Source of the DNA: Dendrobates tinctorius
Lineage: Eukaryota
Assembly (NCBI RefSeq): GCF_039654945.1
Contig: NW_027361924.1
Location: 4,154,001-4,218,000, forward strand
Reading direction: 5' to 3'
Length of the DNA: 64,000 nt
Shown here: positions 1-64,000 of the stretch, in pieces
Layout of the letters: the number at the start of each line of letters is the position of its first letter
Position numbering within the stretch: position 1 is the first letter of the stretch
Notes under the pieces: generated by a model
What the model was told of the DNA's origin: nothing
What the model saw: only the letters and a program-made list of their open reading frames with translations
The model's database searches: none
Position numbers and translations under genes: made by a program

Positions 1-3000
1 ACCCTCAGTCCCTCTCCCGCTGATGTATAACCCTCGGCCCCTCGCACCCTCTCCAGCTAGTGTATAACCCTCTGCCCCTCGCACCCTCTCCAGCTAGTGT
101 ATAACCCTCGGCCCCTCGCACCCTCTCCAGCTAGTGTATAACCCTCGGCCCCTCGCACCCTCTCCAGCTAGTGTATAACCCTCGGCCCCTCGCACCCTCT
201 CCAGCTAGTGTATAACCCTCGGCCCCTCGCACCCTCTCCAGCTAGTGTATAACCCTCGGCCCCTCGCACCCTCTCCAGCTAGTGTATAACCCTCGGCCCC
301 TCGCACCCTCTCCAGCTAGTGTATAACCCTCGGCCCCTCGCACCCTCTCCAGCTAGTGTATAACCCTCGGCCCCTCGCACCCCCTCCAGCTAGTGTATAA
401 CCCTTGGCCCCTCGCACCCTCTCCAGCTAGTGTATAACCCTTGGCCCCTCGCACCCTCTCCAGCTAGTGTATAACCCTCAGTCCCTCTCCCGCTGATGTA
501 TAACCCTCGGCCCCTCGCACCCTCTCCAGCTAGTGTATAACCCTCAGTCCCTCTCCCGCTGATGTATAACCCTCGGCCCCTCGCACCCTCTCCAGCTAGT
601 GTATAACCCTCAGTCCCTCTCCCGCTGATGTATAACCCTCGGCCCCTCGCACCCTCTCCAGCTAGTGTATAACCCTCAGTCCCTCTCCCGCTGATGTATA
701 ACCCTCGGCCCCTCGCACCCTCTCCAGCTAGTGTATAATCCTCGGCCCCTCGGTCCCTCTCCCGCTGATGTATAACCCTCGGCCCCTCGCACCCTCTCCA
801 GCTAGTGTATAACCCTCGGCCCCTCGCACCCTCTCCAGCTAGTGTATAACCCTCGGCCCCTCGCACCCTCTCCAGCTAGTGTATAACCCTTGGCCCCTCG
901 CACCCTCTCCAGCTAGTGTATAACCCTCAGTCCCTCTCCCGCTGATGTATAACCCTCAGTCCCTCTCCCGCTGATGTATAACCCTCGGCCCCTCGCACCC
1001 TCTCCAGCTAGTGTATAACCCTCAGTCCCTCTCCCGCTGATGTATAACCCTCGGCCCCTCGCACCCTCTCCAGCTAGTGTATAACCCTCAGTCCCTCTCC
1101 CGCTGATGTATAACCCTCGGCCCCTCGCACCCTCTCCAGCTAGTGTATAATCCTCGGCCCCTCGGTCCCTCTCCCGCTGATGTATAACCCTCGGCCCCTC
1201 GCACCCTCTCCAGCTAGTGTATAACCCTCAGTCCCTCTCCCGCTGATGTATAACCCTCGGCCCCTCGCACCCTCTCCAGCTAGTGTATAACCCTCAGTCC
1301 CTCTCCCGCTGATGTATAACCCTCGGCCCCTCGCACCCTCTCCAGCTAGTGTATAATCCTCGGCCCCTCGGTCCCTCTCCCGCTGATGTATAACCCTCGG
1401 CCCCTCGCACCCTCTCCAGCTAGTGTATAATCCTCGGCCCCTCGGTCCCTCTCCCGCTAGTGTATAACCCTCGGCCCCTCGCACCCTCTCCAGCTAGTGT
1501 ATAACCCTCGGCCCCTCGCACCCTCTCCAGCTAGTGTATAACCCTCGGCCCCTCGCACCCTCTCCAGCTAGTGTATAACCCTCGGCCCCTCGCACCCTCT
1601 CCAGCTAGTGTATAACCCTCGGCCCCTCGCACCCTCTCCAGCTAGTGTATAACCCTCGGCCCCTCGCACCCTCTCCAGCTAGTGTATAACCCTCGGCCCC
1701 TCGCACCCTCTCCAGCTAGTGTATAACCCTCGGCCCCTCGCACCCTCTCCAGCTAGTGTATAACCCTCGGCCCCTCGCACCCTCTCCAGCTAGTGTATAA
1801 CCCTCGGCCCCTCGCACCCTCTCCAGCTAGTGTATAACCCTCGGCCCCTCGCACCCTCTCCAGCTAGTGTATAACCCTCGGCCCCTCGCACCCTCTCCAG
1901 CTAGTGTATAACCCTCGGCCCCTCGCACCCTCTCCAGCTAGTGTATAACCCTCGGCCCCTCGCACCCTCTCCAGCTAGTGTATAACCCTCGGCCCCTCGC
2001 ACCCTCTCCAGCTAGTGTATAACCCTCGGCCCCTCGCACCCTCTCCAGCTAGTGTATAACCCTCGGCCCCTCGCACCCTCTCCAGCTAGTGTATAACCCT
2101 CGGCCCCTCGCACCCTCTCCAGCTAGTGTATAACCCTCGGCCCCTCGCACCCTCTCCAGCTAGTGTATAACCCTCGGCCCCTCGCACCCTCTCCAGCTAG
2201 TGTATAACCCTCGGCCCCTCGCACCCTCTCCAGCTAGTGTATAACCCTCGGCCCCTCGCACCCTCTCCAGCTAGTGTATAACCCTCGGCCCCTCGCACCC
2301 TCTCCAGCTAGTGTATAACCCTCGGCCCCTCGCACCCTCTCCAGCTAGTGTATAACCCTCGGCCCCTCGCACCCTCTCCAGCTAGTGTATAACCCTCGGC
2401 CCCTCGCACCCTCTCCAGCTAGTGTATAACCCTCGGCCCCTCGCACCCTCTCCAGCTAGTGTATAACCCTCGGCCCCTCGCACCCTCTCCAGCTAGTGTA
2501 TAACCCTCGGCCCCTCGCACCCTCTCCAGCTAGTGTATAACCCTCGGCCCCTCGCACCCTCTCCAGCTAGTGTATAACCCTCGGCCCCTCGCACCCTCTC
2601 CAGCTAGTGTATAACCCTCGGCCCCTCGCACCCTCTCCAGCTAGTGTATAACCCTCGGCCCCTCGCACCCTCTCCAGCTAGTGTATAACCCTCGGCCCCT
2701 CGCACCCTCTCCAGCTAGTGTATAACCCTCGGCCCCTCGCACCCTCTCCAGCTAGTGTATAACCCTCGGCCCCTCGCACCCTCTCCAGCTAGTGTATAAC
2801 CCTCGGCCCCTCGCACCCTCTCCAGCTAGTGTATAACCCTCGGCCCCTCGCACCCTCTCCAGCTAGTGTATAACCCTCGGCCCCTCGCACCCTCTCCAGC
2901 TAGTGTATAACCCTCGGCCCCTCGCACCCTCTCCAGCTAGTGTATAACCCTCGGCCCCTCGCACCCTCTCCAGCTAGTGTATAACCCTCGGCCCCTCGCA

Positions 3001-3125
3001 CCCTCTCCAGCTAGTGTATAACCCTCGGCCCCTCGCACCCTCTCCAGCTAGTGTATAACCCTCAGTCCCTCTCCCGCTGATGTATAACCCTCGGCCCCTC
3101 ACATTCTCTCCCGCTAGTGTATAAT
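1..3125. repeat. 37-bp minisatellite, with a 37+29-bp (66-bp) dimeric variant in the first 1.5 kb
   Basis: Unit GTATAACCCTCGGCCCCTCGCACCCTCTCCAGCTAGT. The 29-bp variant GTATAACCCTCAGTCCCTCTCCCGCTGAT alternates with it, giving the 22-aa periodicity of the spurious ORFs. Degenerate GTATAACC units continue at 3690-4230. Confidence 0.97.
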
Positions 3126-3135
3126 AGTGTATAAC

Positions 3136-3681
3136 CAGGGCTATCGAGTCGGAGTCGTGGAAGATGAGCCCATTTTGGTGGAGCCGTGTCATGGAAATTT
3201 AGGAGTTTGAGTCGGAGGTTTGGCTTAGGCTGGTTTCACATTTGCGTTAAAACAACGCTGCGCCCTGCGTCGTTAAGCCCCGCCCCGAGCCGGCTCCCTG
3301 CCCGCCCCATCCGGGATCACCGCCTACTTTCGTATTTGCACGCATGCGATCGGCGCACCCTATCTTTAGCATAGGGTGCGCAGATTATGCGCTGCCAGTG
3401 TGAAAGTAGCGTGCTGCGCACTTTTTGCAGCATGTTGCATTTCGGCGCGCACGGCGCACCGTCAAAAGAGCGCAGCACGCTACTTTCACACTGGCAGCGC
3501 ATGATCTGCGCACCCTATGCTAAAGATAGGGTGCGCCGATCGCATGCGTGCAAATGCGAAAGTAGGCGGTGATCCCGGATGGGGCGGGCAGGGAGCCGGC
3601 TCGGGGCGGGGCTTAACGACGCAGGGCGCAGCGTTGTTTTAACGCAAATGTGAAACCAGCCTTACCGACTCCACAGCCCTG
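3136..3681. mobile_element. hAT-type non-autonomous element (MITE), carrying a nested palindromic MITE
   Basis: TIRs CAGGGCT(A/G)T(C/G)GAGTCGG...CCGACTCCACAGCCCTG; exact 8-bp TSD TGTATAAC at 3128-3135 and 3682-3689; same TIR as the element at 13988-17112. Confidence 0.9.
3228..3661. mobile_element. PIF/Harbinger-type palindromic MITE (434 bp)
   Basis: Ends GGCTGGTTTCACA...TGTGAAACCAGCC; TTA TSD (3225-3227, 3662-3664); about 195-bp arms with few mismatches. Confidence 0.9.
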
Positions 3682-5014
3682 TGTATAACCCTCAGCCCCT
3701 TGCACCCTCACCCGCTGGTGTAGAACCCCTCCTGCCCCTTGCAACATCCCCCGCTGGTGAATAACACCCAACCCGGAATATAACCTCCGGCTCTACGTAC
3801 TCATCCCCGTTGTATAACCTCTGGCCTCTCGCAGCCACCCCTGCCAGTGAAGAGCCCCCGTCCCGGTGTATAAACCTCCGGCTCCTCGTTACTCCCCCCA
3901 TTGTATAACCTCTAGCCCCTCACACCCTCCCCCGCCGGTGTATAACCCCCAGCCCCTCACACGCCAGTGTATAACCTCCCTGCCCCACGCAACCTCCCAT
4001 GCCGGTGAATAACCCCCCATGCCGGTGAATAACCCCCCACCCGGCGTATAACCTCCAGCTACATGCACCCTTCCCTGTTGTATAATCTCTGGCCTCTCGT
4101 AGCCATTCCCGACAGTGGCTAACCCCCGAGCCGGCATATAACCTTTGGCCCCGCTTGCCGACGATTAACCCCCAGCACCTTGCACCCTCCTCCTTTGTAT
4201 AACCTCTGGCCACCAGCGCCCTGGTGTATAACATGATGCACAGTGTGGTGGAAGAGGGATTTAATTGAAGGTCAGAAAAAGCCATGCATTAGGGATGTGG
4301 AAGGGGCACGATCTGGAGAAAAGCACCATCAAATCAGAATTAAAAAAAAATAATGAAAAAAAGATGGGGGGGGGGGGGGGATATCTATTTCTTCACATTT
4401 GCTGCTGTCTCCTTTTTGCTAAAAAGCAATACAAAAAAAAACCCCTCCCGGGGGCAGAGCAGCGATGGATGGGAGCCGGAGAGATTAGTGCAGATGTTGA
4501 GGCCACGCAGCCACAACATCCCAGAGCGCCGGAGGCCATGCTATCATCAAGGTCACAGGGCCCGAGGCCCGATTATCAGAGTTCATATCACACGACTCGG
4601 GCACGTCCTGCAGGAGAAATGAAGAGCGACGGGCCGGAGGAGAAGCGCGGATTAATGTTCATTAACTAATGAAGCCGGCCATCAGCCTCATTATAGAAAT
4701 TATAAATAACCAGCAGACAGCTGCTCATTAGGTGATGCCGGGACACGGGGAGCTCAGCGCCATTGCATATTGATTACACTCAGCAGGACGGTCTCATATG
4801 ACCTTCCATTCACACCTTTGGATGAAGCCTGACAGTGCTACCGTTATGTGTACACAGCTCCTATGCAGGGCTATGTGCTCCGTCAAATGACACCCTGTAT
4901 GTGCCCTGTGTTGCCAGGATAGACAACCTACAGACAGGAGAAGAGGAGGAAAATTGAAGACAGGAGCACATGATTAGACATTATATTTAGTCTCATCCTG
5001 TGTAAGTGTATATA

Positions 5015-5174
5015 CAGTGGATGAAATAAGGATTGAACACTTCATCAATTTTCAAAGTAACTATTTCTAAAGATGTTATTGACATGAGATTCTGGTCAGA
5101 ATTTCATGTCAGTAGCATCTTTAGAAATATACGTACTTAGAAACTTGGGGATGTGATCAATACTTATTTCACTG
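5015..5174. mobile_element. Degenerate Tc1-like MITE
   Basis: TA|CAGTGGATGAAATAAGGATTGAACAC at the left end and the inverted GTGATCAATACTTATTTCACTG at the right end. Confidence 0.55.
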
Positions 5175-5329
5175 GGATCTCAGATTACACAGCTGCACAG
5201 TGGGTGTGAGCCATGGGTGAAGAAAGGGGGGCCGCAGGAGCTGACAGGCAAAAGTCTCCTCTGTAGTTTAGAGAATGGAAGATTCTGGAATGTTCCAAGG
5301 AAGTCATATCTTACTTTATCATTACAGAC

Positions 5330-5813
5330 ATAATCTATGGAGCATCTTATGGGGGCAGCATATAGGGGCATAATATATGCAGCATCTTATGGAGCAGCAT
5401 ATGGGGCAAAATATATGGAGCATCTTATGGGGCCATAACCTTTATGGAGCATCTTATGGGGCATATTATTCTATGGAGCATCTTATGGGGCCATTATTAA
5501 CCTTTGTGCAGCATTACATGGGATGTATTTTGTATGGAGCATCTTATGGGGCCCATCATGAACTGTATGGAGCATTATATGGGGCTCCTGATTCAATATG
5601 GATATTCAAAAACATTTAACCTACTGATGTCTCAATTTATTTTACTTTTATTGGTATCTAGCTTTATTTTTGAAATTTACCAGTAGCTGCTGCATTTTCC
5701 ACCCCACCCTAGGCTTATATACTCGAGTCAATAAGTTTTCCCAGTTTTTTGTGGCAAAATTATGGGGGGGTTAGCTTATATTCGGGTCGGCTTATACACG
5801 AGTATATACGGTA
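5330..5813. mobile_element. Right-hand part of a Tc1/mariner (Tc2/pogo-like) non-autonomous element with internal ATGGAGCATCTTATGGGG repeats
   Basis: Terminus ...GGCTTATACACGAGTATATACGG|TA, the reverse complement of a CCGTATATACTCGAGTATAAGCC-type TIR; ~35-bp degenerate internal tandem repeats. Confidence 0.6.
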
Positions 5814-6019
5814 CCTTGTGTCTTATTGCTGTTCTCAGTCTCGCCATGGTGTATAACCGGTGACATTAAATTATCTTTCACAACCTCACCTTTGTGACAG
5901 AATTTGTGTGTTCCTCACCAAGTTTTTAGCCTCCTACACAGCTGTTTTTGTTTCAGTAAATGACTTGCATTTTGATAATTGATAAAAATATGAACTATTT
6001 TCTAAAGTTTCCTTAAATC

Positions 6020-6700
6020 GCATTTTTTTTTTGTTTTGTTTTTTTTTTACACACACACAGCACTTTATTTCAGGGGTTAATTCTTTGAATATTGTGAAAT
6101 TACATAATATAGTGTGTCACAGAAAACAATAACATCCATAACACAACTCCAGTGAGGGACCATTCACCACACTCCTCTCTCTCACAGACTTTCAAAGGAA
6201 AAAGAGTTTACATTCTAAACCTCCTTGAAGCAGAATTGCACAGTGTACGGAAAGAGAGAAAATAATGTGTAGCTGAGAAGCGACAACACATATTAAAACT
6301 CCTTTTGAAGCCCAGACTCCCTGGTGTGGACAGGTTGTTAAAACCAGTATATTTGCTGGAAATGGAGTCTGTCTGATTAAGGGAGGAGCATTAGGCTCTG
6401 CTAGAGGATGTACTGCTATGATGAAAGAACTTTCCCTAGGTTGTGTGTTTACGATGGAAAGTTATGAATATTGAGGTTTGTATAGATCCAATATTGCTGG
6501 GATTTATGTTTTTAACTTTGGGACTAACTGACAAAAAATATGCACATTTTTTCATAACTGTGACACATTCCTATAAGCACCAAATCAATAGTGGCCAGAT
6601 CGCTGACATTACCCAGGCCATGTTTCTTCTCCATCAAAAGGTAAAATCCCAATAAGTATGGCGGCGATATCGAACTCCTGTAATCGTCAGGGGTGAGGAT
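6020..6700 (-). mobile_element. Highly decayed 3' end of an L1/Tx1-like LINE
   Basis: Minus-strand AATAAA near 6065 followed by an A-rich tail. Broken frames give ...DSI/ILVLTTCPHQGVW, which resembles the ORF2 C-terminal zinc-knuckle region. Confidence 0.35.
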
Positions 6701-8240
6701 ATTATAAATGTTAGGAATATCAATTTTCGAAAACGGAAACCACATCCCAGGACCAGCCCTGTTGTGAAACATCAATGGGAGGTGTGTGGGTATAACTTAG
6801 GTGCTGATAAAAAGACAAGGTAAATTATGATCTGTGCTTCATGCAGATAGATACACATCAGTGTATGCATGATTCCCATTCACTGGAAATTTCCAATCAA
6901 AGTACTCTCCATTGCTAGCTGAGCCATTTCTATGACAAGAATAGAAGGTTATTTTGCCTCTTTTATTTTACTTAACTGTATATGCTGCACTATTTTGTCC
7001 CGTTTGTAAAATTTTTAGTATATGTTTTTTTTTTCTATAAACACTTCCCATCGTTCTGTATTAAATAGAAAATGTAATAGTTCTGTTTCTTTTGTTCTGT
7101 CAGCCGCACCACAGAAGCCATACGCTACCAGAACCAGGTGTCTGATTGGCCTGTAAAAAACTATTGGTGTGGTGGCAGCGGGTATTCTTTGGTTATCGTG
7201 GAGTTAGTCACTGTACCAGGGTGTGTATATATGTTATAGAGGGTTGTTCTTGATGAAAATATAACAACGTGGTGGGTTCAGCGTGACCCAACCCAGGCTG
7301 TGATCTTTGACAATTGGTGGCAGCGTTGGGATCTACGTGATCTCTCCAGTATCACGGACATATTGCAATGCCAAGTTAACGGATTACATGCTGGATTAAA
7401 GAAATCTTGCACAAAATCCTACAGAAACTACTGCCAAATCTGTCAAAACCGCTACATAGGATTCATATTGCTCAGCAAGGACATGAACACAGGAAAACGG
7501 GCAACGACTGCACCCTTACCTCTGTTGGGTTCCTGGTACACCTGGACCTTGCCGAGCTCAATCCCAAGGCGTCTGCAAAAGTTAAAGAAAACCCAGGTGA
7601 GAGATCCATGCCAAGAGGTCACCCAGAGCAATCTGATGCCATACTGTATAATAACAGGAATCAATTCTATTCCAGCCACAGGACACAAGGGAATTGCTTA
7701 TAAAGCAATTCCTTATTAAACGTCAAGTGTCTACAGAGTACACAAGCAAGGAAGTCTCGTCTGTAGGAAATTCCTGACGCGTTTCTCTGCAGCACGACTG
7801 CATATTCTGGAAGCCATCGGAGGTGAACGAGATGATGTCTGATGTATTTGTGTGTCAGGTGGAGACAGTAATTCCTGCTCCGTAATGAAAAGTTTCCAAA
7901 CACACTCATTCCGGTTAACAAGAGGCAACGTATGGGAGAAGAGGGAGATGGAGCCAAACGTAGAAGGAAAATGTAATCAAGCTGAAGGTCAGACAGAATG
8001 ACGGGACATGACGTCCCACCAGCCGCATACGTACTCTCCAATCTTCTTGGCCAGCTCGATGCAGGACGCATTGGAGTTGGCAGAAAAAAGCACCAGGCCA
8101 CCCTTGGTAACGTTCATCTTGGGAGAGGACGGCTGTCACATGCAAACAGCAGGACCGAATGTCCTCCTGCAAGAGAGAACAAGACGGATTTATAGAAAAG
8201 AGGAACTCACAACCGATTATACAGAAGAGAAAACATTATA
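6700..8240 (+). mobile_element. Decayed Gypsy-type LTR retrotransposon remnant (LTR 3' end, tRNA-Leu PBS, integrase relic); left boundary uncertain
   Basis: ...TGACA (7312) is followed by TGGTGGCAGCGTTGGGAT (7315-7332), one mismatch from the complement of the tRNA-Leu 3' end. Downstream frames give HAGLKK..YCQICQ, VHLDLAEL, NNRNQFYS and GIAYKAIPY, which are integrase-like motifs. Confidence 0.6.
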
Positions 8241-8243
8241 TAC

Positions 8244-9143
8244 ATTATAGTAGTTATATTCTTGTACATAGGAGCAGTATTATAGTAGTTATATTCTTGT
8301 ACATAGGAGCAGTATTATAGTAGTTATATTCTTGTACATAGGGGCCAGTATTATAGTAGTTATATTCTTGTACATAGGAGCAGTATTATAGTAGTTATAT
8401 TCTTGTACATAAGAGGCAGTATTATAGTAGTTATATTCTTGCACATAGGGGGCAGTATTATAGTAGTTATATTCTTGCACATAGGGGGCAGTATTATAGT
8501 AGTTATATTCTTGCACATAGGAGCAGTATTATAGTAGTTATATTCTTGCACATGGGGGTAGTATTATAGTAGTTATATTCTTGTACATAGGAGCAGTATT
8601 ATAGTAGTTATATTCTTGTACATAGGAGGCAGTATTATAGTAGTTATATTCTTGCACATAGGGGGCAGTATTATAGTAGTTATATTCTTGCACATAGGGG
8701 GCTGTATTATAGTAGTTATATTCTTGTACATAGGAGCAGTATTATAGTAGTTATATTCTTGTACATAGGGGCAGTATTATAGTAGTTATATTCTTGTACA
8801 TAGGGGCAGTATTATAGTAGTTATATTCTTGTACATAGGGGGCAGTATTATAGTAGTTATATTCTTGTACATGGGGGTAGTATTATAGTAGTTATATTCT
8901 TGTACATAGGGGCAGTATTATAGTAGTTATATTCTTGTACATAGGAAGCAGTATTATAGTTATATTCTTGTACATAGGAAGCAGTATTATAGTAGTTATA
9001 TTCTTGTACATAGGAGTAGTATTATAGTAGTTATATTCTTGTACATAGGGGCAGTATTATAGTAGTTATATTCTTGTACATAGGGAGCAGTATTATAGTA
9101 GTTATATTCTTGTACATAGGGGCAGCATTATAGTAGTTATATT
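8244..9143. repeat. 35/36-bp minisatellite (AGTATTATAGTAGTTATATTCTTGTACATAGGRGC)
   Basis: About 25 tandem units; same family as 29255-34640. Confidence 0.97.
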
Positions 9144-9474
9144 TTCCTATAAGGCGAAAAGAAAGCTCCTTTCTATTTCAATGTAATCTGAAACAAAGAA
9201 GATGAAAATCATAAGATGTGATGCTATATTGCAGATCACCGTCTGGTAGTTAGATATCTGCTCTACAGTCCGTGCGTCACATAAAGGGTTAGTTAAATAC
9301 TCATAGGGAAAATAAACAGATCACAGCATCTGTAAATAATATCCTGCGGCTACACGTGGTACCAAGGTGATGAAATATCTGCCCTTGCCACGTGTATGTC
9401 GCTGTTACTTTCACCTGCAACACTTGTTTGTGTTAAATGACATATGTGCAAAGTTTTGGAAAAACTGGAACAAA

Positions 9475-9509
<35 letters not shown>

Positions 9510-9624
9510 GGAGAGGAGGAGTCAATGATCCAATGGTGGTAATTAACCAACCAACTGTCAATAAGTATTGATATCTTAGACTACCATCATTGGGTTCATG
9601 TTATTGGAACTATTGATTCTTCTT

Positions 9625-9833
9625 GAGTGCAGCTCTGGGGTATAATACAGGATGTAACTCAGGATCAGTAATGTATGTACACAGTGACTGCACCAGCAGA
9701 ATAGTGAGTGCAGCTCTGGGGTATAATACAGGATGTAACTCAGGATCAGTAATGTAATGCATGTACACAGTGACTGCACCAGCAGAATAGTGAGTGCAGC
9801 TCTGGAGTACAATACAGGATGTAACTCAGGATC
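9625..9833 (-). repeat. 86-bp satellite, about 2.5 units
   Basis: GAGTGCAGCTCTGGRGTATAATACAGGATGTAACTCAGGATCAGTAATG... repeats; reverse complement of the 12.6-kb array. Confidence 0.92.
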
Positions 9834-10856
9834 CCTTTCACAGTACTGCAGTGACCGCTGTCAGACAATGATGGGATTATCTCCAGTCGTTATGACAGTT
9901 GTCACCCGTCTCCTACTTCAACACACCGCAGGAGATCTGTTTACAAATTGTCAAACATGTGATACACTGTAACATCAGTGCAGATTATCACTTTTCTTAT
10001 AACCTCTGAGCACTTGTACAAAAATGATTGTAATGCAGGAAGAAAATGTGTGAATGTATGTGCAGCTTATAGTAAGGAGCAGAAGGTAGAGGACGAGGCT
10101 GCGGCCACCAAATCTTCCAGCATCAGCCGTTTACAAGAAGTGTGAACATGTGGAGACGTCCTGGTAGATGGCAGCGCTCCACTACGTGACTCTGCAGGCG
10201 CACACTGACACTACACAGACACCCCACACGGTCACCCCGTGGATATAAGCATGTGACTGTTAAGTGGAATCATCCTGTTACACATACAAAGGAACAAAGT
10301 GTATTCTGCGCCGGTCACATCCTCCTGCACGACAGAGAGGCAGAAACGTTCTTCTACAGAGCGGAAGTCGGTAGTAGCGCCTTTTCCTGTCCTGACCGCT
10401 GCTCCTACAGATGGAGGGGAGCAAAGGTCTGAAACATCATCGATGCTAATCAGTCTACAACTCCGGCACATTAAGGTTCACAGGCTGCAGGTGAAAAGAC
10501 ATTAAAGGAGGTCCTACCATTACTACGACCACAAGAACAGAGAGCATGTGCGACCGCTGCACCTTCCCTTAGAATGCTCACTACTGCTCCATTCGCACAG
10601 GGCACCATAATACCCCCAAGTGATCATACATTCGTTTTCTGTGCACAGGTAAATGATATTGATTATAGGACAACCCCTTTGATAATGCAGAACAAAATGG
10701 GGGTGGGAATGACATGACACGACTACCATAATACAGGGACAACCCAGCAGATCCCGTCTGAAAACTCCGTTGTCATGGATACAAAAAACAACAATTGAGA
10801 GTGTTTTATGAGGGGATATCCAAGAAGTATCATTTCTCCTTGCGGAGAATAACATG

Positions 10857-10925
10857 CTAAGCATGTCGAGGTGAGGAGACTTAAAGCCGCAATGCTCCTC
10901 TGGGAAATATGCTAATTATGCAAAT
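10857..10925 (-). promoter_or_regulatory. snRNA-type promoter module inside retrozyme A (octamer x2, SPH/ZNF143 site, PSE-like box)
   Basis: Minus strand: ATTTGCAT-A-ATTAGCAT-ATTTCCCAGAGGAGCATTGCGG...CTCACCTCGACATGCTTAG. Confidence 0.6.
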
Positions 10926-11056
10926 TGTCTCTTCAGAGAAGAAGAGGACTAGAACTCTAGTGCCACCTATTGGAGGTAGCAATCCTAAAAGTCAATGTTG
11001 ACCCTTTAACGAGCCTAGTTACATGACTTAGGATAAAAGCCAAGCCAGAATCTCCA

Positions 11057-11101
11057 TTTGCAGACACTGTGTTTCGGGGTACTGCCCCTCATCAGTGCAA
11101 A
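11057..11101 (-). ncRNA. Type I hammerhead ribozyme
   Basis: Minus strand reads UUUGCA-CUGAUGA-GGGG CAGUA CCCC-GAAAC ACAGU GUC-UGCAAA. The core and stems I and II are intact and stem III is short (ACAC A GUGU). Predicted cleavage is after GUC, between 11063 and 11062. Stem I extends with bulges to about 11039/11123. Confidence 0.92.
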
Positions 11102-12554
11102 GTGGGAGAAGATCTGGTTTGGCTGTGAGAGAGGCGTCTGACCGATATCCAAGAAGTATCATTTCTCCTTGCAGAGAATAACATGCTATGAGGGGATGTC
11201 AGGCAACAAATCCCTAAAAACGACTTGTCGTTATCTTAAAGAACATGTATCCTTTCCATAGTATAGATGAAAAACGTTTGATCGTTGGGGGTCCGTCTGC
11301 GGAGTCCACCACCGATTCCAAGACTGGGGGGTCCAAATTTGGTTGTACGGCTAGTGACAGTAGAGCTGTGGTCACTCATTACTTCATCTTTGGACCTTGG
11401 TTCTCATGATCGGTGGTTGTCCCAAAGAAGTGATGCAACTAAACATCAGCGAAAGAAAAACAAGTGCAATATTTGCAAATAATCAATGTGACCACAACAA
11501 ATGTCCCTGATACAGGCAGGAAAGAAAACACTGCAGCGCTAACCATGCAGGACCCCAGAGGTCTAGGGGACAGATTACTCGTCATTCCTCGCAGATTGTT
11601 TTTCTCCAAGTTCTACCTCCAGCAAAGTTTACAGTAATCATTCAGCAAAAAGTGGTGAAAGCAACTGAGCGACACTAATGTGAATATAAAGTGTCAGCAG
11701 CCGGAGACCAGAGACAAACCGGTCCGGACAACCCTATTGTACGCCTGACAGCGGCGGCTACAGAAAGGCAGCAGGTGGAAAGAAGAAGCATTGTTGTGAC
11801 CGGACCGAAGACGCTTTCTGAGAACAGAACCCTTAGAACAATTACAATTAAAAATAAGTAACCCCCCCCCCCATGTGGAAGCGAATTATCAGAGCAGGAG
11901 AGAACCGGCCCTCGCTGAACATAGCAGATTCGCACTGATAAGTGAAATACCAGGTTAATGTATGATCGGTCACCTTGGTCAAAGGGCCGGAAAAATATTG
12001 AGCAAACTGGAGACAAAGGAGGAGGGGAAAATTTTCACTATATACAGAAGTGGAATATTAAAAGAAAAGGATAAATACAGACAGAAAACTAATGTCTTCT
12101 GTGTGAGCAACATAAGGATTACTATGGCGTCGGCCACCAATGACACACAGGAAAAGCAGAGAGGAAGGAAACAATTCACAGCAAATCTCCACCCAAAGCG
12201 AAAAAATTACATCTGCTCATGAGCGGATCAGCGGAGGAAGGACACACGGGACGGAAATCAGGCGGAAGAAATCTGACTCGGATTTTGCAATAAATCTGTA
12301 AAAAAGACAATACCGTAGGAATTACTCATACACAGACACAATAACGAGCCGGTGACACAGCTGGATCTCAAAACACCACAGTTTAGAGGGGGAGACGGCC
12401 GTCAGCCCCCAGAGACAGAGAGCAGATTGACAAGACGTCATACACTGGAAGAGGAGGAAGCTGCCCACAAATATCAGCAGCCCACCTACCATCTACACAT
12501 AGTAAAAAGTACAAAGCGAGGAGCACTGTAAATATCTTATATAGACCTCTATTG

Positions 12555-13987
12555 ATCCGGAGTTACCTCCTTTATTAAACCCCAGAGCTGTACTCACTAT
12601 TCTGCTGGTGCAGTCACTGTGTACATACATTACATTACTGATCCTGAGTTACAGCCTGTATTATACTCCAGAGCTGCACTCACTATTCTGCTGGTGCAGT
12701 CACTGTGTACATACATTACATTACTGATCCTGAGTAACATCCTGTATTATACTCCAGAGCTGCACTCACTATTCTGCTGGTGCAGTCACTGTGTACATAC
12801 ATTACATTACTGATCCTGAGTTACCTCCTGTATTATACTCCAGAGCTGCACTCACTATTCTGCTGGTGCAGTCACTGTGTACATACATTACATTACTGAT
12901 CCTGAGTTACAGCCTGTATTATACCCCAGAGCTGCACTCACTATTCTGCTGGTGCAGTCACTGTGTACATAGATTACATTACTGATGCTGAGTAACATCC
13001 TGTATTATACTCCAGAGCTGCACTCACTATTCTGCTGGTGCAGTCTCTGTACATACCTTACATTACTGATCCTGAGTTACCTCCTGTATTATACTCCAGA
13101 GCTGCACTCACTATTCTGCTGGTGCAGTCACTGTGTACATACATTACATTACTGATCCTGAGTAACATCCTGTATTATACTCCAGAGCTGCACTCACTAT
13201 TCTGCTGGTGCAGTCACTGTGTACATACATTACATTACTGATCCTGAGTTACCTCCTGTATTATACTCCAGAGCTGCACTCACTATTCTGCTGGTGCAGT
13301 CACTGTGTACATACATTACATTACTGATCCTGAGTTACAGCCTGTATTATACCCCAGAGCTGCACTCACTATTCTGCTGGTGCAGTCACTGTGTACATAG
13401 ATTACATTACTGATGCTGAGTAACATCCTGTATTATACTCCAGAGCTGCACTCACTATTCTGCTGGTGCAGTCTCTGTACATACCTTACATTACTGATCC
13501 TGAGTTACCTCCTGTATTATACTCCAGAGCTGCACTCACTATTCTGCTGGTGCAGTCACTGTGTACATACATTACATTACTGATCCTGAGTAACATCCTG
13601 TATTATACTCCAGAGCTGCACTCACTATTCTGCTGGTGCAGTCACTGTGTACATACATTACATTACTGATCCTGAGTTACCTCCTGTATTATACTCCAGA
13701 GCTGCACTCACTATTCTGCTGGTGCAGTCACTGTGTACATACATTACATTACTGATCCTGAGTTACAGCCTGTATTATACCCCAGAGCTGCACTCACTAT
13801 TCTGCTGGTGCAGTCACTGTGTACATAGATTACATTACTGATGCTGAGTAACATCCTGTATTATACTCCAGAGCTGCACTCACTATTCTGCTGGTGCAGT
13901 CTCTGTACATACCTTACATTACTGATCCTGAGTTACCTCCTGTATTATACCCCAGAGCTGCACTCACTATTCTGCTGGTGTAGTCAC
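12555..13987 (+). repeat. 86-bp satellite array with a 428-bp (5-monomer) higher-order repeat
   Basis: Unit CTGCACTCACTATTCTGCTGGTGCAGTCACTGTGTACATACATTACATTACTGATCCTGAGTTACMTCCTGTATTATACTCCAGAG; identical variant blocks recur at 12791, 13219 and 13647. Confidence 0.96.
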
Positions 13988-14424
13988 CAGGGCTGTGGAG
14001 TCGGTAAGCCAAACATGCGACTCCGACTCCAACTCCGATTCCGACTCCACGACTCCGACTCCCACACATATTGCTTATATTTAAGTGAAAAATTTATTGT
14101 AGTACAATGTGAACATCAGACATTTAATCATTTCTATGATCCAAAAATCAAGATATTTAGGTAGAACATAATATCTATTTATTGGAATTCAACTTTAGAA
14201 CACAAAAAAAACTGTAATAAATTGTAAATATGTAATACACTGTATAATATCGATTACATATATACAGTACAGACCAAAAGTTTGGACACACCTTCTCATT
14301 CAAAAAGTTTTCTTTATTTTCATGACTATGAAAATTGTACATTCACTCTGAAGGCATCAAAACTATGAATTACATGTGGAATTATATAATTAAAAAAAAA
14401 GTGTGAAACAACTGAAAATATGTC

Positions 14425-15822
14425 TTATATTCTAGGTTCTTCAAAGTAGCCACCTTTTGCTTTGATTACTGCTTTGCACACTCTTGGCATTCTCTTGATG
14501 AGTTTCAAGAGGTAGTCACCAGAAATGGTCTTCCAACAGTCTTGAAGGAGTTCCCAGAGATGCTTAGCACTTGTTGGCCCTTTTGCCTTCACTCTGCGGT
14601 CCAGCTCACCCCAAACCATCTAGATTGGGTTCAGGTCTGGTGACTGTGGAGGCCAGGTCATCTGGCGTAGCACCCCATCACTCTCCTTCTTGGTCAAATA
14701 GCCCTTACACAGCCTGGAGGTGTGTTTGGGGTCATTGTCCTGTTGAAAAATAATTGATGGTCCAACTAAACGCAAACCGGATGGAATAGCATGCCGCTGC
14801 AAGATGCTGTGGTAGCCATGCTGGTTCAGTATGCCTTCAATTTTGAATAAATCCCCAACAGTGTCACCAGCAAAGCACCCCCACACCATCAAACCTCCTC
14901 CTCCATGCTTCACGGTGGGAACCAGGCATGTAGAGTCCATCCATTCACCTTTTCTGCGTTGCACAAAGACACGGTGGTTGGAACCAAAGATCTCAAATTT
15001 GGACTCATCAGACCAAAGCACAGATTTCCACTGGTCTAATGTCCATTCCTTGTGTTCTTTAGCCCAAACAAGTCTCTTCTGCTTGTTGCCTGTCCTTAGC
15101 AGTGGTTTCCTAGCAGCTATTTTACCATGAAGGCCTGCTGCACAAAGTCTCCTCTTAAGGGTATGTGCACACAGAGTTTTTTGTCTCTGCGGATTTTGTA
15201 GAGAAAACCGCAGGTAGATCAGCAGGACAAAGACCTGCGGTTTATCTGCGGTTTTGCCCTGCGGTTTTACACCTCATAATGGATGAGGTGTAAAACTGCA
15301 GCGTTTCTGCACCAAACAATTGACATGCTGCGTTTTGAAAACCGCAGCAAAACCGCGCGGAAAAAAAACGCAGCATGTGCACAGCTTTTTTTTATTTCCA
15401 TAGGAAATAAAGGTATTGTACAACGCAGCAGAATCTGCTGCGTTTCTGCAGAGCCAAAAACACTGCGGAAACGCAGCAGAAACTACACAGAGTGCACATA
15501 CCCTAACAGTTGTAGAGATGTGTCTGCTGCTAGAACTCTGTGTGGCATTGACCTGGTCTCTAATCTGAGCTGCTGTTAACCTGCGATTTCTGAGGCTGGT
15601 GACCTGGATGAACTTATCCTCCGCAGCAGAGGTGACTCTTGGTCTTCCTTTCCTGGGGCGGTCCTCATGTGAGACAGTTTCTTTGTGGCGCTTGATGGTT
15701 TTTGCCACTGCACTTGGGGACAGTTTCAAAGTTTTCCCAATTTTTCGAACTGACTGACCTTCATTTCTTAAAGTAATGATGGCCACTCGTTTTTCTTTAC
15801 TTAGCTGCTTTTTTCTTGCCAT
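14425..15822 (-). pseudogene. DD38E transposase pseudogene (~349 aa after removing the MITE)
   Basis: MARKKQLSKEK paired-like HTH, GRPR, WSDE, FQQDND and WPPQSPDLNPI*. All pieces lie in one frame; it is disrupted by a 348-bp MITE+TSD and by TAG (14620-14622) at the catalytic Glu. Confidence 0.93.
15159..15503. mobile_element. PIF/Harbinger-type MITE inside the transposase ORF
   Basis: GGGTATGTGCAC...GTGCACATACCC with TAA TSD; removal restores STTVKRRL. Confidence 0.92.
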
Positions 15823-16231
15823 AATACAAATTCTAACAGTCTATTTAGTAGGACTATCAGCTGTGTATCCACCAAACTTCGGCACAACACAACTGATGGT
15901 CCCAACCCCATTTATAAGGCAAAAAATCCCACTTATTAGACCTGACAGGGCACACCTGTGAAGTGAAAACCATTTCCGGTGACTACCTCTTGAAGCTCAT
16001 CAAGAGAATGCCAAGAGTGTGCAAAGAAGTAATCAAAGCAAAAGGTGGCTACTTTGAAGAACCTAGAATATAAGACATATTTTCAGTTGTTTCACACTTT
16101 TTTGCTAATTATAAAATTCCACATGTGTTAATTCACAGTCTTGGTGCCTTCAGAGTGAATCTACAATTTTCATAGTCATGAAAATAAAGAAAACTCTTTG
16201 AATGAGGTGTGTCCAAACTTTTGGTCTGTAC

Positions 16232-16286
<55 letters not shown>

Positions 16287-16353
16287 TATACACACACACA
16301 TACATACACACACACTATGACTTATCTCAGCTAAGCCAAACCCTAGATCCTCA

Positions 16354-16921
16354 GGCTACATTCACACTATGGGCGTAGCCAGGATCAAACCTGGGGGGGG
16401 GGGGGGGGCAGAACCTCATGCTGTTCCGCAGAATTTCATACTGCACACCTCAGCTGCTGCAGAACCTCATACTGCACACCTCAGCTGCTGCAGAACCTCA
16501 TACTGCACACCCCTACCCTTGAAAATAAAGCCTGCACCTTAGGTAGATGTGGTGGTGAATGCAATCTATTTATTCCAACTATCAATTAATGTTGATGTGT
16601 TACTGAAAACGAGCAATGCCTGTCCTGGGCGTCCTTTTGGGCAGCTATGAGGTGTCCCTGACTGGTGCTAAAAAAAAAGGAGTGTTAGTCTGTGTGCTAC
16701 GAGGCTTTCATTCTTTTTGGTACAGATATGATATGGATACAGATATGGATAAATGGATATATAGATAGCAAAAGCAGATTAGAAATCTGCTCTATTGAAA
16801 ACATTATCTATGAGCTCAAAAACCTTTCAGGTCATGCAGTTTTTTTAAAAAGCTGATCTGCTTTTGCAACTGAAAAACATTCTCAAAATACGCAGGAAAA
16901 ACGCTGTGTGTGAATGTAGCC
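16354..16921. mobile_element. PIF/Harbinger-type MITE (older, composite)
   Basis: GGCTACATTCACAC...GTGTGAATGTAGCC flanked by TCA/TTA. Confidence 0.75.
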
Positions 16922-17112
16922 TTAGATCAGGAATAGAACAGTCATTTATAGGACATTTCATAACTTTCCCAAATTCCTATGAAAAAATATTCAGTATATT
17001 CTGCATTGAACTACTGTACCCAATTTATTATATATTTTAGGAGTCGGAGTTGGTCCATTTTATACCGACTCCAACTCCACCAAAATGAGCACCGACTCCG
17101 ACCACAGCCCTG

Positions 17113-17960
17113 GTAGTCACTTTGTACATACATTACTGATCCTGACTTACCGCCTGTATTATACCCCAGAGCTGCACTCACTATTCTGCTAGTGCAGTCA
17201 CTGTGTACATACATTACTGATCCGGAGTTACCTCCTGTATTATACTCCAGAGCTGCACTCACTATTCTGCTGGTGCAGTCACTGTGTACATACATTATAT
17301 TACTGATCCTGAGTTACCTCCTGTATTATACCCCAGAGCTGCACTCACTATTCTGCTGGTGCAGTCACTGTGTACATACATTACATTACTGATCCTGAGT
17401 TACCTCCTGTATTATACCCCAGAGCTGCACTCACTATTCTGCTGGTGCAGTCACTGTGTACATTACATTACTGATCCTGAGTTACATCATGCATTATACT
17501 CCAGAGCTGCACTCACTATTCTGCTGGTGCAGTCACTGTGTACATACATTACATTACTGATCCTGAGTTACATCATACATTATACTCAAGAGCTGCACTC
17601 ACTATTCTGCTGGTGCAGTCACTGTGTACATACATTACTGATCCCGAGTTACCTCCTGTATTATACTCCAGAGCTGCACTCACCATTCTGCTGGTGCAGT
17701 CACTGTGTACATACATTACATTACTGATCCCGAGTTACCTCCTGTATTAAACCCAGAGCTGCACTCACTATTCTGCTGGTGCAGTCACTGTGTACATACA
17801 TTACTGATCCTGAGTTACATCCTGTATTATACTCCAGAGCTGCACTCACTATTCTGCTGGTGCAGTCACTGTGTACTTACATTACATTACTGATCCTGAG
17901 TTACATCCTGTATTATACTCCAGAGCTGCACTCACTGTGTACCTACATTACCATATTACT
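17113..17960 (+). repeat. 86-bp satellite array (continuation after the hAT insertion; 81/86-bp units)
   Basis: Resumes in register after the TSD. Confidence 0.95.
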
Positions 17961-18726
17961 TGGTCCTGGCTGATCATCCCCGGCTTATTTTCAGTCTGAT
18001 CTCGGGATGGGTCTTAGGGTAGGAGCAGCTGCAGCACATCAGACATCCTCCTGAATAATACATTTGTATCCTGATGTCAGACTATGACACAAGGATGAAA
18101 CGCGAGCTATAAAGAGGGTTTGCAAAGAAAATATTGAAATCACCTGTCAGACAAACAAATCTCTACAGAAGTGCTGGTCGTGTACAGGAAAGGCAGGGGT
18201 CTGGGCTACAGCCACAGAGACGGGACCTATCATTACACTGTAGGCAGTCTGGACTCTGAGACATCGGAGCACAGACTAGCACTCTAGAGCTCAGCAGCGC
18301 CCGGCATCCGATGTGACACGCACTGCATTTCCTGTGGTACATTACGTACCATGGAAAAAAAACGTGACATGTTCCGACAGAAACAACAAAATTGAGGCCC
18401 AAGTGTCAGTAATGAACCTTCTGGTCCATGAATAGAAAACCAGGACCGACGAGCGAAATGATATATACACAAACAGGGAGGAAGGAGAGGGGGCCGGAAG
18501 ATGGTTTATTTTGCAATATTTGTAGTCTCCGTTCACTTGGAGATTGTCCAAAACAGGAACAGAAAACAAAAAAGAAAAAAAAAAAAAAAAAAAATCACAG
18601 AAGGAAGCAGAAAATAACACGAGGTCCATTGTACAGGGCGAGGGGAGGTCAGAGTCAAAAATATACAATAAATACAGAACAGGATGAGCCAGAGACGTGT
18701 GCTCTACAGCACAAGAAGTCACATGG

Positions 18727-18944
18727 ACACCAGCAGAATAGTGAGTGCAGCTCTGGAGTATAATACAGGATGTAACTCAGGATCAGTAATGTAATGTATG
18801 TACACAGTGACTGCACCAGCAGAATAGTGAGTGCAGCTATGGGGTATAATACAGGATGTAACTCAGGATCAGTAATGTAATGTATGTACACAGTGACTGC
18901 ACCAGCAGAATAGTGAGTGCAGCTCTGGAGTATAATACAGGATG
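18727..18944 (-). repeat. 86-bp satellite, opposite orientation, 5' of the Tx1 insertion
   Basis: CACCAGCAGAATAGTGAGTGCAGCTC... units ending in ATACAGGATG. Confidence 0.93.
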
Positions 18945-21900
18945 CTCCTGTTCCCGGGGCCCCTCTGTCCCGCTGTGTGAAACCCGCTACCCACCCCGGC
19001 TCGGGCCCTGTGGTGGGTCCGCAGCGAGGGAGCGGGGAGAGAGATGACTGTTGTGACCTGACTGTCGCATCTGGTGACAGTTCAGACCAGGGAAGTGACA
19101 TGGAGGTCGGTGCTGGTTGTGGTCTTGGTGGTGGTGTCCAGGCTCAGCCCTCGGTGGCAGGGGGGGCTGGTCTGGCACCAGGTAAAGTTGGTACAGCCAG
19201 GGCCGCACCTCCGGCGGCGAGTGCTGGGGCTTCTGGACCCCCACGTACGGATCCGCTAAGTCTGGATCGCTAGTGGGGGTCCAGAAGCCTAGGAAGGGTG
19301 AACAGAACACCAAGCAGCAGCTGAGGCAGTGCAAAGTGCTGGTCGCTCCCATGTCGGCGCCTGTGGTGAAAGCGGGGTCTCCGGCACGTCGACCCAAAAA
19401 GGGGTCCGTGCAGGGGGCTCCGCCGCCGCTAGGCGACGAAGGGGAGTGGCCGGCCTTGCCTGACTCAAGTGGTGGACATAGGGTGGCGGCGGTGGTCCGT
19501 GAGGGGGGCGTGGCCTCCCCGAGTGTTGCCCGGCCTGCAAAGGCTGCGGCATGCGCGGGGGGGGGGGGGCGTGTCCTCCTCGGCCGTCGTCCCACCCGCT
19601 GCGTCCGTGTTACCCGGGGGGGGGGGGGGGGGCGTGGCCTCGCAAGGGGTCACTGCTCTGCCCGTGGTGGCCTTGACTGGTCGCGTCACCCGAGGGGCCG
19701 CGGCTCTGCCTGGGGTGGCTGCGACCGGCGGGGGGGGGGGTGGGGGTTTCGCGGCCACCCACCCTTCCAAGTAATGCTGTGCTGCCCCCAAAAGCTGGTG
19801 GGGAGTTGTCGGGGTTCCCGGTCCACCTACCTTCATCTGAGGGTGCGGGGACTCTGGCGCTCCCTGGCAAGCCGGCGGCGGGGGTGAAGAAAAGTGCAGG
19901 GCAGGGAGTGGTGCCAGTGGCCGTCCCTGCCCAGAGTAATGAAAGCTCAGCAAAAGAAAAAAAAAAAAATGGAGCTGAAACCAGGAGCTGCTGTTGCTCC
20001 TAGGCCCAGCCAGGGCAGTGTGCAGGATGTCATCAGCACTGAGGCATTTAAAGGGGCAGCGGCGCTCCTGGACAGGAGCTGGAGTAGCTCCCAGCAAGAG
20101 AGCTCGGGGCCCCCAGCAGGCAAAGAGAGGAACTGCACTGGTTCAGGAAAAGTAAATAATGTAAATAATATTGCTATGTACACCAATTGTTCGAGTGAGA
20201 ACGAAAGCGGAGTGGACATATTTAAGGAGATGTTTGCTGAAGTGAATGGTGATATGAGTGACATGGATGAGGGAGTGAGTGCTAGTGTGAATTTGGGTGA
20301 AAGTGCTGGAGTGAATGCTGGGGTGAAAGCAAATAATAGAAGAGTGAATGGGAGAGTGACTGGGAGGACGAATGAGGGTGCTGGCACAAGTGGTGGGATT
20401 TCCTCGCCTCCGGGCTCCAGGGACGGCGTTTCGCACTGCCGTTTCCTGGAGGCTCTCAAAAGGGGAGATAGATCAATAGTGGTAGAGGGGAGGACAGTGG
20501 ACTTGTCTTTCTGGATAGAGAGACACGGCTTTGCTGCCTTCCAAAATCAAAGGGAGGGAGGGACTGTTTGGTCTCTCCCCACAGCCGGGCAGGGGCCGCC
20601 AAGAAGGAATGTGGTCCGTCTTAGGTGGGGGGGGGCAGTGAAGCTTTCCCACCTAGGAGCAAGGTAGTGGAGCTCCTCCTTAAGATGAGCTTTGGGGCGA
20701 ATGACATCTTTGCCCTGATACATCCTTCGGCGTCCAGCTTCTTCGACATCAGCTTTGTGCGGCCAGAGGGGCTTGAGCTCTTCTGGTCGAATTACGAGCT
20801 GGTGCGAGAAGAGCCCGGATGGCGAGACTTCGTGGCTCAAGCGGTGTCTCGCCAAAATTCCGTCAAGCGAGTGACCATGGTTACATGTAATGAGTCACTC
20901 GCAGGCGTGGACATCATGACGTGGCTTTCCCGTTACGGGGAGGTCACCGAGGTCCCAAAAAAGAACAGGGACGAGTTCGGCATCTGGTCGGGGGGGGGGG
21001 GGGCTGGACCTTCATGGTCAAATTGAAGGTTTCCAGCGGCACGGTCACCCACATCCCTTCCTCTGCGTTCCTGGGAAGGGACAGGATCCTGGTCTTCTAC
21101 CAGGGGCAATCGAAGGTCTGCCAGAAGTGCGGCGACCCCACCCACTTCAGCGCCAACTGCAAGGTGTAGAAGTGCGCATTGTGTGATGGGGTGGGTCACC
21201 TGGCCGCCTTGTGTAAGGATACTCGGTGCCACCTGTGTGGTGACCTAGGTCACCCTCTCAGCCGCTGCCCTCGCTCTTTCTCTAATGCCGCCGCAGGCCC
21301 GGTGGGGGGAGACCGTGGGGGGGCAACCCCCGGTGGCGCTTCTGCTGTGACAGGTGGTGGCGGAAGGGCTGAGGGGCCAGTGAGGAAGGGCAATGCTGCA
21401 AGGGGCCCCGCGTACCAGCGGAGGCAGGAAAAGCGCCAGGGAGGTAAGGGACAGGTGGAGCCTCGGGCCACCGGGGTGATGCCTGCTCCTCCCTCCAGGC
21501 CCGTGGCCAAAGCCTCTGAGGCCCTGGGGGAGAGTGCGGTGAGTGAGGAGATCAAGAGGATGGAGAGAGAGGAGAAAGCGGCTGACTCAGACGACTCCTC
21601 TCGTTATGAAAGTGTCGACGAGGATGTCAGAGAGCAGCCTACAGCATCAGGTGGCAAAACCAGGCGTGCCAAGCGCAAAACGGGGGGGGGGGGTGGAGAA
21701 TGCTGACAAGCCTTCAAAGTCTCCCCCGCCCCCGACCACCAGGGTGCACACGGATCAGACTCTCCAACTGGTTCAGCGCCCTCGGAGGTTCAGATGATGA
21801 GCCGCAAGACGAGGGTGCGGGGTCAACACTGGAGGGTCCTTCAGGGGATGGCGGAGTCCATCCCTCAGGGGGAACTGTTCCTCCTGAGGGGGGGACAGAC

Positions 21901-22051
21901 CTGGAACCCGGGGGGGCGAGGACACCGAGGGTGGGGGGGTGGGATGGACACGTCGGGAGCTTCCCTGAAAAGGAAGGTGTCTGACCCCTCCCCAGGTGGA
22001 GGCGATAGCGGGGCAGGGAAGAAACTGGCCATCCAACTCGATCACCCATGA
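18945..22051 (+). pseudogene. Tx1 ORF1 (gag-like), frameshifted
   Basis: RRM-like segment VVELLLKMSFGANDIFALIHP...FDISF; knuckles CQKCGDPTHFSANC, CALCDGVGHLAALC and CHLCGDLGHPLSRC; in-frame TAG at 21167-21169; frameshifts mostly at G runs. Confidence 0.8.
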
Positions 22052-25000
22052 TGGCTGAACTCGCCCCGTTGACGCTGGCGTCCATTAATGTCGCCAGCAT
22101 TAAGTCAGATGCGGCTCGCTTCACGGCCTTTGATTTTTTTCTCCCGGATTGAGGCAGAAATTTTATTCTTGCAAGAGACCAGACTAACAGACATGGGGGC
22201 CATCTATAAAGCACAGAGGGAGTGGAGGTGCGGGCCCTCATACTGGTCTCTTGCGGCCGAGCCGTATAGCGGGGTGGCTTTTAAGACTGCAGCTGTTGAA
22301 TGCTGACGGGTTACTGAGTTGGAAATGGGGAGGTGCCTGATCCGTCTTCATGAGAGGACAAGAGCTCCGGCTCATCAACATCTACGGCCCGCAATCCAAG
22401 TGGGACCACAAATGTCTCTTCCTGAGGATCAAGCCCTTTCTTTTTATGAGCCGGCAGGTGGTCTTCGGTGGGGACTTCAACACCATTACGAGGTCCCGTG
22501 ACCGGGGGGGTCCCGGAGATCGCCTGGCTTATGATAGCGTTGCGTTGAATAGCATAGCCAGTGAAGCTCGCCTGGTGGATGTCCATATCCGGCACACCCC
22601 AGGTCACGGGGGTTTCACCTACCATAGGGGTAGCAGTAGGTCTAGAATAGACAGGTTTTTTTTGAAGGAGGACGCCATCTTTTCTGCTGTGTCCGCCGTT
22701 GAGGTGGAGTTCTCGGACCATTGTTTAATTTTCTTTTCTCTGAATGTTGCAGAGACTCCTCGGATGGGAAGAGGGCTGTGGAAGCTCAATTCGTCCCTGC
22801 TGGAAGAAGCGGAGGTGAGACAATCCTTCGAGGATTTTCTTCAGAGCCAGGTACCGCTGTTGGATCTCTGTAGTAGTAAGTCAGAGTGGTGGGAGATTTT
22901 CAAAAAGCGGGTGGCGGGGTTCTTCCGTCAGCTCTCGAGCCTCAGGAGTCTGAACAGGCACCGCTTGTACCAGGCCCTGGGGAGGAAACTCGAGCAGCTT
23001 GTCTCGACTGGAGGTGACCGTGAGGAAATCTCCAGAGTGAAATCTTTACTCAAGAGGTGTCAGTATGATAAACACACATCTTTGGTTTTTGAGAGGGACT
23101 TCGGGAAGTACCGCTCGCCCGACCCTTACAGAAACTGTAAGATGTCAGTGAATTGTAAGATGGTGACAGGACTGATCGACAGTACGGGGTCCCTGAACAG
23201 ATCCAAATCAGGGATCCTGGAGGTGGTCAGATCCTTCTACTCACAACTCTTGGAAAAGAAGGATCTGGATCAGGACAGGATGTCGGCTTTCCTGGCTGAA
23301 ACCGTCCCTGAGCCAGGGGGTGATCCCTCTCTTGGTGTTTTGGCAAAAGAAATCAGGGAAGAGAAGTGAGACTGGCCATTGATGGGCTTCGGCCCAAGAA
23401 ATCGCCAGGTCCGGATGGCTTAACATCCGAGTTCTAAAAGACTTTTAGGGACTCCTTGGTCCCCCTCTTGACAGGGGTATTTAATGAGTGTCTATCCTCG
23501 GGCACTCTTCCCGACTCAATGAGGAAGTCAGCCCTCATTATTCTGTCAAAGGGTAAGGATCCGTCCCGTATCGAGAATTGGCGTCCCATAGCGCTTCTCG
23601 ATACGGACCGGAAGGTTCTGGCCAAGGTGCTGTTTAATCGGCTGGTGAAGTTTGCACCCCGGCTCCTTTCAGGGGCCCAGCATTGCTCTGTTCCAGGCCG
23701 CAGTACTTCTAGTGCTGTGCTCGGTGTCCGAGAGGCAGTGGAGCAGGGTAGGGCAGGTCACTGGAGGGGGTACTTGCTGTCATTAGATCAAGCGAAAGCC
23801 TTTGACCGGGTCAACCACGAGTACCTCTGGTCCGTCCTTTTGGGAGGTTTGTAAAATGGTTAGCGATCTTGTACCAAGGGGCTGACTTTTCCGCTGGTGA
23901 ACGGTTGGTCAGGTCACCCTTTTGAGGTGGGTTCTGGGGTCCGTCAGGGCTGTCCGCTGAGCCCGCTTTTATACGTGTTCGCGATCGATCCCTTCCTAAG
24001 GAGGGTAGATCGTGGACCGTTGGCAGGAGTCGGGATGGACCAGGCGGGCTCTGGGTCCTCTCTGAGGGTGGTGGCGTACGCCGATGATGTTTCCCTTTTC
24101 GTGTCCTCGAGAGGGGAGGCGGATTGGGTCATGTCGGAGGTAGTGCGCTACCCGGAGGCATCCGGGTCCATGATCAACCAGGATAAGTGTGAAAGTCTCT
24201 GGCTGGGAGGGGGAGATCCCAGGTTTGATCTCCCGGACACCCTTCCAGGGCCCCAGGCCACCGCCAAAATTCTAGGCATCGAATTTGGCCCCGGGGATTA
24301 CCCCCAGCAAAATTGGGAGGGCAGACTTAAGATCGCCACCCAAAAGGTGGACCAATGGAAGGGTTGGTCTTTAACCCTGAGGGAAAGGGTTGCCCTGGCT
24401 AAAGGCTTTCTGCTACCTTTATTAATATACCTGGGCAGTGTGTGCATCTTGCTGGAACCTCTCTGGACACGAGTCTATAGCCTGTTCTTCCAATTGTTAT
24501 GGGGGAATAGGCTTAACCTAATCAAGAGGGAGGTTACATACCGTACGAGGAGACTAGGCGGGTTGGGTATGGTCAACCCGGTGGTGTTTCTAGTAAACAC
24601 CTTTCTTAAGACTAACATCTCCAACCTCTGGCTAGAGAGGGCTCCTCCGTGGGTAGTCTCCTGCAAGGGTTGGCTTTGGCCTTTCTTCCAGGAATGGGAG
24701 ACAGGAGGGCAGGTGAAGGACCTACGCACACCTCAAGGCATCTCCCGGCTTACGCTACCCCGGTTCTGAAGGTGATCCGCCGGTGGGGTCTGGGAATTTG
24801 GGAAATCAGGACCATGTCGAGGCAATGCCTTGACAGGAGGGTCCTGTTGACCCATTTCCAGAAGCCCCTGGCCCTTAAGGATTGCCCAGGCCGGGATCTG
24901 GAGGTCGGGCTGGGGCTTTTAAATTCTAAGCGGATCCCCATGAAGTTTTGGGACTTGACCTGGCGTTGCTTCCACGGGAGGCTGTATGTAAAGGATAACT

Positions 25001-25413
25001 TGAAGTGCAGGAAATCCGATGATCGGGGTTGTCCCCGTGAGGAGTGTGGCGACGTGCTGGAAAGCATGGAGCACTTCCTGCTTCAGTGTCCCTTTAATGC
25101 AGAGGTGTACAACAGGGTGGGTGCTTCCATACGTTGGCCGCGGCTGGCGTCCCTCTCCTACGCTGAGTGGGCCTATGGAGCGTTCAGATCCCTGGGTGGC
25201 CGGGACCCGTGCACTTTATTCCTAGTCAGTGTAGTGGTTAGGTTCTACACTTGGAATGCACGGTGCCTAGTTTTGACGCGGAAAAAAACCCTCCCAAGGG
25301 ATGAGGTGGTAGGAAACATCTTGGGTGACCTGGTGAAGGTCTGTTCTTTGGAGTTCGAAAGGTTGGGTGTGAGGAAGGCCTCTTGGCTTTGGAGAGGCCT
25401 CTCCTTTGAATGA
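22048..25413 (+). pseudogene. Tx1 ORF2 (APE endonuclease - reverse transcriptase - CCHC), frameshifted
   Basis: LASINV, LQET, GGDFN, RIDRF, FSDH; KSPGPDG, NWRPIALL, LDQAKAFD, GVRQGCPLSP, YADD; CPREEC...HFLLQC. Confidence 0.93.
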
Positions 25414-25570
25414 GGGTAGGGATAGCATAAGTTTCACTGGGTGTGTTAGGGACAGAAGTAGGGGCAGATAGGGACAGGGAGGGACAGGCACTGAGGGACA
25501 GATAGAGAGTTAGTTATGTTAAGTTAGGTGGAGTAGGGACAGGAAGGGACAGATAAGGACAGTTTCTTTA

Positions 25571-25813
25571 GGCCTGTTTCACACTTCCGTTTTTGTGTCC
25601 GCCAAACGGATCCGTTTCCGTTTTTTTTACGGAAACTGATGCAAACGGATCCGTTTTTAAAAAAACGGATCCGTTTTTTTGACGGATCCGCGGTAACCGC
25701 TAATGGAAGTCTATGGGACAAAAAAACGGATCCTGCAAAAAAATGGCGGATCCGTTTTTTTACGGAAACCAACGGATTTTGACGGATTTGAAAAAACGGA
25801 AGTGTGAAACAGG
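25571..25813. mobile_element. Harbinger-type palindromic MITE in the Tx1 3' UTR (right end clipped)
   Basis: TTA|GGCCTGTTTCACACTTCCG...CGGAAGTGTGAAACAGG with internal ACGGATCCGT repeats. Confidence 0.8.
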
Positions 25814-26841
25814 GACAGAAGCAGGGACAGTCTTAGTTGTTGAGGGACAGGGTGAATGAGTTAGTGAGGGACGGGGCCTCGAGAACTCCTTTTCCAGGTG
25901 GTGGGCTAAAAGCATGCCACTCTAGTCTTTTGTTTTGGAAACATAGAGCATTAATGGATATTGGGCTTGCAGGCACTGAACTTGGGCCTGTAAGAAACGT
26001 TTTGAAGGGTATGGTGTATTTAGTAATTAATTATATTTAATTGGTGTTATATTGTATTATGTATTGTATGTTATTATGTGTTGTGTAGGTGTTATTATTT
26101 TCTTTTAGTTAGAGGGCAAGGGAGGGTATAGTGAGGTTGGGAGGGGGGTGAATGGGGGAGGTGAGAATGGAAAAATCAAAGGACCCCAAGTCAAAGGGAA
26201 GTGGCAAGTGGAGATATACCATGGAGGAAAAAGGCATGCTGGAGCACATCGGAGGCAAATGGTGGAGGGTTTTTTTTTTTCTTGAGGGGCATAAAACTTT
26301 CGTGCTCCTCAAGTAGATGTGATAAGGCCACGAACTGTTATGGACTTTGTGGAGTGATAGGCCATGGACGTATATGGACCTGTGGTGAGGAAAAAAGGTG
26401 GGGGGAAAAAAATTAAATTAAAAAAAAAAAAAAAAAAATTTTGAAAAAAAAAAAAAAAGGATAGGGGTGTTAAGCTCGGTGGCGGTTCTTTTTGCCAAGT
26501 TAATGGCTAAAGCTAATTTTGAGGCAGTATGGGCCGGAAGTATTTCTTTAGTTATTTGTATATAGGTATGGGTGGGAAATGTGAATGGGGTGTGAACGGG
26601 TATGCATGAGGATGAATGGATTATATCTGGGGTTTTTTATTTTTACTTTTTAAATTGTATAGTGTTGGAGAGTTCCTGCTGGGGGCCTTCCAAGCTGGAA
26701 AGCTTGAGGACCACAAAGGACATTGCAAGTTTTGCACAGGCGTTGTATGTTTCTGTATGGTTTTGTCTTGTTTTTTAGTTCTGGAATGTTGTTTTTGTCT
26801 GTATTATGTATTGTGTTTTTGATATTTTCATAATAAAAAAG

Positions 26842-27147
26842 ATACAGGATGTAACTCAGGACCAGTAATGTAATGTATGTACACAGTGACTGCACCAGCA
26901 GAATAGTGAGTGCAGCTCTGGAGTATAATACAGGAGGTAACTCAGGATTAGTAATGTAATGTATGTACACAGTGACTGCACCAGCAGAATAGTGAGTGCA
27001 GCTCTGGGGTATAATACAGGATGTAACTCAGGATCAGTAATGTAATGTATGTACACAGTGACTGCACCAGCAGAATAGTGAGTGCAGCTCTAGGGTATAA
27101 TACAAGATGTAACTCAGGATCAGTAATGTATGTACACAGTAACTGCA
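26842..27147 (-). repeat. 86-bp satellite, 3' of the Tx1 insertion
   Basis: Resumes in register after the TSD. Confidence 0.93.
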
Positions 27148-28227
27148 TGCTGTGTGAGATTACAGTGTAAATATATATATTATATAATTTACACACACTA
27201 ATCTGAAGTGCACAGGTGATCCGTTGCTATATTCTCTTTCTTGCTTTAGGACTCTCTGGATATATACCGCATATTCTAGAAATGTAATAATATCTTGTTT
27301 CGCTGCCAGAACAGGATCATGAGTGGAGGGATCATGAATTACAACCACTTCCTTTTAATGCACATCAGGCTGGAGCTGAGCGACGACAATTACAGAATTT
27401 ACAGAAAATCGAGAGCACAGAAAGTGGCGCAGATAAAAGCCCAAGCGCCTCCTATCACTTAACCCTTACACACACTACATACAGCCTTAACACATAATGC
27501 TCCTCCAATCCAGCAGACGCAAAGAAAATCCGCCTCATTACCCGACCTGTCACTACAAGGAGGGAAACTCAGCGACTGATGTTTCTGGGTAAAGGAAAAG
27601 TAACAGATGACAGCAGAATCAGACTATGCAGAGTTTGATTTGTATTTTAAGCTGAATAACGGGTGTATAAAATAAAGTAGGTGCAAAAACAACTACACTG
27701 ATCCCATTCTGTTACAGACTTTTCATATTTGAGTCACACACCAGTAAACAATACAGTTAAAAATCAGTGTCCGCGTAATCCGAGCAACACACAAGATGCA
27801 GGGAGCACGATCTATGGTAATTGGGAAATAAAGCGGCCAAAAAAAAAAAACAAATAAAAAAACAGCCCTCACATAATCACGGCTACTTAAAAGTTAATAA
27901 AACATGGCAATACAAGATTAAGGGTAAAACACTAAATCCTGCTCGTCTCAAGTTTAGCACCAGGATTAAATTACAAACGTTGCGTCTCACATCGCTCCTG
28001 CCTCGCTCACTACAGAAGGATACACCGGTGTGTAATGCACAAGCATCTTACGATGTGGGCGCCGAAAGGGATCATACATGAGCACTGCGAGAGCGTATAC
28101 CCCAGGGGGCTCGGCGAAGGCCAGACACACGCACTGCACATGGGTCGTTGCTCATCAGTGCTCGAACCTGGTGCACACAGACACTGCACACCCAACTAAA
28201 CATACGTGCCCAAAGCAATGCGCGCAG

Positions 28228-28560
28228 CCGGACCCAAGACGCTCCCGAGGGGGGGGGGGGCACGGCCGGATCCAAGGCGCTCACGAGGGGGGGGGGGGGG
28301 CACGGCCCGGACCCAAGGCGCTCACGAGGGGGGGGGGGGGCACGGCCCGGACCCAAGGCGCTCCCGAGGGGGGGGGGGGCACGGCAGGATCCAAGGCGCT
28401 CCCGAGGGGGGGGGGGGCACGGCAGGATCCAAGGCGCTCCCGAGGAGGGGGGGGCACGGCCCGGACCCAAGGCGCTCCCGAGGAGGGGGGGCACGGCCCG
28501 GACCCAAGGCGCTCCCGAGGAGGGGGGGGCACGGCCCGGACCCAAGGCGCTCCCGGGGAG
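28228..28560. repeat. GC-rich ~38-40-bp minisatellite with long G runs
   Basis: CCGGACCCAAGGCGCTCCCGAG(G)nCACGGC, about 8 units. Confidence 0.93.
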
Positions 28561-28858
28561 GGGGAGCACAACACGGAGATGGACCAAGGTGCTCCGGAAC
28601 CCCCACCATGCGCACGATATAACTCGTCACATGACTGCTATATATATTATATATAAAATGATGTAACCAATGTGTGGGCAGAGATGGATAGAGGCGCAGG
28701 ACACACGCTGCCTGATGATAACAGGTAGCACCGGACACGTGACCAGGGATGTCAGGCTGATAACTGACACAGGGACCGCGGCTCCTGCACCTCACACTCC
28801 GCGGCCCTGACACACGTGAGGTAAAGAGATGAGGGCGTCGTGCGTTTCCAGCAGTTAC

Positions 28859-29060
28859 CTGTCCCCCGGCCCTCCTGTGACCTCAGCACCGCCGCTCCCG
28901 GTCCCCGGTCTCAGCCTCCTCTCACTTGCTTTGCTTTCAGACACTGAAAATGGCGGCGCCGCAAAAGCCTGGCGAGCACCGAAAGCATCAATCGAAGCCC
29001 AGACTTTGCCCTGTGCCCCCCTTCTCATCCGCCCATGTCTGTGACGTCACCCGGCAAGAG
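28859..29060 (-). promoter_or_regulatory. CpG-island promoter and putative non-coding first exon of an unidentified minus-strand gene
   Basis: CRE TGACGTCA (29042-29049); YY1 motif GCCGCCATTTT (28947-28957, minus strand); splice donor GACAG|GTAACT at 28859/28858. Confidence 0.55.
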
Positions 29061-29246
29061 AATGTCAATGACAGGGAGGCGAAGAGATGGGGATCGCCGA
29101 GCGCATCGATCTGTCAGCGCAATCTGACTCTACAGGCAGCAAATAACTGTACAGAGGGGAAAAAAGTCCGAAATGTGTGATATATACCTGCCCTGTGCGA
29201 CCGGGAACACCGCTACTAACGGCTGCTGCACACGTCACACAGGCTG

Positions 29247-32200
29247 CATTATAGCAGGTATATTCCTGTACATAGGGGGCAGTATTATAGTAGTTATATT
29301 CTTGTACATAGGAGCAGTATTATAGTAGTTATATTCTTGTACATAGGGGCAGTATTATAGTAGTTATATTCTTGTACATAGGGGCAGTATTATAGTAGTT
29401 ATATTCTTGTACATAGGAGGCAGTATTATAGTAGTTATATTCTTGTAGATAGGAGCAGTATTATAGTAGTTATATTCTTGTACATAGGGGCAGTATTATA
29501 GTAGTTATATTCTTGTACATAGGGGCAGTATTATAGTAGTTATATTCTTGTACATAGGAGGCAGTATTATAGTAGTTATATTCTTGTACATAGGGGCAAG
29601 TATTATAGTAGTTATATTCTTGTACATAGGAGCAGTATTATAGTAGTTATATTCTTGTACATAGGGGGCAGTATTATAGTAGTTATATTCTTGTACATAG
29701 GGGCAGTATTATAGTGGTTACATTCTTGTACATAGGAGCAGTATTATAGTAGTTATATTCTTGTACATAGGGGGCAGTATTATAGTAGTTATATTCTTGT
29801 ACATAGGGGGCAGTATTATAGTAGTTATATTCTTGTACATAGGGGCAGTATTATAGTAGTTATATTCTTGTACATAGGGGGCAGTATTATAGTAGTTATA
29901 TTCTTGTAGATAGGAGCAGTATTATAGTAGTTATATTCTTGTACATAGGGGGCAGTATTATAGTAGTTATATTCTTGTACATAGGGGGCAGTATTATAGT
30001 AGTTATATTCTTGTACATAGGGGCAGTATTATAGTAGTTATATTCTTGTACATAGGGGGCAGTATTATAGTAGTTATATTCTTGTAGATAGGAGCAGTAT
30101 TATAGTAGTTATATTCTTGTATATAGGAGCAGTATTATAGTAGTTATATTCTTGTACATAGGGGGCAGTATTATAGTAGTTATATTCTTGTACATAAGGG
30201 GCAGTATTATAGTAGTTATATTCTTGTACATAGGGGCAGTATTATAGTAGTTATATTCTTGTACATAGGGGCAGTATTATAGTAGTTATATTCTTGTACA
30301 TAGGGGCAGTATTATAGTAGTTATATTCTTGTACATAGGGGGCAGTATTATAGTAGTTATATTGTACATAGGAGCAGTATTATAGTTATATTCTTGTACA
30401 TAGGGGGCAGTATTATAGTAGTTATATTCTTGTACATAGGGGGCAGTATTATAGTAGTTATATTCTTGTACATAGGGAGCAGTATTATAGTAGTTATATT
30501 CCTGTACATAGGGGGCAGTATTATAGTAGTTATATTCTTGTACATAGGGGCAGTATTATAGTAGTTATATTCTTGTACATAGGGGGCAGTATTATAGTAG
30601 CTATATACTTGTACATAGGGGCAGTATTATAGTAGTTATATTCTTGTACATAGGGGGCAGTATTATAGTAGTTATATTCTTGTACATAGGGGCAGTATTA
30701 TAGTAGTTATATTCTTGTACATAGGGGGCAGTATTATAGTAGTTATATTCTTGTAGATAGGAGCAGTATTATAGTAGTTATATTCTTGTATATAGGAGCA
30801 GTATTATAGTAGTTATATTCTTGTACATAGGGGGCAGTATTATAGTAGTTATATTCTTGTACATAAGGGGCAGTATTATAGTAGTTATATTCTTGTACAT
30901 AGGGGCAGTATTATAGTAGTTATATTCTTGTACATAGGGGCAGTATTATAGTAGTTATATTCTTGTACATAGGGGCAGTATTATAGTAGTTATATTCTTG
31001 TACATAGGGGGCAGTATTATAGTAGTTATATTGTACATAGGAGCAGTATTATAGTAGTTATATTCCTGTACATAGGGGGCAGTATTATAGTAGTTATATT
31101 CTTGTACATAGGGGCAGTATTATAGTAGTTATATTCTTGTACATAGGGGGCAGTATTATAGTAGCTATATACTTGTACATAGGGGCAGTATTATAGTAGT
31201 TATATTCTTGTACATAGGGGGCAGTATTATAGTAGTTATATTCTTGTACATAGGGGCAGTATTATAGTAGTTATATTCTTGTACATAGGGGGCAGTATTA
31301 TAGTAGTTATATTCTTGTAGATAGGAGCAGTATTATAGTAGTTATATTCTTGTACATAGGGGGCAGTATTATAGTAGTTATATTCTTGTACATAGGGGGC
31401 AGTATTATAGTAGTTATATTCTTGTACATAGGGAGCAGTATTATAGTAGTTATATTCCTGTACATAGGGGGCAGTATTATAGTAGTTATATTCTTGTACA
31501 TAGGGGCAGTATTATAGTAGTTATATTCTTGTACATAGGGGGCAGTATTATAGTAGTTATATTCTTGTACATGGGGCAGTATTATAGTAGTTATATTCTT
31601 GTACATAGGAGCAGTATTATAGTAGTTATATTCTTGTACATAGGGGCAGTATTATAGTAGTTATATTCTTGTACATAGGGGCAGTATTATAGTAGTTATA
31701 TTCTTGTACATAGGGGGCAGTAATATAGTATATATTCTTGTACATAGGGGCAGTATTATAGTAGTTATATTCTTGTACATAGGAGCAGTATTATAGTAGT
31801 TATATTCTTGTACATAGGGGCAGTATTATAGTAGTTATATTCTTGTAGATAGGAGCAGTATTATAGTAGTTATATTCTTGTATATAGGGGGCAGTATTAT
31901 AGTAGTTATATTCTTGTACATAGGGGGCAGTATTATAGTAGTTATATTCTTGTAGATAGGAGCAGTATTATAGTAGTTATATTCTTGTAGATAGGGGCAG
32001 TATTATAGTAGTTATATTCTTGTACATAGGGGCAGTATTATAGTAGTTATATTCTTGTACATAGGGGCAGTATTATAGTAGTTATATTCTTGTACATAGG
32101 GGCAGTATTATAGTAGTTATATTCTTGTACATAGGGGCAGTAATATAGTATATATTCTTGTACATAGGGGCAGTATTATAGTAGTTATATTCTTGTACAT

Positions 32201-34640
32201 AGGGGCAGTATTATAGTAGTTATATTCTTGTACATAGGGGCAGTATTATAGTAGTTATATTCTTGTACATAGGGGCAGTATTATAGTAGTTATATTCTTG
32301 TACATAGGGGGCAGTAATATAGTATATATTCTTGTACATAGGGGGCAGTAATATAGTATATATTCTTGTACATGGGGCAGTATTATAGTAGTTATATTCT
32401 TGTACATAGGAGCAGTATTATAGTAGTTATATTCTTGTACATAGGAGCAGTATTATAGTAGTTATATTCTTGTATATAGGGGGCAGTATTATAGTAGTTA
32501 TATTCTTGTACATAGGGGGCAGTATTATAGTAGTTATATTCTTGTAGATAGGAGCAGTATTATAGTAGTTATATTCTTGTAGATAGGGGCAGTATTATAG
32601 TAGTTATATTCTTGTACATAGGGGCAGTATTATAGTAGTTATATTCTTGTACATAGGGGCAGTATTATAGTAGTTATATTCTTGTACATAGGGGCAGTAT
32701 TATAGTAGTTATATTCTTGTACATAGGGGGCAGTAATATAGTATATATTCTTGTACATAGGGGCAGTATTATAGTAGTTATATTGTTGTACATAGAGGCA
32801 GTATTATAGTAGTTATATTCTTGTACATAGGAGCAGTATTATAGTAGTTATATTCTTGTACATAGGAGCAGTATTATAGAAGTTATATTCTTGTACATAG
32901 GGGCAGTATTATAGTAGTTATATTCTTGTACATAGGAGCAGTATTATAGTAGTTATATTCTTGTACATAGGGGCAGTATTATAGTAGTTATATTCTTGTG
33001 CATAGGGGGCAGTATTATAGTAGCTATATTCTTGTACATAGGGGCAGTATTATAGTAGTTATATTCTTGTACATAGGAGCAGTATTATAGTAGTTATATT
33101 CTTGTACATAGGAGCAGTATTATAGTAGTTATATTCTTGTACATAGGGGCAGTATTATAGTAGTTATATTCTTGCACATAGGGGGCAGTAATATAGTATA
33201 TATTCTTGTACATAGGGGCAGTATTATAGTAGTTATATTGTTGTACATAGAGGCAGTATTATAGTAGTTATATTCTTGTACATAGGAGCAGTATTATAGT
33301 AGCTATATTCTTGTACATAGGGAGCAGTATCATAGTAGTTATATTCTTGTACATAGGGGCAGTATTATAGTAGTTATATTCTTATACATAGGAGCAGTAT
33401 TATAGTAGTTATATTCTTGTACATAGGGGCAGTATTATAGTAGTTATATTCTTGTACATAGGGGCAGTATTATAGTAGTTATATTCTTGTACATAGGGGC
33501 AGTATTATAGTAGTTATATTCTTGTACATGGGGGCAGTATTATAGTAGTTATATTCTTGTACATAGGAGCAGTATTATAGTAGTTATATTCTTGTACATA
33601 GGAGCAGTATTATAGTAGTTATATTCTTGTACATAGGGGGCAGTATTATAGTAGCTATATTCTTGTACATAGGGGGCAGTATTATAGTAGCTATATTCTT
33701 GTACATAGGAGCAGTATTATAGTAGTTATATTCTTGTACATAGGAGCAGTATTATAGTAGTTATATTCTTATACATAGGAGCAGTATTATAGTAGTTATA
33801 TTCTTATACATAGGAGCAGTATTATAGTAGTTATATTCTTGTACATAGGGGGCAGTATTATAGTAGCTATATTCTTGTACATAGGAGCAGTATTATAGTA
33901 GTTATATTCTTGTACATAGGGGCAGTATTATAGTAGTTATATTCTTGTACATAGGAGCAGTATTATAGTAGTTATATTCTTGTACATAGGGGCAGTATTA
34001 TAGTAGTTATATTCTTGTACATAGGAGCAGTATTATAGTAGTTATATTCTTGTACATAGGGGCAGTATTATAGTAGTTATATTCTTGTACATAGGAGCAG
34101 TATTATAGTAGTTATATTCTTGTACATAGGGGGCAGTGTTATAGTAGTTATATTCTTGTATATAGGGAGCAGTATTATAGTAGTTATATTCTTGTACATA
34201 GGAGCAGTATTATAGTAGTTATATTCTTGTACATAGGGGGAGTATTATAGTAGCTATATTCTTGTACATAGGAGCAGTATTATAGTAGTTATATTCTTGT
34301 ACATAGGGGCAGTATTATAGTAGTTATATTCTTGTACATAGGAGCAGTATTATAGTAGTTATATTCTTGTACATAGGGGGCAGTGTTATAGTAGTTATAT
34401 TCTTGTATATAGGGAGCAGTATTATAGTAGCTATATTCTTGTACATAGGGGGCAGTATTATAGTAGCTATACTCTTGTACATAGGGGGGCAGTATTATAG
34501 TAGTTATACTCTTGTACATAGGAGCAGTATTATAGTAGTTATACTCTTGTACATAGGAGCAGTATTATAGTAGTTATATTCTTGTATATAGGGGCAGTAT
34601 TATAGTAGCTATATTCTTGTACATAGGAGCAATATTATAT
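29247..34640. repeat. 5.4-kb 35/36-bp minisatellite array
   Basis: About 150 units of AGTATTATAGTAGTTATATTCTTGTACATAGGRGC. Confidence 0.98.
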
Positions 34641-34675
34641 TGGATTTTTTGAACTTGGGTTGAGTTGGCCTTTTA

Positions 34676-34863
34676 GGCCAGGGTCACACTTGCGTGTGCA
34701 ATGCGAGAAAGTCCTGTGAGTCTCGCATCTTAATACTCGGGACCGGAGTGTGCGGCCGCATGTATTTCTATGCAGCTGACCGCTCTGGTCCCGAGTGCCG
34801 GTGACAGTGTTGGGTATTGAGACACAAGACTCATGCGAGTTTCTCGCAAGTGTGTCCCCGGCC
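34676..34863. mobile_element. Harbinger-type MITE
   Basis: TTA|GGCCAGGGTCACACTTGCG...CGCAAGTGTGTCCCCGGCC|TTA. Confidence 0.85.
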
Positions 34864-35589
34864 TTATAATCATGTCCTGCCTAGCTTGTTACACCTGTAT
34901 GTGGATCTGTGTAGTATATATGAAGGTAATGCTGGTGTCTACACACAGCTGTGGTGCTTCCCACAGGGTGCAGGTTAGAGTTATCTGGTCTTTGACTGGC
35001 AGAGTTATCGTGGCAGCCATTATGATGATGAAATATCAATTACCACACTCTATATAAGGATTTTGCATGATTTATTAAAGTCAGTGGATATGTCAGAATT
35101 CTAAGATGTGCTCTAATAACAGCATATAGTTGACTAGTGTACAATGACTGATAACACCTCTATATACATTAGATAACACAGTATCCACCATTCACAATAG
35201 TTGATATCACAGCTCACCTCCTCCTCCTCCTGTACAATGACTGATAATTCCTCTATAAACAGTAGATAACACAGGATCCACCATTCACAATAGGCGATGT
35301 AACAGCTCACCTCCTCCTGTATAATGAGTCTAGTATTAGACTTAGTTACTAGTGTGAAAATTGCAAGCTTTCTTCGTGTGGCCCTTCGCTCAGAGTCCTC
35401 CAGGCCTCGGACCCCATGCCATCTTCCAGGTGCTGTTTTGGCTTCTTTTGGTCTTTCGACAGCAAAACTTTGTAGGCGGCACAGCGACATCATCGCTCCA
35501 CCTGCTTGACGGAGCATCGCCACATTGAATTTTACCTTCATTTTAAATATTATTCTCATCTTCATAGATGTTGATGGATAGTGCGTGTA

Positions 35590-35915
35590 AAAACAAGCAC
35601 TTTTGCAATTCACTTTTTGTTAAAAATTTTGCAGCCGTTCTTGACATATTAACACTTTTCCTGTTTCCAGTTTGTTGCCTTGGAGACCGACCACCGCTGT
35701 TATCTGGCTGAAGCTGTTCAGGATTCGCAGGCAACAGCGGTCTCCAGTGATCCTGACCAGTTTTAAAACAGCGCTGACAAGCTCAATAGAAGAGAGCTTG
35801 TAAGTGGTGTTCTCATGTTTGCCTGTCTAGCAGCGGTGGTCGGTGTCCAAGGAAAGAAGCATCAAATAAAGTGTTAATATCTCAAGAACGGCTGGAAACT
35901 GTACTATTTACAAGC
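35590..35915. mobile_element. Degenerate palindromic MITE related to 58187-58476
   Basis: Shared GCAGCCGTTCTTGA(C/G)ATATTAACACTTT and its inverted AAAGTGTTAATATCTCAAGAACGGCTG. Confidence 0.6.
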
Positions 35916-36178
35916 TCTATCTGACAATATCCATCTATGAAGAGCACTTCCATCAAAGGAGAACATGCTCTAGTGGGAGGTATGTGCGCCTCGCGGAAAA
36001 ACGTGCTGTAGCCACTGATCTGTGGATGGTCGGGTTCTGAAACCCCGTGTGATGCCCTTAGCTTGTCCTTGGAGAGCGATGCTCGGACATATAAACTAAC
36101 TTTAGAAAGTCTGTATTTTTATAAAGTTTAGTTATCCTGAGATTTATGAAAAAAAAGTGTAAAAATAAAATGTAGTCT

Positions 36179-36195
36179 GCACTGCCCCCTGCTGG
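36179..36195 (-). promoter_or_regulatory. Candidate CTCF site
   Basis: Minus strand CCAGCAGGGGGCAGTGC matches the CTCF core. Confidence 0.5.
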
Positions 36196-37994
36196 ATAAA
36201 TTCATGTATAGCAGCACACAGATTGGTTTCTATGGGTTGCTCATCCACTTTTCCTTTCAATGGTTTTGATAATGTGACTGATACTGTTTGTTGTCAGGGG
36301 AACTGTGTTTGCCCTGCGTTGTCACGGTAACCACATTTCCTGGGATATGGGTTGTCAGAGATACTGCTTTGGTTCTGAAACACAGGTTGTCAGGGTTACT
36401 GCCTCTGTCCAGGGAGCTAGGTTGTCAGGATTATAACCTCTGTCCTGAGGCATAGGTTGTCAGGGTAGCTGCCTTGGTCCTGGGAAACAGGTTGTCAAAA
36501 TTACTGCCTCAGTCCTTCGACAAAGGTTGTCAGGGTTACAGCACCATCCTGCGACTAAGGTTGTCAGGGTTACCACCCCTGTCCTGTGACTAAGGTTGTC
36601 AGGGTTACCGCCCAATTATGTGACTAAGGCTGTCAGTGTTACGGCCCCGTTCCTGTGAGTAAGGTTGTCAGGGTTACCGCCCCTGTCCTGTGAGTAAGGT
36701 TGTCAGGGTTACCGCCCCGTCCTGTGACTAAGGTTGTCAGGGTTACCGCCCAATTATGTGACTAAGGCTGTTAGGGTTACGGCTCCATTCCTGTGAGTAA
36801 GGTTGTCAGGGTTACCACCCCTTCCTGTGACTAAGGTTGTCAGAGTTACCTCCTCTGTCCTGTGACTAAGGTTGTCAGGGTTACCGCCTCTGTCCTGTGA
36901 CTAAGGTTGTCAGGGTTACCGCCCAATTATGTGACTAAGGCTGTCAGGGTTACGGCTCCGTTCCTGTGAGTAAGGTTGTCAGGGTTACCACCCCTTCCTG
37001 TGACTAAGGTTGTCAGAGTTACCTCCTCTGTCCTGTGACTAAGGTTGTCAGAGTTACCGCCTCTGTCCTGTGACTAAGGTTGTCAGAGTTACCTCCTCTG
37101 TCCTGTGACTAAGGTTGTCAGAGTTACCGCCTCTGTCCTGTGACTAAGGTTGTCAGAGTTACCGCCTCTGTCCTGTGACTAAGGTTGTCAGGGTTACCGC
37201 CTCTGCCCTGTGACTAAGGTTGTCAGAGTTACCGCCTCTGTCCTGTGACTAAGGTTGTCAGAGTTACCGCCTCTGTCCTGTGACTAAGGTTGTCAGAGTT
37301 ACCGCCTCTGTCCTGTGACTAAGGTTGTCAGGGTTACCGCCTCTGTCCTGTGACTAAGGTTGTCAGGGTTACCGCCTCTGTCCTGTGACTAAGGTTGTCA
37401 GAGTTACCGCCTCTGTCCTGTGACTAAGGTTGTCAGAGTTACCGCCTCTGTCCTGTGACTAAGGTTGTCAGAGTTACCGCCTCTGTCCTGTGACTAAGGT
37501 TGTCAGAGTTACCGCCTCTGTCCTGTGACTAAGGTTGTCAGAGTTACCGCCTCTGTCCTGTGACTAAGGTTGTCAGAGTTACCGCCTCTGTCCTGTGACT
37601 AAGGTTGTCAGGGTTACCGCCTCTGTCCTGTGACTAAGGTTGTCAGAGTTACCGCCTCTGTCCTGTGACTAAGGTTGTCAGAGTTACCGCCTCTGTCCTG
37701 TGACTAAGGTTGTCAGAGTTACCGCCTCTGTCCTGTGACTAAGGTTGTCAGGGTTACCGCCTCTGCCCTGTGACTAAGGTTGTCAGGGTTACCGCCTCTG
37801 CCCTGTGACTAAGGTTGTCAGGGTTACCGCCCCTGTCCTGTGACTAAGGTTGTCAGGGTTACCACCCCTGTCCTGTGACTAAGGTTGTCAGGGTTACCAC
37901 CCCTGTCCTGTGACTAAGGTTCCCCGGGAAGGAACAACCACGGAAAGGGCAGTCTCCAATGAAGGAAACCACCTATGCCAAAACATGGTATCCA

Positions 37995-38038
37995 TCCACA
38001 GACAGCTGTTTCGGGGTATTGCCCCTCATCAGTGTGGA
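37995..38038 (-). ncRNA. Type I hammerhead ribozyme (intact core)
   Basis: Minus strand UCCACA-CUGAUGA-GGGG CAAUA CCCC-GAAACAGCUGUC-UGUGGA; palindromic stem III ACAGCUGU; predicted cleavage between 38001 and 38000. Confidence 0.92.
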
Positions 38039-38332
38039 GTAGGAAACTGGCCAGTAGGAGCAATGCCTAGTAAAAGACTGTGAAAATGAGGATGAGTGAC
38101 CTCATGGAGATCAACATCCAACACTGCGGAGACACCATCACATGTTTCTCAACGCAGTGATTCTAGAGCAATGCCCCCATCCCTTATGGGAAATATGCAA
38201 AACATGCAAAACAGAAGCCGCGGAGACACCATCACATGTTTCTCAACGCAAGCAATGACCAGCGAGGTCATTCATTCATCCTCATCTTCACAGTCTTTTA
38301 CTAGGCATTGCTCCTACCAGCCAGTTTCCTAC

Positions 38333-38376
38333 TCCACATTGATGAGGGGCAATACCCCGAAACAGCTGTCTGTGGA
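38333..38376 (+). ncRNA. Type I hammerhead ribozyme, C3U core variant
   Basis: UCCACA-UUGAUGA-GGGG CAAUA CCCC-GAAACAGCUGUC-UGUGGA; predicted cleavage after 38370. Confidence 0.85.
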
Positions 38377-39912
38377 TTGTTACCATGTTTTGGCATAGGT
38401 GGTTTCCTTCATTGGAGACTGCCCTTCCCGTCGTTGTACCTCTTGGGGAAAGACCTGGCTGGTCATTGCTTGCGTTGAGAAACATGTGATGGTGTCTCCG
38501 CGGCTTCTGTGACTTAGGTTGTCAGGGTTACCGCCCTGGTCCTGTGACTAAGGTTGTCAGGGTTACCGCCCTGGTCCTGTGACTAAGGTTGTCAGGGTTA
38601 CCGCCCTGGTCCTGTGACTAAGGTTGTCAGGGTTACCGCCCTGGTCCTGTGACTAAGGTTGTCAGGGTTACCAACCTGGTCCTGTGACTAAGGTTGTCAG
38701 GGTTACCAACCTGGTCCTGTGACTAAGGTTGTCAGGGTTACCGCCCTGGTCCTGTGACTAAGGTTGTCAGGATTACCGCCCAGTCCTGTGACTAAGGTTG
38801 TTAGGGTTACAGCCCCAGTCCTGTGACTAAGGTTGTCAGGGTTACCGCCCCAGTCCTGTGACTAAGGTTGTCAGGGTTACCGCCACTTCCTGTGACTAAG
38901 GTTGTTAGGGTTACAGCCCCATCCTGTGACTAAGGTTGTTAGGGTTACAGCCCCAGTCCTGTGACTAAGGTTGTTAGGGTTACAGCCCCAGTCCTGTGAC
39001 TAAGGTTGTTAGGGTTACAGCCCCATCCTGTGACTAAGGTTGTCAGGATTACCGCCCCATCCTGTGACTAAGGTTGTCAGGATTACCGCCCCATCCTGTG
39101 ACTAAGGTTGTTAGGGTTACAGCCCCAGTCCTGTGACTAAGGTTGTCAGGGTTACCGCCCCAGTCCTGTGACTAAGGTTGTTAGGGTTACAGCCCCATCC
39201 TGTGACTAAGGTTGTCAGGGTTACCGCCACTTCCTGTGACTAAGGTTGTTAGGGTTACAGCCCCAGTCCTGTGACTAAGGTTGTTAGGGTTACAGCCCCA
39301 GTCCTGTGACTAAGGTTGTCAGGGTTACCGCCCCAGTCCTGTGACTAAGGTTGTCAGGGTTACCGCCACTTCCTGTGACTAAGGTTGTCAGGGTTACAGC
39401 CCCATCCTGTGACTAAGGTTGTCAGGGTTACTTCCTCTGTGCTGAGCCAGGTTTTCGGGTTCTGGGACGGGGTGTGTGGCACAGTTGGCGGTCTCTGACC
39501 CCACCACACTGTAGCATATGGTATTTGGCTCCATCCTCTGAGGATCTAGAAAACAGCGATAAAAAAAGGACAAAAAAAATGTAGAATACAAAAAAGAAAA
39601 ATTCCTTTCCACCAAGAGAAAAACCCCAAACATATCTGGTATCAGTGGGAGCGTAAAGTCCGATCTGTGGAAATATAACACCGTCATCTGTGCGAAGGAG
39701 ACCTGTGGCCCCGACGCTCCACGGCCCCCGCAATAAGGACAGAAGAAGCCACCGGAAGACGGTGAAAACATCGGCTGCACAAAGCTCAGGAGATAGGCGC
39801 CGGGTTTTTTAATTTTTTTACAAAGTTCAAAATTGTTTAAGACGCAAAATATAAAACCGTCTCACGCCGCCGTCCTGAGAATCCGATCACCAGCCACCGC
39901 ACCAGACACAGT

Positions 39913-40650
39913 GGAAACTCAGAGAACCGGGGGATCGGCCCGTTATTCACCGGAAACTCAGAGAACCGGGGGATCGGCTCGTTATTCACCGGAAACTCAG
40001 AGAACCGGGGGATCGGCTCGTTATTCACCGGAAACTCAGAGAACCGGGGGATCGGCTCGTTATTCACCGGAAACTCAGAGAACCGGGGGATCGGCCCGTT
40101 ATTCACCGGAAACTCAGAGAACCGGGGGATCGGCTCGTTATTCACCGGAAACTCAGAGAACCGGGGGATCGGCTCGTCATTCACCGGAAGCTCAGAGAAC
40201 CGGGGGGGGGGGGGGATCGGCCCGTCATTCACCGGAAGCTCAGAGAACCGGGGGGGGGGGGGGGGGGGAATCGGCTCGTTATTCACCGGAAGCTCAGAGT
40301 ACCGGGGGATCGGCTCATTATTCACCAGAAACTCAGAGAACCGGGGCATCGGTCCGTCATTCACCGGAAGCTCAGAGAACCGGGGGGGGGGGGGGGGGGG
40401 GGGGGGGAATCGGCCCGTCATTCACCGGAAACAGCAGAAACTGAGAGAACCGGGGGATCGGCCCGTTATTCACTGGAAACTCAGAGAACCGGGGGGGGGG
40501 AAATCGGCCCGTCATTCACCGGAAACTCAGAGAACCGGGAATCGGCTCGTTATTCACCGGAAACTCAGAGAACCGGGGGATCGGCCCGTCATTCACCGGT
40601 AACAGCGGAAACTCAGAAAACGGGGGGGGATCGGCCCATTATTCACCAGT
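39913..40650. repeat. 39-bp minisatellite
   Basis: GGAAACTCAGAGAACCGGGGGATCGGCYCGTTATTCACC units with expanding G runs. Confidence 0.95.
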
Positions 40651-40699
40651 CACTGCACTGGGAGGGTTCCCCACTTTTCACTATATTATAATGGTGGAG

Positions 40700-40703
40700 T
40701 TCA

Positions 40704-40742
<39 letters not shown>

Positions 40743-41232
40743 TTATATGTCAGTAATAATAATAAATGTCAGTAATAATATTATAGGTCAGTAATAATAA
40801 TAATAATATATGTCAGTAATAATATTATAGATCAGTAATAATAATAATAATATATGTCAGTAATAATATTATAGATCAGTAATAATAATAATAATAATAA
40901 TAATATTATAGGTCAGTAATAATAATAATATTATAGGATAATAATAATATATTATAGGTCAGTAATAATAATATATTATAGGTCAGTAATAATATATTAT
41001 AGGTCAGTAATAATAATAATATTATAGGATAATAATAATAATATTATAGGTCAGTAATAATAATATATTATAGGTCAGTAATAATAATATATTATAGGAT
41101 AATAATAATAATATTATAGATCAGTAATAATAATAATAATAATAATATTATAGGTCAGTAATAATAATAATATTATAGGATAATAATAATATTATAGGTC
41201 AGTAATAATAATATATTATAGGTCAGTAATAC
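40700..41232. repeat. Compound (AAT)n / ATTATAGGTCAGT low-complexity repeat
   Basis: AAT microsatellite punctuated by TAGGTCAG, TAGATCAG and TATGTCAG. Confidence 0.92.
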
Positions 41233-41419
41233 AACTTGTCTCCAGACGTACAATCCTCATACAAGTGAAGGGCTGGATAAACCTGTCCCCCGCCGCTGCT
41301 CCTCCTCTGTGGCCCCTCTGTGCCGGTGTTCGGGGTCTTCCGCCCCTCTGGGTGGTCTCTCTCGGTTTCAGGGTCTCACTTTCTCCTTCCTGTCACATCT
41401 CTTAGACTTTACACAAAGT

Positions 41420-41660
41420 GCATCCTCCCGCGGAAAATCTGCCGTTCTTTCATTGGCTAGCTTGATGGAGTACTTGGCAGTGATTGGTCATTGATTTTGT
41501 GTGCCTCTTGATGATTGGCCTGGCTAAATCAGTGTCTGGCTGTGATTGGTTAGGCTATGTGCCAGATTCTAGCTACAAGTGCGGGCGAGAACGTGGCGTG
41601 GTCGGGAGTAGCAGAGTGGACACCGGCTGAGAAACGGAGATCCCGAGGCGGACGGTACCT
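41420..41660 (+). promoter_or_regulatory. Probable SHMT1 promoter and non-coding first exon
   Basis: E2F-like TCCCGCGGAAAA (~41426); four inverted CCAAT boxes (ATTGG near 41453, 41483, 41514, 41545) at ~31-bp spacing; CpG-rich stretch 1.5 kb upstream of the ATG exon. Confidence 0.65.
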
Positions 41661-41904
41661 GCAGGCTGTAGAGAGCGAGCCCGGGCCGCCTGCTATAAGG
41701 TCAGGAGTGGGTGTGATGCCTGGTAGATAGTAGTGCTGCCGGCACAAAGGTTGTCAGAAGTGCCACCTCGCTTGGAGCAATGGTTGTCAGAAGAACCCTC
41801 CCCTGTGTGTGTCCTGAGGCATTGGTTGTCAGGAGAATCCTCCACCACCTCTGTCCTGGGACCCTGGTGGTCAGGAAGCGCACACCCACCCCCACACCCC
41901 TCTC

Positions 41905-42560
41905 TCTGTGTCCCGGGACGCTGGTTGTCAGGAGAATCCTCCATTTTCTGTGTCCCGGGACGCTGGTTGTCAGGAGAATCCTCCATTTTCTGTGTCCCGG
42001 GACGCTGGTTGTCAGGAGAATCCTCCATTTTCTGTGTCCCGGGACGCTGGTTGTCAGGAGAATCCTCCATTTTCTGTGTCCCGGGACGCTGGTTGTCAGG
42101 AGAATCCTCCATTTTCTGTGTCCCGGGACGCTGGTTGTCAGGAGAATCCTCCATTTTCTGTGTCCCGGGACGCTGGTTGTCAGGAGAATCCTCCATTTTC
42201 TGTGTCCCGGGACGCTGGTTGTCAGGAGAATCCTCCATTTTCTGTGTCCCGGGACGCTGGTTGTCAGGAGAATCCTCCATTTTCTGTGTCCCGGGACGCT
42301 GGTTGTCAGGAGAATCCTCCATTTTCTGTGTCCCGGGACGCTGGTTGTCAGGAGAATCCTCCATTTTCTGTGTCCCGGGACGCTGGTTGTCAGGAGAATC
42401 CTCCATTTTCTGTGTCCCGGGACGCTGGTTGTCAGGAGAATCCTCCATTTTCTGTGTCCCGGGACGCTGGTTGTCAGGAGAATCCTCCATTTTCTGTGTC
42501 CCGGGACGCTGGTTGTCAGGAGAATCCTCCATTTTCTGTGTCCCGGGCCGCTGGTTGTCT
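41905..42560. repeat. Perfect 42-bp minisatellite in the first SHMT1 intron
   Basis: GTGTCCCGGGACGCTGGTTGTCAGGAGAATCCTCCATTTTCT, about 15 units. Confidence 0.97.
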
Positions 42561-42989
42561 AGCGAACCCAACACCAGCACCACCACCTCTTTCCTGGGAC
42601 ACTGGTTCTCACAACAAAAATGGCCAAGGGTTTTTTTTTTTTTTATCTGCCTGTGAAACGTGGGGGTCACCACGGCTGACTAGAGGGGGTGTCTGGTCTT
42701 TCTGGCATGTATACTGTTAACCCTCCGTGTGGTGGTTGTTTGTGTCTCCACCGAAGACCTTTGATACTTGGAAGTGACTGAGGCAATTTCGCTCCCAACT
42801 TTCTGACGCCCTTGGAAAGTTAATATGTAAGCTTTTGTTTTCACCCTCCATCGGCTGGTGTCAGTGGCGGGCGAGCCTCCTGTTGCAGGCGAGCCTCCGG
42901 CACCGATAAGTTTCCATTTAATGTATCTTTGTCAGATTCAGCTGTAAACATGAAGGTTGCCATTCACTGACAGCAAGCCAAGACCTTAA

Positions 42990-43117
42990 AGGGGGTCTGC
43001 AGTCGCTGTACGTGGATCTATTCCCGATTTTCGCCGCTGGTCAAATCTTGCATTTTCACATTACGCTGCCGCGATTTAGCGATCACACAACTTTTGACCA
43101 AAGTCCGGACAACCCCT
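42990..43117. mobile_element. Kolobok/T2-type MITE
   Basis: TTAA|AGGGG...CCCCT|TTAA. Confidence 0.65.
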
Positions 43118-43193
43118 TTAAATGGCTATGAATTCACTGTTTTCATTTTTTATTTTTTTTTTGTTTCAGAAGCGACGTATCTGAGGCAGGACA

Positions 43194-46100
43194 ATGGCAA
43201 ACTCCCCAGTGATCAACGGCGGGCATGCCGACCTGTGGGCATCTCATAGCCGGATGGTACTGGAGCCTCTTGAAACAAATGATCCGGAGGTAAGAAATCA
43301 GGGGGAGACTTAGAGTCGCATGCGACTGAGAATGCAGAGGTGGTGGCACACTTAAGTGGGGTCCTGCTGGCGCCGACGAGCGACGCATGGAGGCGGGCGG
43401 GAGGACGTCAGTATCGTGCGCTGCGTCGCTGCTGCATCGCTGTGAGATCTGCCTGTGTGACAGCTCACTAGCGATCATTTAGCGATGCACCAGCGAACCT
43501 GACCGGCTCGGATCGCTGGTGCATCGCTAAATGTAAAGGGGGGGGGGGGGGGGCTTTTATATCCTTCACCATTCACTTGGATGGGTGTACTAGATTTTCA
43601 AGATTTCTGGACCATCAGATGCCGGACTAAAGGACGTCTACTGCATTAAGGAAATCCCAGGTTATATTTTATACTTTATTTGTAGGTGTACGAGATCATC
43701 CGGAAGGAGAAGCGCCGGCAGTGCTACGGGCTGGAGCTCATCGCCTCCGAGAACTTCGCCAGCTGCGCAGTTTTGCAGGCTCTGGGATCATGCCTGAATA
43801 ATAAGTATTCGGAGGGTTACCCGGGACAGAGGTGAGGGGGCGACAGGAGTGCGCATCACCAAAATATGCAGCATGTCATGTCACATGGGATTGGGGCAAT
43901 CTGTGGCCTCTACTTATTACGTTTTAAAGGGGTTGTCCAAGATTAGAAACACATGGCGGCTTTCTTCCAAAAAAAAACAACACAGCAGCATCTCTATCCC
44001 CAGGTTATGTGTAATGTAGCCCCCAGTCCTTATGACTCTCATAGGCCCAAACTGTGACTCCAGACCCATCCTGTGCACCCGTGTGGCGCTGTCTTTGGAA
44101 GAAACAAGACATATTTTTGAGAGAGTCAATATGACCTCACACGTGAGACTCCGTTTTTATGTTGTCACCCCACAGGTACTACGGCGGCACGGAGCACGTG
44201 GATGAGCTGGAGCGGCTGTGTCAGGAGAGGGCTCTGGAGGCGTACAGTCTGAACCCCCAGAAATGGGGCGTGAATGTGCAGCCGTATTCAGGTGAGAGAT
44301 AATAATGCAGATGTCTTGTGGCGCGTCTGCACATTGCAGTGGCTTTTCCTCCAGATTTTGCAGCAAATCTGCATTTATGATTTGTGAATTTTGCTGCCGA
44401 TTTCGCTCCATGTATTGCCAAAAAAAAGTGTTTTTCGATTCTAGGATCACCTGCAAATTTTGCTGTTTATACTGCCTTGGTGGAGCCTCATGGGAGGATC
44501 ATGGGGCTGGACCTGCCTGACGGGGGGCACCTCACCCACGGCTTCATGACCGACAAGAAGAAAATCTCAGCCACATCCATCTTTTTTGAATCCATGCCGT
44601 ACAAGGTGAGCAGTCGTCACATCGCCGTTTGTAAGATCCATGACATCCAGTGATTTGAGCACTCTGTGGACAGTCAGATCATGGGAATGACTATAGCAGC
44701 AGGAGAAGAGTGCACTGATCTTGTGGGAGGAAAGTGACCTGATGTTAGTAAGGTCAGAGCTACATGGGCAGGGATGAAATGTAAGAGTAAGGTAATGCCT
44801 GTTAAGAAAATGGAAGAATCATCCTCCTCCCTCTCCAGCTGCACAGAGTATTTCAGCATCACATGTTGCTCTGTCTTCACCTTGATCACAGGTGAATCCA
44901 GACACTGGTTATATAGACTACGACAGACTGGAGGAAAACGCCCGCTTGTTTCATCCCAAACTTATCATCGCCGGTGAGTACTAAAACCACCATCATCTGG
45001 TGACATTCTTTCCAAATATCTGACTGGCATTTTTGCTAAATTTTAAAATAAGGAAAAAAAAAAACTTTATTTTTGTCTAAGGTGTCAGCTGCTACTCCCG
45101 GAATCTGGATTATGGCCGAATGAGGACGATCGCCGATGAAAACAATGCAGTCCTCATGGCCGACATGGCGCACATTAGTGGCTTGGTGGCAGCCGGCGTG
45201 GTACCGTCTCCCTTTGAGCATTGCGATGTTGTCACCACCACGACACACAAGACCCTGCGCGGATGTCGTGCTGGCATGATCTTTTACCGGAAAGGTGAGT
45301 AGTCCTCTACGGGGGGAGAGAATCGGACTTAACGACTGCGGCATTAACTTGATTTGTCTCCGTTAGGAGTCCGAAGCGTGGATCCAAAGACTGGGAAGGA
45401 AATCCTGTACAATTATGAGAGTCTGATTAATCAAGCAGTGTTTCCCGGCCTACAAGGTGGACCCCATAATCATGCTATTGCAGGTACGACCCACCCTCGT
45501 TGCCATCAAACAACGTATGACAGGATCATGGATCACCTGCCACTGAGCTTTTACAGTTTCATCCTGATTTATTATAGGCATTGCTGTGACCCTAAAACAA
45601 ACCATGAGCCCGGAGTTCAGGTTGTACCAGAAACAGGTCGTCTCTAATTGCCAGGCGTTGGCAAGTGCATTGGAAGAACTGGGCTATCACATCGTCACCG
45701 GTAAGAAAGCTGCAAATGATTTACAAAGCAGAAGTGCTGATGTAAGAAGCCAATGTCCTGGGAAGGATCCTCTGTCCGATATGATGGGGGGAAAGGAACT
45801 TGACCCACTGTGTGGCACCGATATTGACTGGTCAGGGGAGATGTCGATCGGCAGACTGAAATCAGACATGTCCAGGCACATTGTTCTCCTGGACATAAGC
45901 TGCTGGCCAAGTCAGTCATTGTTTTTCAGAGAACGCTGAAACAATCCATTGTATGGGAGAGACAGCTGACAGCCGAAACATCGCTCCCCTGACAGACATT
46001 AATTTGTATGGCCGGCTTAATGAATACATAGCCATGAGGCTGCAGGCTTACTCCACGCGGGGTCCCAACTATGTCACTAGGAAACTTGGTGACCTGATTA

Positions 46101-47378
46101 AATGGATGATTCCTCAGGTCTCTCTTGGCCTCAGTAATCAAAGGGATGGCCAAAATCAGTGGTTCTTTTTCTGATCCCAGGAGTCACCATGCGTTGTTTC
46201 ATAAAAGTATATAAACTCTTGTGCAGCCAAATACTTGCGCTGTTTCCAAAACAAACTTAACCGCATCAGTCGGACCCTCACAGGTCTTCAACAGGACTCT
46301 TAAAAGCTGCAGTGGCTATGGATGCAGACCACTGCTCCATTAATAGTCTATGGGAATACTGGTAAGAGTGGAGCGCAGTCCCATAGATAATTGATATAGC
46401 TGAGATATTTGAGACCTCTTCTGGGATCCCCCCAATGATTAGTAAGTCATTTACTTTCTAAACTGGACTTGTTACTGGACCCCTTTGTAAAGAAAAATTG
46501 GCATCTCTGGACGGAAACCTTTTCTGTCATTTTAACAGGCGGCTCCGATAATCATCTCATTCTGGTCAACCTGAAGGACAAGAAGACTGACGGAGGGCGA
46601 GCCGAGAAGGTCCTTGAAGCCTGCGCCATCGCCTGCAACAAGAACACCTGTCCGGGTGAGTGCAAGTCTTACTATAGACCTGAAGGCAGAAAATCTGCCT
46701 CCGACAGACACTCGAGCAACCGCCACCGCACTAGTAATGGACGTCAGTAAGGCGGTGCGGCCGTCAAATCTAATCTACAGTCTCTGAATATTGTATGTTG
46801 ACTAGTAAGTGGCCTAATCCATTGTCTGCCCCCCTGTTCTGGCAGGTGACAAGAGTGCCCTCCGTCCCAGCGGCCTTCGATTTGGATCCCCAGCTCTGAC
46901 TTCTCGAGGGTTTAAAGAAGAAGACTTTAAAAAAGTTGCACACTTCATTCACCAAGGTGGGTGGTGGTGGTGGTTCTAGGCCAGTGTTTCCCAATCACCA
47001 GTCCTTATGGCCCCCAACAGATCATGTTTTTAGGATTTCCTTAGTATTGCACAGGTGATGATTTGCAGCTCTGCCCCATTCACTTCAACAGAACTGAGCT
47101 GCAATACTAGAGATGACCTCTAGTCGGGGTGGTGCTGTTTTCTGGAAGATGGTTTTTAATTTTTTTTCTTTTTTCATTTTTTTTTTTTTTTTTTTTTTAA
47201 ATCAGGCATCTTAATCACTCTGGAGATTCAGAACGACATGAACCCAAAGGCGACCCTGAAGGAGTTTAAGGACAAGTTGGCGTCGGACGACAAATACCGA
47301 GAGAAGATCTCGTCCCTGAAGGAGGAGGTGGAGCAGTTCTCCGGCTCTTTTCCTCTCCCCGGCTTGCCTGACTTGTGA
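43194..47378 (+). CDS. SHMT1: Cytosolic serine hydroxymethyltransferase, 484 aa, 11 coding exons
   Basis: Exons 43194-43289, 43686-43831, 44176-44291, 44445-44605, 44892-44973, 45082-45294, 45367-45483, 45578-45700, 46539-46655, 46846-46956 and 47206-47378. All introns are GT-AG and the exons sum to 1455 nt in frame. Motifs [35 protein letters not shown] (PLP lysine), GLQGGPHNH. No mitochondrial presequence. AATAAA at 47634; synteny with SMCR8 and TOP3A. Confidence 0.97.
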
Positions 47379-48048
47379 GTGTTGTGTAGGGATATAACGG
47401 AAGAACTTTCGCCATACAAGAGCCAGATATCAAATATCAGCTGCTGAGGAAACATGGCTATAATTAGGAAAAGTGATTTCATTCATCCTGGGCCCATAGT
47501 CACACCTCCTCCTCGAGGGTCAGAAACCCCTCGTGATTGTGGCCATGTGGTCCTCAATTTTGCAGCCATTCTGGCAGCATGACGTGGGGGGTGCTATCCG
47601 CTGTTCACTTTGTGCCACCGCCAAACCTGCTGGAATAAATGTCTCTGAAAATGTACTAATTTTTTTTTTATTTATTAATTCCCACATTATAAAAGTGATT
47701 GGATATGGCACCACTTTATGATTGGGGTGGTCTAAAATGTGAGACCCCCCCCCCCCCCCCCCACTAATCCTGAGAAAGAAGGGCTAGTATAGTAGCTGGA
47801 CTTATTCAATTCATTAGGGGCAACACTGCACTCTTCTGCCAGGGAATCGCACAGCAGCCGCTCCTTTCTCCGGTGCTTTGAGCGTCACAGCCATCTTGGA
47901 TCTATTAAAAGATGGTCTCCATATACCAGGGATTAACAACCGCCGGCATTTCAGCTGTTGTAAAACGACCAGATAGCTGCCCAAGGCATGCTGGGAGTTG
48001 TAGTTTCACAATATGTGTAGCTGAAAGTTGCCAATCCCCTCTGCATTA

Positions 48049-48249
48049 GGGCAGAGTCAGACGGCCGTATTTCTCGTGCGAGAATCACATCGTAAAACTT
48101 GTCCTGGCTGTTGGCTCTTCTGACCTGAGCTTGACAGCTGTATAGTAATCCATCATGCTGTCTTGCGCAGGTCAGGAGAGGTGCCGGGCCAGTCCATGCA
48201 GTGCGATGCGATTCTCGCATGAGTTCCATACGGCTGTCTGACTCTGCCA
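48049..48249. mobile_element. Harbinger-type MITE
   Basis: TTA|GGGCAGAGTCAGACGGCCGTAT...ATACGGCTGTCTGACTCTGCCA|TTA. Confidence 0.8.
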
Positions 48250-49109
48250 TTATGCCATGACTGCCCTAAATAAACAGAAGGGAAAATGCTGAAAAACCAG
48301 CTCTTGCTTTGGGGCAGCTGTGAATAATATGGTTACCGGCTGACTACACTGTTTCCCTTCCCCTGCACTCTCCCAGGTAATTGAGGGGGGTTCTTGCACC
48401 CCTGGCCATCTAATCTTTAGCAAAATTCGGATACAAAGAAAATGATGTGGTAGAGATGTGGCAACCAATATGGCTATGGGCACATGCGCGCACACACCCC
48501 CACCCCCGTCCGTGGGTTGTCAGACAAGTGTATCAGTCATGCCAACTGTAATCAATCTTTTCCAGCTCTGGATGCAATAATCAGCTGTGTCCATGAGACC
48601 AGAGATAAATCTCTCAATTTATTCAAGTGGATTTGACAACAAATTACAGTTTTGGGGTCATGCAGCAGGTTTTTGTGAGCATGGATGGGTCCTCGCATGC
48701 ACCAATATAACTAGGATATATCTTTGGTACACCAGCTGATCTCCAACTACAACTCCCATCATCATCTGGTGTAACAAAGCTGCAGGAAGCGGAAGGGTTA
48801 TATTACTGAACCTGCTGTGGTGGTGGTGTGAACCCTGAGTGTTATGGCGGCACCAGAACAGTGGAGTTACCGTGAGACCCCTGCACCTCCAGCGAGCTTC
48901 GGCCAAAGGACAAACCGAAATTAAAATGGGGGGGGGGGCCCCCAATCACATCTATGTACGAGGGTTAAATACCAGGAGCGTTCACAGCTTCATAAAACAC
49001 TTTACATTGAGCTCATTTACAGACCAGACTGAACCGAAACAGCAGCAGTGCGAAGTCAGTGCTGTGGAAAGTCCATTAATAACACCATCTGTGAGGATTA
49101 TATACATCT

Positions 49110-49125
49110 CCACTAGAGGGCGCAC
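49110..49125 (+). promoter_or_regulatory. Candidate CTCF site between the SHMT1 and SMCR8 coding 3' ends
   Basis: CCACTAGAGGGCGCAC matches the CTCF core. Confidence 0.5.
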
Positions 49126-51243
49126 TGCAGTCGGTTACCATCTGGTCTGCTGAGGGACACTTTTTCCTAAATGCTTCCTGCAGCGCTTGCTGAGACTTTT
49201 AGTTCCACAGCAGCCAAGCCACCTAAACGTGTGCAGCCTCTTCAAGAACTTGCAACCGACTGAACACCCCAGACGGACGGACACCGATCTTTCACAGTTG
49301 GAGCCGCGAAAGGAAAACTCCCTTCATGGTTCTGTCTGATGGGGCAGAGCTTGCTCCTGGTGTCATGCTCCGCCCACCACTGTGCCCCTCCCAATGGACC
49401 TCTATAAAGAGAGGGCGACAATCCATCTGTCTAGGGTTAACAGTCAGCAACACTTTAGCTGTGTTGAAACTACAACTCCCAGCATGCCCTGAAAGTCCTA
49501 AACAAAACACTAGAGGTTGTGTAATTTTGTACTGAAAGCTTAACAGGGTTTTCCACATAATCAAAGCAGTTTTGCAATTTACAGTCATTGAGTCCTAGGA
49601 GACAGACCACTGCAGCTTGGACGGGATTAGCAGGTAACTGCACGCTCCAGAGATCACAGCAGCGCTTACAAGTTCAATAAAAAGAGATTGTAAGTGCTGG
49701 CACATTCTGCTTTCTAGCATCACTCCATTCAGAGATCTGTGAATGCTTTTCTCCCTGATGGCAAGCAGTGCTTTTACCAAATCTTTCCTTAACAGCTGTG
49801 GAAGTGGTTCTTCTTGGTAAACGCCCTGCTTGCTGTCAGTAAGTGAAACGATTCATCTGATCGTTTCCACTCACTGCCGGCAAGCAGAGGTGAATCTAGA
49901 CAAAGAAAATCGGATTGTGGTGATGCAAATCTGACTTCATAAACCTCTATTAGATGAAGCAGAGTGAAAACGTTCTCCAATAATTGATAAATGTTTCCAT
50001 TCACTGACGGCAAGCAGGGGTTGACCAAGTCAGGCTTAAATGGCAGATGGGATTGTAACTCTGACAAGTCCTGTAACCAAGATTGGACATTATTCACTAC
50101 ACATAGCAAGAGACTATTCCCATTCACTGCCAGGAAGCACAAATCTTACAAGTAAATTACAAAACGCAAACAGAAATAACACTGGGCTGACGGCGAGCGC
50201 TGGGGGCCGCTAACTCTAAGGTTTAGCGCTTATAGTGCTGGAGCGTTATAACAGCGGATATCAGCCAGGTCTGATGTAAAGGGAAAAAAAAATCCCCACC
50301 CAGGCGATATAAAGGGAGGGGAGGTTCCTGCACTCCTCAGTAATGAAATGGCTGATAACAGGGACTATAGATGATTCAATCCCAAAAAGAGAACGAAGGT
50401 GAGATGTACAAAAAAAAACTGTCTCTGACACTGGAATGACTGCTGTAAAGCTGCCCCCTATAGGACGGATCTCTGTAAAAATAAAATCTGGCTAATTACT
50501 AAAATGTGCAGTTTTAAAATGTTTTTTGTGCTCCGATACCAGGGTGAAAACTTTCGCTTCTTCTGTAAATATCAGTGCAAAAGCTCTGCATCTGGACCCA
50601 ACGTTATGGCCGTATTCGCACAATACATTCCCCTGGAAAACCGCAGTGTGTTAACACAGCCAAAGAATGTACAAATGCACCTGTACTGGAAGGATTTTTG
50701 TCATGTTTTTTCCAAAACTCTATGCACCAAAGCCGGAAAAAAAAAAAGAATGCAACTGTAAAGCCATACATGGAGGGAAAGGACTTTGAAGATATATGAC
50801 AAATTAGTGACTATGATTGGGAAAGGGGAGAGGAGATTGCGCTCACCAGCACTAGTAGACGCTAGACCTTAGGGTCAGTGTCCCTCCAGTAGCAGATTCG
50901 GCACCTACCGGTCACCGGCTTCTTTTTTTCTTTAATAATCAAACTGTGACTGCTGTTGCGAAACTACAACTCCCAGCATGCCACGAAAGCTATTGGCACC
51001 AGATTTGACAACGACTGGCTCCCAGGGCATGCTGGGAGCCTTAGTTTTGCAATGCCAGGACAGCCACAGGTTGAAAGCAACTGACATAGGTCCTCAGTAG
51101 TAAAAACTGGCAGAGACAATGTGACAAACCAAAAGGTTAAAAAAGTAAATAAAGCCCCCCCAAGATTCTTCTCTTGGCTGCGGAGCCGACCAAAATGCGC
51201 AGTCTTATACACCCACACGTTTCTACAGGGGGCGACCGATGGG

Positions 51244-54200
51244 TCAAATCTTGTATAAAATGCTGGGGATGTAATCAAATCTGAGCACAGGAAGCAGCTG
51301 CGTCCCCGATTCTCTTAGATAATGCATTTTGAGCAGTTCCGAGAGGTATTCTACGATCTTACTGTCCTCGTGGGAGAGGCCGAGGAGCTGCTGCAGGAAG
51401 GCGACGCGGCGCTGGGTTATCGACTCCTCGCTCTCCTTCTCCCGGATGGGCAGGTGGACGTGGTGGCAAAAGGTGAAGAGGAAGGCCTTAGCGCTGAGCT
51501 GGGTCAGCATGCTCTGCACGTGCATGTAGTAAGTGCTGCCCTTCCTAATCTGTGTGCGGTGGTCTGCCACCCTCTGGAGGAGCGTCCCTCTGTACACAGG
51601 GCACCGCAGTGTCTTGTTGTCCGCATCCAATATGCTGGCGTACCGGCTGTATCGGCTCAGGGTGTGCAGAGTGTTGGATCCGGAAGGAGAGACCCCCCTA
51701 CGAGATGAGAAGAAAAAAAAAAGTTATTAAAAAGTAACAAAGTTCTGAAACTTTTCAACTGCATCTTACCATTTAAGAATTCTGCTTGCTATCAGTGAAT
51801 GGAAACTCACTTATATAGTCACCGATTCATGATGGACATGACCAGGAAAACGTTTGCATTCCCTGACAGCTAGCAGAAGTCGGCATAACCCCATTTTTTA
51901 TTTTTTTTTTATGTTAGGCTCCCAACAGCTATCACAGTCCGGGTGGAGCAATAAGTCAGAAATCTAGCTCCTATGTCAGGGTTCCACTCTGTCCTCCTAT
52001 ACTTTACACTGCAGCTCTGCTCGCTCAGATTTTATACCCACAAACCCAGTGGGACTCCATTATGTGGAGAGGGGCTTCAGAGGATTAGAAAGCAGCGAGG
52101 ACCATTCTCACATTGTCAGTGATGTAGAACAACCGACTCCCTGAAGAGGGGGAAGAAACCAAACAGGAGGTCGAGGACACGGAGTAAATTGTGTAATGGC
52201 TTCCGTTACTGCCTCCTAGAAACTGATAATGCAGATATTATCTAATATGGAGAAGACTTGATTCATAATAGTCGGATCCCGAGGATAAAGTGGGAAGCCA
52301 CCTTTGGGGAAAAAATATTTTTTACCGGTACTTAAAAGCATGAAATTTGAGCTAAATTTTTAGCTCAAATTTCATGCTTTTAAGTACCGGTAAAAAATTG
52401 AAAAAGTAATTTTACTTTTGCAATTGGATTTCATTTAAAATCTCTATAGCCTCCGTATTTTTACTGCCTATGAATGAGTTAACTGAGCACGTCCTGATAA
52501 GAGTTTTCAGCATGGGAAATATAAATGTACAGGGAAACATCAGCGTGAAAAAGCAAAAGGTATAATGAAAGCCAATTGCAAAAATGATATTTAATCCCAA
52601 ATACATGCATTTAAAAATGATAGTTCCTGTAAGTGGAAAATCCTTTTAAGGATAACTTCACAAGGGATGAAAATCCACAGATAATCCGCACATATAACAA
52701 GAGATTAATTCACTGCACATTTCTCCTCTATATAGGAAGAGATGAAATCCACAGTGAATATTTGCACCAGAGATTCAGAGCGCAGGGCAATTACCGCAGC
52801 CGGAGGATGAGATTTCCTCCACACAGCTAGTACTCAGTACCACACAAGTATGGGGACGTTTTTCAGGGTCTTTACCTCTGAAGTCCAATCAGTTTCCACT
52901 TCTGGAAATCCATGACGTGCAGGGGGGAGGTCACCCACGTCTTGATGGGTTTGGCTACGTGTCCATTATTAGGGACAAACACGGACAACGCCGTCACAAG
53001 TTTTTTCACAAAGGCTTCCTCTTCGCCCAACACAACGAGGGTCCTCCCGCTGAGCAGAGAGTAAATGGCGGGGTGAGAAAAGGGGTACTGCCTGATGAAC
53101 ATCAGAGCATTTTGGCCGGCTTTCCTTTTTTGGCGTTCGGTGATGGTGGCAACGGGGGGAGGGGAAGGTGTCCTATCGGAGCAGGTGGAAGCGCCGCTTC
53201 TGTAGCTGGTGGAGTCCTCGTCCACAGTCATTTTTCCAGCGTCCCTGCTACTCAATAGGTAGTTGGACTCAGGAGGAGCGGGGCTTTCCCCGGATGGGTC
53301 GTCCACTTGCTCCACGTAGAATTTCACCGAACCGAACATATGGCTGATGTGCCTGCCAGCCTGAGGCGGCATGCTGACTACGACGCCATCGCTTGGCACA
53401 AAGTCTCCGGCTAACTCGTCAAGAATGGGAGACTCAGTCCGTATACAACAGGCCGGGTCCACAGTCAGATCGACCTCGTTGGCTTGATCATTGTCCTTGA
53501 AATTGGCACAGTCCTCACCCTCGGCAGAGGTCTCCTCTTCGTTAATGGCTATTTGGTAAGAGGCTCGAAAATCTTCAGGGATCACAGTTTCGGATGTACA
53601 AGTACTAAGGACTTCAATGCTGTCCTCGCTGATGGTCCTCCGGCTGCCGGATTTCCGTCTGGACTGCGGGCTTGGATGAAGCCTCAGGCACGGCTGACTC
53701 TCCGAATGGACGAGGAGCGTAGACTTCTCAGTCTGTAAAACCTCGATGCTGTCTCCACTGCTCACACTCCCTTTGGTCTCTGCCTCGAAACCCTCTGTGT
53801 TGCTGGTCGCCTCATCCTGGTCATCGTCGAACGCCTCCTGCTCAATTTTAATCCGCACAGACTCCACGCTGGACTTGTAGGACTCCACACTGACCGAGGG
53901 CTTCATGTCTTCTGCCGCTTTAGCAGCACTCGGCTGGTTCAAATATTGCCTAGCGATCGGTTTAAGAGCCAAGGTGGAGACGTCCTCAAAGAGAAAGTTT
54001 GCAATGGCTTGCTGCCCTAGGAGGGTTCTGTCCAGGTGGCTCATGACTAAGTAGCTGACGTCGCCCCGATAGCGCTTCTCGATGGCCGTCAGCAGGTCCA
54101 TCGTCTGGGTGAAAAAGTAGACGTCCACCAGCTCCTCCAAGGTCTTCAGCTTCTTATCGAAACACTTGGAAGACTTGGCTTTGATGAATTTGGGGGTGTA

Positions 54201-55070
54201 GGAGGAGCGAGGGGTGTAGACCTCCGGGTCATCGTCGTCACCTTCGTGGTCGGAGGTGGTGACTGGGTCCGGCACGTATGGCTGGTAGTCCTCCCCCTTT
54301 AGGTGTCGGTATGGGTAGGACTGGATCTGTCGCAGGAGGTCCTGGTGCTCGATCATGGACTTCTCCACGTTGCCCAGCTCGTTGGCCTTCTCGATGGCCT
54401 GGGTGGTGTAGAAACCCTGGTGGTCCGTCTTCTCCTGCTCTTCCATCTCGTCCAGGAGGACGCTCCGGGTGTAGTCCAGGTCCTTTAGCTTCTTCTCCAG
54501 CTCGTTGGCGAACGCTTTGCGGTTTCCAGTCTTGAGACATTCGGACGCCTTGGAGAAGTCGCCCGAGAGCTGCAGGAACTGCTCCATGATCTTGTCCTCG
54601 TCGGTGGAGATGTAGGCCATGCAGAAGGGGCGCACGAAGCCTCGCGCTTCCAGGTCGTACAGCGTCAGGTGGTGCACGTAGGCGAACGCCCCTTCCTTGG
54701 AGTCGCCCAGGACCACCTTGGAGTCCTCCACGAAGTTCAGCTTGGGGTACGAAGACCCTGGGGGGTGACCCACGAACGAGGCCTGGTAGTCCACCGACAT
54801 GATGCGCAGGGAGAAGTAGTTGAGGTCGAAGGCACCGCGGACGCGGGGGTCGTCGGGGACGGTGAGAAGAGGCTGTGGCCCCACCTGCTCCGAGAACTCC
54901 GAGATCAGGATGAAGTCCCTGATGAATTTGGCCCCCGAAAGCCGGGACCAGGGGCTGCTCTCTGGAAACAGCGGCACTGAGTACTCCTCTGGGAGCCCCG
55001 GGGAGTCCTGCAGGGGGCAGTCATACTCCTCATCGCGGGTAAACGCCACCACATCCGGAGAGCCGATCAT
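51244..55070 (-). CDS. SMCR8: SMCR8, DENN-fold subunit of the C9orf72-SMCR8-WDR41 complex; 882 aa, 2 coding exons
   Basis: Exon 1 55070-52876 (MIGSPDVVAFT..., EFSEQVGPQP, LYDLEARGFVRP, ...KLIGLQR; donor AG|GTAAAG) and exon 2 51697-51244 (GVSPSG...SRYSRYASILDADNKTLRCP...SILYKI*). Phase-2 junction; 2649 nt total. Confidence 0.97.
52317..52398. repeat. Perfect 82-bp palindrome (40-bp arms, 2-nt spacer) in the SMCR8 intron
   Basis: ATTTTTTACCGGTACTTAAAAGCATGAAATTTGAGCTAAA-TT-TTTAGCTCAAATTTCATGCTTTTAAGTACCGGTAAAAAAT. Confidence 0.92.
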
Positions 55071-55074
55071 CTTG

Positions 55075-55300
55075 TCACAAACACCTCACAGGGAGGACGC
55101 CATCTTGAATTGCGAACCACATGACATGCCAGTGACGTCACGGATTCCCGCTTAAGTAACACAAGTCCGGAACATAAGCGAGAGAAACCCAGCAGCCAGG
55201 AAGTTATCGTCCTTCCTTCCTCATCACCGGAGAAACAAGAATGCCGGGAATTGTAGTTCTGACAACGATCACATGACTAGTACGGAGCCTGGAGAGGGTC
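55075..55300. promoter_or_regulatory. SMCR8/TOP3A bidirectional promoter
   Basis: YY1 CGCCATCTT (~55098), CRE TGACGTCA (~55133), ETS CCGGAA (~55167), ZNF143/THAP11 motif ACTACAATTCCCGGCAT (minus strand, ~55241-55258); head-to-head gene arrangement. Confidence 0.8.
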
Positions 55301-55305
55301 AGAAG

Positions 55306-55662
55306 TAGTGATGTGTCGTTCGTGAACGATCCGATACAAAGAGCCGGCTCGCTGCTGTGAACGAAATGAGCCGGCTCTGCAGGGTGAATGAGCCGTTTTT
55401 TTTTTTTCTGGCGTCTGGAAGCAGTGAATCCTGACTGTGACTCATCTGGGGGGAGGAGCGGTCAGGAGAGGAGAAGTGGATAAATGCACGTGAGTTAACC
55501 CTTCAGTCCCAAATATATCCTGCCAGTTCCTCCATGGCATATATGGTGTGTGACTATGTGTAAGTCCTCTCCTGACCGCTTCACCCTGCAGAGCCGGCTC
55601 ATTTCGTTCACAGCAGGGAGCCGGCTCTTTGTATCGGATCGTTCACGAACGACACATCACTA
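55306..55662. mobile_element. hAT-like MITE with long TIRs in the SMCR8/TOP3A promoter or 5' UTR
   Basis: TAGTGATGTGTCGTTCGTGAACGATCCGATACAAAGAGCCGGCTC... and its near-exact inverse (~80 bp); no clean TSD. Confidence 0.8.
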
Positions 55663-56951
55663 CTCAGCGCCACTACGGTGAGCGAAGAGGGTCATACTGC
55701 AGCAGCAAACGAGTCCCCGCGCGGGAATCGACATGAAGTGTAATTATTGGACAGTTCCTTATTAGTGCGTGGTTCATTATGAGAGAAGACGCCGATTATT
55801 TGCCTCCTTCAACAGCTGAACGTTCGGTACAATGTGTCAGGGGGTGGGGTCTTTGATATGGATTCCTTCTGTTATACCGGGGAGAAGTAGAAAATCATGA
55901 AACTGAGAGTGTTTCCATTCACTGACAGCAAGCAGAGATGAAGAGAATGGCGAGGAATGGGTCCCCAAGGCCTGGTGTGTGGGGAATCCGTGTGTTAGTC
56001 TATTAACCCCTTCCCGGTGTGGGACGTACATGTATGCCCTTTTGTTGTGGGTGTACGGGGACGGCGACACAGTCGCCAGCAGTGACCAGAGCCGACTCTG
56101 ATCTCGCCTGCCAATGTCAATCCCTTTAATCAGCTCTCTTCAGAGTGCGTCGTGATCGTGGAGCGCCGACGGGTTGCTATGGCAACTGGAGGTTTGCGGA
56201 AGGCGCCCGTCGTTGCCGTTTTTATTGCAGTTTTTTTACTATCTACCATAGTATATATTACCGGCAATCACAGGCTCAAATCCTGTGAAGGGGGGAGTCA
56301 AAAATAAGTGAACAGAAAAAAATAAAATATTGAAAAAAATAAGTTTCCCCCTCCTCCCAATCCAAGATAAAAGAAATTGATCTGTAAAAATCTAAAAAAT
56401 AAATTAGCTGTAAAATTAAAAAAAAAACAATACTCAAAGCTCCTGAATTGCTTCTTTTTTTTTTTTGGGGGGGGGGGGGGTCATCTCAGAAAAGTTTAGT
56501 GCTCCAAATTGATACCTATAAAAACTACCACTCGAGGTGGAAAATAACAAGACGCCATCAACGGAGAAATAAAAGTTACCTGTCTTAGAGTATGACACAT
56601 TCATTTATTTATTTTTTTTCTCAAATTTCATTTTGTATTTGGAACCAATAAAATAAATATATTTATAGATAAGTTTGGTATCGAAGTAATCGCATTAACT
56701 TGGAGAAAAGTTGATGGTTCTTGAAAGAAAGGGAGGGAGGCAAAAAAAACAAACAAAAGCGCAGAAATGGAAAATCGTCCAGGTATAAAGGATGGGGGGA
56801 GTAGAGAGCCGGGGCTGTGCATGCCTGTGAGGTCTGGGTGACTCTGTGACTTAAGTCATGGTTTGATTAGTATTACTTCTTTTACAGGGATGTGTTGACC
56901 TCATCCGTTTTCTGTAGCGCTCAGACATGAACACCGCCGTCACCTCGCGTA

Positions 56952-58060
56952 ATGATCCTCCAGAGAAGTATTTTAGTTTTTAGCAGACAACTGACACTTT
57001 TCGGCATTCGCTCCTGTTCTGTAAACTCCATCAACATGTCGCTGAGAATCCCCATTCAGAAGGTCCTCTGTGTGGCCGAGAAGAATGATGCCGCCAAGGG
57101 GATCGCCGATCTTATGTCCAGCGGGAGAATGAGGAGGGTGAGGTCATTGATTGCAATTTCTTTAATAAAAAGGGGACCGTAATGGGCACGGTCACATATG
57201 CCAATATCACACACACCTGCCTACAAGATCCATGGCAGAAATCTTTGGCTCACTATCAGTCACTGGTTTACAGAACACTTGTTTTCGCATCAACCCTGAT
57301 GTCATTTCTTTAGGTGCGGATGCTCATCCTCCCACATGCAAAAGAAATTTGTTAATTTTCTATTTCATATTTGAATGCATGGGATATAGTTTGTCATTTG
57401 AATTGATGCAGATTTTGTAGTGGAATTTTCTCTAAAATTTGTGTAAAATCTGATCCTCATTGCTGCCATCTTGTTTCTTTTGTGATGCTCAACCACTGGA
57501 TGGGCTTCATGAGATACCGTGATTTCCTCCTTAATTCTGGGTACAAAGCTAAACAGAGATTTGAGTAATGGAGTGGCCATCGTTTAAAAAAAAAAAAAAA
57601 TAATAATAATATATCTAATATATAACGCGTGTGTGCATGCTACAGTGTTTTAAGTTCATTTTCATGTTTTTCATACATATATATCTACAGAGAGAAGGGT
57701 TTTCGAAGTTTAACAAGATCTATGAGTACGAATATCACCTTTTTGGAAGGGTAAGTGATAAGAATGAGAGCGGGAAGAATCTATGTATACCATGATAGGT
57801 CATTGTTTGCATCCAGAGGCTGTTTCTATTCGCTGACAGCAGGCAGAGATTTTGATTTGCAGCGTGCTTTGTGATTTGCGCTATTTTACGGACACCAACT
57901 ATTCGGTCATGTGTGTTCTTGGTTTGGGTGTTTATCTATCTTTTGTATTGTCATATTAGCATATATATATTATCATTTCTCCCCAGGACGTCTCCGTCAC
58001 TATGACTTCGGTGTCCGGACATTTGCTGGCGCTGGATTTTCAGAGTCACCTGAAGTCCTG
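56952..58060 (+). CDS. TOP3A: DNA topoisomerase III alpha, first three coding exons (gene continues beyond the window)
   Basis: Exons 56952-57137 (MILQRS...KVLCVAEKNDAAKGIADLMSSGRMRR), 57691-57750 (REGFSKFNKIYEYEYHLFGR) and 57987-58060 (DVSVTMTSVSGHLL...). TOPRIM motifs, GT-AG introns, second Met at 57036. Confidence 0.96.
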
Positions 58061-58186
58061 GTTGGTTTCTTCTTTGAAAAACTTTAGACCTGATGAAGAG
58101 AGATCTGCAATGTTAACGGTGTCACTGCAGCTTGCCAGAGACATCAGATAATTCTAATGAAAAAAAAACAAAAATGTTTTACTTGA

Positions 58187-58476
58187 AGGGGTTATTCTTA
58201 TTTTTTCATAGTTAGCACTGACAGACAGAGCTTATAAATACAAGTAATTTTGCAATTTACTGCTTGTTAAAATTTGCAGCCGTTCTTGAGATATTAGCAC
58301 TTTTCTTTTATTTATTGCAGCAGTGGTCGGTCTCCGAGGCAACGAGCTGTAAATAAAATAAAAGTGTTAATATCTCAAAAACGGCTGCAAATTTTGACAA
58401 GCAGTAAATTGCAAAAGTGCTTGTTTTTGCAATCGCTCTCTGAAAATATCCATTTCAGAAGATGGGAATCAACCCT
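58187..58476. mobile_element. Kolobok/T2-type palindromic MITE
   Basis: TTGA|AGGGGTT...AACCCT|TTAA with long internal inverted repeats. Confidence 0.7.
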
Positions 58477-59788
58477 TTAAAAAGATTATCCACTACCTGC
58501 CTCATAAAATTGAAACTCAGACGCTTGATTGAAGTGTGAGCGCTGCGTGGTAATGCAGTATTTTGATGGGGTTCAATCACATTTAAGAAGGAGTTGTTTA
58601 GTAGTGGGCAGCCTTTTTTTTTTAAGGAAGAGCTCCATTTCTCTATCGCTTCATTGGGGGACACAGAGACCATGGGTGTACGCTGCTGCCACTAGGAGGC
58701 TGACACTATGCACAAAAAAGGTTAGCTCCTCCTCCGCAGTGTACACCCCACCGACCGGCAGGAAATTCCTCAGTTTAGCTTAGTGTCAGTAGGAGGTGGA
58801 CACGGGTCTTTCATTAGACCATTATCTACCTCGATGTGCGTCGTTCCCTTTCAGGTTTCCGGAGGGATACAGTGTGAATAGTCACAACTGTACTCCCACA
58901 AAGAGACTATGAGTACGGCGTGTACTGCCACCCCGTATCCTCATAGCTCTCCACAGCGGGACCAAGAGCTCGGCACGGGTGCGTGCCAGCGGTCCAGATG
59001 GTCCTCACCCCCCGTCTCCCACCCACTCGCCCACCAGAGCCTGTCGGTTTGGATGAGACGCGGACACAACAAAAGACGGATCAGACAGCGTGGGATAATG
59101 AGGTACCTTTATTGAATGCAAGACGGAGGTAAGTATGGGGTCCGAGTCGCGTCCTCCTCATCCCTAGATGAATTTTCTTCAAAGCGGCCACGGCGGCCGC
59201 CGCAGTTACTCCTGGCCCTGGCGTCAGTAGGGGCCTTGCCCGGCGGTTTCCCCCCCCGCCTTCAGTCCTAGGCGCAGCAGATATCAGCGGCATTCTTCAG
59301 AACGGTTGCCGCGGCAGCACTGTGGGACCTCCGCGCCGCCCTGCACTGACAGGCGGCCGCCGCTATTAATTTAGGCCCCGGCTTCATTTCGGGCCTTCTT
59401 CTGTGTCGCGGCCACGCCCCCTGCCCCTTTCTCCTAAGCGGGCTTCTCTCCCGCCCGTTTTAGGCCCGCCCACCGCTCTCTCTTTGATCCTAGCATGTTA
59501 TGGCCAGCGGGCGGTGCCTCCTTCAGCTTTGGCGGCTAGCTCCGCCCTTCTTCTTCTTCCTCTGAAAGCGCGCGTTCCTCCTGTTCCTCTCAGGCGGCTG
59601 CCATCTTCGCAGCCTGTCAGCCGGACACCGCTCTCCGCTGCCCTACATCTTCAGACAAGTCGTGTGGCACGTTTTCTAGGGACACCGGACCGTGAGTAGC
59701 TCTGCATCTGCAGACTGACACCCTCCTCTGCCTTTCTATCCCCTAACCTTCCGGCATTTCTTCAGGGTCCTTATTTCCTTCCTTCATT

Positions 59789-61275
59789 ATGCCTAACTCT
59801 AAGGCTGAGCGTGGCCGTCCGCCGGCCCCCACGGGCTCTTTAGTCCAGTTCTTCACATGCTCCTCTTGCAATCGCAAACTTCCCTCAGGTCAGCCTACTC
59901 CCCTCTGCCTGGACTGCAGCAATCCCATTCAGCAAGACCCCGTCCAGGAGCCATCTATTGCGTCACGTGGAAGCGATCCCCCATTCCTGGTTGGGCCTCG
60001 TCTCTTTCACAATCTGTGGCAGACCTCACCAGGGTGTCTCAGTCCCTAGTAGCCGTCCTTGATAAGTTACCCCTGGACGCTTCTGCAGGGTCCAGCAGGT
60101 CACATGAAGCTCCATCTGAGCCAGCCAGCAGAAGCCGCAAAAGGCCCAGACAGGATCTCCGGCCGGGATCCCCTCCTGGCCTCACATCCCCAAATAGTCC
60201 TTCCCAGCAGTCGCCCTCCCGTGCCTCCTCACCCGAGCCAGGTGAAGCGTTCTCGGATTTGTCATCCGAAGAGATCTTAGAGCTGGATTCGGACCAGGAC
60301 GCGGACATGAAGGTTACGGTACAGAACCTCATTGCTGCGATTAACCAGACCTTCGAAATCTCAGACTCCCCTGCGAAATCCTCAGAACAGGAGGTTTCAT
60401 TCAGACGGCCAGAAACACCTTCCAGGGTCTTCGCCTCCCACTCTGAGTTTGGCAAGATCCTTACCAGGGAAAGAGAAAATCCAACCAGGCGCTTTCAAAG
60501 AGGGAGGCGCCTCAGCGTGCTGTACCCGTTTGCCAAAGAGCTCACCGACAACTGGTCTGCTTCCCCCTCGGTAGACGCACCCGTGTCCAGACTTTCTAAC
60601 AACACGGGCCTCCCGATTTCAGGTGTGGCGTCACTAAAGGATTCTAATGATAGAATTATAGAATCTTTAGCAAAGTCAACATTCGAAGCGGCTTCAGCAG
60701 TGCTAAGCCCAGCCTTTGCTTCATCTTGGGTAGCGAAGGCCATAGCCACTTGGGCAGAGGATCTCCGCAAGGGCATCGTAGATAAAGCCCAACCAGAGCA
60801 ATTGGCCGAACTGGCCAACCAGATCTCTCGTGCAGGGGATTATCTGCTCTCTGCCTCCTTGGATGTCGCGTCTTGCGCAGTTCAGGCGTCAAGCAACGTG
60901 GTAGCAATCCGACGTACAATTTGTCTCAAGGCTTGGCAGGCGGATTTGTCTTCAAAAAAGTCCCTTACCAATCTGCCTTTTCAGGGAGCGCGTCTCTTCG
61001 GATCCTAGCTGAACCAGATTATTAAGGACGCCACTGGGGGCACGAGTTCCCTCCTCCCTCAGTCCAAGCCTCGTAGACCTCTGCTAAGACGTCAGTTTCG
61101 GCCCTTTCGGACTTTCCGCCTCTTCAATGCGGCAGACAACTTCTCTAACCAACAGAGACCGCAGGCACGCCAGGATAGAAAAAAGGTGTCCTTCAGACCC
61201 ACTCCCTCCTGGCGATCTCACAACTCCCAGGGCAGATCCTCCAGATCCAGATCTGGACGGTCCACATCTGCATGA
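59789..61275 (+). pseudogene. DIRS1 ORF1 (gag-like), disrupted
   Basis: N-terminal CSSC...CLDC; SVDAPVSRLS, LKDSNDR, KAWQADLSSKKSLTNLPFQGARLFG; frameshift near 59.98 kb and TAG at 61006-61008. Confidence 0.8.
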
Positions 61276-61907
61276 CTATCAACGAACTCCCGAGGGTCCT
61301 TACCAATTGGGAGGTCAACTCCTTTTCTTCAGAGACGTCTGGCTTGCCTCAGTAGAGTACCCTTGGGTCAGGGAAGTTGTATCATCAGGATACAAGATAG
61401 AGTTCGTTTCTCGTCCCCGGGATCGTTTCTTCGAGTCCCGACCTCCAAAAGATCCTGCCTTAGTTCCGGGGTTCTTTGCGTCCATCGCCTCTCTCCTCAC
61501 TTCTGGAGTGATTGTGCCCGTTCCCGAATCAGAACGTTTCACAGGGTTTTATTCAAACCTGTTCGTGGTGCCGAAAAAAGGCGGTACAGTTCGCCCCATC
61601 TTGGACCTCAAGTTACTCAACAAGAGAGTCCGACTGCATCATTTCCGAATGGAGTCTCTTCGGTCGGTAATCGCTTCCATGGAAACACAGGAGTTCATGT
61701 GTTCAATAGACATTCAAGATGCATATCTACATGTTCCCATATTCTCCGGCCATCAGAAATTCCTGCGTTTCACCATTCGCCAGGAACACTACCAGTTTGC
61801 ACTGCCGTTCGGTCTCGCCACCGCACCCAGAGTATTTAAAAAGATCATGGTGGCGTTGATGGCCTTGTTGAGAATCAGAGGTCTCGTTCTTTTTCCGTAC
61901 CTCGACG
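61127..61907 (+). pseudogene. DIRS1 reverse transcriptase, interrupted at YLDD
   Basis: GYKIEF, GFYSNLFVVPKKGGTVRPILDLK, FRMESL, IDIQDAYLHVPI, LPFGLATAPRVF, PYLD then an insertion. Confidence 0.9.
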
Positions 61908-64000
61908 CACTGGCGTAGCGCTGGGGGGGGCGGTCCGCCCCAGGCGGCATGTGTGTGGGGGCGGCGCGGCAGCAGCAATTCCACCCTGCAGTGCAGTGCA
62001 GCGGTGGGCAGGGAGCGATGCGATCACGGCAGCTCCGCTGCCTGCAAGAGTGAATAGCAGGAGCGGAGCGGCAAGGGTCCGTCCTGCTTCCTGCCCGGAG
62101 GCCGCGCTTCCTGTTTCACACAGAGGAGCGCCGATGAATGACGTCATCATTCAGCGGCCGCTGCTGTGTGAGGGAGGAAGCGCTGGCGATGCTGCGGACA
62201 GGTGAGAGGAGAGAGGTGGTGTCTTGTGTGTATGTATGTGTGTATGTATGTATGTCTGTCTCTGTGTGTGTGTATGTCTGTGTGTATGATGGAGCAGGCA
62301 GTGATGGGAGTGATGGTCTAGAAGGCAGTGATGGGGTGAAGGAGCAGACAATGATGGGGGTGATGGAGAAGGCAGTGATGGGGTGATGGAGCAGGCAGTG
62401 ATGGGAGTGATGGAGCAGGCAGTGATGGGGGTGATGGAGCAGGCAGTGATGGGGGTGATGGAGCAGGCAGTGATGGGGTGATGGAGCAGGCAGTGATGGG
62501 GTGATGGAGCAGACAATGATGGGGTGATGGAGCAGGCAGTGATGGGGTGATGGAGCAGGCAGTGATGGGGTGATGGAGCAGACAATGATGGGGTGATGGA
62601 GCAGACAATGATGGGGTGATGGAGCAGGCAGTGATGGGGTGATGGAGCAGACAATGATGGGGTGATGGAGCAGACAATGATGGGGGTGATGGAGAAGGCA
62701 GTGATGGGGTGATGGAGCAGGCAGTGATGGGAGTGATGGAGCAGGCAGTGATGGGGTGATGGAGCAGGCAGTGATGGAGCAGACAATGATGGGGTGATGG
62801 AGCAGACAATGATGGGGTGATGGAGCAGGCAGTGATGGGGTGATGGAGCAGACAATGATGGGGTGATGGAGCAGACAATGATGGGGGTGATGGAGAAGGC
62901 AGTGATGGGGTGATGGAGCAGGCAGTGATGGGAGTGATGGAGCAGGCAGTGATGGGGGTGATGGAGCAGGCAGTGATGGGGTGATGGAGCAGGCAGTGAT
63001 GGGGTGATGGAGCAGACAATGATGGGGTGATGGAGCAGGCAGTGATGGGGTGATGGAGCAGGCAGTGATGGGGTGATGGAGCAGACAATGATGGGGTGAT
63101 GGAGCAGACAATGATGGGGTGATGGAGCAGGCAGTGATGGGGTGATGGAGCAGACAATGATGGGGTGATGGAGCAGGCAGTGATGGGGTGATAGAGCAGA
63201 CAATGATGGGGTGATGGAGAAGGCAGTGATGGGGTGATGGAGCAGACAATGATGGGGTGATGGAGCAGGCAGTTATGGGGTGATGGAGCAGGCAGTGATG
63301 GGGTGATGGAGCAGACAATGATGGGGTGATGGAGCAGGCAGTGATGGGGTGATGGAGCAGGCAGTGATGGGGTGATAGAGCAGACAATGATGGGGTGATG
63401 GAGAAGACAATGATGGGGTGATGGAGCAGGCAGTGAGGGGAGTGATGGGGGTGATGGAGCAGGCAATGATGGGGTGATGGAGCAGACAATTATGGGAGTG
63501 ATGGAGCAGGCAGTGATGGGGTGATGGAGCAGACAATGATGGGAGTGATGGGGGTGATGGAGCAGGCAATGATGGGGGTGATGGAGCAGGCAGTGATGGG
63601 GTGATGGAGAAGGCAGTGATGGGGTGATGGAGAAGGCAGTGATGGGGTGATGGAGAAGGCAATGATGGGAGTGATGGGGTGATGGAGCAGGCAATGATGG
63701 GGGTGATGGAGAAGGCAGTGATGGGGTGATGGAGAAGGCAGTGATGGGGAGAAGACAATGATGGGGTGATGGGGAGAAGGCAGTGATGGGGTGATAATGA
63801 TGGCAATGATGGGGGTGATGGAGCAGGCAATGATGGGGGTGATGGAGCAGGCAATGATGGGGGTGATGGAGCAGGCAATGATGGGAGTGATGGGGTGATG
63901 GAGCAGGCAATGATGGGAGTGATGGGGAGAAGGCAGTGATGGGGTGATGGAGAAGGCAGTGATGGGGAGAAGACAATGATGGGGTGATGGTCGAGAGGGC
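61908..64000. mobile_element. Probable hAT-type non-autonomous element with a long internal minisatellite; runs off the window
   Basis: Starts CACTGGCGTAGCGCTGGGGGGG (CAGTGGCGTA-like TIR) exactly where the RT frame breaks; the far end is not visible. Confidence 0.6.
62287..64000. repeat. 23-27-bp minisatellite (GATGGAGCAGGCAGTGATGGGGT / GATGGAGCAGACAATGATGGGGT)
   Basis: More than 60 variant units; source of the spurious HHCLLHHP ORFs. Confidence 0.96.

What the first reader, a model, noticed from the sequence alone, without database searches (positions are those of the whole stretch)
10807..11197. Hammerhead-ribozyme retrozyme (family A): 329-bp monomer, terminal redundancy and TSD point to a circular or multimeric RNA template
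Seen: an ORF-less insert with a complete minus-strand type I hammerhead (CUGAUGA, GGGG-CAGUA-CCCC, GAAAC, GUC). It is about 1.14 monomers long (the 45-bp repeat recurs at period 329), is circularly permuted relative to the cleavage site, and is flanked by an 11-bp duplication TATGAGGGGAT. Established: newt satellite 2 (~330 bp) and animal non-LTR retrozymes are hammerhead-bearing repeats processed to monomeric or circular RNA and thought to be mobilised by Penelope-like RTs. Inference: a dispersed frog retrozyme copied by an RT that went slightly more than once around a circular RNA.
Basis: partly seen in the sequence, partly recalled or inferred. Interest (0 to 1): 0.9.

Follow-up and report, generated by a model that had tools for sequence, protein, structure and literature searches.

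The report
Young frog hammerhead retrozyme insertion
A 369-base, gene-less mobile repeat carrying a self-cutting (hammerhead) RNA motif jumped into this frog's DNA recently; it is a clean example of a kind already described in amphibians, and it does not show whether the copied RNA was a circle.

Summary
At 10818-11186 lies a 369-bp, ORF-less insert between exact 11-bp duplications (TATGAGGGGAT). It is 1.12 units of a 329-bp repeat: a 45-nt repeat sits at both ends, 44/45 identical. The minus strand carries a complete type I hammerhead core, with the cut site at 11063|11062. A contig from a related organism (run X6) joins 10806 directly to 11187. That is an empty site with one copy of the duplication, so this is a real and fairly recent insertion. 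The family is very abundant in at least three organisms, and other copies read straight through this copy's ends.

Rfam does not call the hammerhead. The Hammerhead_1 model gives nothing, and the best hit is a sub-threshold local match to RAGATH-1-hammerhead. My own descriptor finds 2 hits in the window and 0 in 300 shuffles. Three helix I pairs covary with the window's second family.

Hammerhead-bearing non-LTR retrozymes tied to Penelope-like elements are already published for axolotl and frogs. This scan has about 130 similar notes in this genome. The template was longer than one unit. A circle and a linear multimer with internal RT initiation, as shown for a Penelope-like RT in vitro, fit equally well. 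This is a new member of a known kind, of low to moderate interest.

The parts
10807..10817 (.). Left copy of the 11-bp target-site duplication TATGAGGGGAT. Its last 3 nt (GAT) are also the first 3 nt of the terminal repeat, a microhomology at the junction where reverse transcription would have been primed.
   Evidence: The empty site in run X6 keeps one copy.
10818..11186 (-). The insert: 369 bp, or 1.12 units of a 329-nt non-coding repeat, 45% GC. The element (RNA) sense is the minus strand. In that sense the 3' end lies at 10818 and the 5' end at 11186.
   Evidence: Family-wide depth rises and falls exactly at these limits (table 2).
11187..11197 (.). Right copy of the 11-bp target-site duplication. 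Its first 2 nt (TA) overlap the end of the terminal repeat.
10815..10859 (-). Terminal repeat, left copy. In RNA sense this is the 3' end of the full unit. It contains a UUCUCC-GCAA-GGAGAA hairpin.
   Evidence: fold
11144..11188 (-). Terminal repeat, right copy. In RNA sense this is the start of the insert and the last ~40 nt of the preceding unit. It differs from the left copy by one G>A change at a CpG (10844 versus 11173).
11051..11109 (-). Type I hammerhead.
- Helix I distal: 11109-11105 with 11055-51.
- Internal loop: CAC opposite U.
- Helix I proximal: 11101-11096 with 11062-57.
- CUGAUGA: 11095-89.
- Helix II: 11088-76.
- GAAA: 11075-72.
- Helix III: 3 bp with a CAG loop, within the near-palindrome ACACAGUGU (11072-64).
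- C17: 11063, with the cut between 11063 and 11062.
   Evidence: (local alignment to a hammerhead model)
10917..11109 (-). A core of about 190 nt, from the hammerhead to the octamer. Many other contigs share it at about 85% identity and then run on into unrelated sequence. The remaining ~136 nt of the unit is family-specific.
   Evidence: pieces 3-7 and 26-30; loose ends pile up at 10917-10919; the depth profile
10918..10925 (+). Octamer ATGCAAAT, preceded by the 7/8 variant ATGCTAAT at 10909-16. It sits exactly at the edge of the shared core. A similar stretch, GGGAAATATGCAAAA, is the only non-hammerhead match to the window's second family.
   Evidence: Function not tested.

Best explanation
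This is one recent, dead-end copy of a very abundant frog non-LTR retrozyme family. Such a family is a non-coding 329-nt unit with a type I hammerhead that depends on a retrotransposon's enzymes to move.

The likely sequence of events is inferred, not shown:
1. An endonuclease made a staggered cut at TATGAGGGGAT.
2. The plus-strand 3' end ...GGGGAT primed reverse transcription on the minus-sense RNA, at an internal AUC (3-nt microhomology).
3. The RT copied 369 nt, 1.12 units.
4. The cDNA was joined to the other side of the cut through a 2-nt microhomology, leaving an 11-bp duplication.

The template was therefore longer than one unit. I put a linear multimeric transcript with internal initiation at about 0.5 and a self-cleaved, ligated circle at about 0.35. 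The enzyme is most likely a Penelope-like RT/GIY-YIG protein. With a single hammerhead, this copy cannot release a unit RNA by itself.
For: Shown:
- Exact 11-bp TSD and a 45-nt terminal redundancy at period 329.
- Empty site: X6 contig record 25 maps to 10400-10806 and runs straight on at 11187-11600. Its flanks are about 4% diverged (table 8).
- Abundance: depth jumps from about 3-9 in the flanks to 1e5-1e6 exactly inside 10810-11186 in three organisms. In X1, 14,626 contigs were laid, 1,420 of them at 99% identity or more.
- Periodicity: 'goes back' joints such as 11185->10896 and 11188->10876 show other copies running through this copy's ends (tables 5 and 5c).
- Hammerhead: the core is complete and non-random, with 0 hits in 300 shuffles. 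Three of six proximal helix I pairs are changed on both sides relative to family B, while the core and helix II are invariant.
- Fold: the circular unit folds at -104.8 kcal/mol, z = -4.8, closed by a long helix I.
- No ORF, no tRNA-like head, no poly(A).

From the literature:
- Amphibian retrozymes of 331 and 353 nt, with a weak helix III and TSDs above 4 bp (PMC7229834).
- Frog families related to PLE pLTRs (10.64898/2026.07.22.740005).
- A PLE RT initiates internally on unprocessed RNA, and PLE insertions form partial tandems with 30-40-bp tails (PMC11167929, PMC8557442).
Against: - Rfam does not recognise the ribozyme at any useful threshold.
- The active fold (-15.8 kcal/mol) is predicted to be less stable than an alternative (-20.4), and cofolding does not give the double hammerhead.
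- Eight of nine Xenopus dimers failed to cleave in vitro in the 2026 preprint, so activity cannot be assumed.
- No run is on record as RNA, so expression is not shown.
- No Penelope-like RT was identified in this window. The RTs found belong to a LINE at 18.9-26.8 kb and an unclassified fragment at 61.1-61.9 kb.
- The start points of other copies could not be tabulated.
Confidence: 0.8

Rival explanations
1. One reading: the template was a covalently closed 329-nt circular RNA, made by hammerhead cleavage and ligation. The RT started at an arbitrary point and went 1.12 times round.
For: - The ends are unrelated to the cut site, and the insert is longer than one unit.
- The two terminal repeats differ only by one CpG transition, which fits two passes over the same template.
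- The unit folds as a stable circle, z = -4.8.
- CircRNAs of this size make up about half of the monomeric retrozyme RNA in axolotl (PMC7229834).
Against: - Every one of these features is also produced by a linear multimeric transcript.
- No RNA evidence for this family was obtained here.
Confidence: 0.35
2. It is a SINE-like passenger of a LINE (a CR1/L2/Tx1-type RT) rather than of a Penelope-like element.
For: - An 11-bp TSD is also typical of LINE-mediated insertion.
- A Tx1-type LINE lies 8 kb away (scan note s1-362343).
- In the wider superfamily, the flanks at the 10917 boundary are A/T-rich (table 7).
Against: - There is no poly(A) or microsatellite tail at the RNA-sense 3' end.
- There is no tRNA-like head.
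- Type I hammerheads with a minimal helix III and longer-than-unit partial tandems are hallmarks of PLEs and retrozymes (PMC4209133, PMC8557442).
- The window's second family is inserted as a head-to-head pair, the PLE pattern (s1-362232).
Confidence: 0.08
3. It is a solo pseudo-LTR of a 5'-truncated autonomous Penelope-like element, not a stand-alone non-autonomous unit.
For: - Frog retrozyme consensuses match PLE termini (10.64898/2026.07.22.740005).
- The 40-bp overhang is the size of the PLE 'tail' (PMC8557442, PMC11167929).
- An unchecked scan note places a 331-bp unit next to a Penelope RT (s1-364489).
Against: - The insert repeats itself at period 329 with no coding sequence between the repeats.
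- Other copies read through the same junction, so the unit closes on itself without an ORF.
Confidence: 0.07
4. It is a DNA-level event: a piece of a tandem satellite, or of extrachromosomal circular DNA derived from one, captured at a double-strand break.
For: - Length of 1.12 units with arbitrary ends.
- The family is abundant enough to be a satellite.
Against: A clean 11-bp duplication and precise ends, with only 2-3 nt of microhomology and no filler, are what staggered endonuclease cuts with TPRT give. Break repair does not typically leave these.
Confidence: 0.04

Closest known systems
Amphibian non-LTR retrozymes and salamander/newt satellite 2 (Epstein & Gall 1987; Cervera & de la Pena 2020, PMC7229834)
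   Same: - A non-coding unit of about 330 nt (axolotl families are 331 and 353 nt).
- A type I hammerhead with a very short helix III, expected to act as a dimer.
- GC below 50%, very high copy number, TSDs longer than 4 bp.
- A predicted strongly self-paired circular fold.
   Different: - This is a frog family. Sequence homology to the salamander units could not be tested because no reference sequence was at hand.
- This copy is a dispersed 1.12-mer, not an array.
- Self-cleavage and circular RNA are not shown.
Xenopus non-LTR retrozyme families (Li, Clavereau & Pollet 2026, bioRxiv 10.64898/2026.07.22.740005)
   Same: - Frog hammerhead repeats averaging about 316 bp in Amphibia.
- They occur as monomers, dimers and multimers, with monomers dispersed along the chromosomes.
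- They are proposed to be non-autonomous derivatives of PLE pLTRs.
   Different: - That work explains tandems by local amplification after insertion. Here the extra-unit length lies inside the TSD, so it arose at insertion.
- Whether family A is one of their 57 Xenopus families is unknown.
Penelope-like element insertions (partial tandems, pLTR, 30-40-bp tail; PMC8557442, PMC11167929, PMC4209133)
   Same: - A head-to-tail partial tandem with a 5'-truncated upstream copy.
- A minimal type I hammerhead.
- A 40-bp overhang in the size range of the PLE tail.
- Insert ends that are not at the ribozyme cut site, as expected from internal RT initiation.
   Different: - No RT/GIY-YIG ORF, and a unit of only 329 nt.
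- The junction shows 3-nt microhomology with the target, whereas the anole PLE initiated without homology.
- The target here is not notably AT-rich.
Plant LTR retrozymes (Cervera et al. 2016, PMC4918200)
   Same: Non-autonomous, hammerhead-processed retroelements whose RNA accumulates as circles.
   Different: The plant elements have type III hammerheads inside ~350-bp LTRs, a PBS and PPT, 4-bp TSDs, and Gypsy-type mobilisation. None of these applies here.

Membership tests
Non-LTR (metazoan) retrozyme | Type I hammerhead with the complete catalytic core (CUGANGA, GAAA, UH cut site) and helices I and II | tested here: met
   Read directly from the sequence. The descriptor gives 2 hits against 0 in 300 shuffles. 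A local alignment to a hammerhead model recovers helix I, CUGAUGAG, CGAAAC and GUC. There are 3 compensatory helix I pairs against family B.
Non-LTR (metazoan) retrozyme | Short non-coding unit (about 150-450 bp), GC below 50%, no LTR | tested here: met
   The unit is 329 nt with 45% GC. No ORF above 45 aa lies inside it. PBS and PPT were not searched for.
Non-LTR (metazoan) retrozyme | Units in head-to-tail tandem, with a hammerhead in each unit | tested here: inconclusive
   This copy has 1.12 units and one hammerhead. Contigs from other copies read through the unit junction (tables 5 and 5c), but array lengths could not be measured.
Non-LTR (metazoan) retrozyme | Insertion with target-site duplications longer than 4 bp | tested here: met
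   An exact 11-bp TSD, and an empty site in run X6 (record 25).
Non-LTR (metazoan) retrozyme | Transcribed, self-cleaved and accumulated as linear and circular monomer RNA | not testable with these tools
   No holder run is on record as RNA. The 'RNA?' runs are guesses and are stored as contigs only. The predicted active fold is not the MFE.
Non-LTR (metazoan) retrozyme | Predicted stable, highly self-paired circular RNA | tested here: met
   Circular MFE is -104.8 kcal/mol against -79.8 +/- 5.2 for shuffles, z = -4.8.
Rfam Hammerhead_1 (RF00163) and other Rfam hammerhead models | Covariance-model score at or above the gathering threshold | tested here: not met
   No hit at gathering score and none at E<=10 on 601 nt. 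On 86 nt the only hit is RAGATH-1-hammerhead at 17.4 bits against a gathering score of 56.3. The minimal helix III is the likely reason.
Autonomous Penelope-like element (pLTR of a coding copy) | Adjacent RT plus GIY-YIG ORF within the same insertion | tested here: not met
   The TSDs bound 369 bp with no ORF. The ORFs of 200 aa or more in the window lie elsewhere; of the six scanned against Pfam, two were not TE proteins (Folliculin-like, LAP2alpha-like) and the RT-related ones were a LINE (exo/endonuclease, RT, zf-RVT) and an unclassified RT fragment.
Newt/salamander satellite 2 | Sequence homology to the ~330-bp salamander unit | not tested
   No reference sequence was available from a tool. 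The resemblance in size, hammerhead type and an octamer motif is by description only.
tRNA-derived SINE | tRNA-like head and a LINE-matching or A-rich 3' tail | tested here: not met
   ARAGORN finds nothing. The RNA-sense 3' end is ...CUUCUUGGAU with no tail.

The most novel reading that the evidence does not exclude
Family A is mobilised from circular RNA by rolling-circle reverse transcription, primed at microhomologies anywhere on the circle. If so, a genome-wide table of young, TSD-flanked copies would show start points spread round the unit. Together with empty sites in sister taxa, that would be the first direct genomic evidence for circRNA-templated retrotransposition in a vertebrate.
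Probability: 0.3. Interest if true: 0.6.

Novelty: new member of a known kind. Interest (0 to 1): 0.3.

Why it matters
The life cycle of animal retrozymes is still largely inferred. Published models disagree on how tandems arise: at insertion, by rolling-circle or multimer copying, or later, by unequal crossover. This locus gives one clean data point. The extra 40 bp lies inside an exact TSD, and a related organism has the empty site, so the longer-than-unit structure was made in the insertion event itself. Many such dated insertions, with their start points tabulated, could decide between circular and linear templates. On its own, this copy is an ordinary member of a described class.

Tried and rejected
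- Rfam scans. The whole window at gathering score, 601 nt at E<=10 and 86 nt at E<=10 give no usable hammerhead call. Rfam cannot be cited as support.
- Metagenome scan with the core plus helix II pattern. The single hit, L001, is a GC-rich contig that looks bacterial or phage-like. It shares only the 26-nt core and helix II, so it is not a relative and gave no extra frog copies.
- Self-BLAST of the insert against the window. There is no second family A copy. The only matches are the hammerhead cores of family B and a 24-nt octamer-containing stretch.
- Cofolding two hammerhead segments to test the dimer idea. The MFE keeps an alternative intramolecular pairing (CACUG with CAGUG) and does not form the intermolecular helix III. 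This is neither support nor refutation.
- RNA evidence. No run is on record as RNA, all the runs laid are contigs, and they cannot show ends, strand or circles.
- Tabulating the start points of other copies.
- Chance was considered and rejected, given the shuffles and the empty site.
- A post-insertion tandem duplication was considered and rejected, because the redundancy lies inside the TSD.
Full report
**What is there**

- A 45-nt direct repeat lies at 10815-10859 and 11144-11188. It is 44/45 identical with spacing 329.
- An exact 11-bp duplication, TATGAGGGGAT, lies at 10807-10817 and 11187-11197.
- The sequence between the duplications (10818-11186) is 369 bp, or 1.12 units of 329.
- The last GAT of the left duplication is also the first GAT of the repeat. 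The TA that ends the right repeat is also the start of the right duplication. Both junctions therefore carry 2-3 nt of microhomology.
- The only difference between the two repeat copies is G (10844) versus A (11173) at a CpG.
- No ORF above 45 aa lies inside the insert. ARAGORN finds no tRNA-like sequence. The RNA-sense 3' end has no poly(A) or microsatellite tail.

**The hammerhead**

The minus strand reads UUUGCA-CUGAUGA-GGGG CAGUA CCCC-GAAA-C ACAGU G-UC | UGCAAA.
- CUGAUGA is at 11095-89, helix II at 11088-76, GAAA at 11075-72, and C17 at 11063.
- Helix I has 6 proximal pairs, then an asymmetric internal loop (CAC opposite U), then 5 more pairs. In the full unit it continues into a closing stem of about 25 bp.
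- Helix III is only A-U, C-G, A-U around a CAG loop. It sits within the near-palindrome ACACAGUGU. This is the weak helix III typical of amphibian and PLE hammerheads, which are reported to cleave as dimers (PMC7229834, PMC7761336).

Rfam does not support the call.
- There is nothing at gathering score in the whole window.
- There is nothing at E<=10 in 601 nt.
- In 86 nt there is only a 17.4-bit local match to RAGATH-1-hammerhead, whose gathering score is 56.3. That alignment does recover helix I, CUGAUGAG, CGAAAC and GUC in the right order.

Other tests do support it.
- My own type I descriptor requires helix I of at least 5 bp, CUGANGA, helix II of at least 4 bp, GAAA, a short helix III, and UH. 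It finds two hits in the window, this one and 38038-37995, and none in 300 dinucleotide-preserving shuffles.
- I aligned this hammerhead with the two arms of the second family at 37920-38510. The core and helix II are invariant. Three of the six proximal helix I pairs are changed on both sides: G-C to A-U, and U-A to C-G twice. All cells remain paired. With three sequences this is modest but real covariation.
- Among thousands of family contigs, the frequent variants listed inside the hammerhead's core and helices II-III fall at the free N of CUGANGA (11091) and at the centre of the helix III loop (11068); one more (11055) lies in the distal part of helix I. Only the best-supported rows of that table were shown (table 3).

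Folding is less favourable.
- The active monomer fold scores -15.8 kcal/mol. An alternative in which CACUG pairs with CAGUG scores -20.4.
- Cofolding two copies does not produce the double hammerhead.
- Eight of nine Xenopus retrozyme dimers did not cleave in vitro in the 2026 preprint. Activity is therefore plausible but unproven.

**It is a real and fairly recent insertion**

I laid contigs from four runs on 10400-11600.
- Contig record 25 of run X6 (a different, coded organism B; 1,923 nt) maps to 10400-10806 and continues without a break at 11187-11600. This is the empty site with a single copy of the duplication. Its flanks differ from the window by about 36 substitutions in about 820 bp, plus small indels, so it comes from a related lineage rather than the same assembly.
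- The source organism's own contigs (X1 records 1 and 8) cross both junctions of the filled site without differences.
- The flanks are single-copy, with depth of about 3 in X1 and about 9 in X6.

**It belongs to a very abundant family**

- Summed depth jumps to 1e5-1e6 exactly between 10810 and about 11186 in organisms A, B and C. In X1, 14,626 contigs were laid, 1,420 of them at 99% identity or more. The tool warns that these figures are not copy numbers, but the contrast with the flanks is four to five orders of magnitude.
- 'Goes back' joints show other copies running from the spacer through the terminal repeat into the sequence that follows the left repeat here. Examples are 11185->10896 and 11188->10876, with the intervening letters matching a diverged 10860-10875. 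The 329-nt unit therefore closes on itself elsewhere, and this copy's ends are not fixed family ends.
- A core of about 190 nt (10917-11109) is shared at about 85% identity with many contigs that then continue into unrelated sequence. The evidence is pieces 3-7 and 26-30, and about 600 loose ends piled at 10917-10919. The core runs from the 5' edge of the hammerhead to an octamer, ATGCAAAT, at 10918-25. The other ~136 nt of the unit is family-specific.
- Unchecked notes elsewhere in this scan describe a dispersed unit of about 220 bp with a hammerhead and an octamer (s1-382801, s1-362226). That agrees with this core.

**The RNA**

The 329-nt unit folded as a circle gives -104.8 kcal/mol, against -79.8 +/- 5.2 for shuffles (z = -4.8). 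It is 63% paired and closed by the extended helix I. The antisense strand is also more stable than its shuffles (z = -3.4). This matches the description of retrozyme circRNAs as strongly self-paired (PMC7761336). Expression could not be tested. No holder run is on record as RNA, and all the runs are stored as contigs.

**How it most likely arose**

Three things are shown: an insertion with a staggered-cut signature, a copy longer than one unit made in that single event, and ends unrelated to the ribozyme cut.

The mechanism is inferred to be target-primed reverse transcription. The plus-strand 3' end ...GGGGAT paired with AUC inside ...GGAUAUCGG... of the minus-sense RNA. The RT copied 369 nt. 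The cDNA was then joined through a TA microhomology. The 5' end falls in the loop of an ACAUGC-UUA-GCAUGU hairpin, a possible stalling point, though that is speculation.

The template was longer than one unit, and there are two candidates.
- The retrozyme model has a hammerhead-cleaved, ligated circle copied more than once round (PMC7229834; Figure 2 of PMC7761336).
- A purified Penelope-like RT from anole initiates internally on unprocessed RNA. It does not need hammerhead cleavage. It explains the partial tandems and the 30-40-bp 'tail' of PLE insertions (PMC11167929; PMC8557442).

The 40-bp overhang here is in the tail's size range. With one copy, that cannot be told apart from arbitrary 5' truncation. 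The single CpG difference between the repeats fits either template. I therefore give the linear multimer about 0.5, the circle about 0.35, and other routes the remainder.

**Which enzyme**

Several features point to a Penelope-like element rather than a LINE.
- The hammerhead has a minimal helix III.
- The insertion is a partial tandem.
- There is no tail.
- The window's second family is inserted as a head-to-head pair (s1-362232).
- Frog retrozymes are published as related to PLE pLTRs.

No PLE RT was identified in this window. The RTs present are a LINE at 18.9-26.8 kb and an unclassified RVT_1 fragment at 61.1-61.9 kb. The enzyme assignment therefore rests on the literature.

**Comparison with what is known, and novelty**

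- Hammerhead repeats of about 330 nt have been known in newts since 1987. They were redefined as non-LTR retrozymes in axolotl, with families of 331 and 353 nt (PMC7229834).
- A 2026 preprint reports them in all seven amphibians sampled. It names 57 Xenopus families and finds dispersed monomers as well as arrays.
- This scan holds about 131 notes on hammerhead retrozymes in this same genome. They include followed-up insertions judged clean but ordinary.

The present locus is thus a new member of a known kind. Its one useful point is that the longer-than-unit structure lies inside the TSD and is dated by an empty site. This shows that partial multimers can arise at insertion rather than by later unequal crossover, the route the preprint favours for arrays.

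**Limits**

- I could not fetch other family A copies. The metagenome scan returned only an unrelated contig that looks bacterial or phage-like, with the same core and helix II.
- I could not compare with salamander satellite 2 or with Repbase PLEs.
- I could not test RNA.

Noticed in passing
window 37920-38510: A second hammerhead family is inserted in a 35-bp minisatellite as a head-to-head pair. The left arm (38038-37995, minus strand) has an intact core. The right arm has CUGAUGA mutated to UUGAUGA (38341). Its helix III loop, AGCU, makes ACAGCUGU a perfect palindrome. The scan has already noted and followed this up (s1-362232, s1-362419).
   Followed up: partly
window 10909-10925, and 38187-38210 in family B: An octamer ATGCAAAT, preceded by ATGCTAAT, sits exactly at the edge of the ~190-nt core shared across the superfamily. 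A similar stretch, GGGAAATATGCAAAA, is the only non-hammerhead similarity between families A and B. It may be an snRNA-type enhancer, as I recall being described for newt satellite 2. That is from memory and was not verified here.
   Followed up: partly
window 10933-10973: The depth of family-like contigs peaks here, at about twice the rest of the core. The stretch holds GTGCCACCTATTGGAGG, which other scan notes call CTCF-like. No motif test was run.
   Followed up: no
L001:1540-1610 (metagenome contig Ga0315284_10168994): A GC-rich contig that looks bacterial or phage-like carries GGUC|UCUG...CAGA-CUGAUGA-GGGGCAGUACCCC-GAAACC. This is a hammerhead with helix I closed by a loop and helix III open. 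Its core plus helix II is letter-for-letter the same 26 nt as in the frog element. It is probably convergence within a short constrained motif.
   Followed up: partly
window 9624-9833, 12553-13987, 17115-17936, 18728-18944, 26842-27134: Blocks of an 86-bp satellite in both orientations surround the locus, with a higher-order period of 428 at 12.5-14 kb. A LINE carrying exo/endonuclease, RT and zf-RVT domains (about 18.9-26.8 kb) splits one block (scan note s1-362343).
   Followed up: no
window 59857-61918: Two adjacent plus-strand ORFs. One is 383 aa with a LAP2alpha-like match (E = 3e-9). The other is 263 aa with an RVT_1 match (E = 1e-9). They run into a 23-bp minisatellite. The clade of the RT, LINE or Penelope-like, was not determined.
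   Followed up: no
window 52872-55070 (minus strand): A 732-aa uninterrupted ORF with a Folliculin-domain match (E = 1.7e-8). It could be a large coding exon or a retrocopy of a host gene.
   Followed up: no

Follow-up and report, generated by a model that had tools for sequence, protein, structure and literature searches.

Newt satellite 2, a urodele tandem satellite, is transcribed from an snRNA-type Pol II promoter according to Coats, Zhang & Epstein 1994, as cited in PMC2220036, and transcription by Pol II is also stated in PMC6765202. These sources bear out the statement of a first-pass annotation of the present locus that an snRNA-type promoter drives this satellite. Like the two repeat families described here, called A and B, satellite 2 comes from an amphibian and has a repeat length of about 330 bp and a type I hammerhead, and it shares with family B a very short helix III with a palindromic loop. 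The internal elements of its promoter reportedly include octamers. A and B differ from it in being dispersed single or inverted insertions, and whereas the satellite 2 promoter was characterised by oocyte injection, the promoter-like block of A and B is known from sequence alone.

Other systems are also close to the present one. The axolotl non-LTR retrozymes Rtz353 and Rtz330 (Cervera & de la Pena 2020, PMC7229834) resemble A and B in having units of 330-353 nt and a type I hammerhead working as a dimer; a promoter is not discussed by their authors. The non-LTR retrozymes of Xenopus, whose non-coding units measure about 316 bp, carry a hammerhead and include many monomers dispersed in the genome, are related to the pseudo-LTRs of Penelope elements (bioRxiv 10.64898/2026.07.22.740005; PMC8557442), and the Penelope pseudo-LTR contains a start site and an internal promoter (PMC8557442). 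Octamer or SPH motifs are described in neither of these two papers. The partial tandems, the adjacent inverted 5'-truncated copy and the bias towards simple repeats known from Xenopus retrozymes and Penelope match what is seen for A and B. Finally, the schistosome Sm-alpha repeats are self-cleaving, contain a promoter themselves and remain competent only with two or more units in tandem (PMC6765202, PMC2220036), as proposed below for A and B. Their promoter is a tRNA-like internal Pol III promoter and not octamer-based, and they belong to a different phylum and element family.

Two hammerhead-bearing insertions

One insertion per family was found in the window (the whole 64-kb stretch of DNA that was analysed), and each carries the block once. 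The features of copy A are the following.

10808-10817 and 11188-11197: target duplication, 10 bp, ATGAGGGGAT, read in the flanks
10818..11187, minus strand: copy A insertion, 370 bp, one 329-nt unit plus 41 nt of terminal redundancy
11095-11063, minus strand: hammerhead A core, cleavage after 11063
10918-10925: perfect octamer, ATGCAAAT on the plus strand, ATTTGCAT on the ribozyme strand
10909-10916: octamer variant, ATGCTAAT on the plus strand, 9 bp start-to-start from the perfect octamer
10901-10908: SPH/Staf-type core, TGGGAAAT on the plus strand, ATTTCCCA on the ribozyme strand
10888-10895: sequence like the Staf 3' half, CGCAATGC, ribozyme strand GCATTGCG, containing GCAATGC at 10889-10895
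10863-10876, minus strand (read 10876-10863): weak PSE-like motif, CTCACCTCGACATG

The features of copy B are the following.

37910-37921 and 38509-38520: target duplication, 12 bp, GTGACT[A/T]AGGTT
37922..38508: copy B insertion, 587 bp, within a 35-bp satellite
38272 to 37922, minus strand: full unit, 351 nt
38273-38508, plus strand: second arm, an inverted, 5'-truncated copy
38032-38001, minus strand: left hammerhead B, core intact, helix III of 2 bp with palindromic loop AGCT
38339-38370, plus strand: right hammerhead B in the inverted copy, core C3 changed to T (TTGATGA)
38195-38202 and 38204-38211: octamer variants, ATGCAAAA C ATGCAAAA on the plus strand, 9 bp start-to-start
38187-38194: SPH/Staf-type core, TGGGAAAT on the plus strand, ATTTCCCA on the ribozyme strand
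38168-38174: sequence like the Staf 3' half, GCAATGC on the plus strand, GCATTGC on the ribozyme strand
38126-38156 (plus strand) and 38220-38250: perfect 31-nt direct repeat around the block, with an inverted copy at 38471-38501

Copy A amounts to 1.12 units, its terminal redundancy being a direct repeat with a spacing of 329 bp. Following the criteria of the axolotl paper (PMC7229834) and of PMC4209133, both copies contain a type I hammerhead with a CUGANGA / GAAAY / RUH core and with helices I and II present. Hammerhead A is made of CTGATGA, a GGGG/CCCC helix II, GAAAC, ACAGT and GTC, and its helix I is TTTGCA/TGCAAA. The right, inverted hammerhead of copy B, which has no block of its own, is presumably inactive. 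No hammerhead or other RNA family was recovered with Rfam at either locus, at the gathering threshold or at E<=1, so that the hammerhead call is that of the core and helices by themselves.

The units (329 nt for A, 351 nt for B) are non-coding, with short ORFs only, and fall within the range of about 170-400 nt of retrozymes. A head-to-tail tandem array with one hammerhead per unit is absent at both loci; since dispersed monomers of such families have been reported in Xenopus, we regard A and B as derived copies and not as active arrays. Neither a Penelope reverse transcriptase nor a GIY-YIG gene was seen in the 64-kb window. In metagenome contigs, the hammerhead core matched nothing but a hammerhead of bacterial or phage origin, whose helix II is the same, and in viral contigs it had no match. 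The block was likewise without match in viral contigs; its single match among prokaryote genomes, in a Clostridia MAG, was judged to be due to chance. A protein search for further copies with a spurious ORF common to both arms of copy B found nothing.

A block shared by the two families

Read on the plus strand, both copies display the same layout: GCAATGC, then TGGGAAAT, abutting two octamer-like sites 9 bp apart, which in copy A are separated by a single T. As both hammerhead cores lie on the minus strand, the orientation of the block relative to the ribozyme is also the same. The order, the 9-bp octamer spacing and the ribozyme-strand orientation that the first-pass annotation had assigned to both families were therefore read in both copies. 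The start of the block lies 138 nt (A) and 141 nt (B) past the cleavage site. All four octamers keep the GCAT half, and variation is confined to the A/T half.

The block is the sole similarity between A and B outside the ribozyme. With the hammerhead removed, it forms the best local alignment of the two units with a score of 20, to be compared with 9.9±1.3 (maximum 17) over 2000 dinucleotide shuffles, 0/2000 of which reached 20. A blastn comparison gave two matches, the hammerhead over 28 nt and the block over 24 nt (87.5%), and no other. The identity is 81% over 26 nt in the block and 81% over 47 nt in the hammerhead; outside them it falls to 0.49, versus 0.50-0.51 for shuffled sequence, and no further similarity above chance was found between the two units. 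The earlier claim that hammerhead and block are essentially all that can be aligned is confirmed by these comparisons. The related claim of two selected modules holds insofar as two modules, ribozyme and block, are conserved; because there is a single insertion per family, conservation here means a comparison of two sequences, and selection reaches beyond it.

The arrangement is also rare. In 64 kb, TGGGAA N0-12 ATGCWAAW matches only the two loci (0.01 expected), as does GCAATGC N3-16 TGGGAA (0.02 expected). The perfect octamer taken alone is not enriched in the window (2 found versus 2.5 expected).

It is improbable that the block is a functionless trace of recombination or gene conversion between the families, or of recent descent from one Penelope pseudo-LTR segment: only two copies are compared, transposable elements are often mosaic and the perfect 31-nt direct repeats around the B block are a sign of recent rearrangement, but on either side of the block the identity is that of random sequence, whereas its distance to the cleavage site differs by no more than 3 nt between the families. 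This combination is better explained by long divergence under constraint than by a recent swap, and a block only 81% identical is not a fresh transfer.

Comparison with snRNA-type promoters

An octamer together with a Staf/ZNF143 site is the usual make-up of the snRNA distal element (PMC3499247, PMC2811027), in agreement with the description of octamer plus SPH given in the first-pass annotation. SPH stands for 'SphI postoctamer homology', and a CCCA core is essential in SPH sites (PMC3282657, PMC2811027). [quoted passage not shown] With a TCACC-type element close by, the compact layout of the block recalls that of the human H1 RNA promoter. The block departs from snRNA distal elements in that its Staf site lacks the canonical spacing, its PSE is unconvincing and there is no TATA box in the units. 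It also lies inside a mobile repeat, whereas the snRNA distal element stands upstream of a gene.

For the Staf site we used the consensus that is said to go back to Schaub and colleagues in 1997. No Staf/ZNF143 (SPH) site of canonical spacing (18-19 bp) occurs in the 64-kb window. The two Staf halves, the TTTCCCA core and GCATTGC(G), are separated by 1 nt more than in the canonical site in A, where CGCAATGC fits the 3' half of the consensus, and by 8 nt more in B. Matches to a gapped Staf consensus are common by chance, with a mean of 1.5 per shuffled window. Of the SPH element that had been proposed, the TTCCCA core is there and the GCATTGC half is too far away.

A PSE normally stands about 55 bp upstream of the start site. 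The PSE-like motif was compared with the mammalian PSE consensus. In A, only TCACC and a few positions of CTCACCTCGACATG fit, and all that B has of it is TCAC, which lies at an identical offset, 33 nt after TTTCCCA begins. The motif noted in A is present but weak, and beyond TCAC it is not common to B. The spacing from the octamers to TCAC is about 50 nt, far shorter than would suit the usual position of a distal element at -250 to -170.

On the ribozyme strand of the axolotl retrozyme clone Ax353, TTTCCCAGAA, TTTTGCAT and TCTCACCCTAAGT, among them a good TCACC-type motif, precede the cleavage site by about 150-107 nt (PMC7229834). In axolotl the SPH-like motif comes before the octamer, and in A and B the octamers come before the SPH-like motif; their distances to the cleavage site also differ. 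In a comparison by eye, the axolotl clones and A or B had no similarity above the shuffle chance range. A 13/14 match with Ax353 (CAGAGGAG[A/C]ATTGC, by eye) was rejected as lying within this range. Homology to urodele satellite 2, which had been suggested as a possibility, is not demonstrated by this comparison; the axolotl clone exhibits the same motifs in a different order.

Proposed function and alternatives

By its resemblance to an snRNA enhancer, the block is probably the own promoter of both hammerhead retroelements. More specifically, we give about an even chance to its being a second conserved module that acts at the DNA level, a landing pad for transcription factors serving as the enhancer half of a Pol II promoter internal to the unit. 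Newt satellite 2 is the precedent for a promoter of this kind, which the pseudo-LTRs of Penelope-like elements, themselves carrying promoters, would also lead one to expect. The pad would combine a pair of Oct-1-type octamers, spaced 9 bp apart, with ATTTCCCA, a Staf/ZNF143 (SPH)-type core that comes directly after them on the ribozyme strand. In tandem or dimeric copies, the block would drive transcription of the ribozyme strand into a hammerhead located 160-180 nt downstream. The transcript would self-cleave as a dimer and then circularise, and a Penelope-type reverse transcriptase would bring a copy of the circle back into the genome. The sequences show that the block exists, that its position is conserved and that nothing else outside the ribozyme is alike in the two units; that factors bind it, which polymerase would be used, where transcription would start and in which direction it would run are inferences. 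The block of copy A stands downstream of that copy's only hammerhead, so self-promotion would require tandem copies, and the label 'self-promoting' given earlier does not apply to this copy as it stands.

Belonging to the transcribed unit and to the retrotransposed RNA, the block could instead be kept for a role in the RNA, as a binding site for the reverse transcriptase, a ligase or a host protein, or as a structural element. The RNAs of retrozymes are known to depend on proteins of the host and of retroelements, and the TGCA palindromes of the octamers are predicted to form a small hairpin in both units. We nevertheless consider such a role unlikely. When the units are folded as circles, the block takes part in weak local hairpins only, which are a trivial consequence of a repeated palindrome, and it has no long-range partner common to both units; moreover, its three sub-motifs each match a well-known DNA site, in an arrangement known from snRNA enhancers.

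The block might also be a promoter or enhancer of another type, either octamer-dependent and mRNA-type for Pol II, as in histone H2B and immunoglobulin genes, or bidirectional with an antisense RNA. No convincing PSE is common to A and B, and in A the 5' end of the inserted copy is preceded by TTTAAG at about 25 nt and by the octamers at about 50-67 nt. Distal-type elements being orientation-independent, the block does not fix the transcribed strand, as this alternative would have it. At the matching place, however, B has TCTAGA, which is not TATA-like; when the template is circular or multimeric, the 5' end of the resulting insertion does not necessarily correspond to a start site (PMC4209133); and the urodele precedent is of snRNA type. 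We therefore hold little expectation of a promoter of this kind.

Against the proposed snRNA-type promoter stands a 2020 review in which metazoan retrozymes seem to be without promoters and to depend on read-through (PMC7761336). For the transcription of animal retrozymes, this read-through view stands beside the older finding of an snRNA-type promoter in the newt. A promoter-like block whose distance from the cleavage site is fixed in families otherwise diverged to randomness connects both bodies of work and offers a short, defined target for experiments. In a broader and more tentative generalisation, which we regard as possible but doubtful, the amphibian non-LTR retrozymes of frogs and salamanders would be autonomous transcription units whose compact Oct-1/ZNF143-dependent Pol II snRNA-type promoter came from Penelope pseudo-LTRs and formed, next to the hammerhead, a second module under selection. 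Their RNA circles would then exploit the snRNA transcription machinery and would not depend on read-through, which departs from how retrozymes are currently seen. If the block does act as a promoter, the high expression of these circular RNAs and the need for tandem copies would be explained.

A conserved block in the two retrozyme families

The two hammerhead retrozyme insertions of the window, copy A and copy B (one for each family, A and B), were compared after rebuilding both units in the ribozyme sense and rotating them to begin after the cleavage site. With the hammerhead removed, the top local alignment between the units was a block made of two octamer-like sites 9 bp apart, a TTCCCA core and a GCATTGC motif. 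Its score was 20, against 9.9±1.3 in 2000 dinucleotide shuffles, of which the maximum was 17 and none reached 20. On either side of the block the best local score was 8, equal to the shuffled mean, and global identity was 0.49, compared with 0.50-0.51 in shuffles; blastn was concordant with the local alignments. Identity was 81% over the 26 nt of the block and 81% over the 47 nt of the hammerhead. Since the block scores above the shuffles and the remainder lies at shuffled level, the ribozyme and the block are all that aligns between the families, as the first-pass annotation had claimed. Within the 64 kb, the patterns TGGGAA N0-12 ATGCWAAW and GCAATGC N3-16 TGGGAA matched at the A and B loci only, with 0.01 and 0.02 matches expected, respectively. 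We confirm the block observation, which is statistically solid for the two copies compared, the conservation being that between two sequences, with each block present once in the window.

The individual motifs, read on the + strand, were found at both loci exactly as that annotation had quoted them:

10889-10895: GCAATGC of copy A, followed by TCCTC
10901-10908: TGGGAAAT of copy A
10909-10916: ATGCTAAT of copy A, followed by T
10918-10925: ATGCAAAT of copy A
38168-38174: GCAATGC of copy B, followed by twelve bases
38187-38194: TGGGAAAT of copy B
38195-38202: ATGCAAAA of copy B, followed by C
38204-38211: second ATGCAAAA of copy B

With the two intact hammerhead cores on the - strand, the order on the ribozyme strand is octamer, octamer, ATTTCCCA, GCATTGC in A and B alike. 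All four octamer copies, one of them perfect, keep the GCAT half constant, and variation is confined to the A/T half. Counted from the cleavage site in A and B, respectively, the block starts at nt 138 and 141, TTTCCCA at nt 156 and 159, and TCAC at nt 189 and 192. This constant distance to the cleavage site strengthens the match.

Structure of the insertions and hammerheads

10818-11187: copy A insertion, 370 bp or 1.12 units, made up of a 329-nt unit and 41 nt of terminal redundancy
11095-11063, - strand: intact hammerhead core of A
37922-38508: copy B insertion, within a 35-bp satellite and flanked by 12-bp target duplications
38032-38001, - strand: intact hammerhead core of B
38339-38370, + strand: second hammerhead of B, in which the essential C3 is T

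Copy A is bounded by 10-bp target duplications (10808-11197 with the duplications included). Copy B, hosted by the satellite at 36384-39431, comprises a complete 351-nt unit on the - strand, bearing the block, and an adjacent 5'-truncated inverted copy without it, with the 7-nt microhomology GAGGTCA at their junction. Penelope-type integration has as its described hallmarks partial tandems, an inverted truncated copy alongside and simple-repeat insertion (PMC8557442), and the tandem and inverted structures described there for Penelope-like elements match the organisation of copy B. The right part of copy B (38211-38510) has 63-nt terminal inverted repeats and resembles a snap-back product. The B block is bracketed by a perfect 31-nt direct repeat whose two copies (38126-38156 and 38220-38250) lie 94 bp apart; this repeat may belong to the unit of the family or be a local duplication.

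The hammerheads fold with a helix I of 5-6 bp and a GGGG/CCCC helix II, and satisfy the CUGANGA / GAAAY / RUH criteria of the field. Rfam gave no match to them even at E<=1, leaving the core and helices as the basis of the ribozyme call. In A only, the octamer ATTTGCA (10919-10925) complements TGCAAAT of helix I (11056-11062), just past the cleavage site; the complementarity is not kept in B. Among metagenome contigs, a scan with the hammerhead core matched positions 1579-1601 of one contig, L001, with an identical helix II sequence (GGGGCAGTACCCC). The genes of this contig are bacterial or phage-like, and its hammerhead is unrelated to the frog repeats.

Other contents of the window

52872-55070, - strand: uninterrupted 732-aa ORF with a Folliculin-family domain (Pfam E 1.7e-08)
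22350-25413, + strand: mobile-element piece
15274-15822, - strand: mobile-element piece
59857-61918, + strand: mobile-element piece
10-3124: minisatellite stretch
8244-9143: minisatellite stretch
29248-34639: minisatellite stretch
12553-13987: minisatellite stretch
17125-17936: minisatellite stretch

Either a large exon or a host-gene retrocopy could account for the Folliculin-domain ORF. The mobile pieces are a LINE carrying endonuclease, reverse transcriptase and zf-RVT, a Tc1/Sleeping-Beauty-like transposase represented by its HTH domain, and a LAP2alpha-like ORF with a reverse transcriptase fragment behind it. None of the eight ORFs scanned had a Penelope-type reverse transcriptase or GIY-YIG domain. 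Minisatellites make up much of the window: a 37-bp array with about 87 copies, a 35-bp unit in two arrays (one with 153 copies) and an 86-bp unit that recurs in six places and occurs in both orientations.

Promoter-like motifs and alternative readings

The distal element of snRNA promoters typically combines an octamer with a Staf/ZNF143 site (PMC3499247, PMC2811027), also called SPH for SphI postoctamer homology (PMC3282657), whose CCCA core is essential (PMC3282657, PMC2811027). The SPH site proposed by the first-pass annotation proved weaker than implied: the core and the 3' half are there, but canonical spacing is absent in A and B. The 3' half is GCAATGC, previously left unexplained, which fits this part of the Staf consensus. 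Against this consensus the halves are too far apart, by 1 nt in A and 8 nt in B. No canonically spaced site was found within the 64-kb window with the same degenerate consensus, and gapped matches to it number 1.5 per shuffled window. Similarly, the PSE-like CTCACCTCGACATG reported for A is present but fits little beyond TCACC, and B has only TCAC, at equal offset. A single octamer showed no enrichment in the window. With such weak Staf and PSE fits and an unenriched lone octamer, the statistical weight comes from A/B conservation and not from motif matches. The 3' end of copy A falls 57-58 nt downstream of CTCACC, about where a PSE-directed start would lie; this may be coincidental, since B has no such relation.

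A promoter of non-snRNA type could draw on the TTTAAG found about 25 nt upstream of the insertion 5' end in A, but nothing comparable occurs in B, and when the template is circular or multimeric, the ends of an insertion do not necessarily mark a start site (PMC4209133). A role of the block at the RNA level is conceivable but finds no positive support: in circular folds it forms only weak local hairpins, owing to its repeated TGCA palindrome, without a common long-range partner. Mere hitch-hiking or recent exchange is a poor fit, since both flanks are at random identity and the spacing varies by no more than 3 nt.

With units in tandem or in a circle, the next CTGATGA on the ribozyme strand follows about 160-180 nt downstream of the block. 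In the full unit of copy B the block is upstream of the intact hammerhead. In copy A as inserted it is downstream of the sole hammerhead, which leaves this copy unable to promote its own ribozyme. By this geometry self-promotion would take at least two units, a requirement also known from other hammerhead repeats (PMC6765202).

Relation to other hammerhead repeats

According to work cited in PMC2220036, newt satellite 2 is transcribed from an snRNA-type Pol II promoter (Pol II also PMC6765202). On the ribozyme strand of an axolotl retrozyme clone, TTTCCCAGAA, TTTTGCAT and TCTCACCCTAAGT follow one another in that order, about 150-107 nt upstream of its cleavage site (supplement, PMC7229834). 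This is the motif kit of the frog block in another order, and its TCACC motif fits the PSE consensus far better than the frog motif. Octamer and SPH motifs are unmentioned in the axolotl paper (PMC7229834) and in a 2026 preprint (bioRxiv 10.64898/2026.07.22.740005), which relates Xenopus retrozymes to Penelope pseudo-LTRs. The latter contain a start site and an internal promoter (PMC8557442).

Beside the hammerhead there is a real second conserved module, most economically read as an internal promoter or enhancer. That it is of the snRNA type, that its sites are SPH and PSE elements, that the units are self-promoting and that they are homologous to urodele satellite 2 are all inferences; the earlier interpretation as a whole is partly supported. 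Families A and B are filed as putative members of the amphibian promoter-bearing hammerhead repeats.

Follow-up and report, generated by a model that had tools for sequence, protein, structure and literature searches.

In Penelope-like element (PLE) insertions, a 5'-truncated copy lies inverted and one end bears a tail (PMC8557442). Their inverted junctions show overlaps and palindromes, the head-to-head arrangement is the commonest, and the duplications measure 8-10 bp; the terminal repeats alone suffice for trans-mobilization of unrelated inserts (PMC3846280). Poseidon of Anolis, as a purified protein, cleaves both strands of DNA and extends them, and it initiates reverse transcription at two internal positions (PMC11167929). 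Vertebrate retrozymes have been argued to be non-autonomous PLE derivatives (bioRxiv 10.64898/2026.07.22.740005). The canonical metazoan type I hammerhead has a helix I of 6 bp, a helix II of 4 bp and a helix III of 1-2 bp with a palindromic loop of 2-4 nt (PMC4209133).

We analyzed a locus of Dendrobates tinctorius (GCF_039654945.1, contig NW_027361924.1) within a window of 64,000 nt (4,154,001 to 4,218,000, forward strand), and the features described below are collected in Table 1. A 587-nt insert (37922-38508) breaks up a 35-bp minisatellite. Our best explanation, to which we assign a probability of roughly 0.6, is a dead, one-off retro-insertion of a 351-nt retrozyme (of the amphibian non-LTR type, a non-autonomous PLE derivative) that a Penelope-like reverse transcriptase/endonuclease carried out in trans.

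Table 1. Positions in the window of the insert, its parts and the surrounding satellite
Feature	Position	Strand	Basis or description
Host minisatellite array	36384..39431		Period 35, 87.5 copies (Tandem Repeats Finder) and unit-by-unit register
Left copy of putative 12-nt target-site duplication, GTGACTAAGGTT	37910..37921		Satellite unit interrupted after 12 nt at 37921
Left arm, one complete 351-nt unit	37922..38272	-	3' end at left flank, 5' end at center; unit end and start contiguous in right arm
Hammerhead 1, type I, intact core	37995..38038	-	Core and helix mapping by hand and sub-threshold Rfam match
Internal 31-nt direct repeat, copy 2	38126..38156	-	100% identity among copies
Conserved 24-nt block TTTGCAT..GCATATTTCCCA, octamer-like	38187..38211	-	Common to 329-nt family, at same distance from ribozyme
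Internal 31-nt direct repeat, copy 1	38220-38250	-	100% identity among copies
Near-palindrome, 19 nt	38254..38272		7-bp stem AATGACC/GGTCATT, 5-nt loop; start of unit, exactly at inverted junction
Junction of arms	38264..38275		4-7 nt shared (GAGGTCA or TCAT)
Right arm, 5'-truncated unit	38273..38508	+	Last ~177 nt of unit (to 38441-38444), then 64-67 nt of next unit; 3' end at right flank
Hammerhead 2	38333..38376	+	Same as hammerhead 1 save U at 38339 (C3U)
Third copy of 31-nt repeat, right arm	38471-38501		100% identity among copies
Right copy of putative target-site duplication, GTGACTTAGGTT, one mismatch	38509..38520		Satellite register

Followed unit by unit, the satellite runs in the same orientation to the left and right of the insert, and its 35-nt register is regained on taking out 599 nt. 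An insert at 37920-38510 had been reported in a preliminary description of this DNA; it is indeed present, but its right end lies at 38508 and the satellite resumes with GTGACT at 38509, with 2-4 nt at this boundary that can be assigned to element or satellite alike. The 12-nt duplication is a reading from the satellite register, in a tandem array that does not permit proof, and a 23-nt deletion of the array would be the alternative. As read from the register, the duplication (12 nt, one mismatch) exceeds the 4 bp expected of retrozyme target-site duplications when these are present; here and below, the defining features of retrozymes are those of Cervera & de la Pena 2020 and Li et al. 2026.

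The two arms of the insert have their 3' ends outward and meet 5'-to-5' (head-to-head). They share two inverted repeat pairs, one of 170 nt (37930-38099 / 38272-38441; 94% complementary, or 180 nt at 92.8% by BLAST) and one of 63 nt (38211-38273 / 38448-38510; 97% complementary). Segments run B-C-A along the left arm and A-B along the right one, an order that closes a 351-nt period and leaves no space for an ORF. The right arm, about 236-245 nt long, is colinear with a head-to-tail doubled left arm, and the seam contains no indel. Because the right arm crosses the unit boundary, the template would have been a circle or a multimer with a period of 351 nt. ORFs that overlap the insert measure 40-100 aa and lie on mixed strands, and the unit falls in the range of 170-400 nt that defines ORF-less retrozyme units with a type I hammerhead. 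Alignment of both arms thus bears out two earlier proposals, that an ORF-less, hammerhead-bearing unit of ~350 nt was inserted as an inverted pair and that the monomer closes into a circle.

Assemblies are known to have difficulty with tandem and inverted PLE structures (PMC8557442), and the locus lies inside a 3-kb minisatellite, both of which would favor a chimeric assembly, or else an inversion later than the insertion. We consider this highly improbable, since the arms are 94% rather than 100% identical, the junction unites unit positions that differ, with an asymmetric loop of 172 nt, so that the arms are not mirror images, and orientation and register are unchanged in the satellite on either side. 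A hairpin-read artefact in particular was rejected, as it would give a perfect, symmetric palindrome.

Every conserved core nucleotide of the left hammerhead, read on the minus strand from 38038 to 37995, is present; the positions mapped were C3 U4 G5 A6 N7 G8 A9, G12 A13 A14, the A15.1-U16.1 pair and H17 at the cleavage site. The core CUGAUGA is followed by a 4-bp helix II (GGGG/CCCC) with the loop CAAUA and by GAA, and the triplet is GUC. Helix I is formed by UCCACA/UGUGGA (6 bp) and helix III by AC/GU (2 bp), closed by AGCU as a palindromic loop; the sequence ACAGCUGU reads as a palindrome of 8 nt. All three helices have the dimensions of the canonical metazoan type I hammerhead (PMC4209133), and cleavage is predicted between 38001 and 38000. 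The C3-G8 pair of the hammerhead is known (PMC11167929), and the C3U change in the second hammerhead (38333-38376) would disrupt this pair, so that this copy is probably impaired. In the predicted dimer fold of the right copy, the double-hammerhead helix can be seen. This core mapping agrees with the earlier assignment of one intact hammerhead and one C3U variant.

The window contains two occurrences of the pattern CTGATGA-N(8-38)-CGAAAC, where chance would give 0.04. At gathering thresholds, Rfam gave no match to either hammerhead or anywhere else in the window, and the only match in a permissive scan was Hammerhead_3 at 16 bits, below the cut-off of 48.5; the ribozyme assignment therefore rests on the manual mapping of core and helices. 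The isolated hammerhead motif is not unusually stable (z -0.9).

These features bear on whether the unit is a retrozyme at all. It could instead represent truncated terminal repeats (pseudo-LTRs) of an autonomous PLE, left by a heavily 5'-truncated copy together with its usual inverted partner. Most PLE insertions are strongly 5'-truncated, with a single terminal repeat left, and in Xenopus the sequences of retrozyme families are sister to those of PLE terminal repeats (bioRxiv 10.64898/2026.07.22.740005). Moreover, opposite-strand dual hammerheads lie 100-700 bp apart in truncated Schistosoma PLEs (PMC4209133), and the unit, as seen at a single locus, could be a piece of an autonomous element's terminal repeat. 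We nevertheless find this reading unlikely, because the segment order closes the 351-nt period without ORF space, the hammerhead has a helix III and a 4-bp helix II, as in the canonical form described for retrozymes, and is not the minimal long-helix-II variant of metazoan PLE repeats (PMC7229834, PMC4209133), and both unit length and ribozyme type agree with the axolotl 353-nt retrozyme. The insert contains no PLE reverse transcriptase or GIY-YIG ORF. Pfam scans of 8 of the 22 window ORFs of at least 180 aa detected LINE-type and DIRS/LTR-like reverse transcriptases only, with no PLE reverse transcriptase or GIY-YIG domain.

A retrozyme copy in this state is unlikely to yield an active ribozyme. 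Folding the locus predicts a long hairpin (MFE -396 kcal/mol, z -29.7) with a stem of ~166-169 bp, which supports the dsRNA hairpin proposed earlier, although not its length of ~185 bp. In predicted read-through RNA from either strand, 43-44 of the 44 hammerhead nucleotides are paired to the antisense copy. Hammerheads with a 2-bp helix III and a palindromic loop are also reported to need a tandem partner (PMC4209133, PMC7229834). The suggestion that transcription of either strand would produce a ribozyme therefore appears unlikely, given a hammerhead buried in duplex, of a type that needs such a partner, and with one of its two copies carrying C3U. Retrozyme activity calls for at least two tandem units with complete hammerheads; here the two hammerheads are on opposite strands, and no tandem hammerhead pair occurs at the insert or elsewhere in the 64-kb window. 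Without two tandem ribozymes on one strand, the locus cannot release a circle, and it would be at best a dead offspring copy.

The outer ends of the insert fall at two unit sites, after ...CCCGGGGAA and after ...GCGGCTTCT, and these ends and the junction are all away from the hammerhead cleavage site 38001|38000, which points to uncleaved or religated RNA as the template. The 3' ends at the flanks, the unchanged satellite orientation and the register restored by the 12-nt duplication together argue for one integration event. As in PLE insertions, a partial tandem (64-67 nt past the unit boundary) accompanies an adjacent head-to-head copy (the inverted left arm), although this one-arm extension of 64-67 nt compares with 30-40 nt/bp reported for PLE tails. 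A palindrome (38254-38272) and a short overlap (38264-38275) lie at the inverted junction, as described for PLEs (PMC3846280). The near-palindrome is predicted to fold into a hairpin of -9.1 kcal/mol. If one permits a 4-nt slip of the TCAT type, the arms share GAGGTCA (7 nt) at the junction, and otherwise ~4 nt, so that the AGGTC microhomology placed earlier at ~38264-38269 was roughly right. The same account had called inverted copies typical of PLEs, and head-to-head insertions of this kind are documented (PMC8557442, PMC3846280).

We infer from this geometry that both target strands were primed by a Penelope-like enzyme. In such a scheme, the 35-bp minisatellite target would be cut on both strands, 12 nt apart, and each 3'-OH would prime reverse transcription of a circular or multimeric retrozyme RNA, starting at two internal sites ~66 nt apart. 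The two cDNAs (351 nt and ~240 nt) would extend towards each other, and their 3' ends would be joined via 4-7 nt of complementarity beside the palindrome at the unit start. The outcome would be a head-to-head pair with the 12-nt duplication on either side. Twin priming of human L1 was reportedly described by Ostertag and Kazazian in 2001. Dual-strand priming has so far been demonstrated only in vitro, for one lizard element, which counts against our best explanation.

Over ~240 nt, 7 transitions, 7 transversions and a single indel of 2 nt separate the arms, in keeping with the earlier remark that they diverge at multiple positions. The spacing of the differences is within random expectation, and five of ~7 CpGs, counted by eye, are kept in both arms. 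On sequence evidence, this pattern would have no power either way, and two different RNA templates and decay after insertion cannot be told apart from an arm difference of ~6%.

The preliminary description explained the inversion by a template switch between RNA molecules during integration. A switch between two sense RNAs would give a direct and not an inverted copy, and the idea is conceivable only with an antisense or cDNA acceptor. In that form it is covered, together with the self-priming model of Arkhipova et al. 2013, by a second explanation, self-priming or a switch onto an antisense template. Here the cDNA 3' end at the unit-start palindrome would anneal to TGACCTC on an antisense RNA, or fold back on a multimeric antisense strand, and copying would then yield the inverted arm. 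The 19-nt near-palindrome sits exactly at the junction, as this explanation would require, palindromes at inverted PLE junctions have been interpreted as indicating self-priming with an antisense strand as template (PMC3846280), and GAGGTCA/TGACCTC is found at both joined points. However, a simple fold-back predicts a right arm that starts with the junction-adjacent region B, whereas the actual start is ~170 nt further along the unit; fold-back on a target-attached cDNA would enter the satellite and not the next unit; and fold-back arms would be identical at birth, yet 14 substitutions separate these. We therefore regard antisense priming as doubtful, and simple snap-back of one cDNA was rejected on the first two of these grounds. 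Priming on both strands accommodates the outward 3' ends and the single duplication around the whole more simply than a template switch.

Two independent insertions, with the second copy entering or landing beside the first in the opposite orientation, are very unlikely. PLE proteins reportedly use their own repeats as nicking targets (PMC11167929), and the ~6% difference between the arms would fit separate arrivals. Against this, a single duplication flanks the composite, the inner junction has neither a duplication nor a satellite remnant, the inner ends have 4-7 nt in common, and both outer ends are 3' ends.

Within the dual-priming explanation, the left arm is exactly one unit (351 nt, within 0-2 nt) and ends 78 nt from the ribozyme cleavage site. 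A tentative, and on balance improbable, refinement is that reverse transcription went once round a circular retrozyme RNA and halted at its own start, while the opposite DNA strand was primed on a second RNA. If true, the locus would be direct genomic evidence for circular RNA templates of animal retrozymes and for dual-strand priming by Penelope-type enzymes in vivo.

A second retrozyme family lies in the same window, at 10.8-11.2 kb. That the present unit belongs to a distinct family, as first proposed, is upheld, in that only the ribozyme and one 24-nt block are common to it and this 329-nt family. The block is identical at 21 of 24 positions between the families (0 of 500 shuffles reach its score), lies at offsets of 133 and 135 nt, and is a candidate internal promoter element. 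The 329-nt family is inserted as 1.12 units, in direct order, and has a duplication of 10 nt, which likewise suggests that its template exceeded one unit. No related copy of the ribozyme core was found among metagenome contigs; the sole match lies in a prokaryote-like coding context with only a 26-30-nt core in common and was rejected as unrelated. Two scans of viral contigs for ribozyme-bearing copies gave no match, and the core sequence was not found in a full-text literature search or in the supplement of PMC7229834.

Taken together, the locus is a clear but unremarkable case of an already known type, in that its architecture matches that of PLE insertions and its unit matches amphibian non-LTR retrozymes. 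To our knowledge, mobilization of animal retrozymes by PLEs has been proposed from co-occurrence and phylogeny, and the integration step has not been seen so far. A clean single-copy insertion offers a nucleotide-level footprint that links the two, with head-to-head arms, a junction palindrome, a one-arm extension, a 12-nt duplication, no ORF and a closed 351-nt period, and it is consistent with the in vitro extension of both DNA strands by a Penelope-type protein. This is one locus only, and its worth would lie in a survey, across the genome, of junctions and end points like these.

The closest counterparts of the unit are axolotl Rtz353/HHR_Amex2 and newt satellite 2 (PMC7229834), which, as described, are likewise ORF-less vertebrate units of ~350 nt. 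HHR_Amex2 shares the type I fold, in which helix I has 6 bp, helix II 4 bp and helix III 2 bp with a tetraloop, and by analogy cleavage as a dimer would be expected. In axolotl, too, a second family of ~330 nt is found alongside (329 nt here). Unlike the axolotl retrozyme, the present unit forms a single inverted composite and no tandem array.

The insertion itself resembles Pen2a_Av of Adineta vaga (PMC3846280) and the scheme of Craig et al. 2021 (PMC8557442), in which a head-to-head inverted repeat lies beside a direct one with an overlap and a palindrome at the junction. Shared with both are a one-arm extension, a duplication of ~10 bp, a hammerhead in the repeat and a simple-repeat target. 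In contrast to these, the repeats have no reverse transcriptase/GIY-YIG ORF between them or next to them, the extension measures 64-67 rather than 30-40 nt, and the complete copy is the inverted one while the truncated copy is direct. Anolis Poseidon (Frangieh et al. 2024, PMC11167929) and L1 twin priming offer parallels for priming by both target strands, for 3' ends that point outward and for an inner microhomology join, and Poseidon also for reverse transcription that starts at internal sites of multimeric RNA. The former is an autonomous element studied in vitro and L1 an unrelated LINE, whereas the mechanism here is inferred from one genomic footprint. Finally, the two facing hammerheads, ~330 nt apart, resemble the paired hammerheads of Schistosoma mansoni, which are 100-700 bp apart and ascribed to truncated PLE insertions (PMC4209133); unlike the minimal S. 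mansoni hammerheads, with their long helix II and no helix III, both of those described here are canonical.

The limits of the hammerhead-bearing insert can be read from its host minisatellite. In a unit-by-unit reading, the 35-bp array keeps perfect register as far as GTGACTAAGGTT at 37910-37921, is interrupted beyond 37921 and resumes at 38509 with GTGACTTAGGTT, in identical orientation left and right of the insert. Register is regained on deleting 599 nt, corresponding to a 587-nt insert plus 12 nt. These break points and the restored register place the insert at 37922-38508, with 2-4 nt at either boundary assignable to the element or to the satellite. From the sequence, we infer that a 12-nt target-site duplication with 1 mismatch would flank the insert. 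Within a tandem array a duplication is unprovable, hence the alternative that the array lost 23 nt instead of gaining the 12-nt duplication. Between 37400 and 38800, satellite unit variants read ...CCGCCTCTGTCCT or ...CCACCCCTGTCCT to the left of the insert and ...CCGCCCTGGTCCT to its right. The insert may mark, or may itself have produced, a limit to array homogenisation.

The left arm is a 351-nt minus-strand sequence (38272 to 37922) in the segment order B-C-A, and the plus-strand right arm carries A followed by the initial 64-67 nt of B. Aligned with the left arm doubled head-to-tail, the right arm is colinear through the seam, with no indel there, which gives the order A to B to C to A. 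On these grounds, we read the template as having repeated at 351-nt intervals and the left arm as a single complete unit, to within 0-2 nt, in agreement with the inverted pair and circularly closing monomer of the preliminary description. BLAST lengthened the first inverted pair to 180 nt, and an alignment of ~240 nt shows 7 transitions, 7 transversions and one 2-nt indel between the arms. In each arm the 3′ end is outermost, at the flank, and the 5′ end is central. The AGGTC microhomology proposed for the junction holds in part: the joined points have GAGGTCA in common if a 4-nt slip is allowed, but only ~4 nt otherwise. A 31-nt segment occurs twice per unit, 94 nt apart (38126-38156 and 38220-38250), and again in the right arm (38471-38501). 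The three copies are identical, each with a small GAGA/UCUC hairpin in the predicted whole-locus fold, and the segment may serve in protein binding or as an initiation signal.

Coordinates of the insert, its hammerheads and other features of the window
Feature	Position	Strand	Remarks
Minisatellite	36384-39431		35-bp unit
Inverted pair 1	37930-38099 / 38272-38441		170 nt, 94% complementary; repeat finder
Inverted pair 2	38211-38273 / 38448-38510		63 nt, 97% complementary; repeat finder
Left-arm hammerhead	38038 to 37995	minus	mapped core and helices
Right-arm hammerhead	38333-38376	plus	as left copy, but U at 38339 (C3U)
Junction centre	38264-38275
Near-palindrome	38254-38272		19 nt, AATGACC-AGCGA-GGTCATT; unit start and site of arm junction
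24-nt block	38187-38211; 10901-10925		351-nt unit; 329-nt family
Third hammerhead core	11071-11095	minus	part of 329-nt unit
LINE remnants	19894-25410		AP-endonuclease, RVT_1 and zf-RVT domains; between 86-bp satellite arrays
732-aa ORF	52875-55070	minus	Folliculin/SMCR8-type domain; nearest Atlas clusters chordate SMCR8
ORFs	59857-61915		LAP2alpha-like match and RVT_1 domain

Both insert ends and the arm junction lie away from the ribozyme cleavage site, and the template was therefore an uncleaved multimeric or a religated circular RNA. The insert geometry is the architecture published for Penelope-like elements (PLEs), whose insertions favour simple repeats and pair a direct copy with an inverted 5′-truncated one, one end bearing a tail (PMC8557442). 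Their inverted junctions show overlap and palindromes, head-to-head being the most frequent form; duplications are 8-10 bp, and unrelated inserts are mobilised in trans via terminal repeats alone (PMC3846280). The purified Anolis Poseidon protein cleaves and extends both strands, and its reverse transcription begins at two internal sites of multimeric RNA (PMC11167929). Vertebrate retrozymes have been argued to be non-autonomous PLE derivatives (2026 preprint, bioRxiv 10.64898/2026.07.22.740005).

Because geometry and literature agree, we favour a single integration event in which both target strands primed cDNA on retrozyme RNA. Two target 3′-OH ends, 12 nt apart, would each prime a cDNA, and short complementarity would join the two. 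Such two-strand priming would account, with no extra assumptions, for the duplication at the flanks and for 3′ ends that face outward. A switch between two RNA molecules, as first proposed, could produce no inversion unless the acceptor were antisense. Plain fold-back was also rejected: the right arm begins ~170 nt from the start it predicts and enters the next unit, not the satellite.

Read-through RNA from either strand is predicted to form a 166-169-bp duplex between the arms (MFE -396 and -387 kcal/mol; z -29.7 for the minus-strand RNA), a long hairpin as anticipated, but shorter than the suggested ~185 bp. Of the 44 hammerhead nucleotides, 43-44 are predicted to pair with the antisense copy in this structure. 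With this pairing and no tandem partner, transcription of either strand is unlikely to yield a ribozyme. Lacking a tandem partner on the same strand, the locus falls outside the published definition of an active retrozyme and is most readily viewed as a dead offspring copy. Its hairpin could feed small-RNA pathways.

The other hammerhead family comprises 1.12 direct 329-nt units on the minus strand (11187 to 10818, within 10808-11197), with the 10-nt duplication ATCCCCTCAT on either side; this insertion likewise needs a template exceeding one unit. With both units rotated so as to begin at the cleavage site, similarity between the families is confined to the ribozyme and a single 24-nt block, TTTGCAT..GCATATTTCCCA, at offsets of 133 and 135 nt past the ribozyme. 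Block identity is 21/24, a score reached by 0 of 500 shuffles; the copy in the 329-nt family contains the perfect octamer ATTTGCAT, and the right arm ends precisely at the block's 5′ edge. Transcription of newt satellite 2 is reportedly driven by an octamer-bearing promoter of the snRNA type (Coats et al. 1994). By analogy, the block may be an snRNA-type promoter element, which we offer only as a lead.

Elsewhere in the window, the 732-aa ORF probably corresponds to the large SMCR8 exon of the host, and identifies that host as a chordate; likeness to published amphibian elements is the sole ground for placing it among the amphibians. Among structural neighbours of the RVT_1 ORF's top Atlas hit are clusters with Dam and RNase H domains, which suggests a DIRS- or LTR-type element rather than a Penelope-like one. 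On a metagenome contig whose coding context is prokaryote-like, an ORF is closely preceded by a hammerhead-like core (L001:1572-1601) that shares this helix II (GGGGCAGUACCCC); the contig has nothing in common with the retroelement beyond that core and was rejected as a relative.

The pattern CTGATGA-N(8-38)-CGAAAC has 2 exact matches against 0.04 expected, and the hammerhead motif thus exceeds chance. It scores 16 bits against the 48.5 required by Rfam, and in isolation shows no unusual stability (z -0.9). Both are usual where helix III is so weak, but still count as a failed test. As initially described, one core is intact and the other carries C3U. In the left hammerhead, helix I (UCCACA/UGUGGA) is followed by the core CUGAUGA, helix II (GGGG/CCCC, loop CAAUA), GAA and helix III (AC/GU, loop AGCU), and C17 precedes the second helix I strand. 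All conserved core positions are intact, with the predicted cleavage site falling between 38001 and 38000. The sequence ACAGCUGU forms a palindrome of 8 nt, and double-hammerhead pairing was found in the predicted dimer fold. The right copy differs only at 38339, and we expect it to be impaired because this change hits the C3-G8 pair, where uncompensated changes abolish cleavage (PMC11167929).

Taken together, the preliminary observation is confirmed and its interpretation partly supported. The left hammerhead fits the canonical metazoan type I description, with helices I, II and III of 6, 4 and 1-2 bp and a palindromic 2-4-nt loop on helix III (PMC4209133), and resembles HHR_Amex2, the ribozyme of the axolotl 353-nt retrozyme (PMC7229834). 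The locus is a well-preserved instance of a familiar type: a hammerhead unit, either a retrozyme or PLE-derived, in a PLE-style head-to-head insertion.
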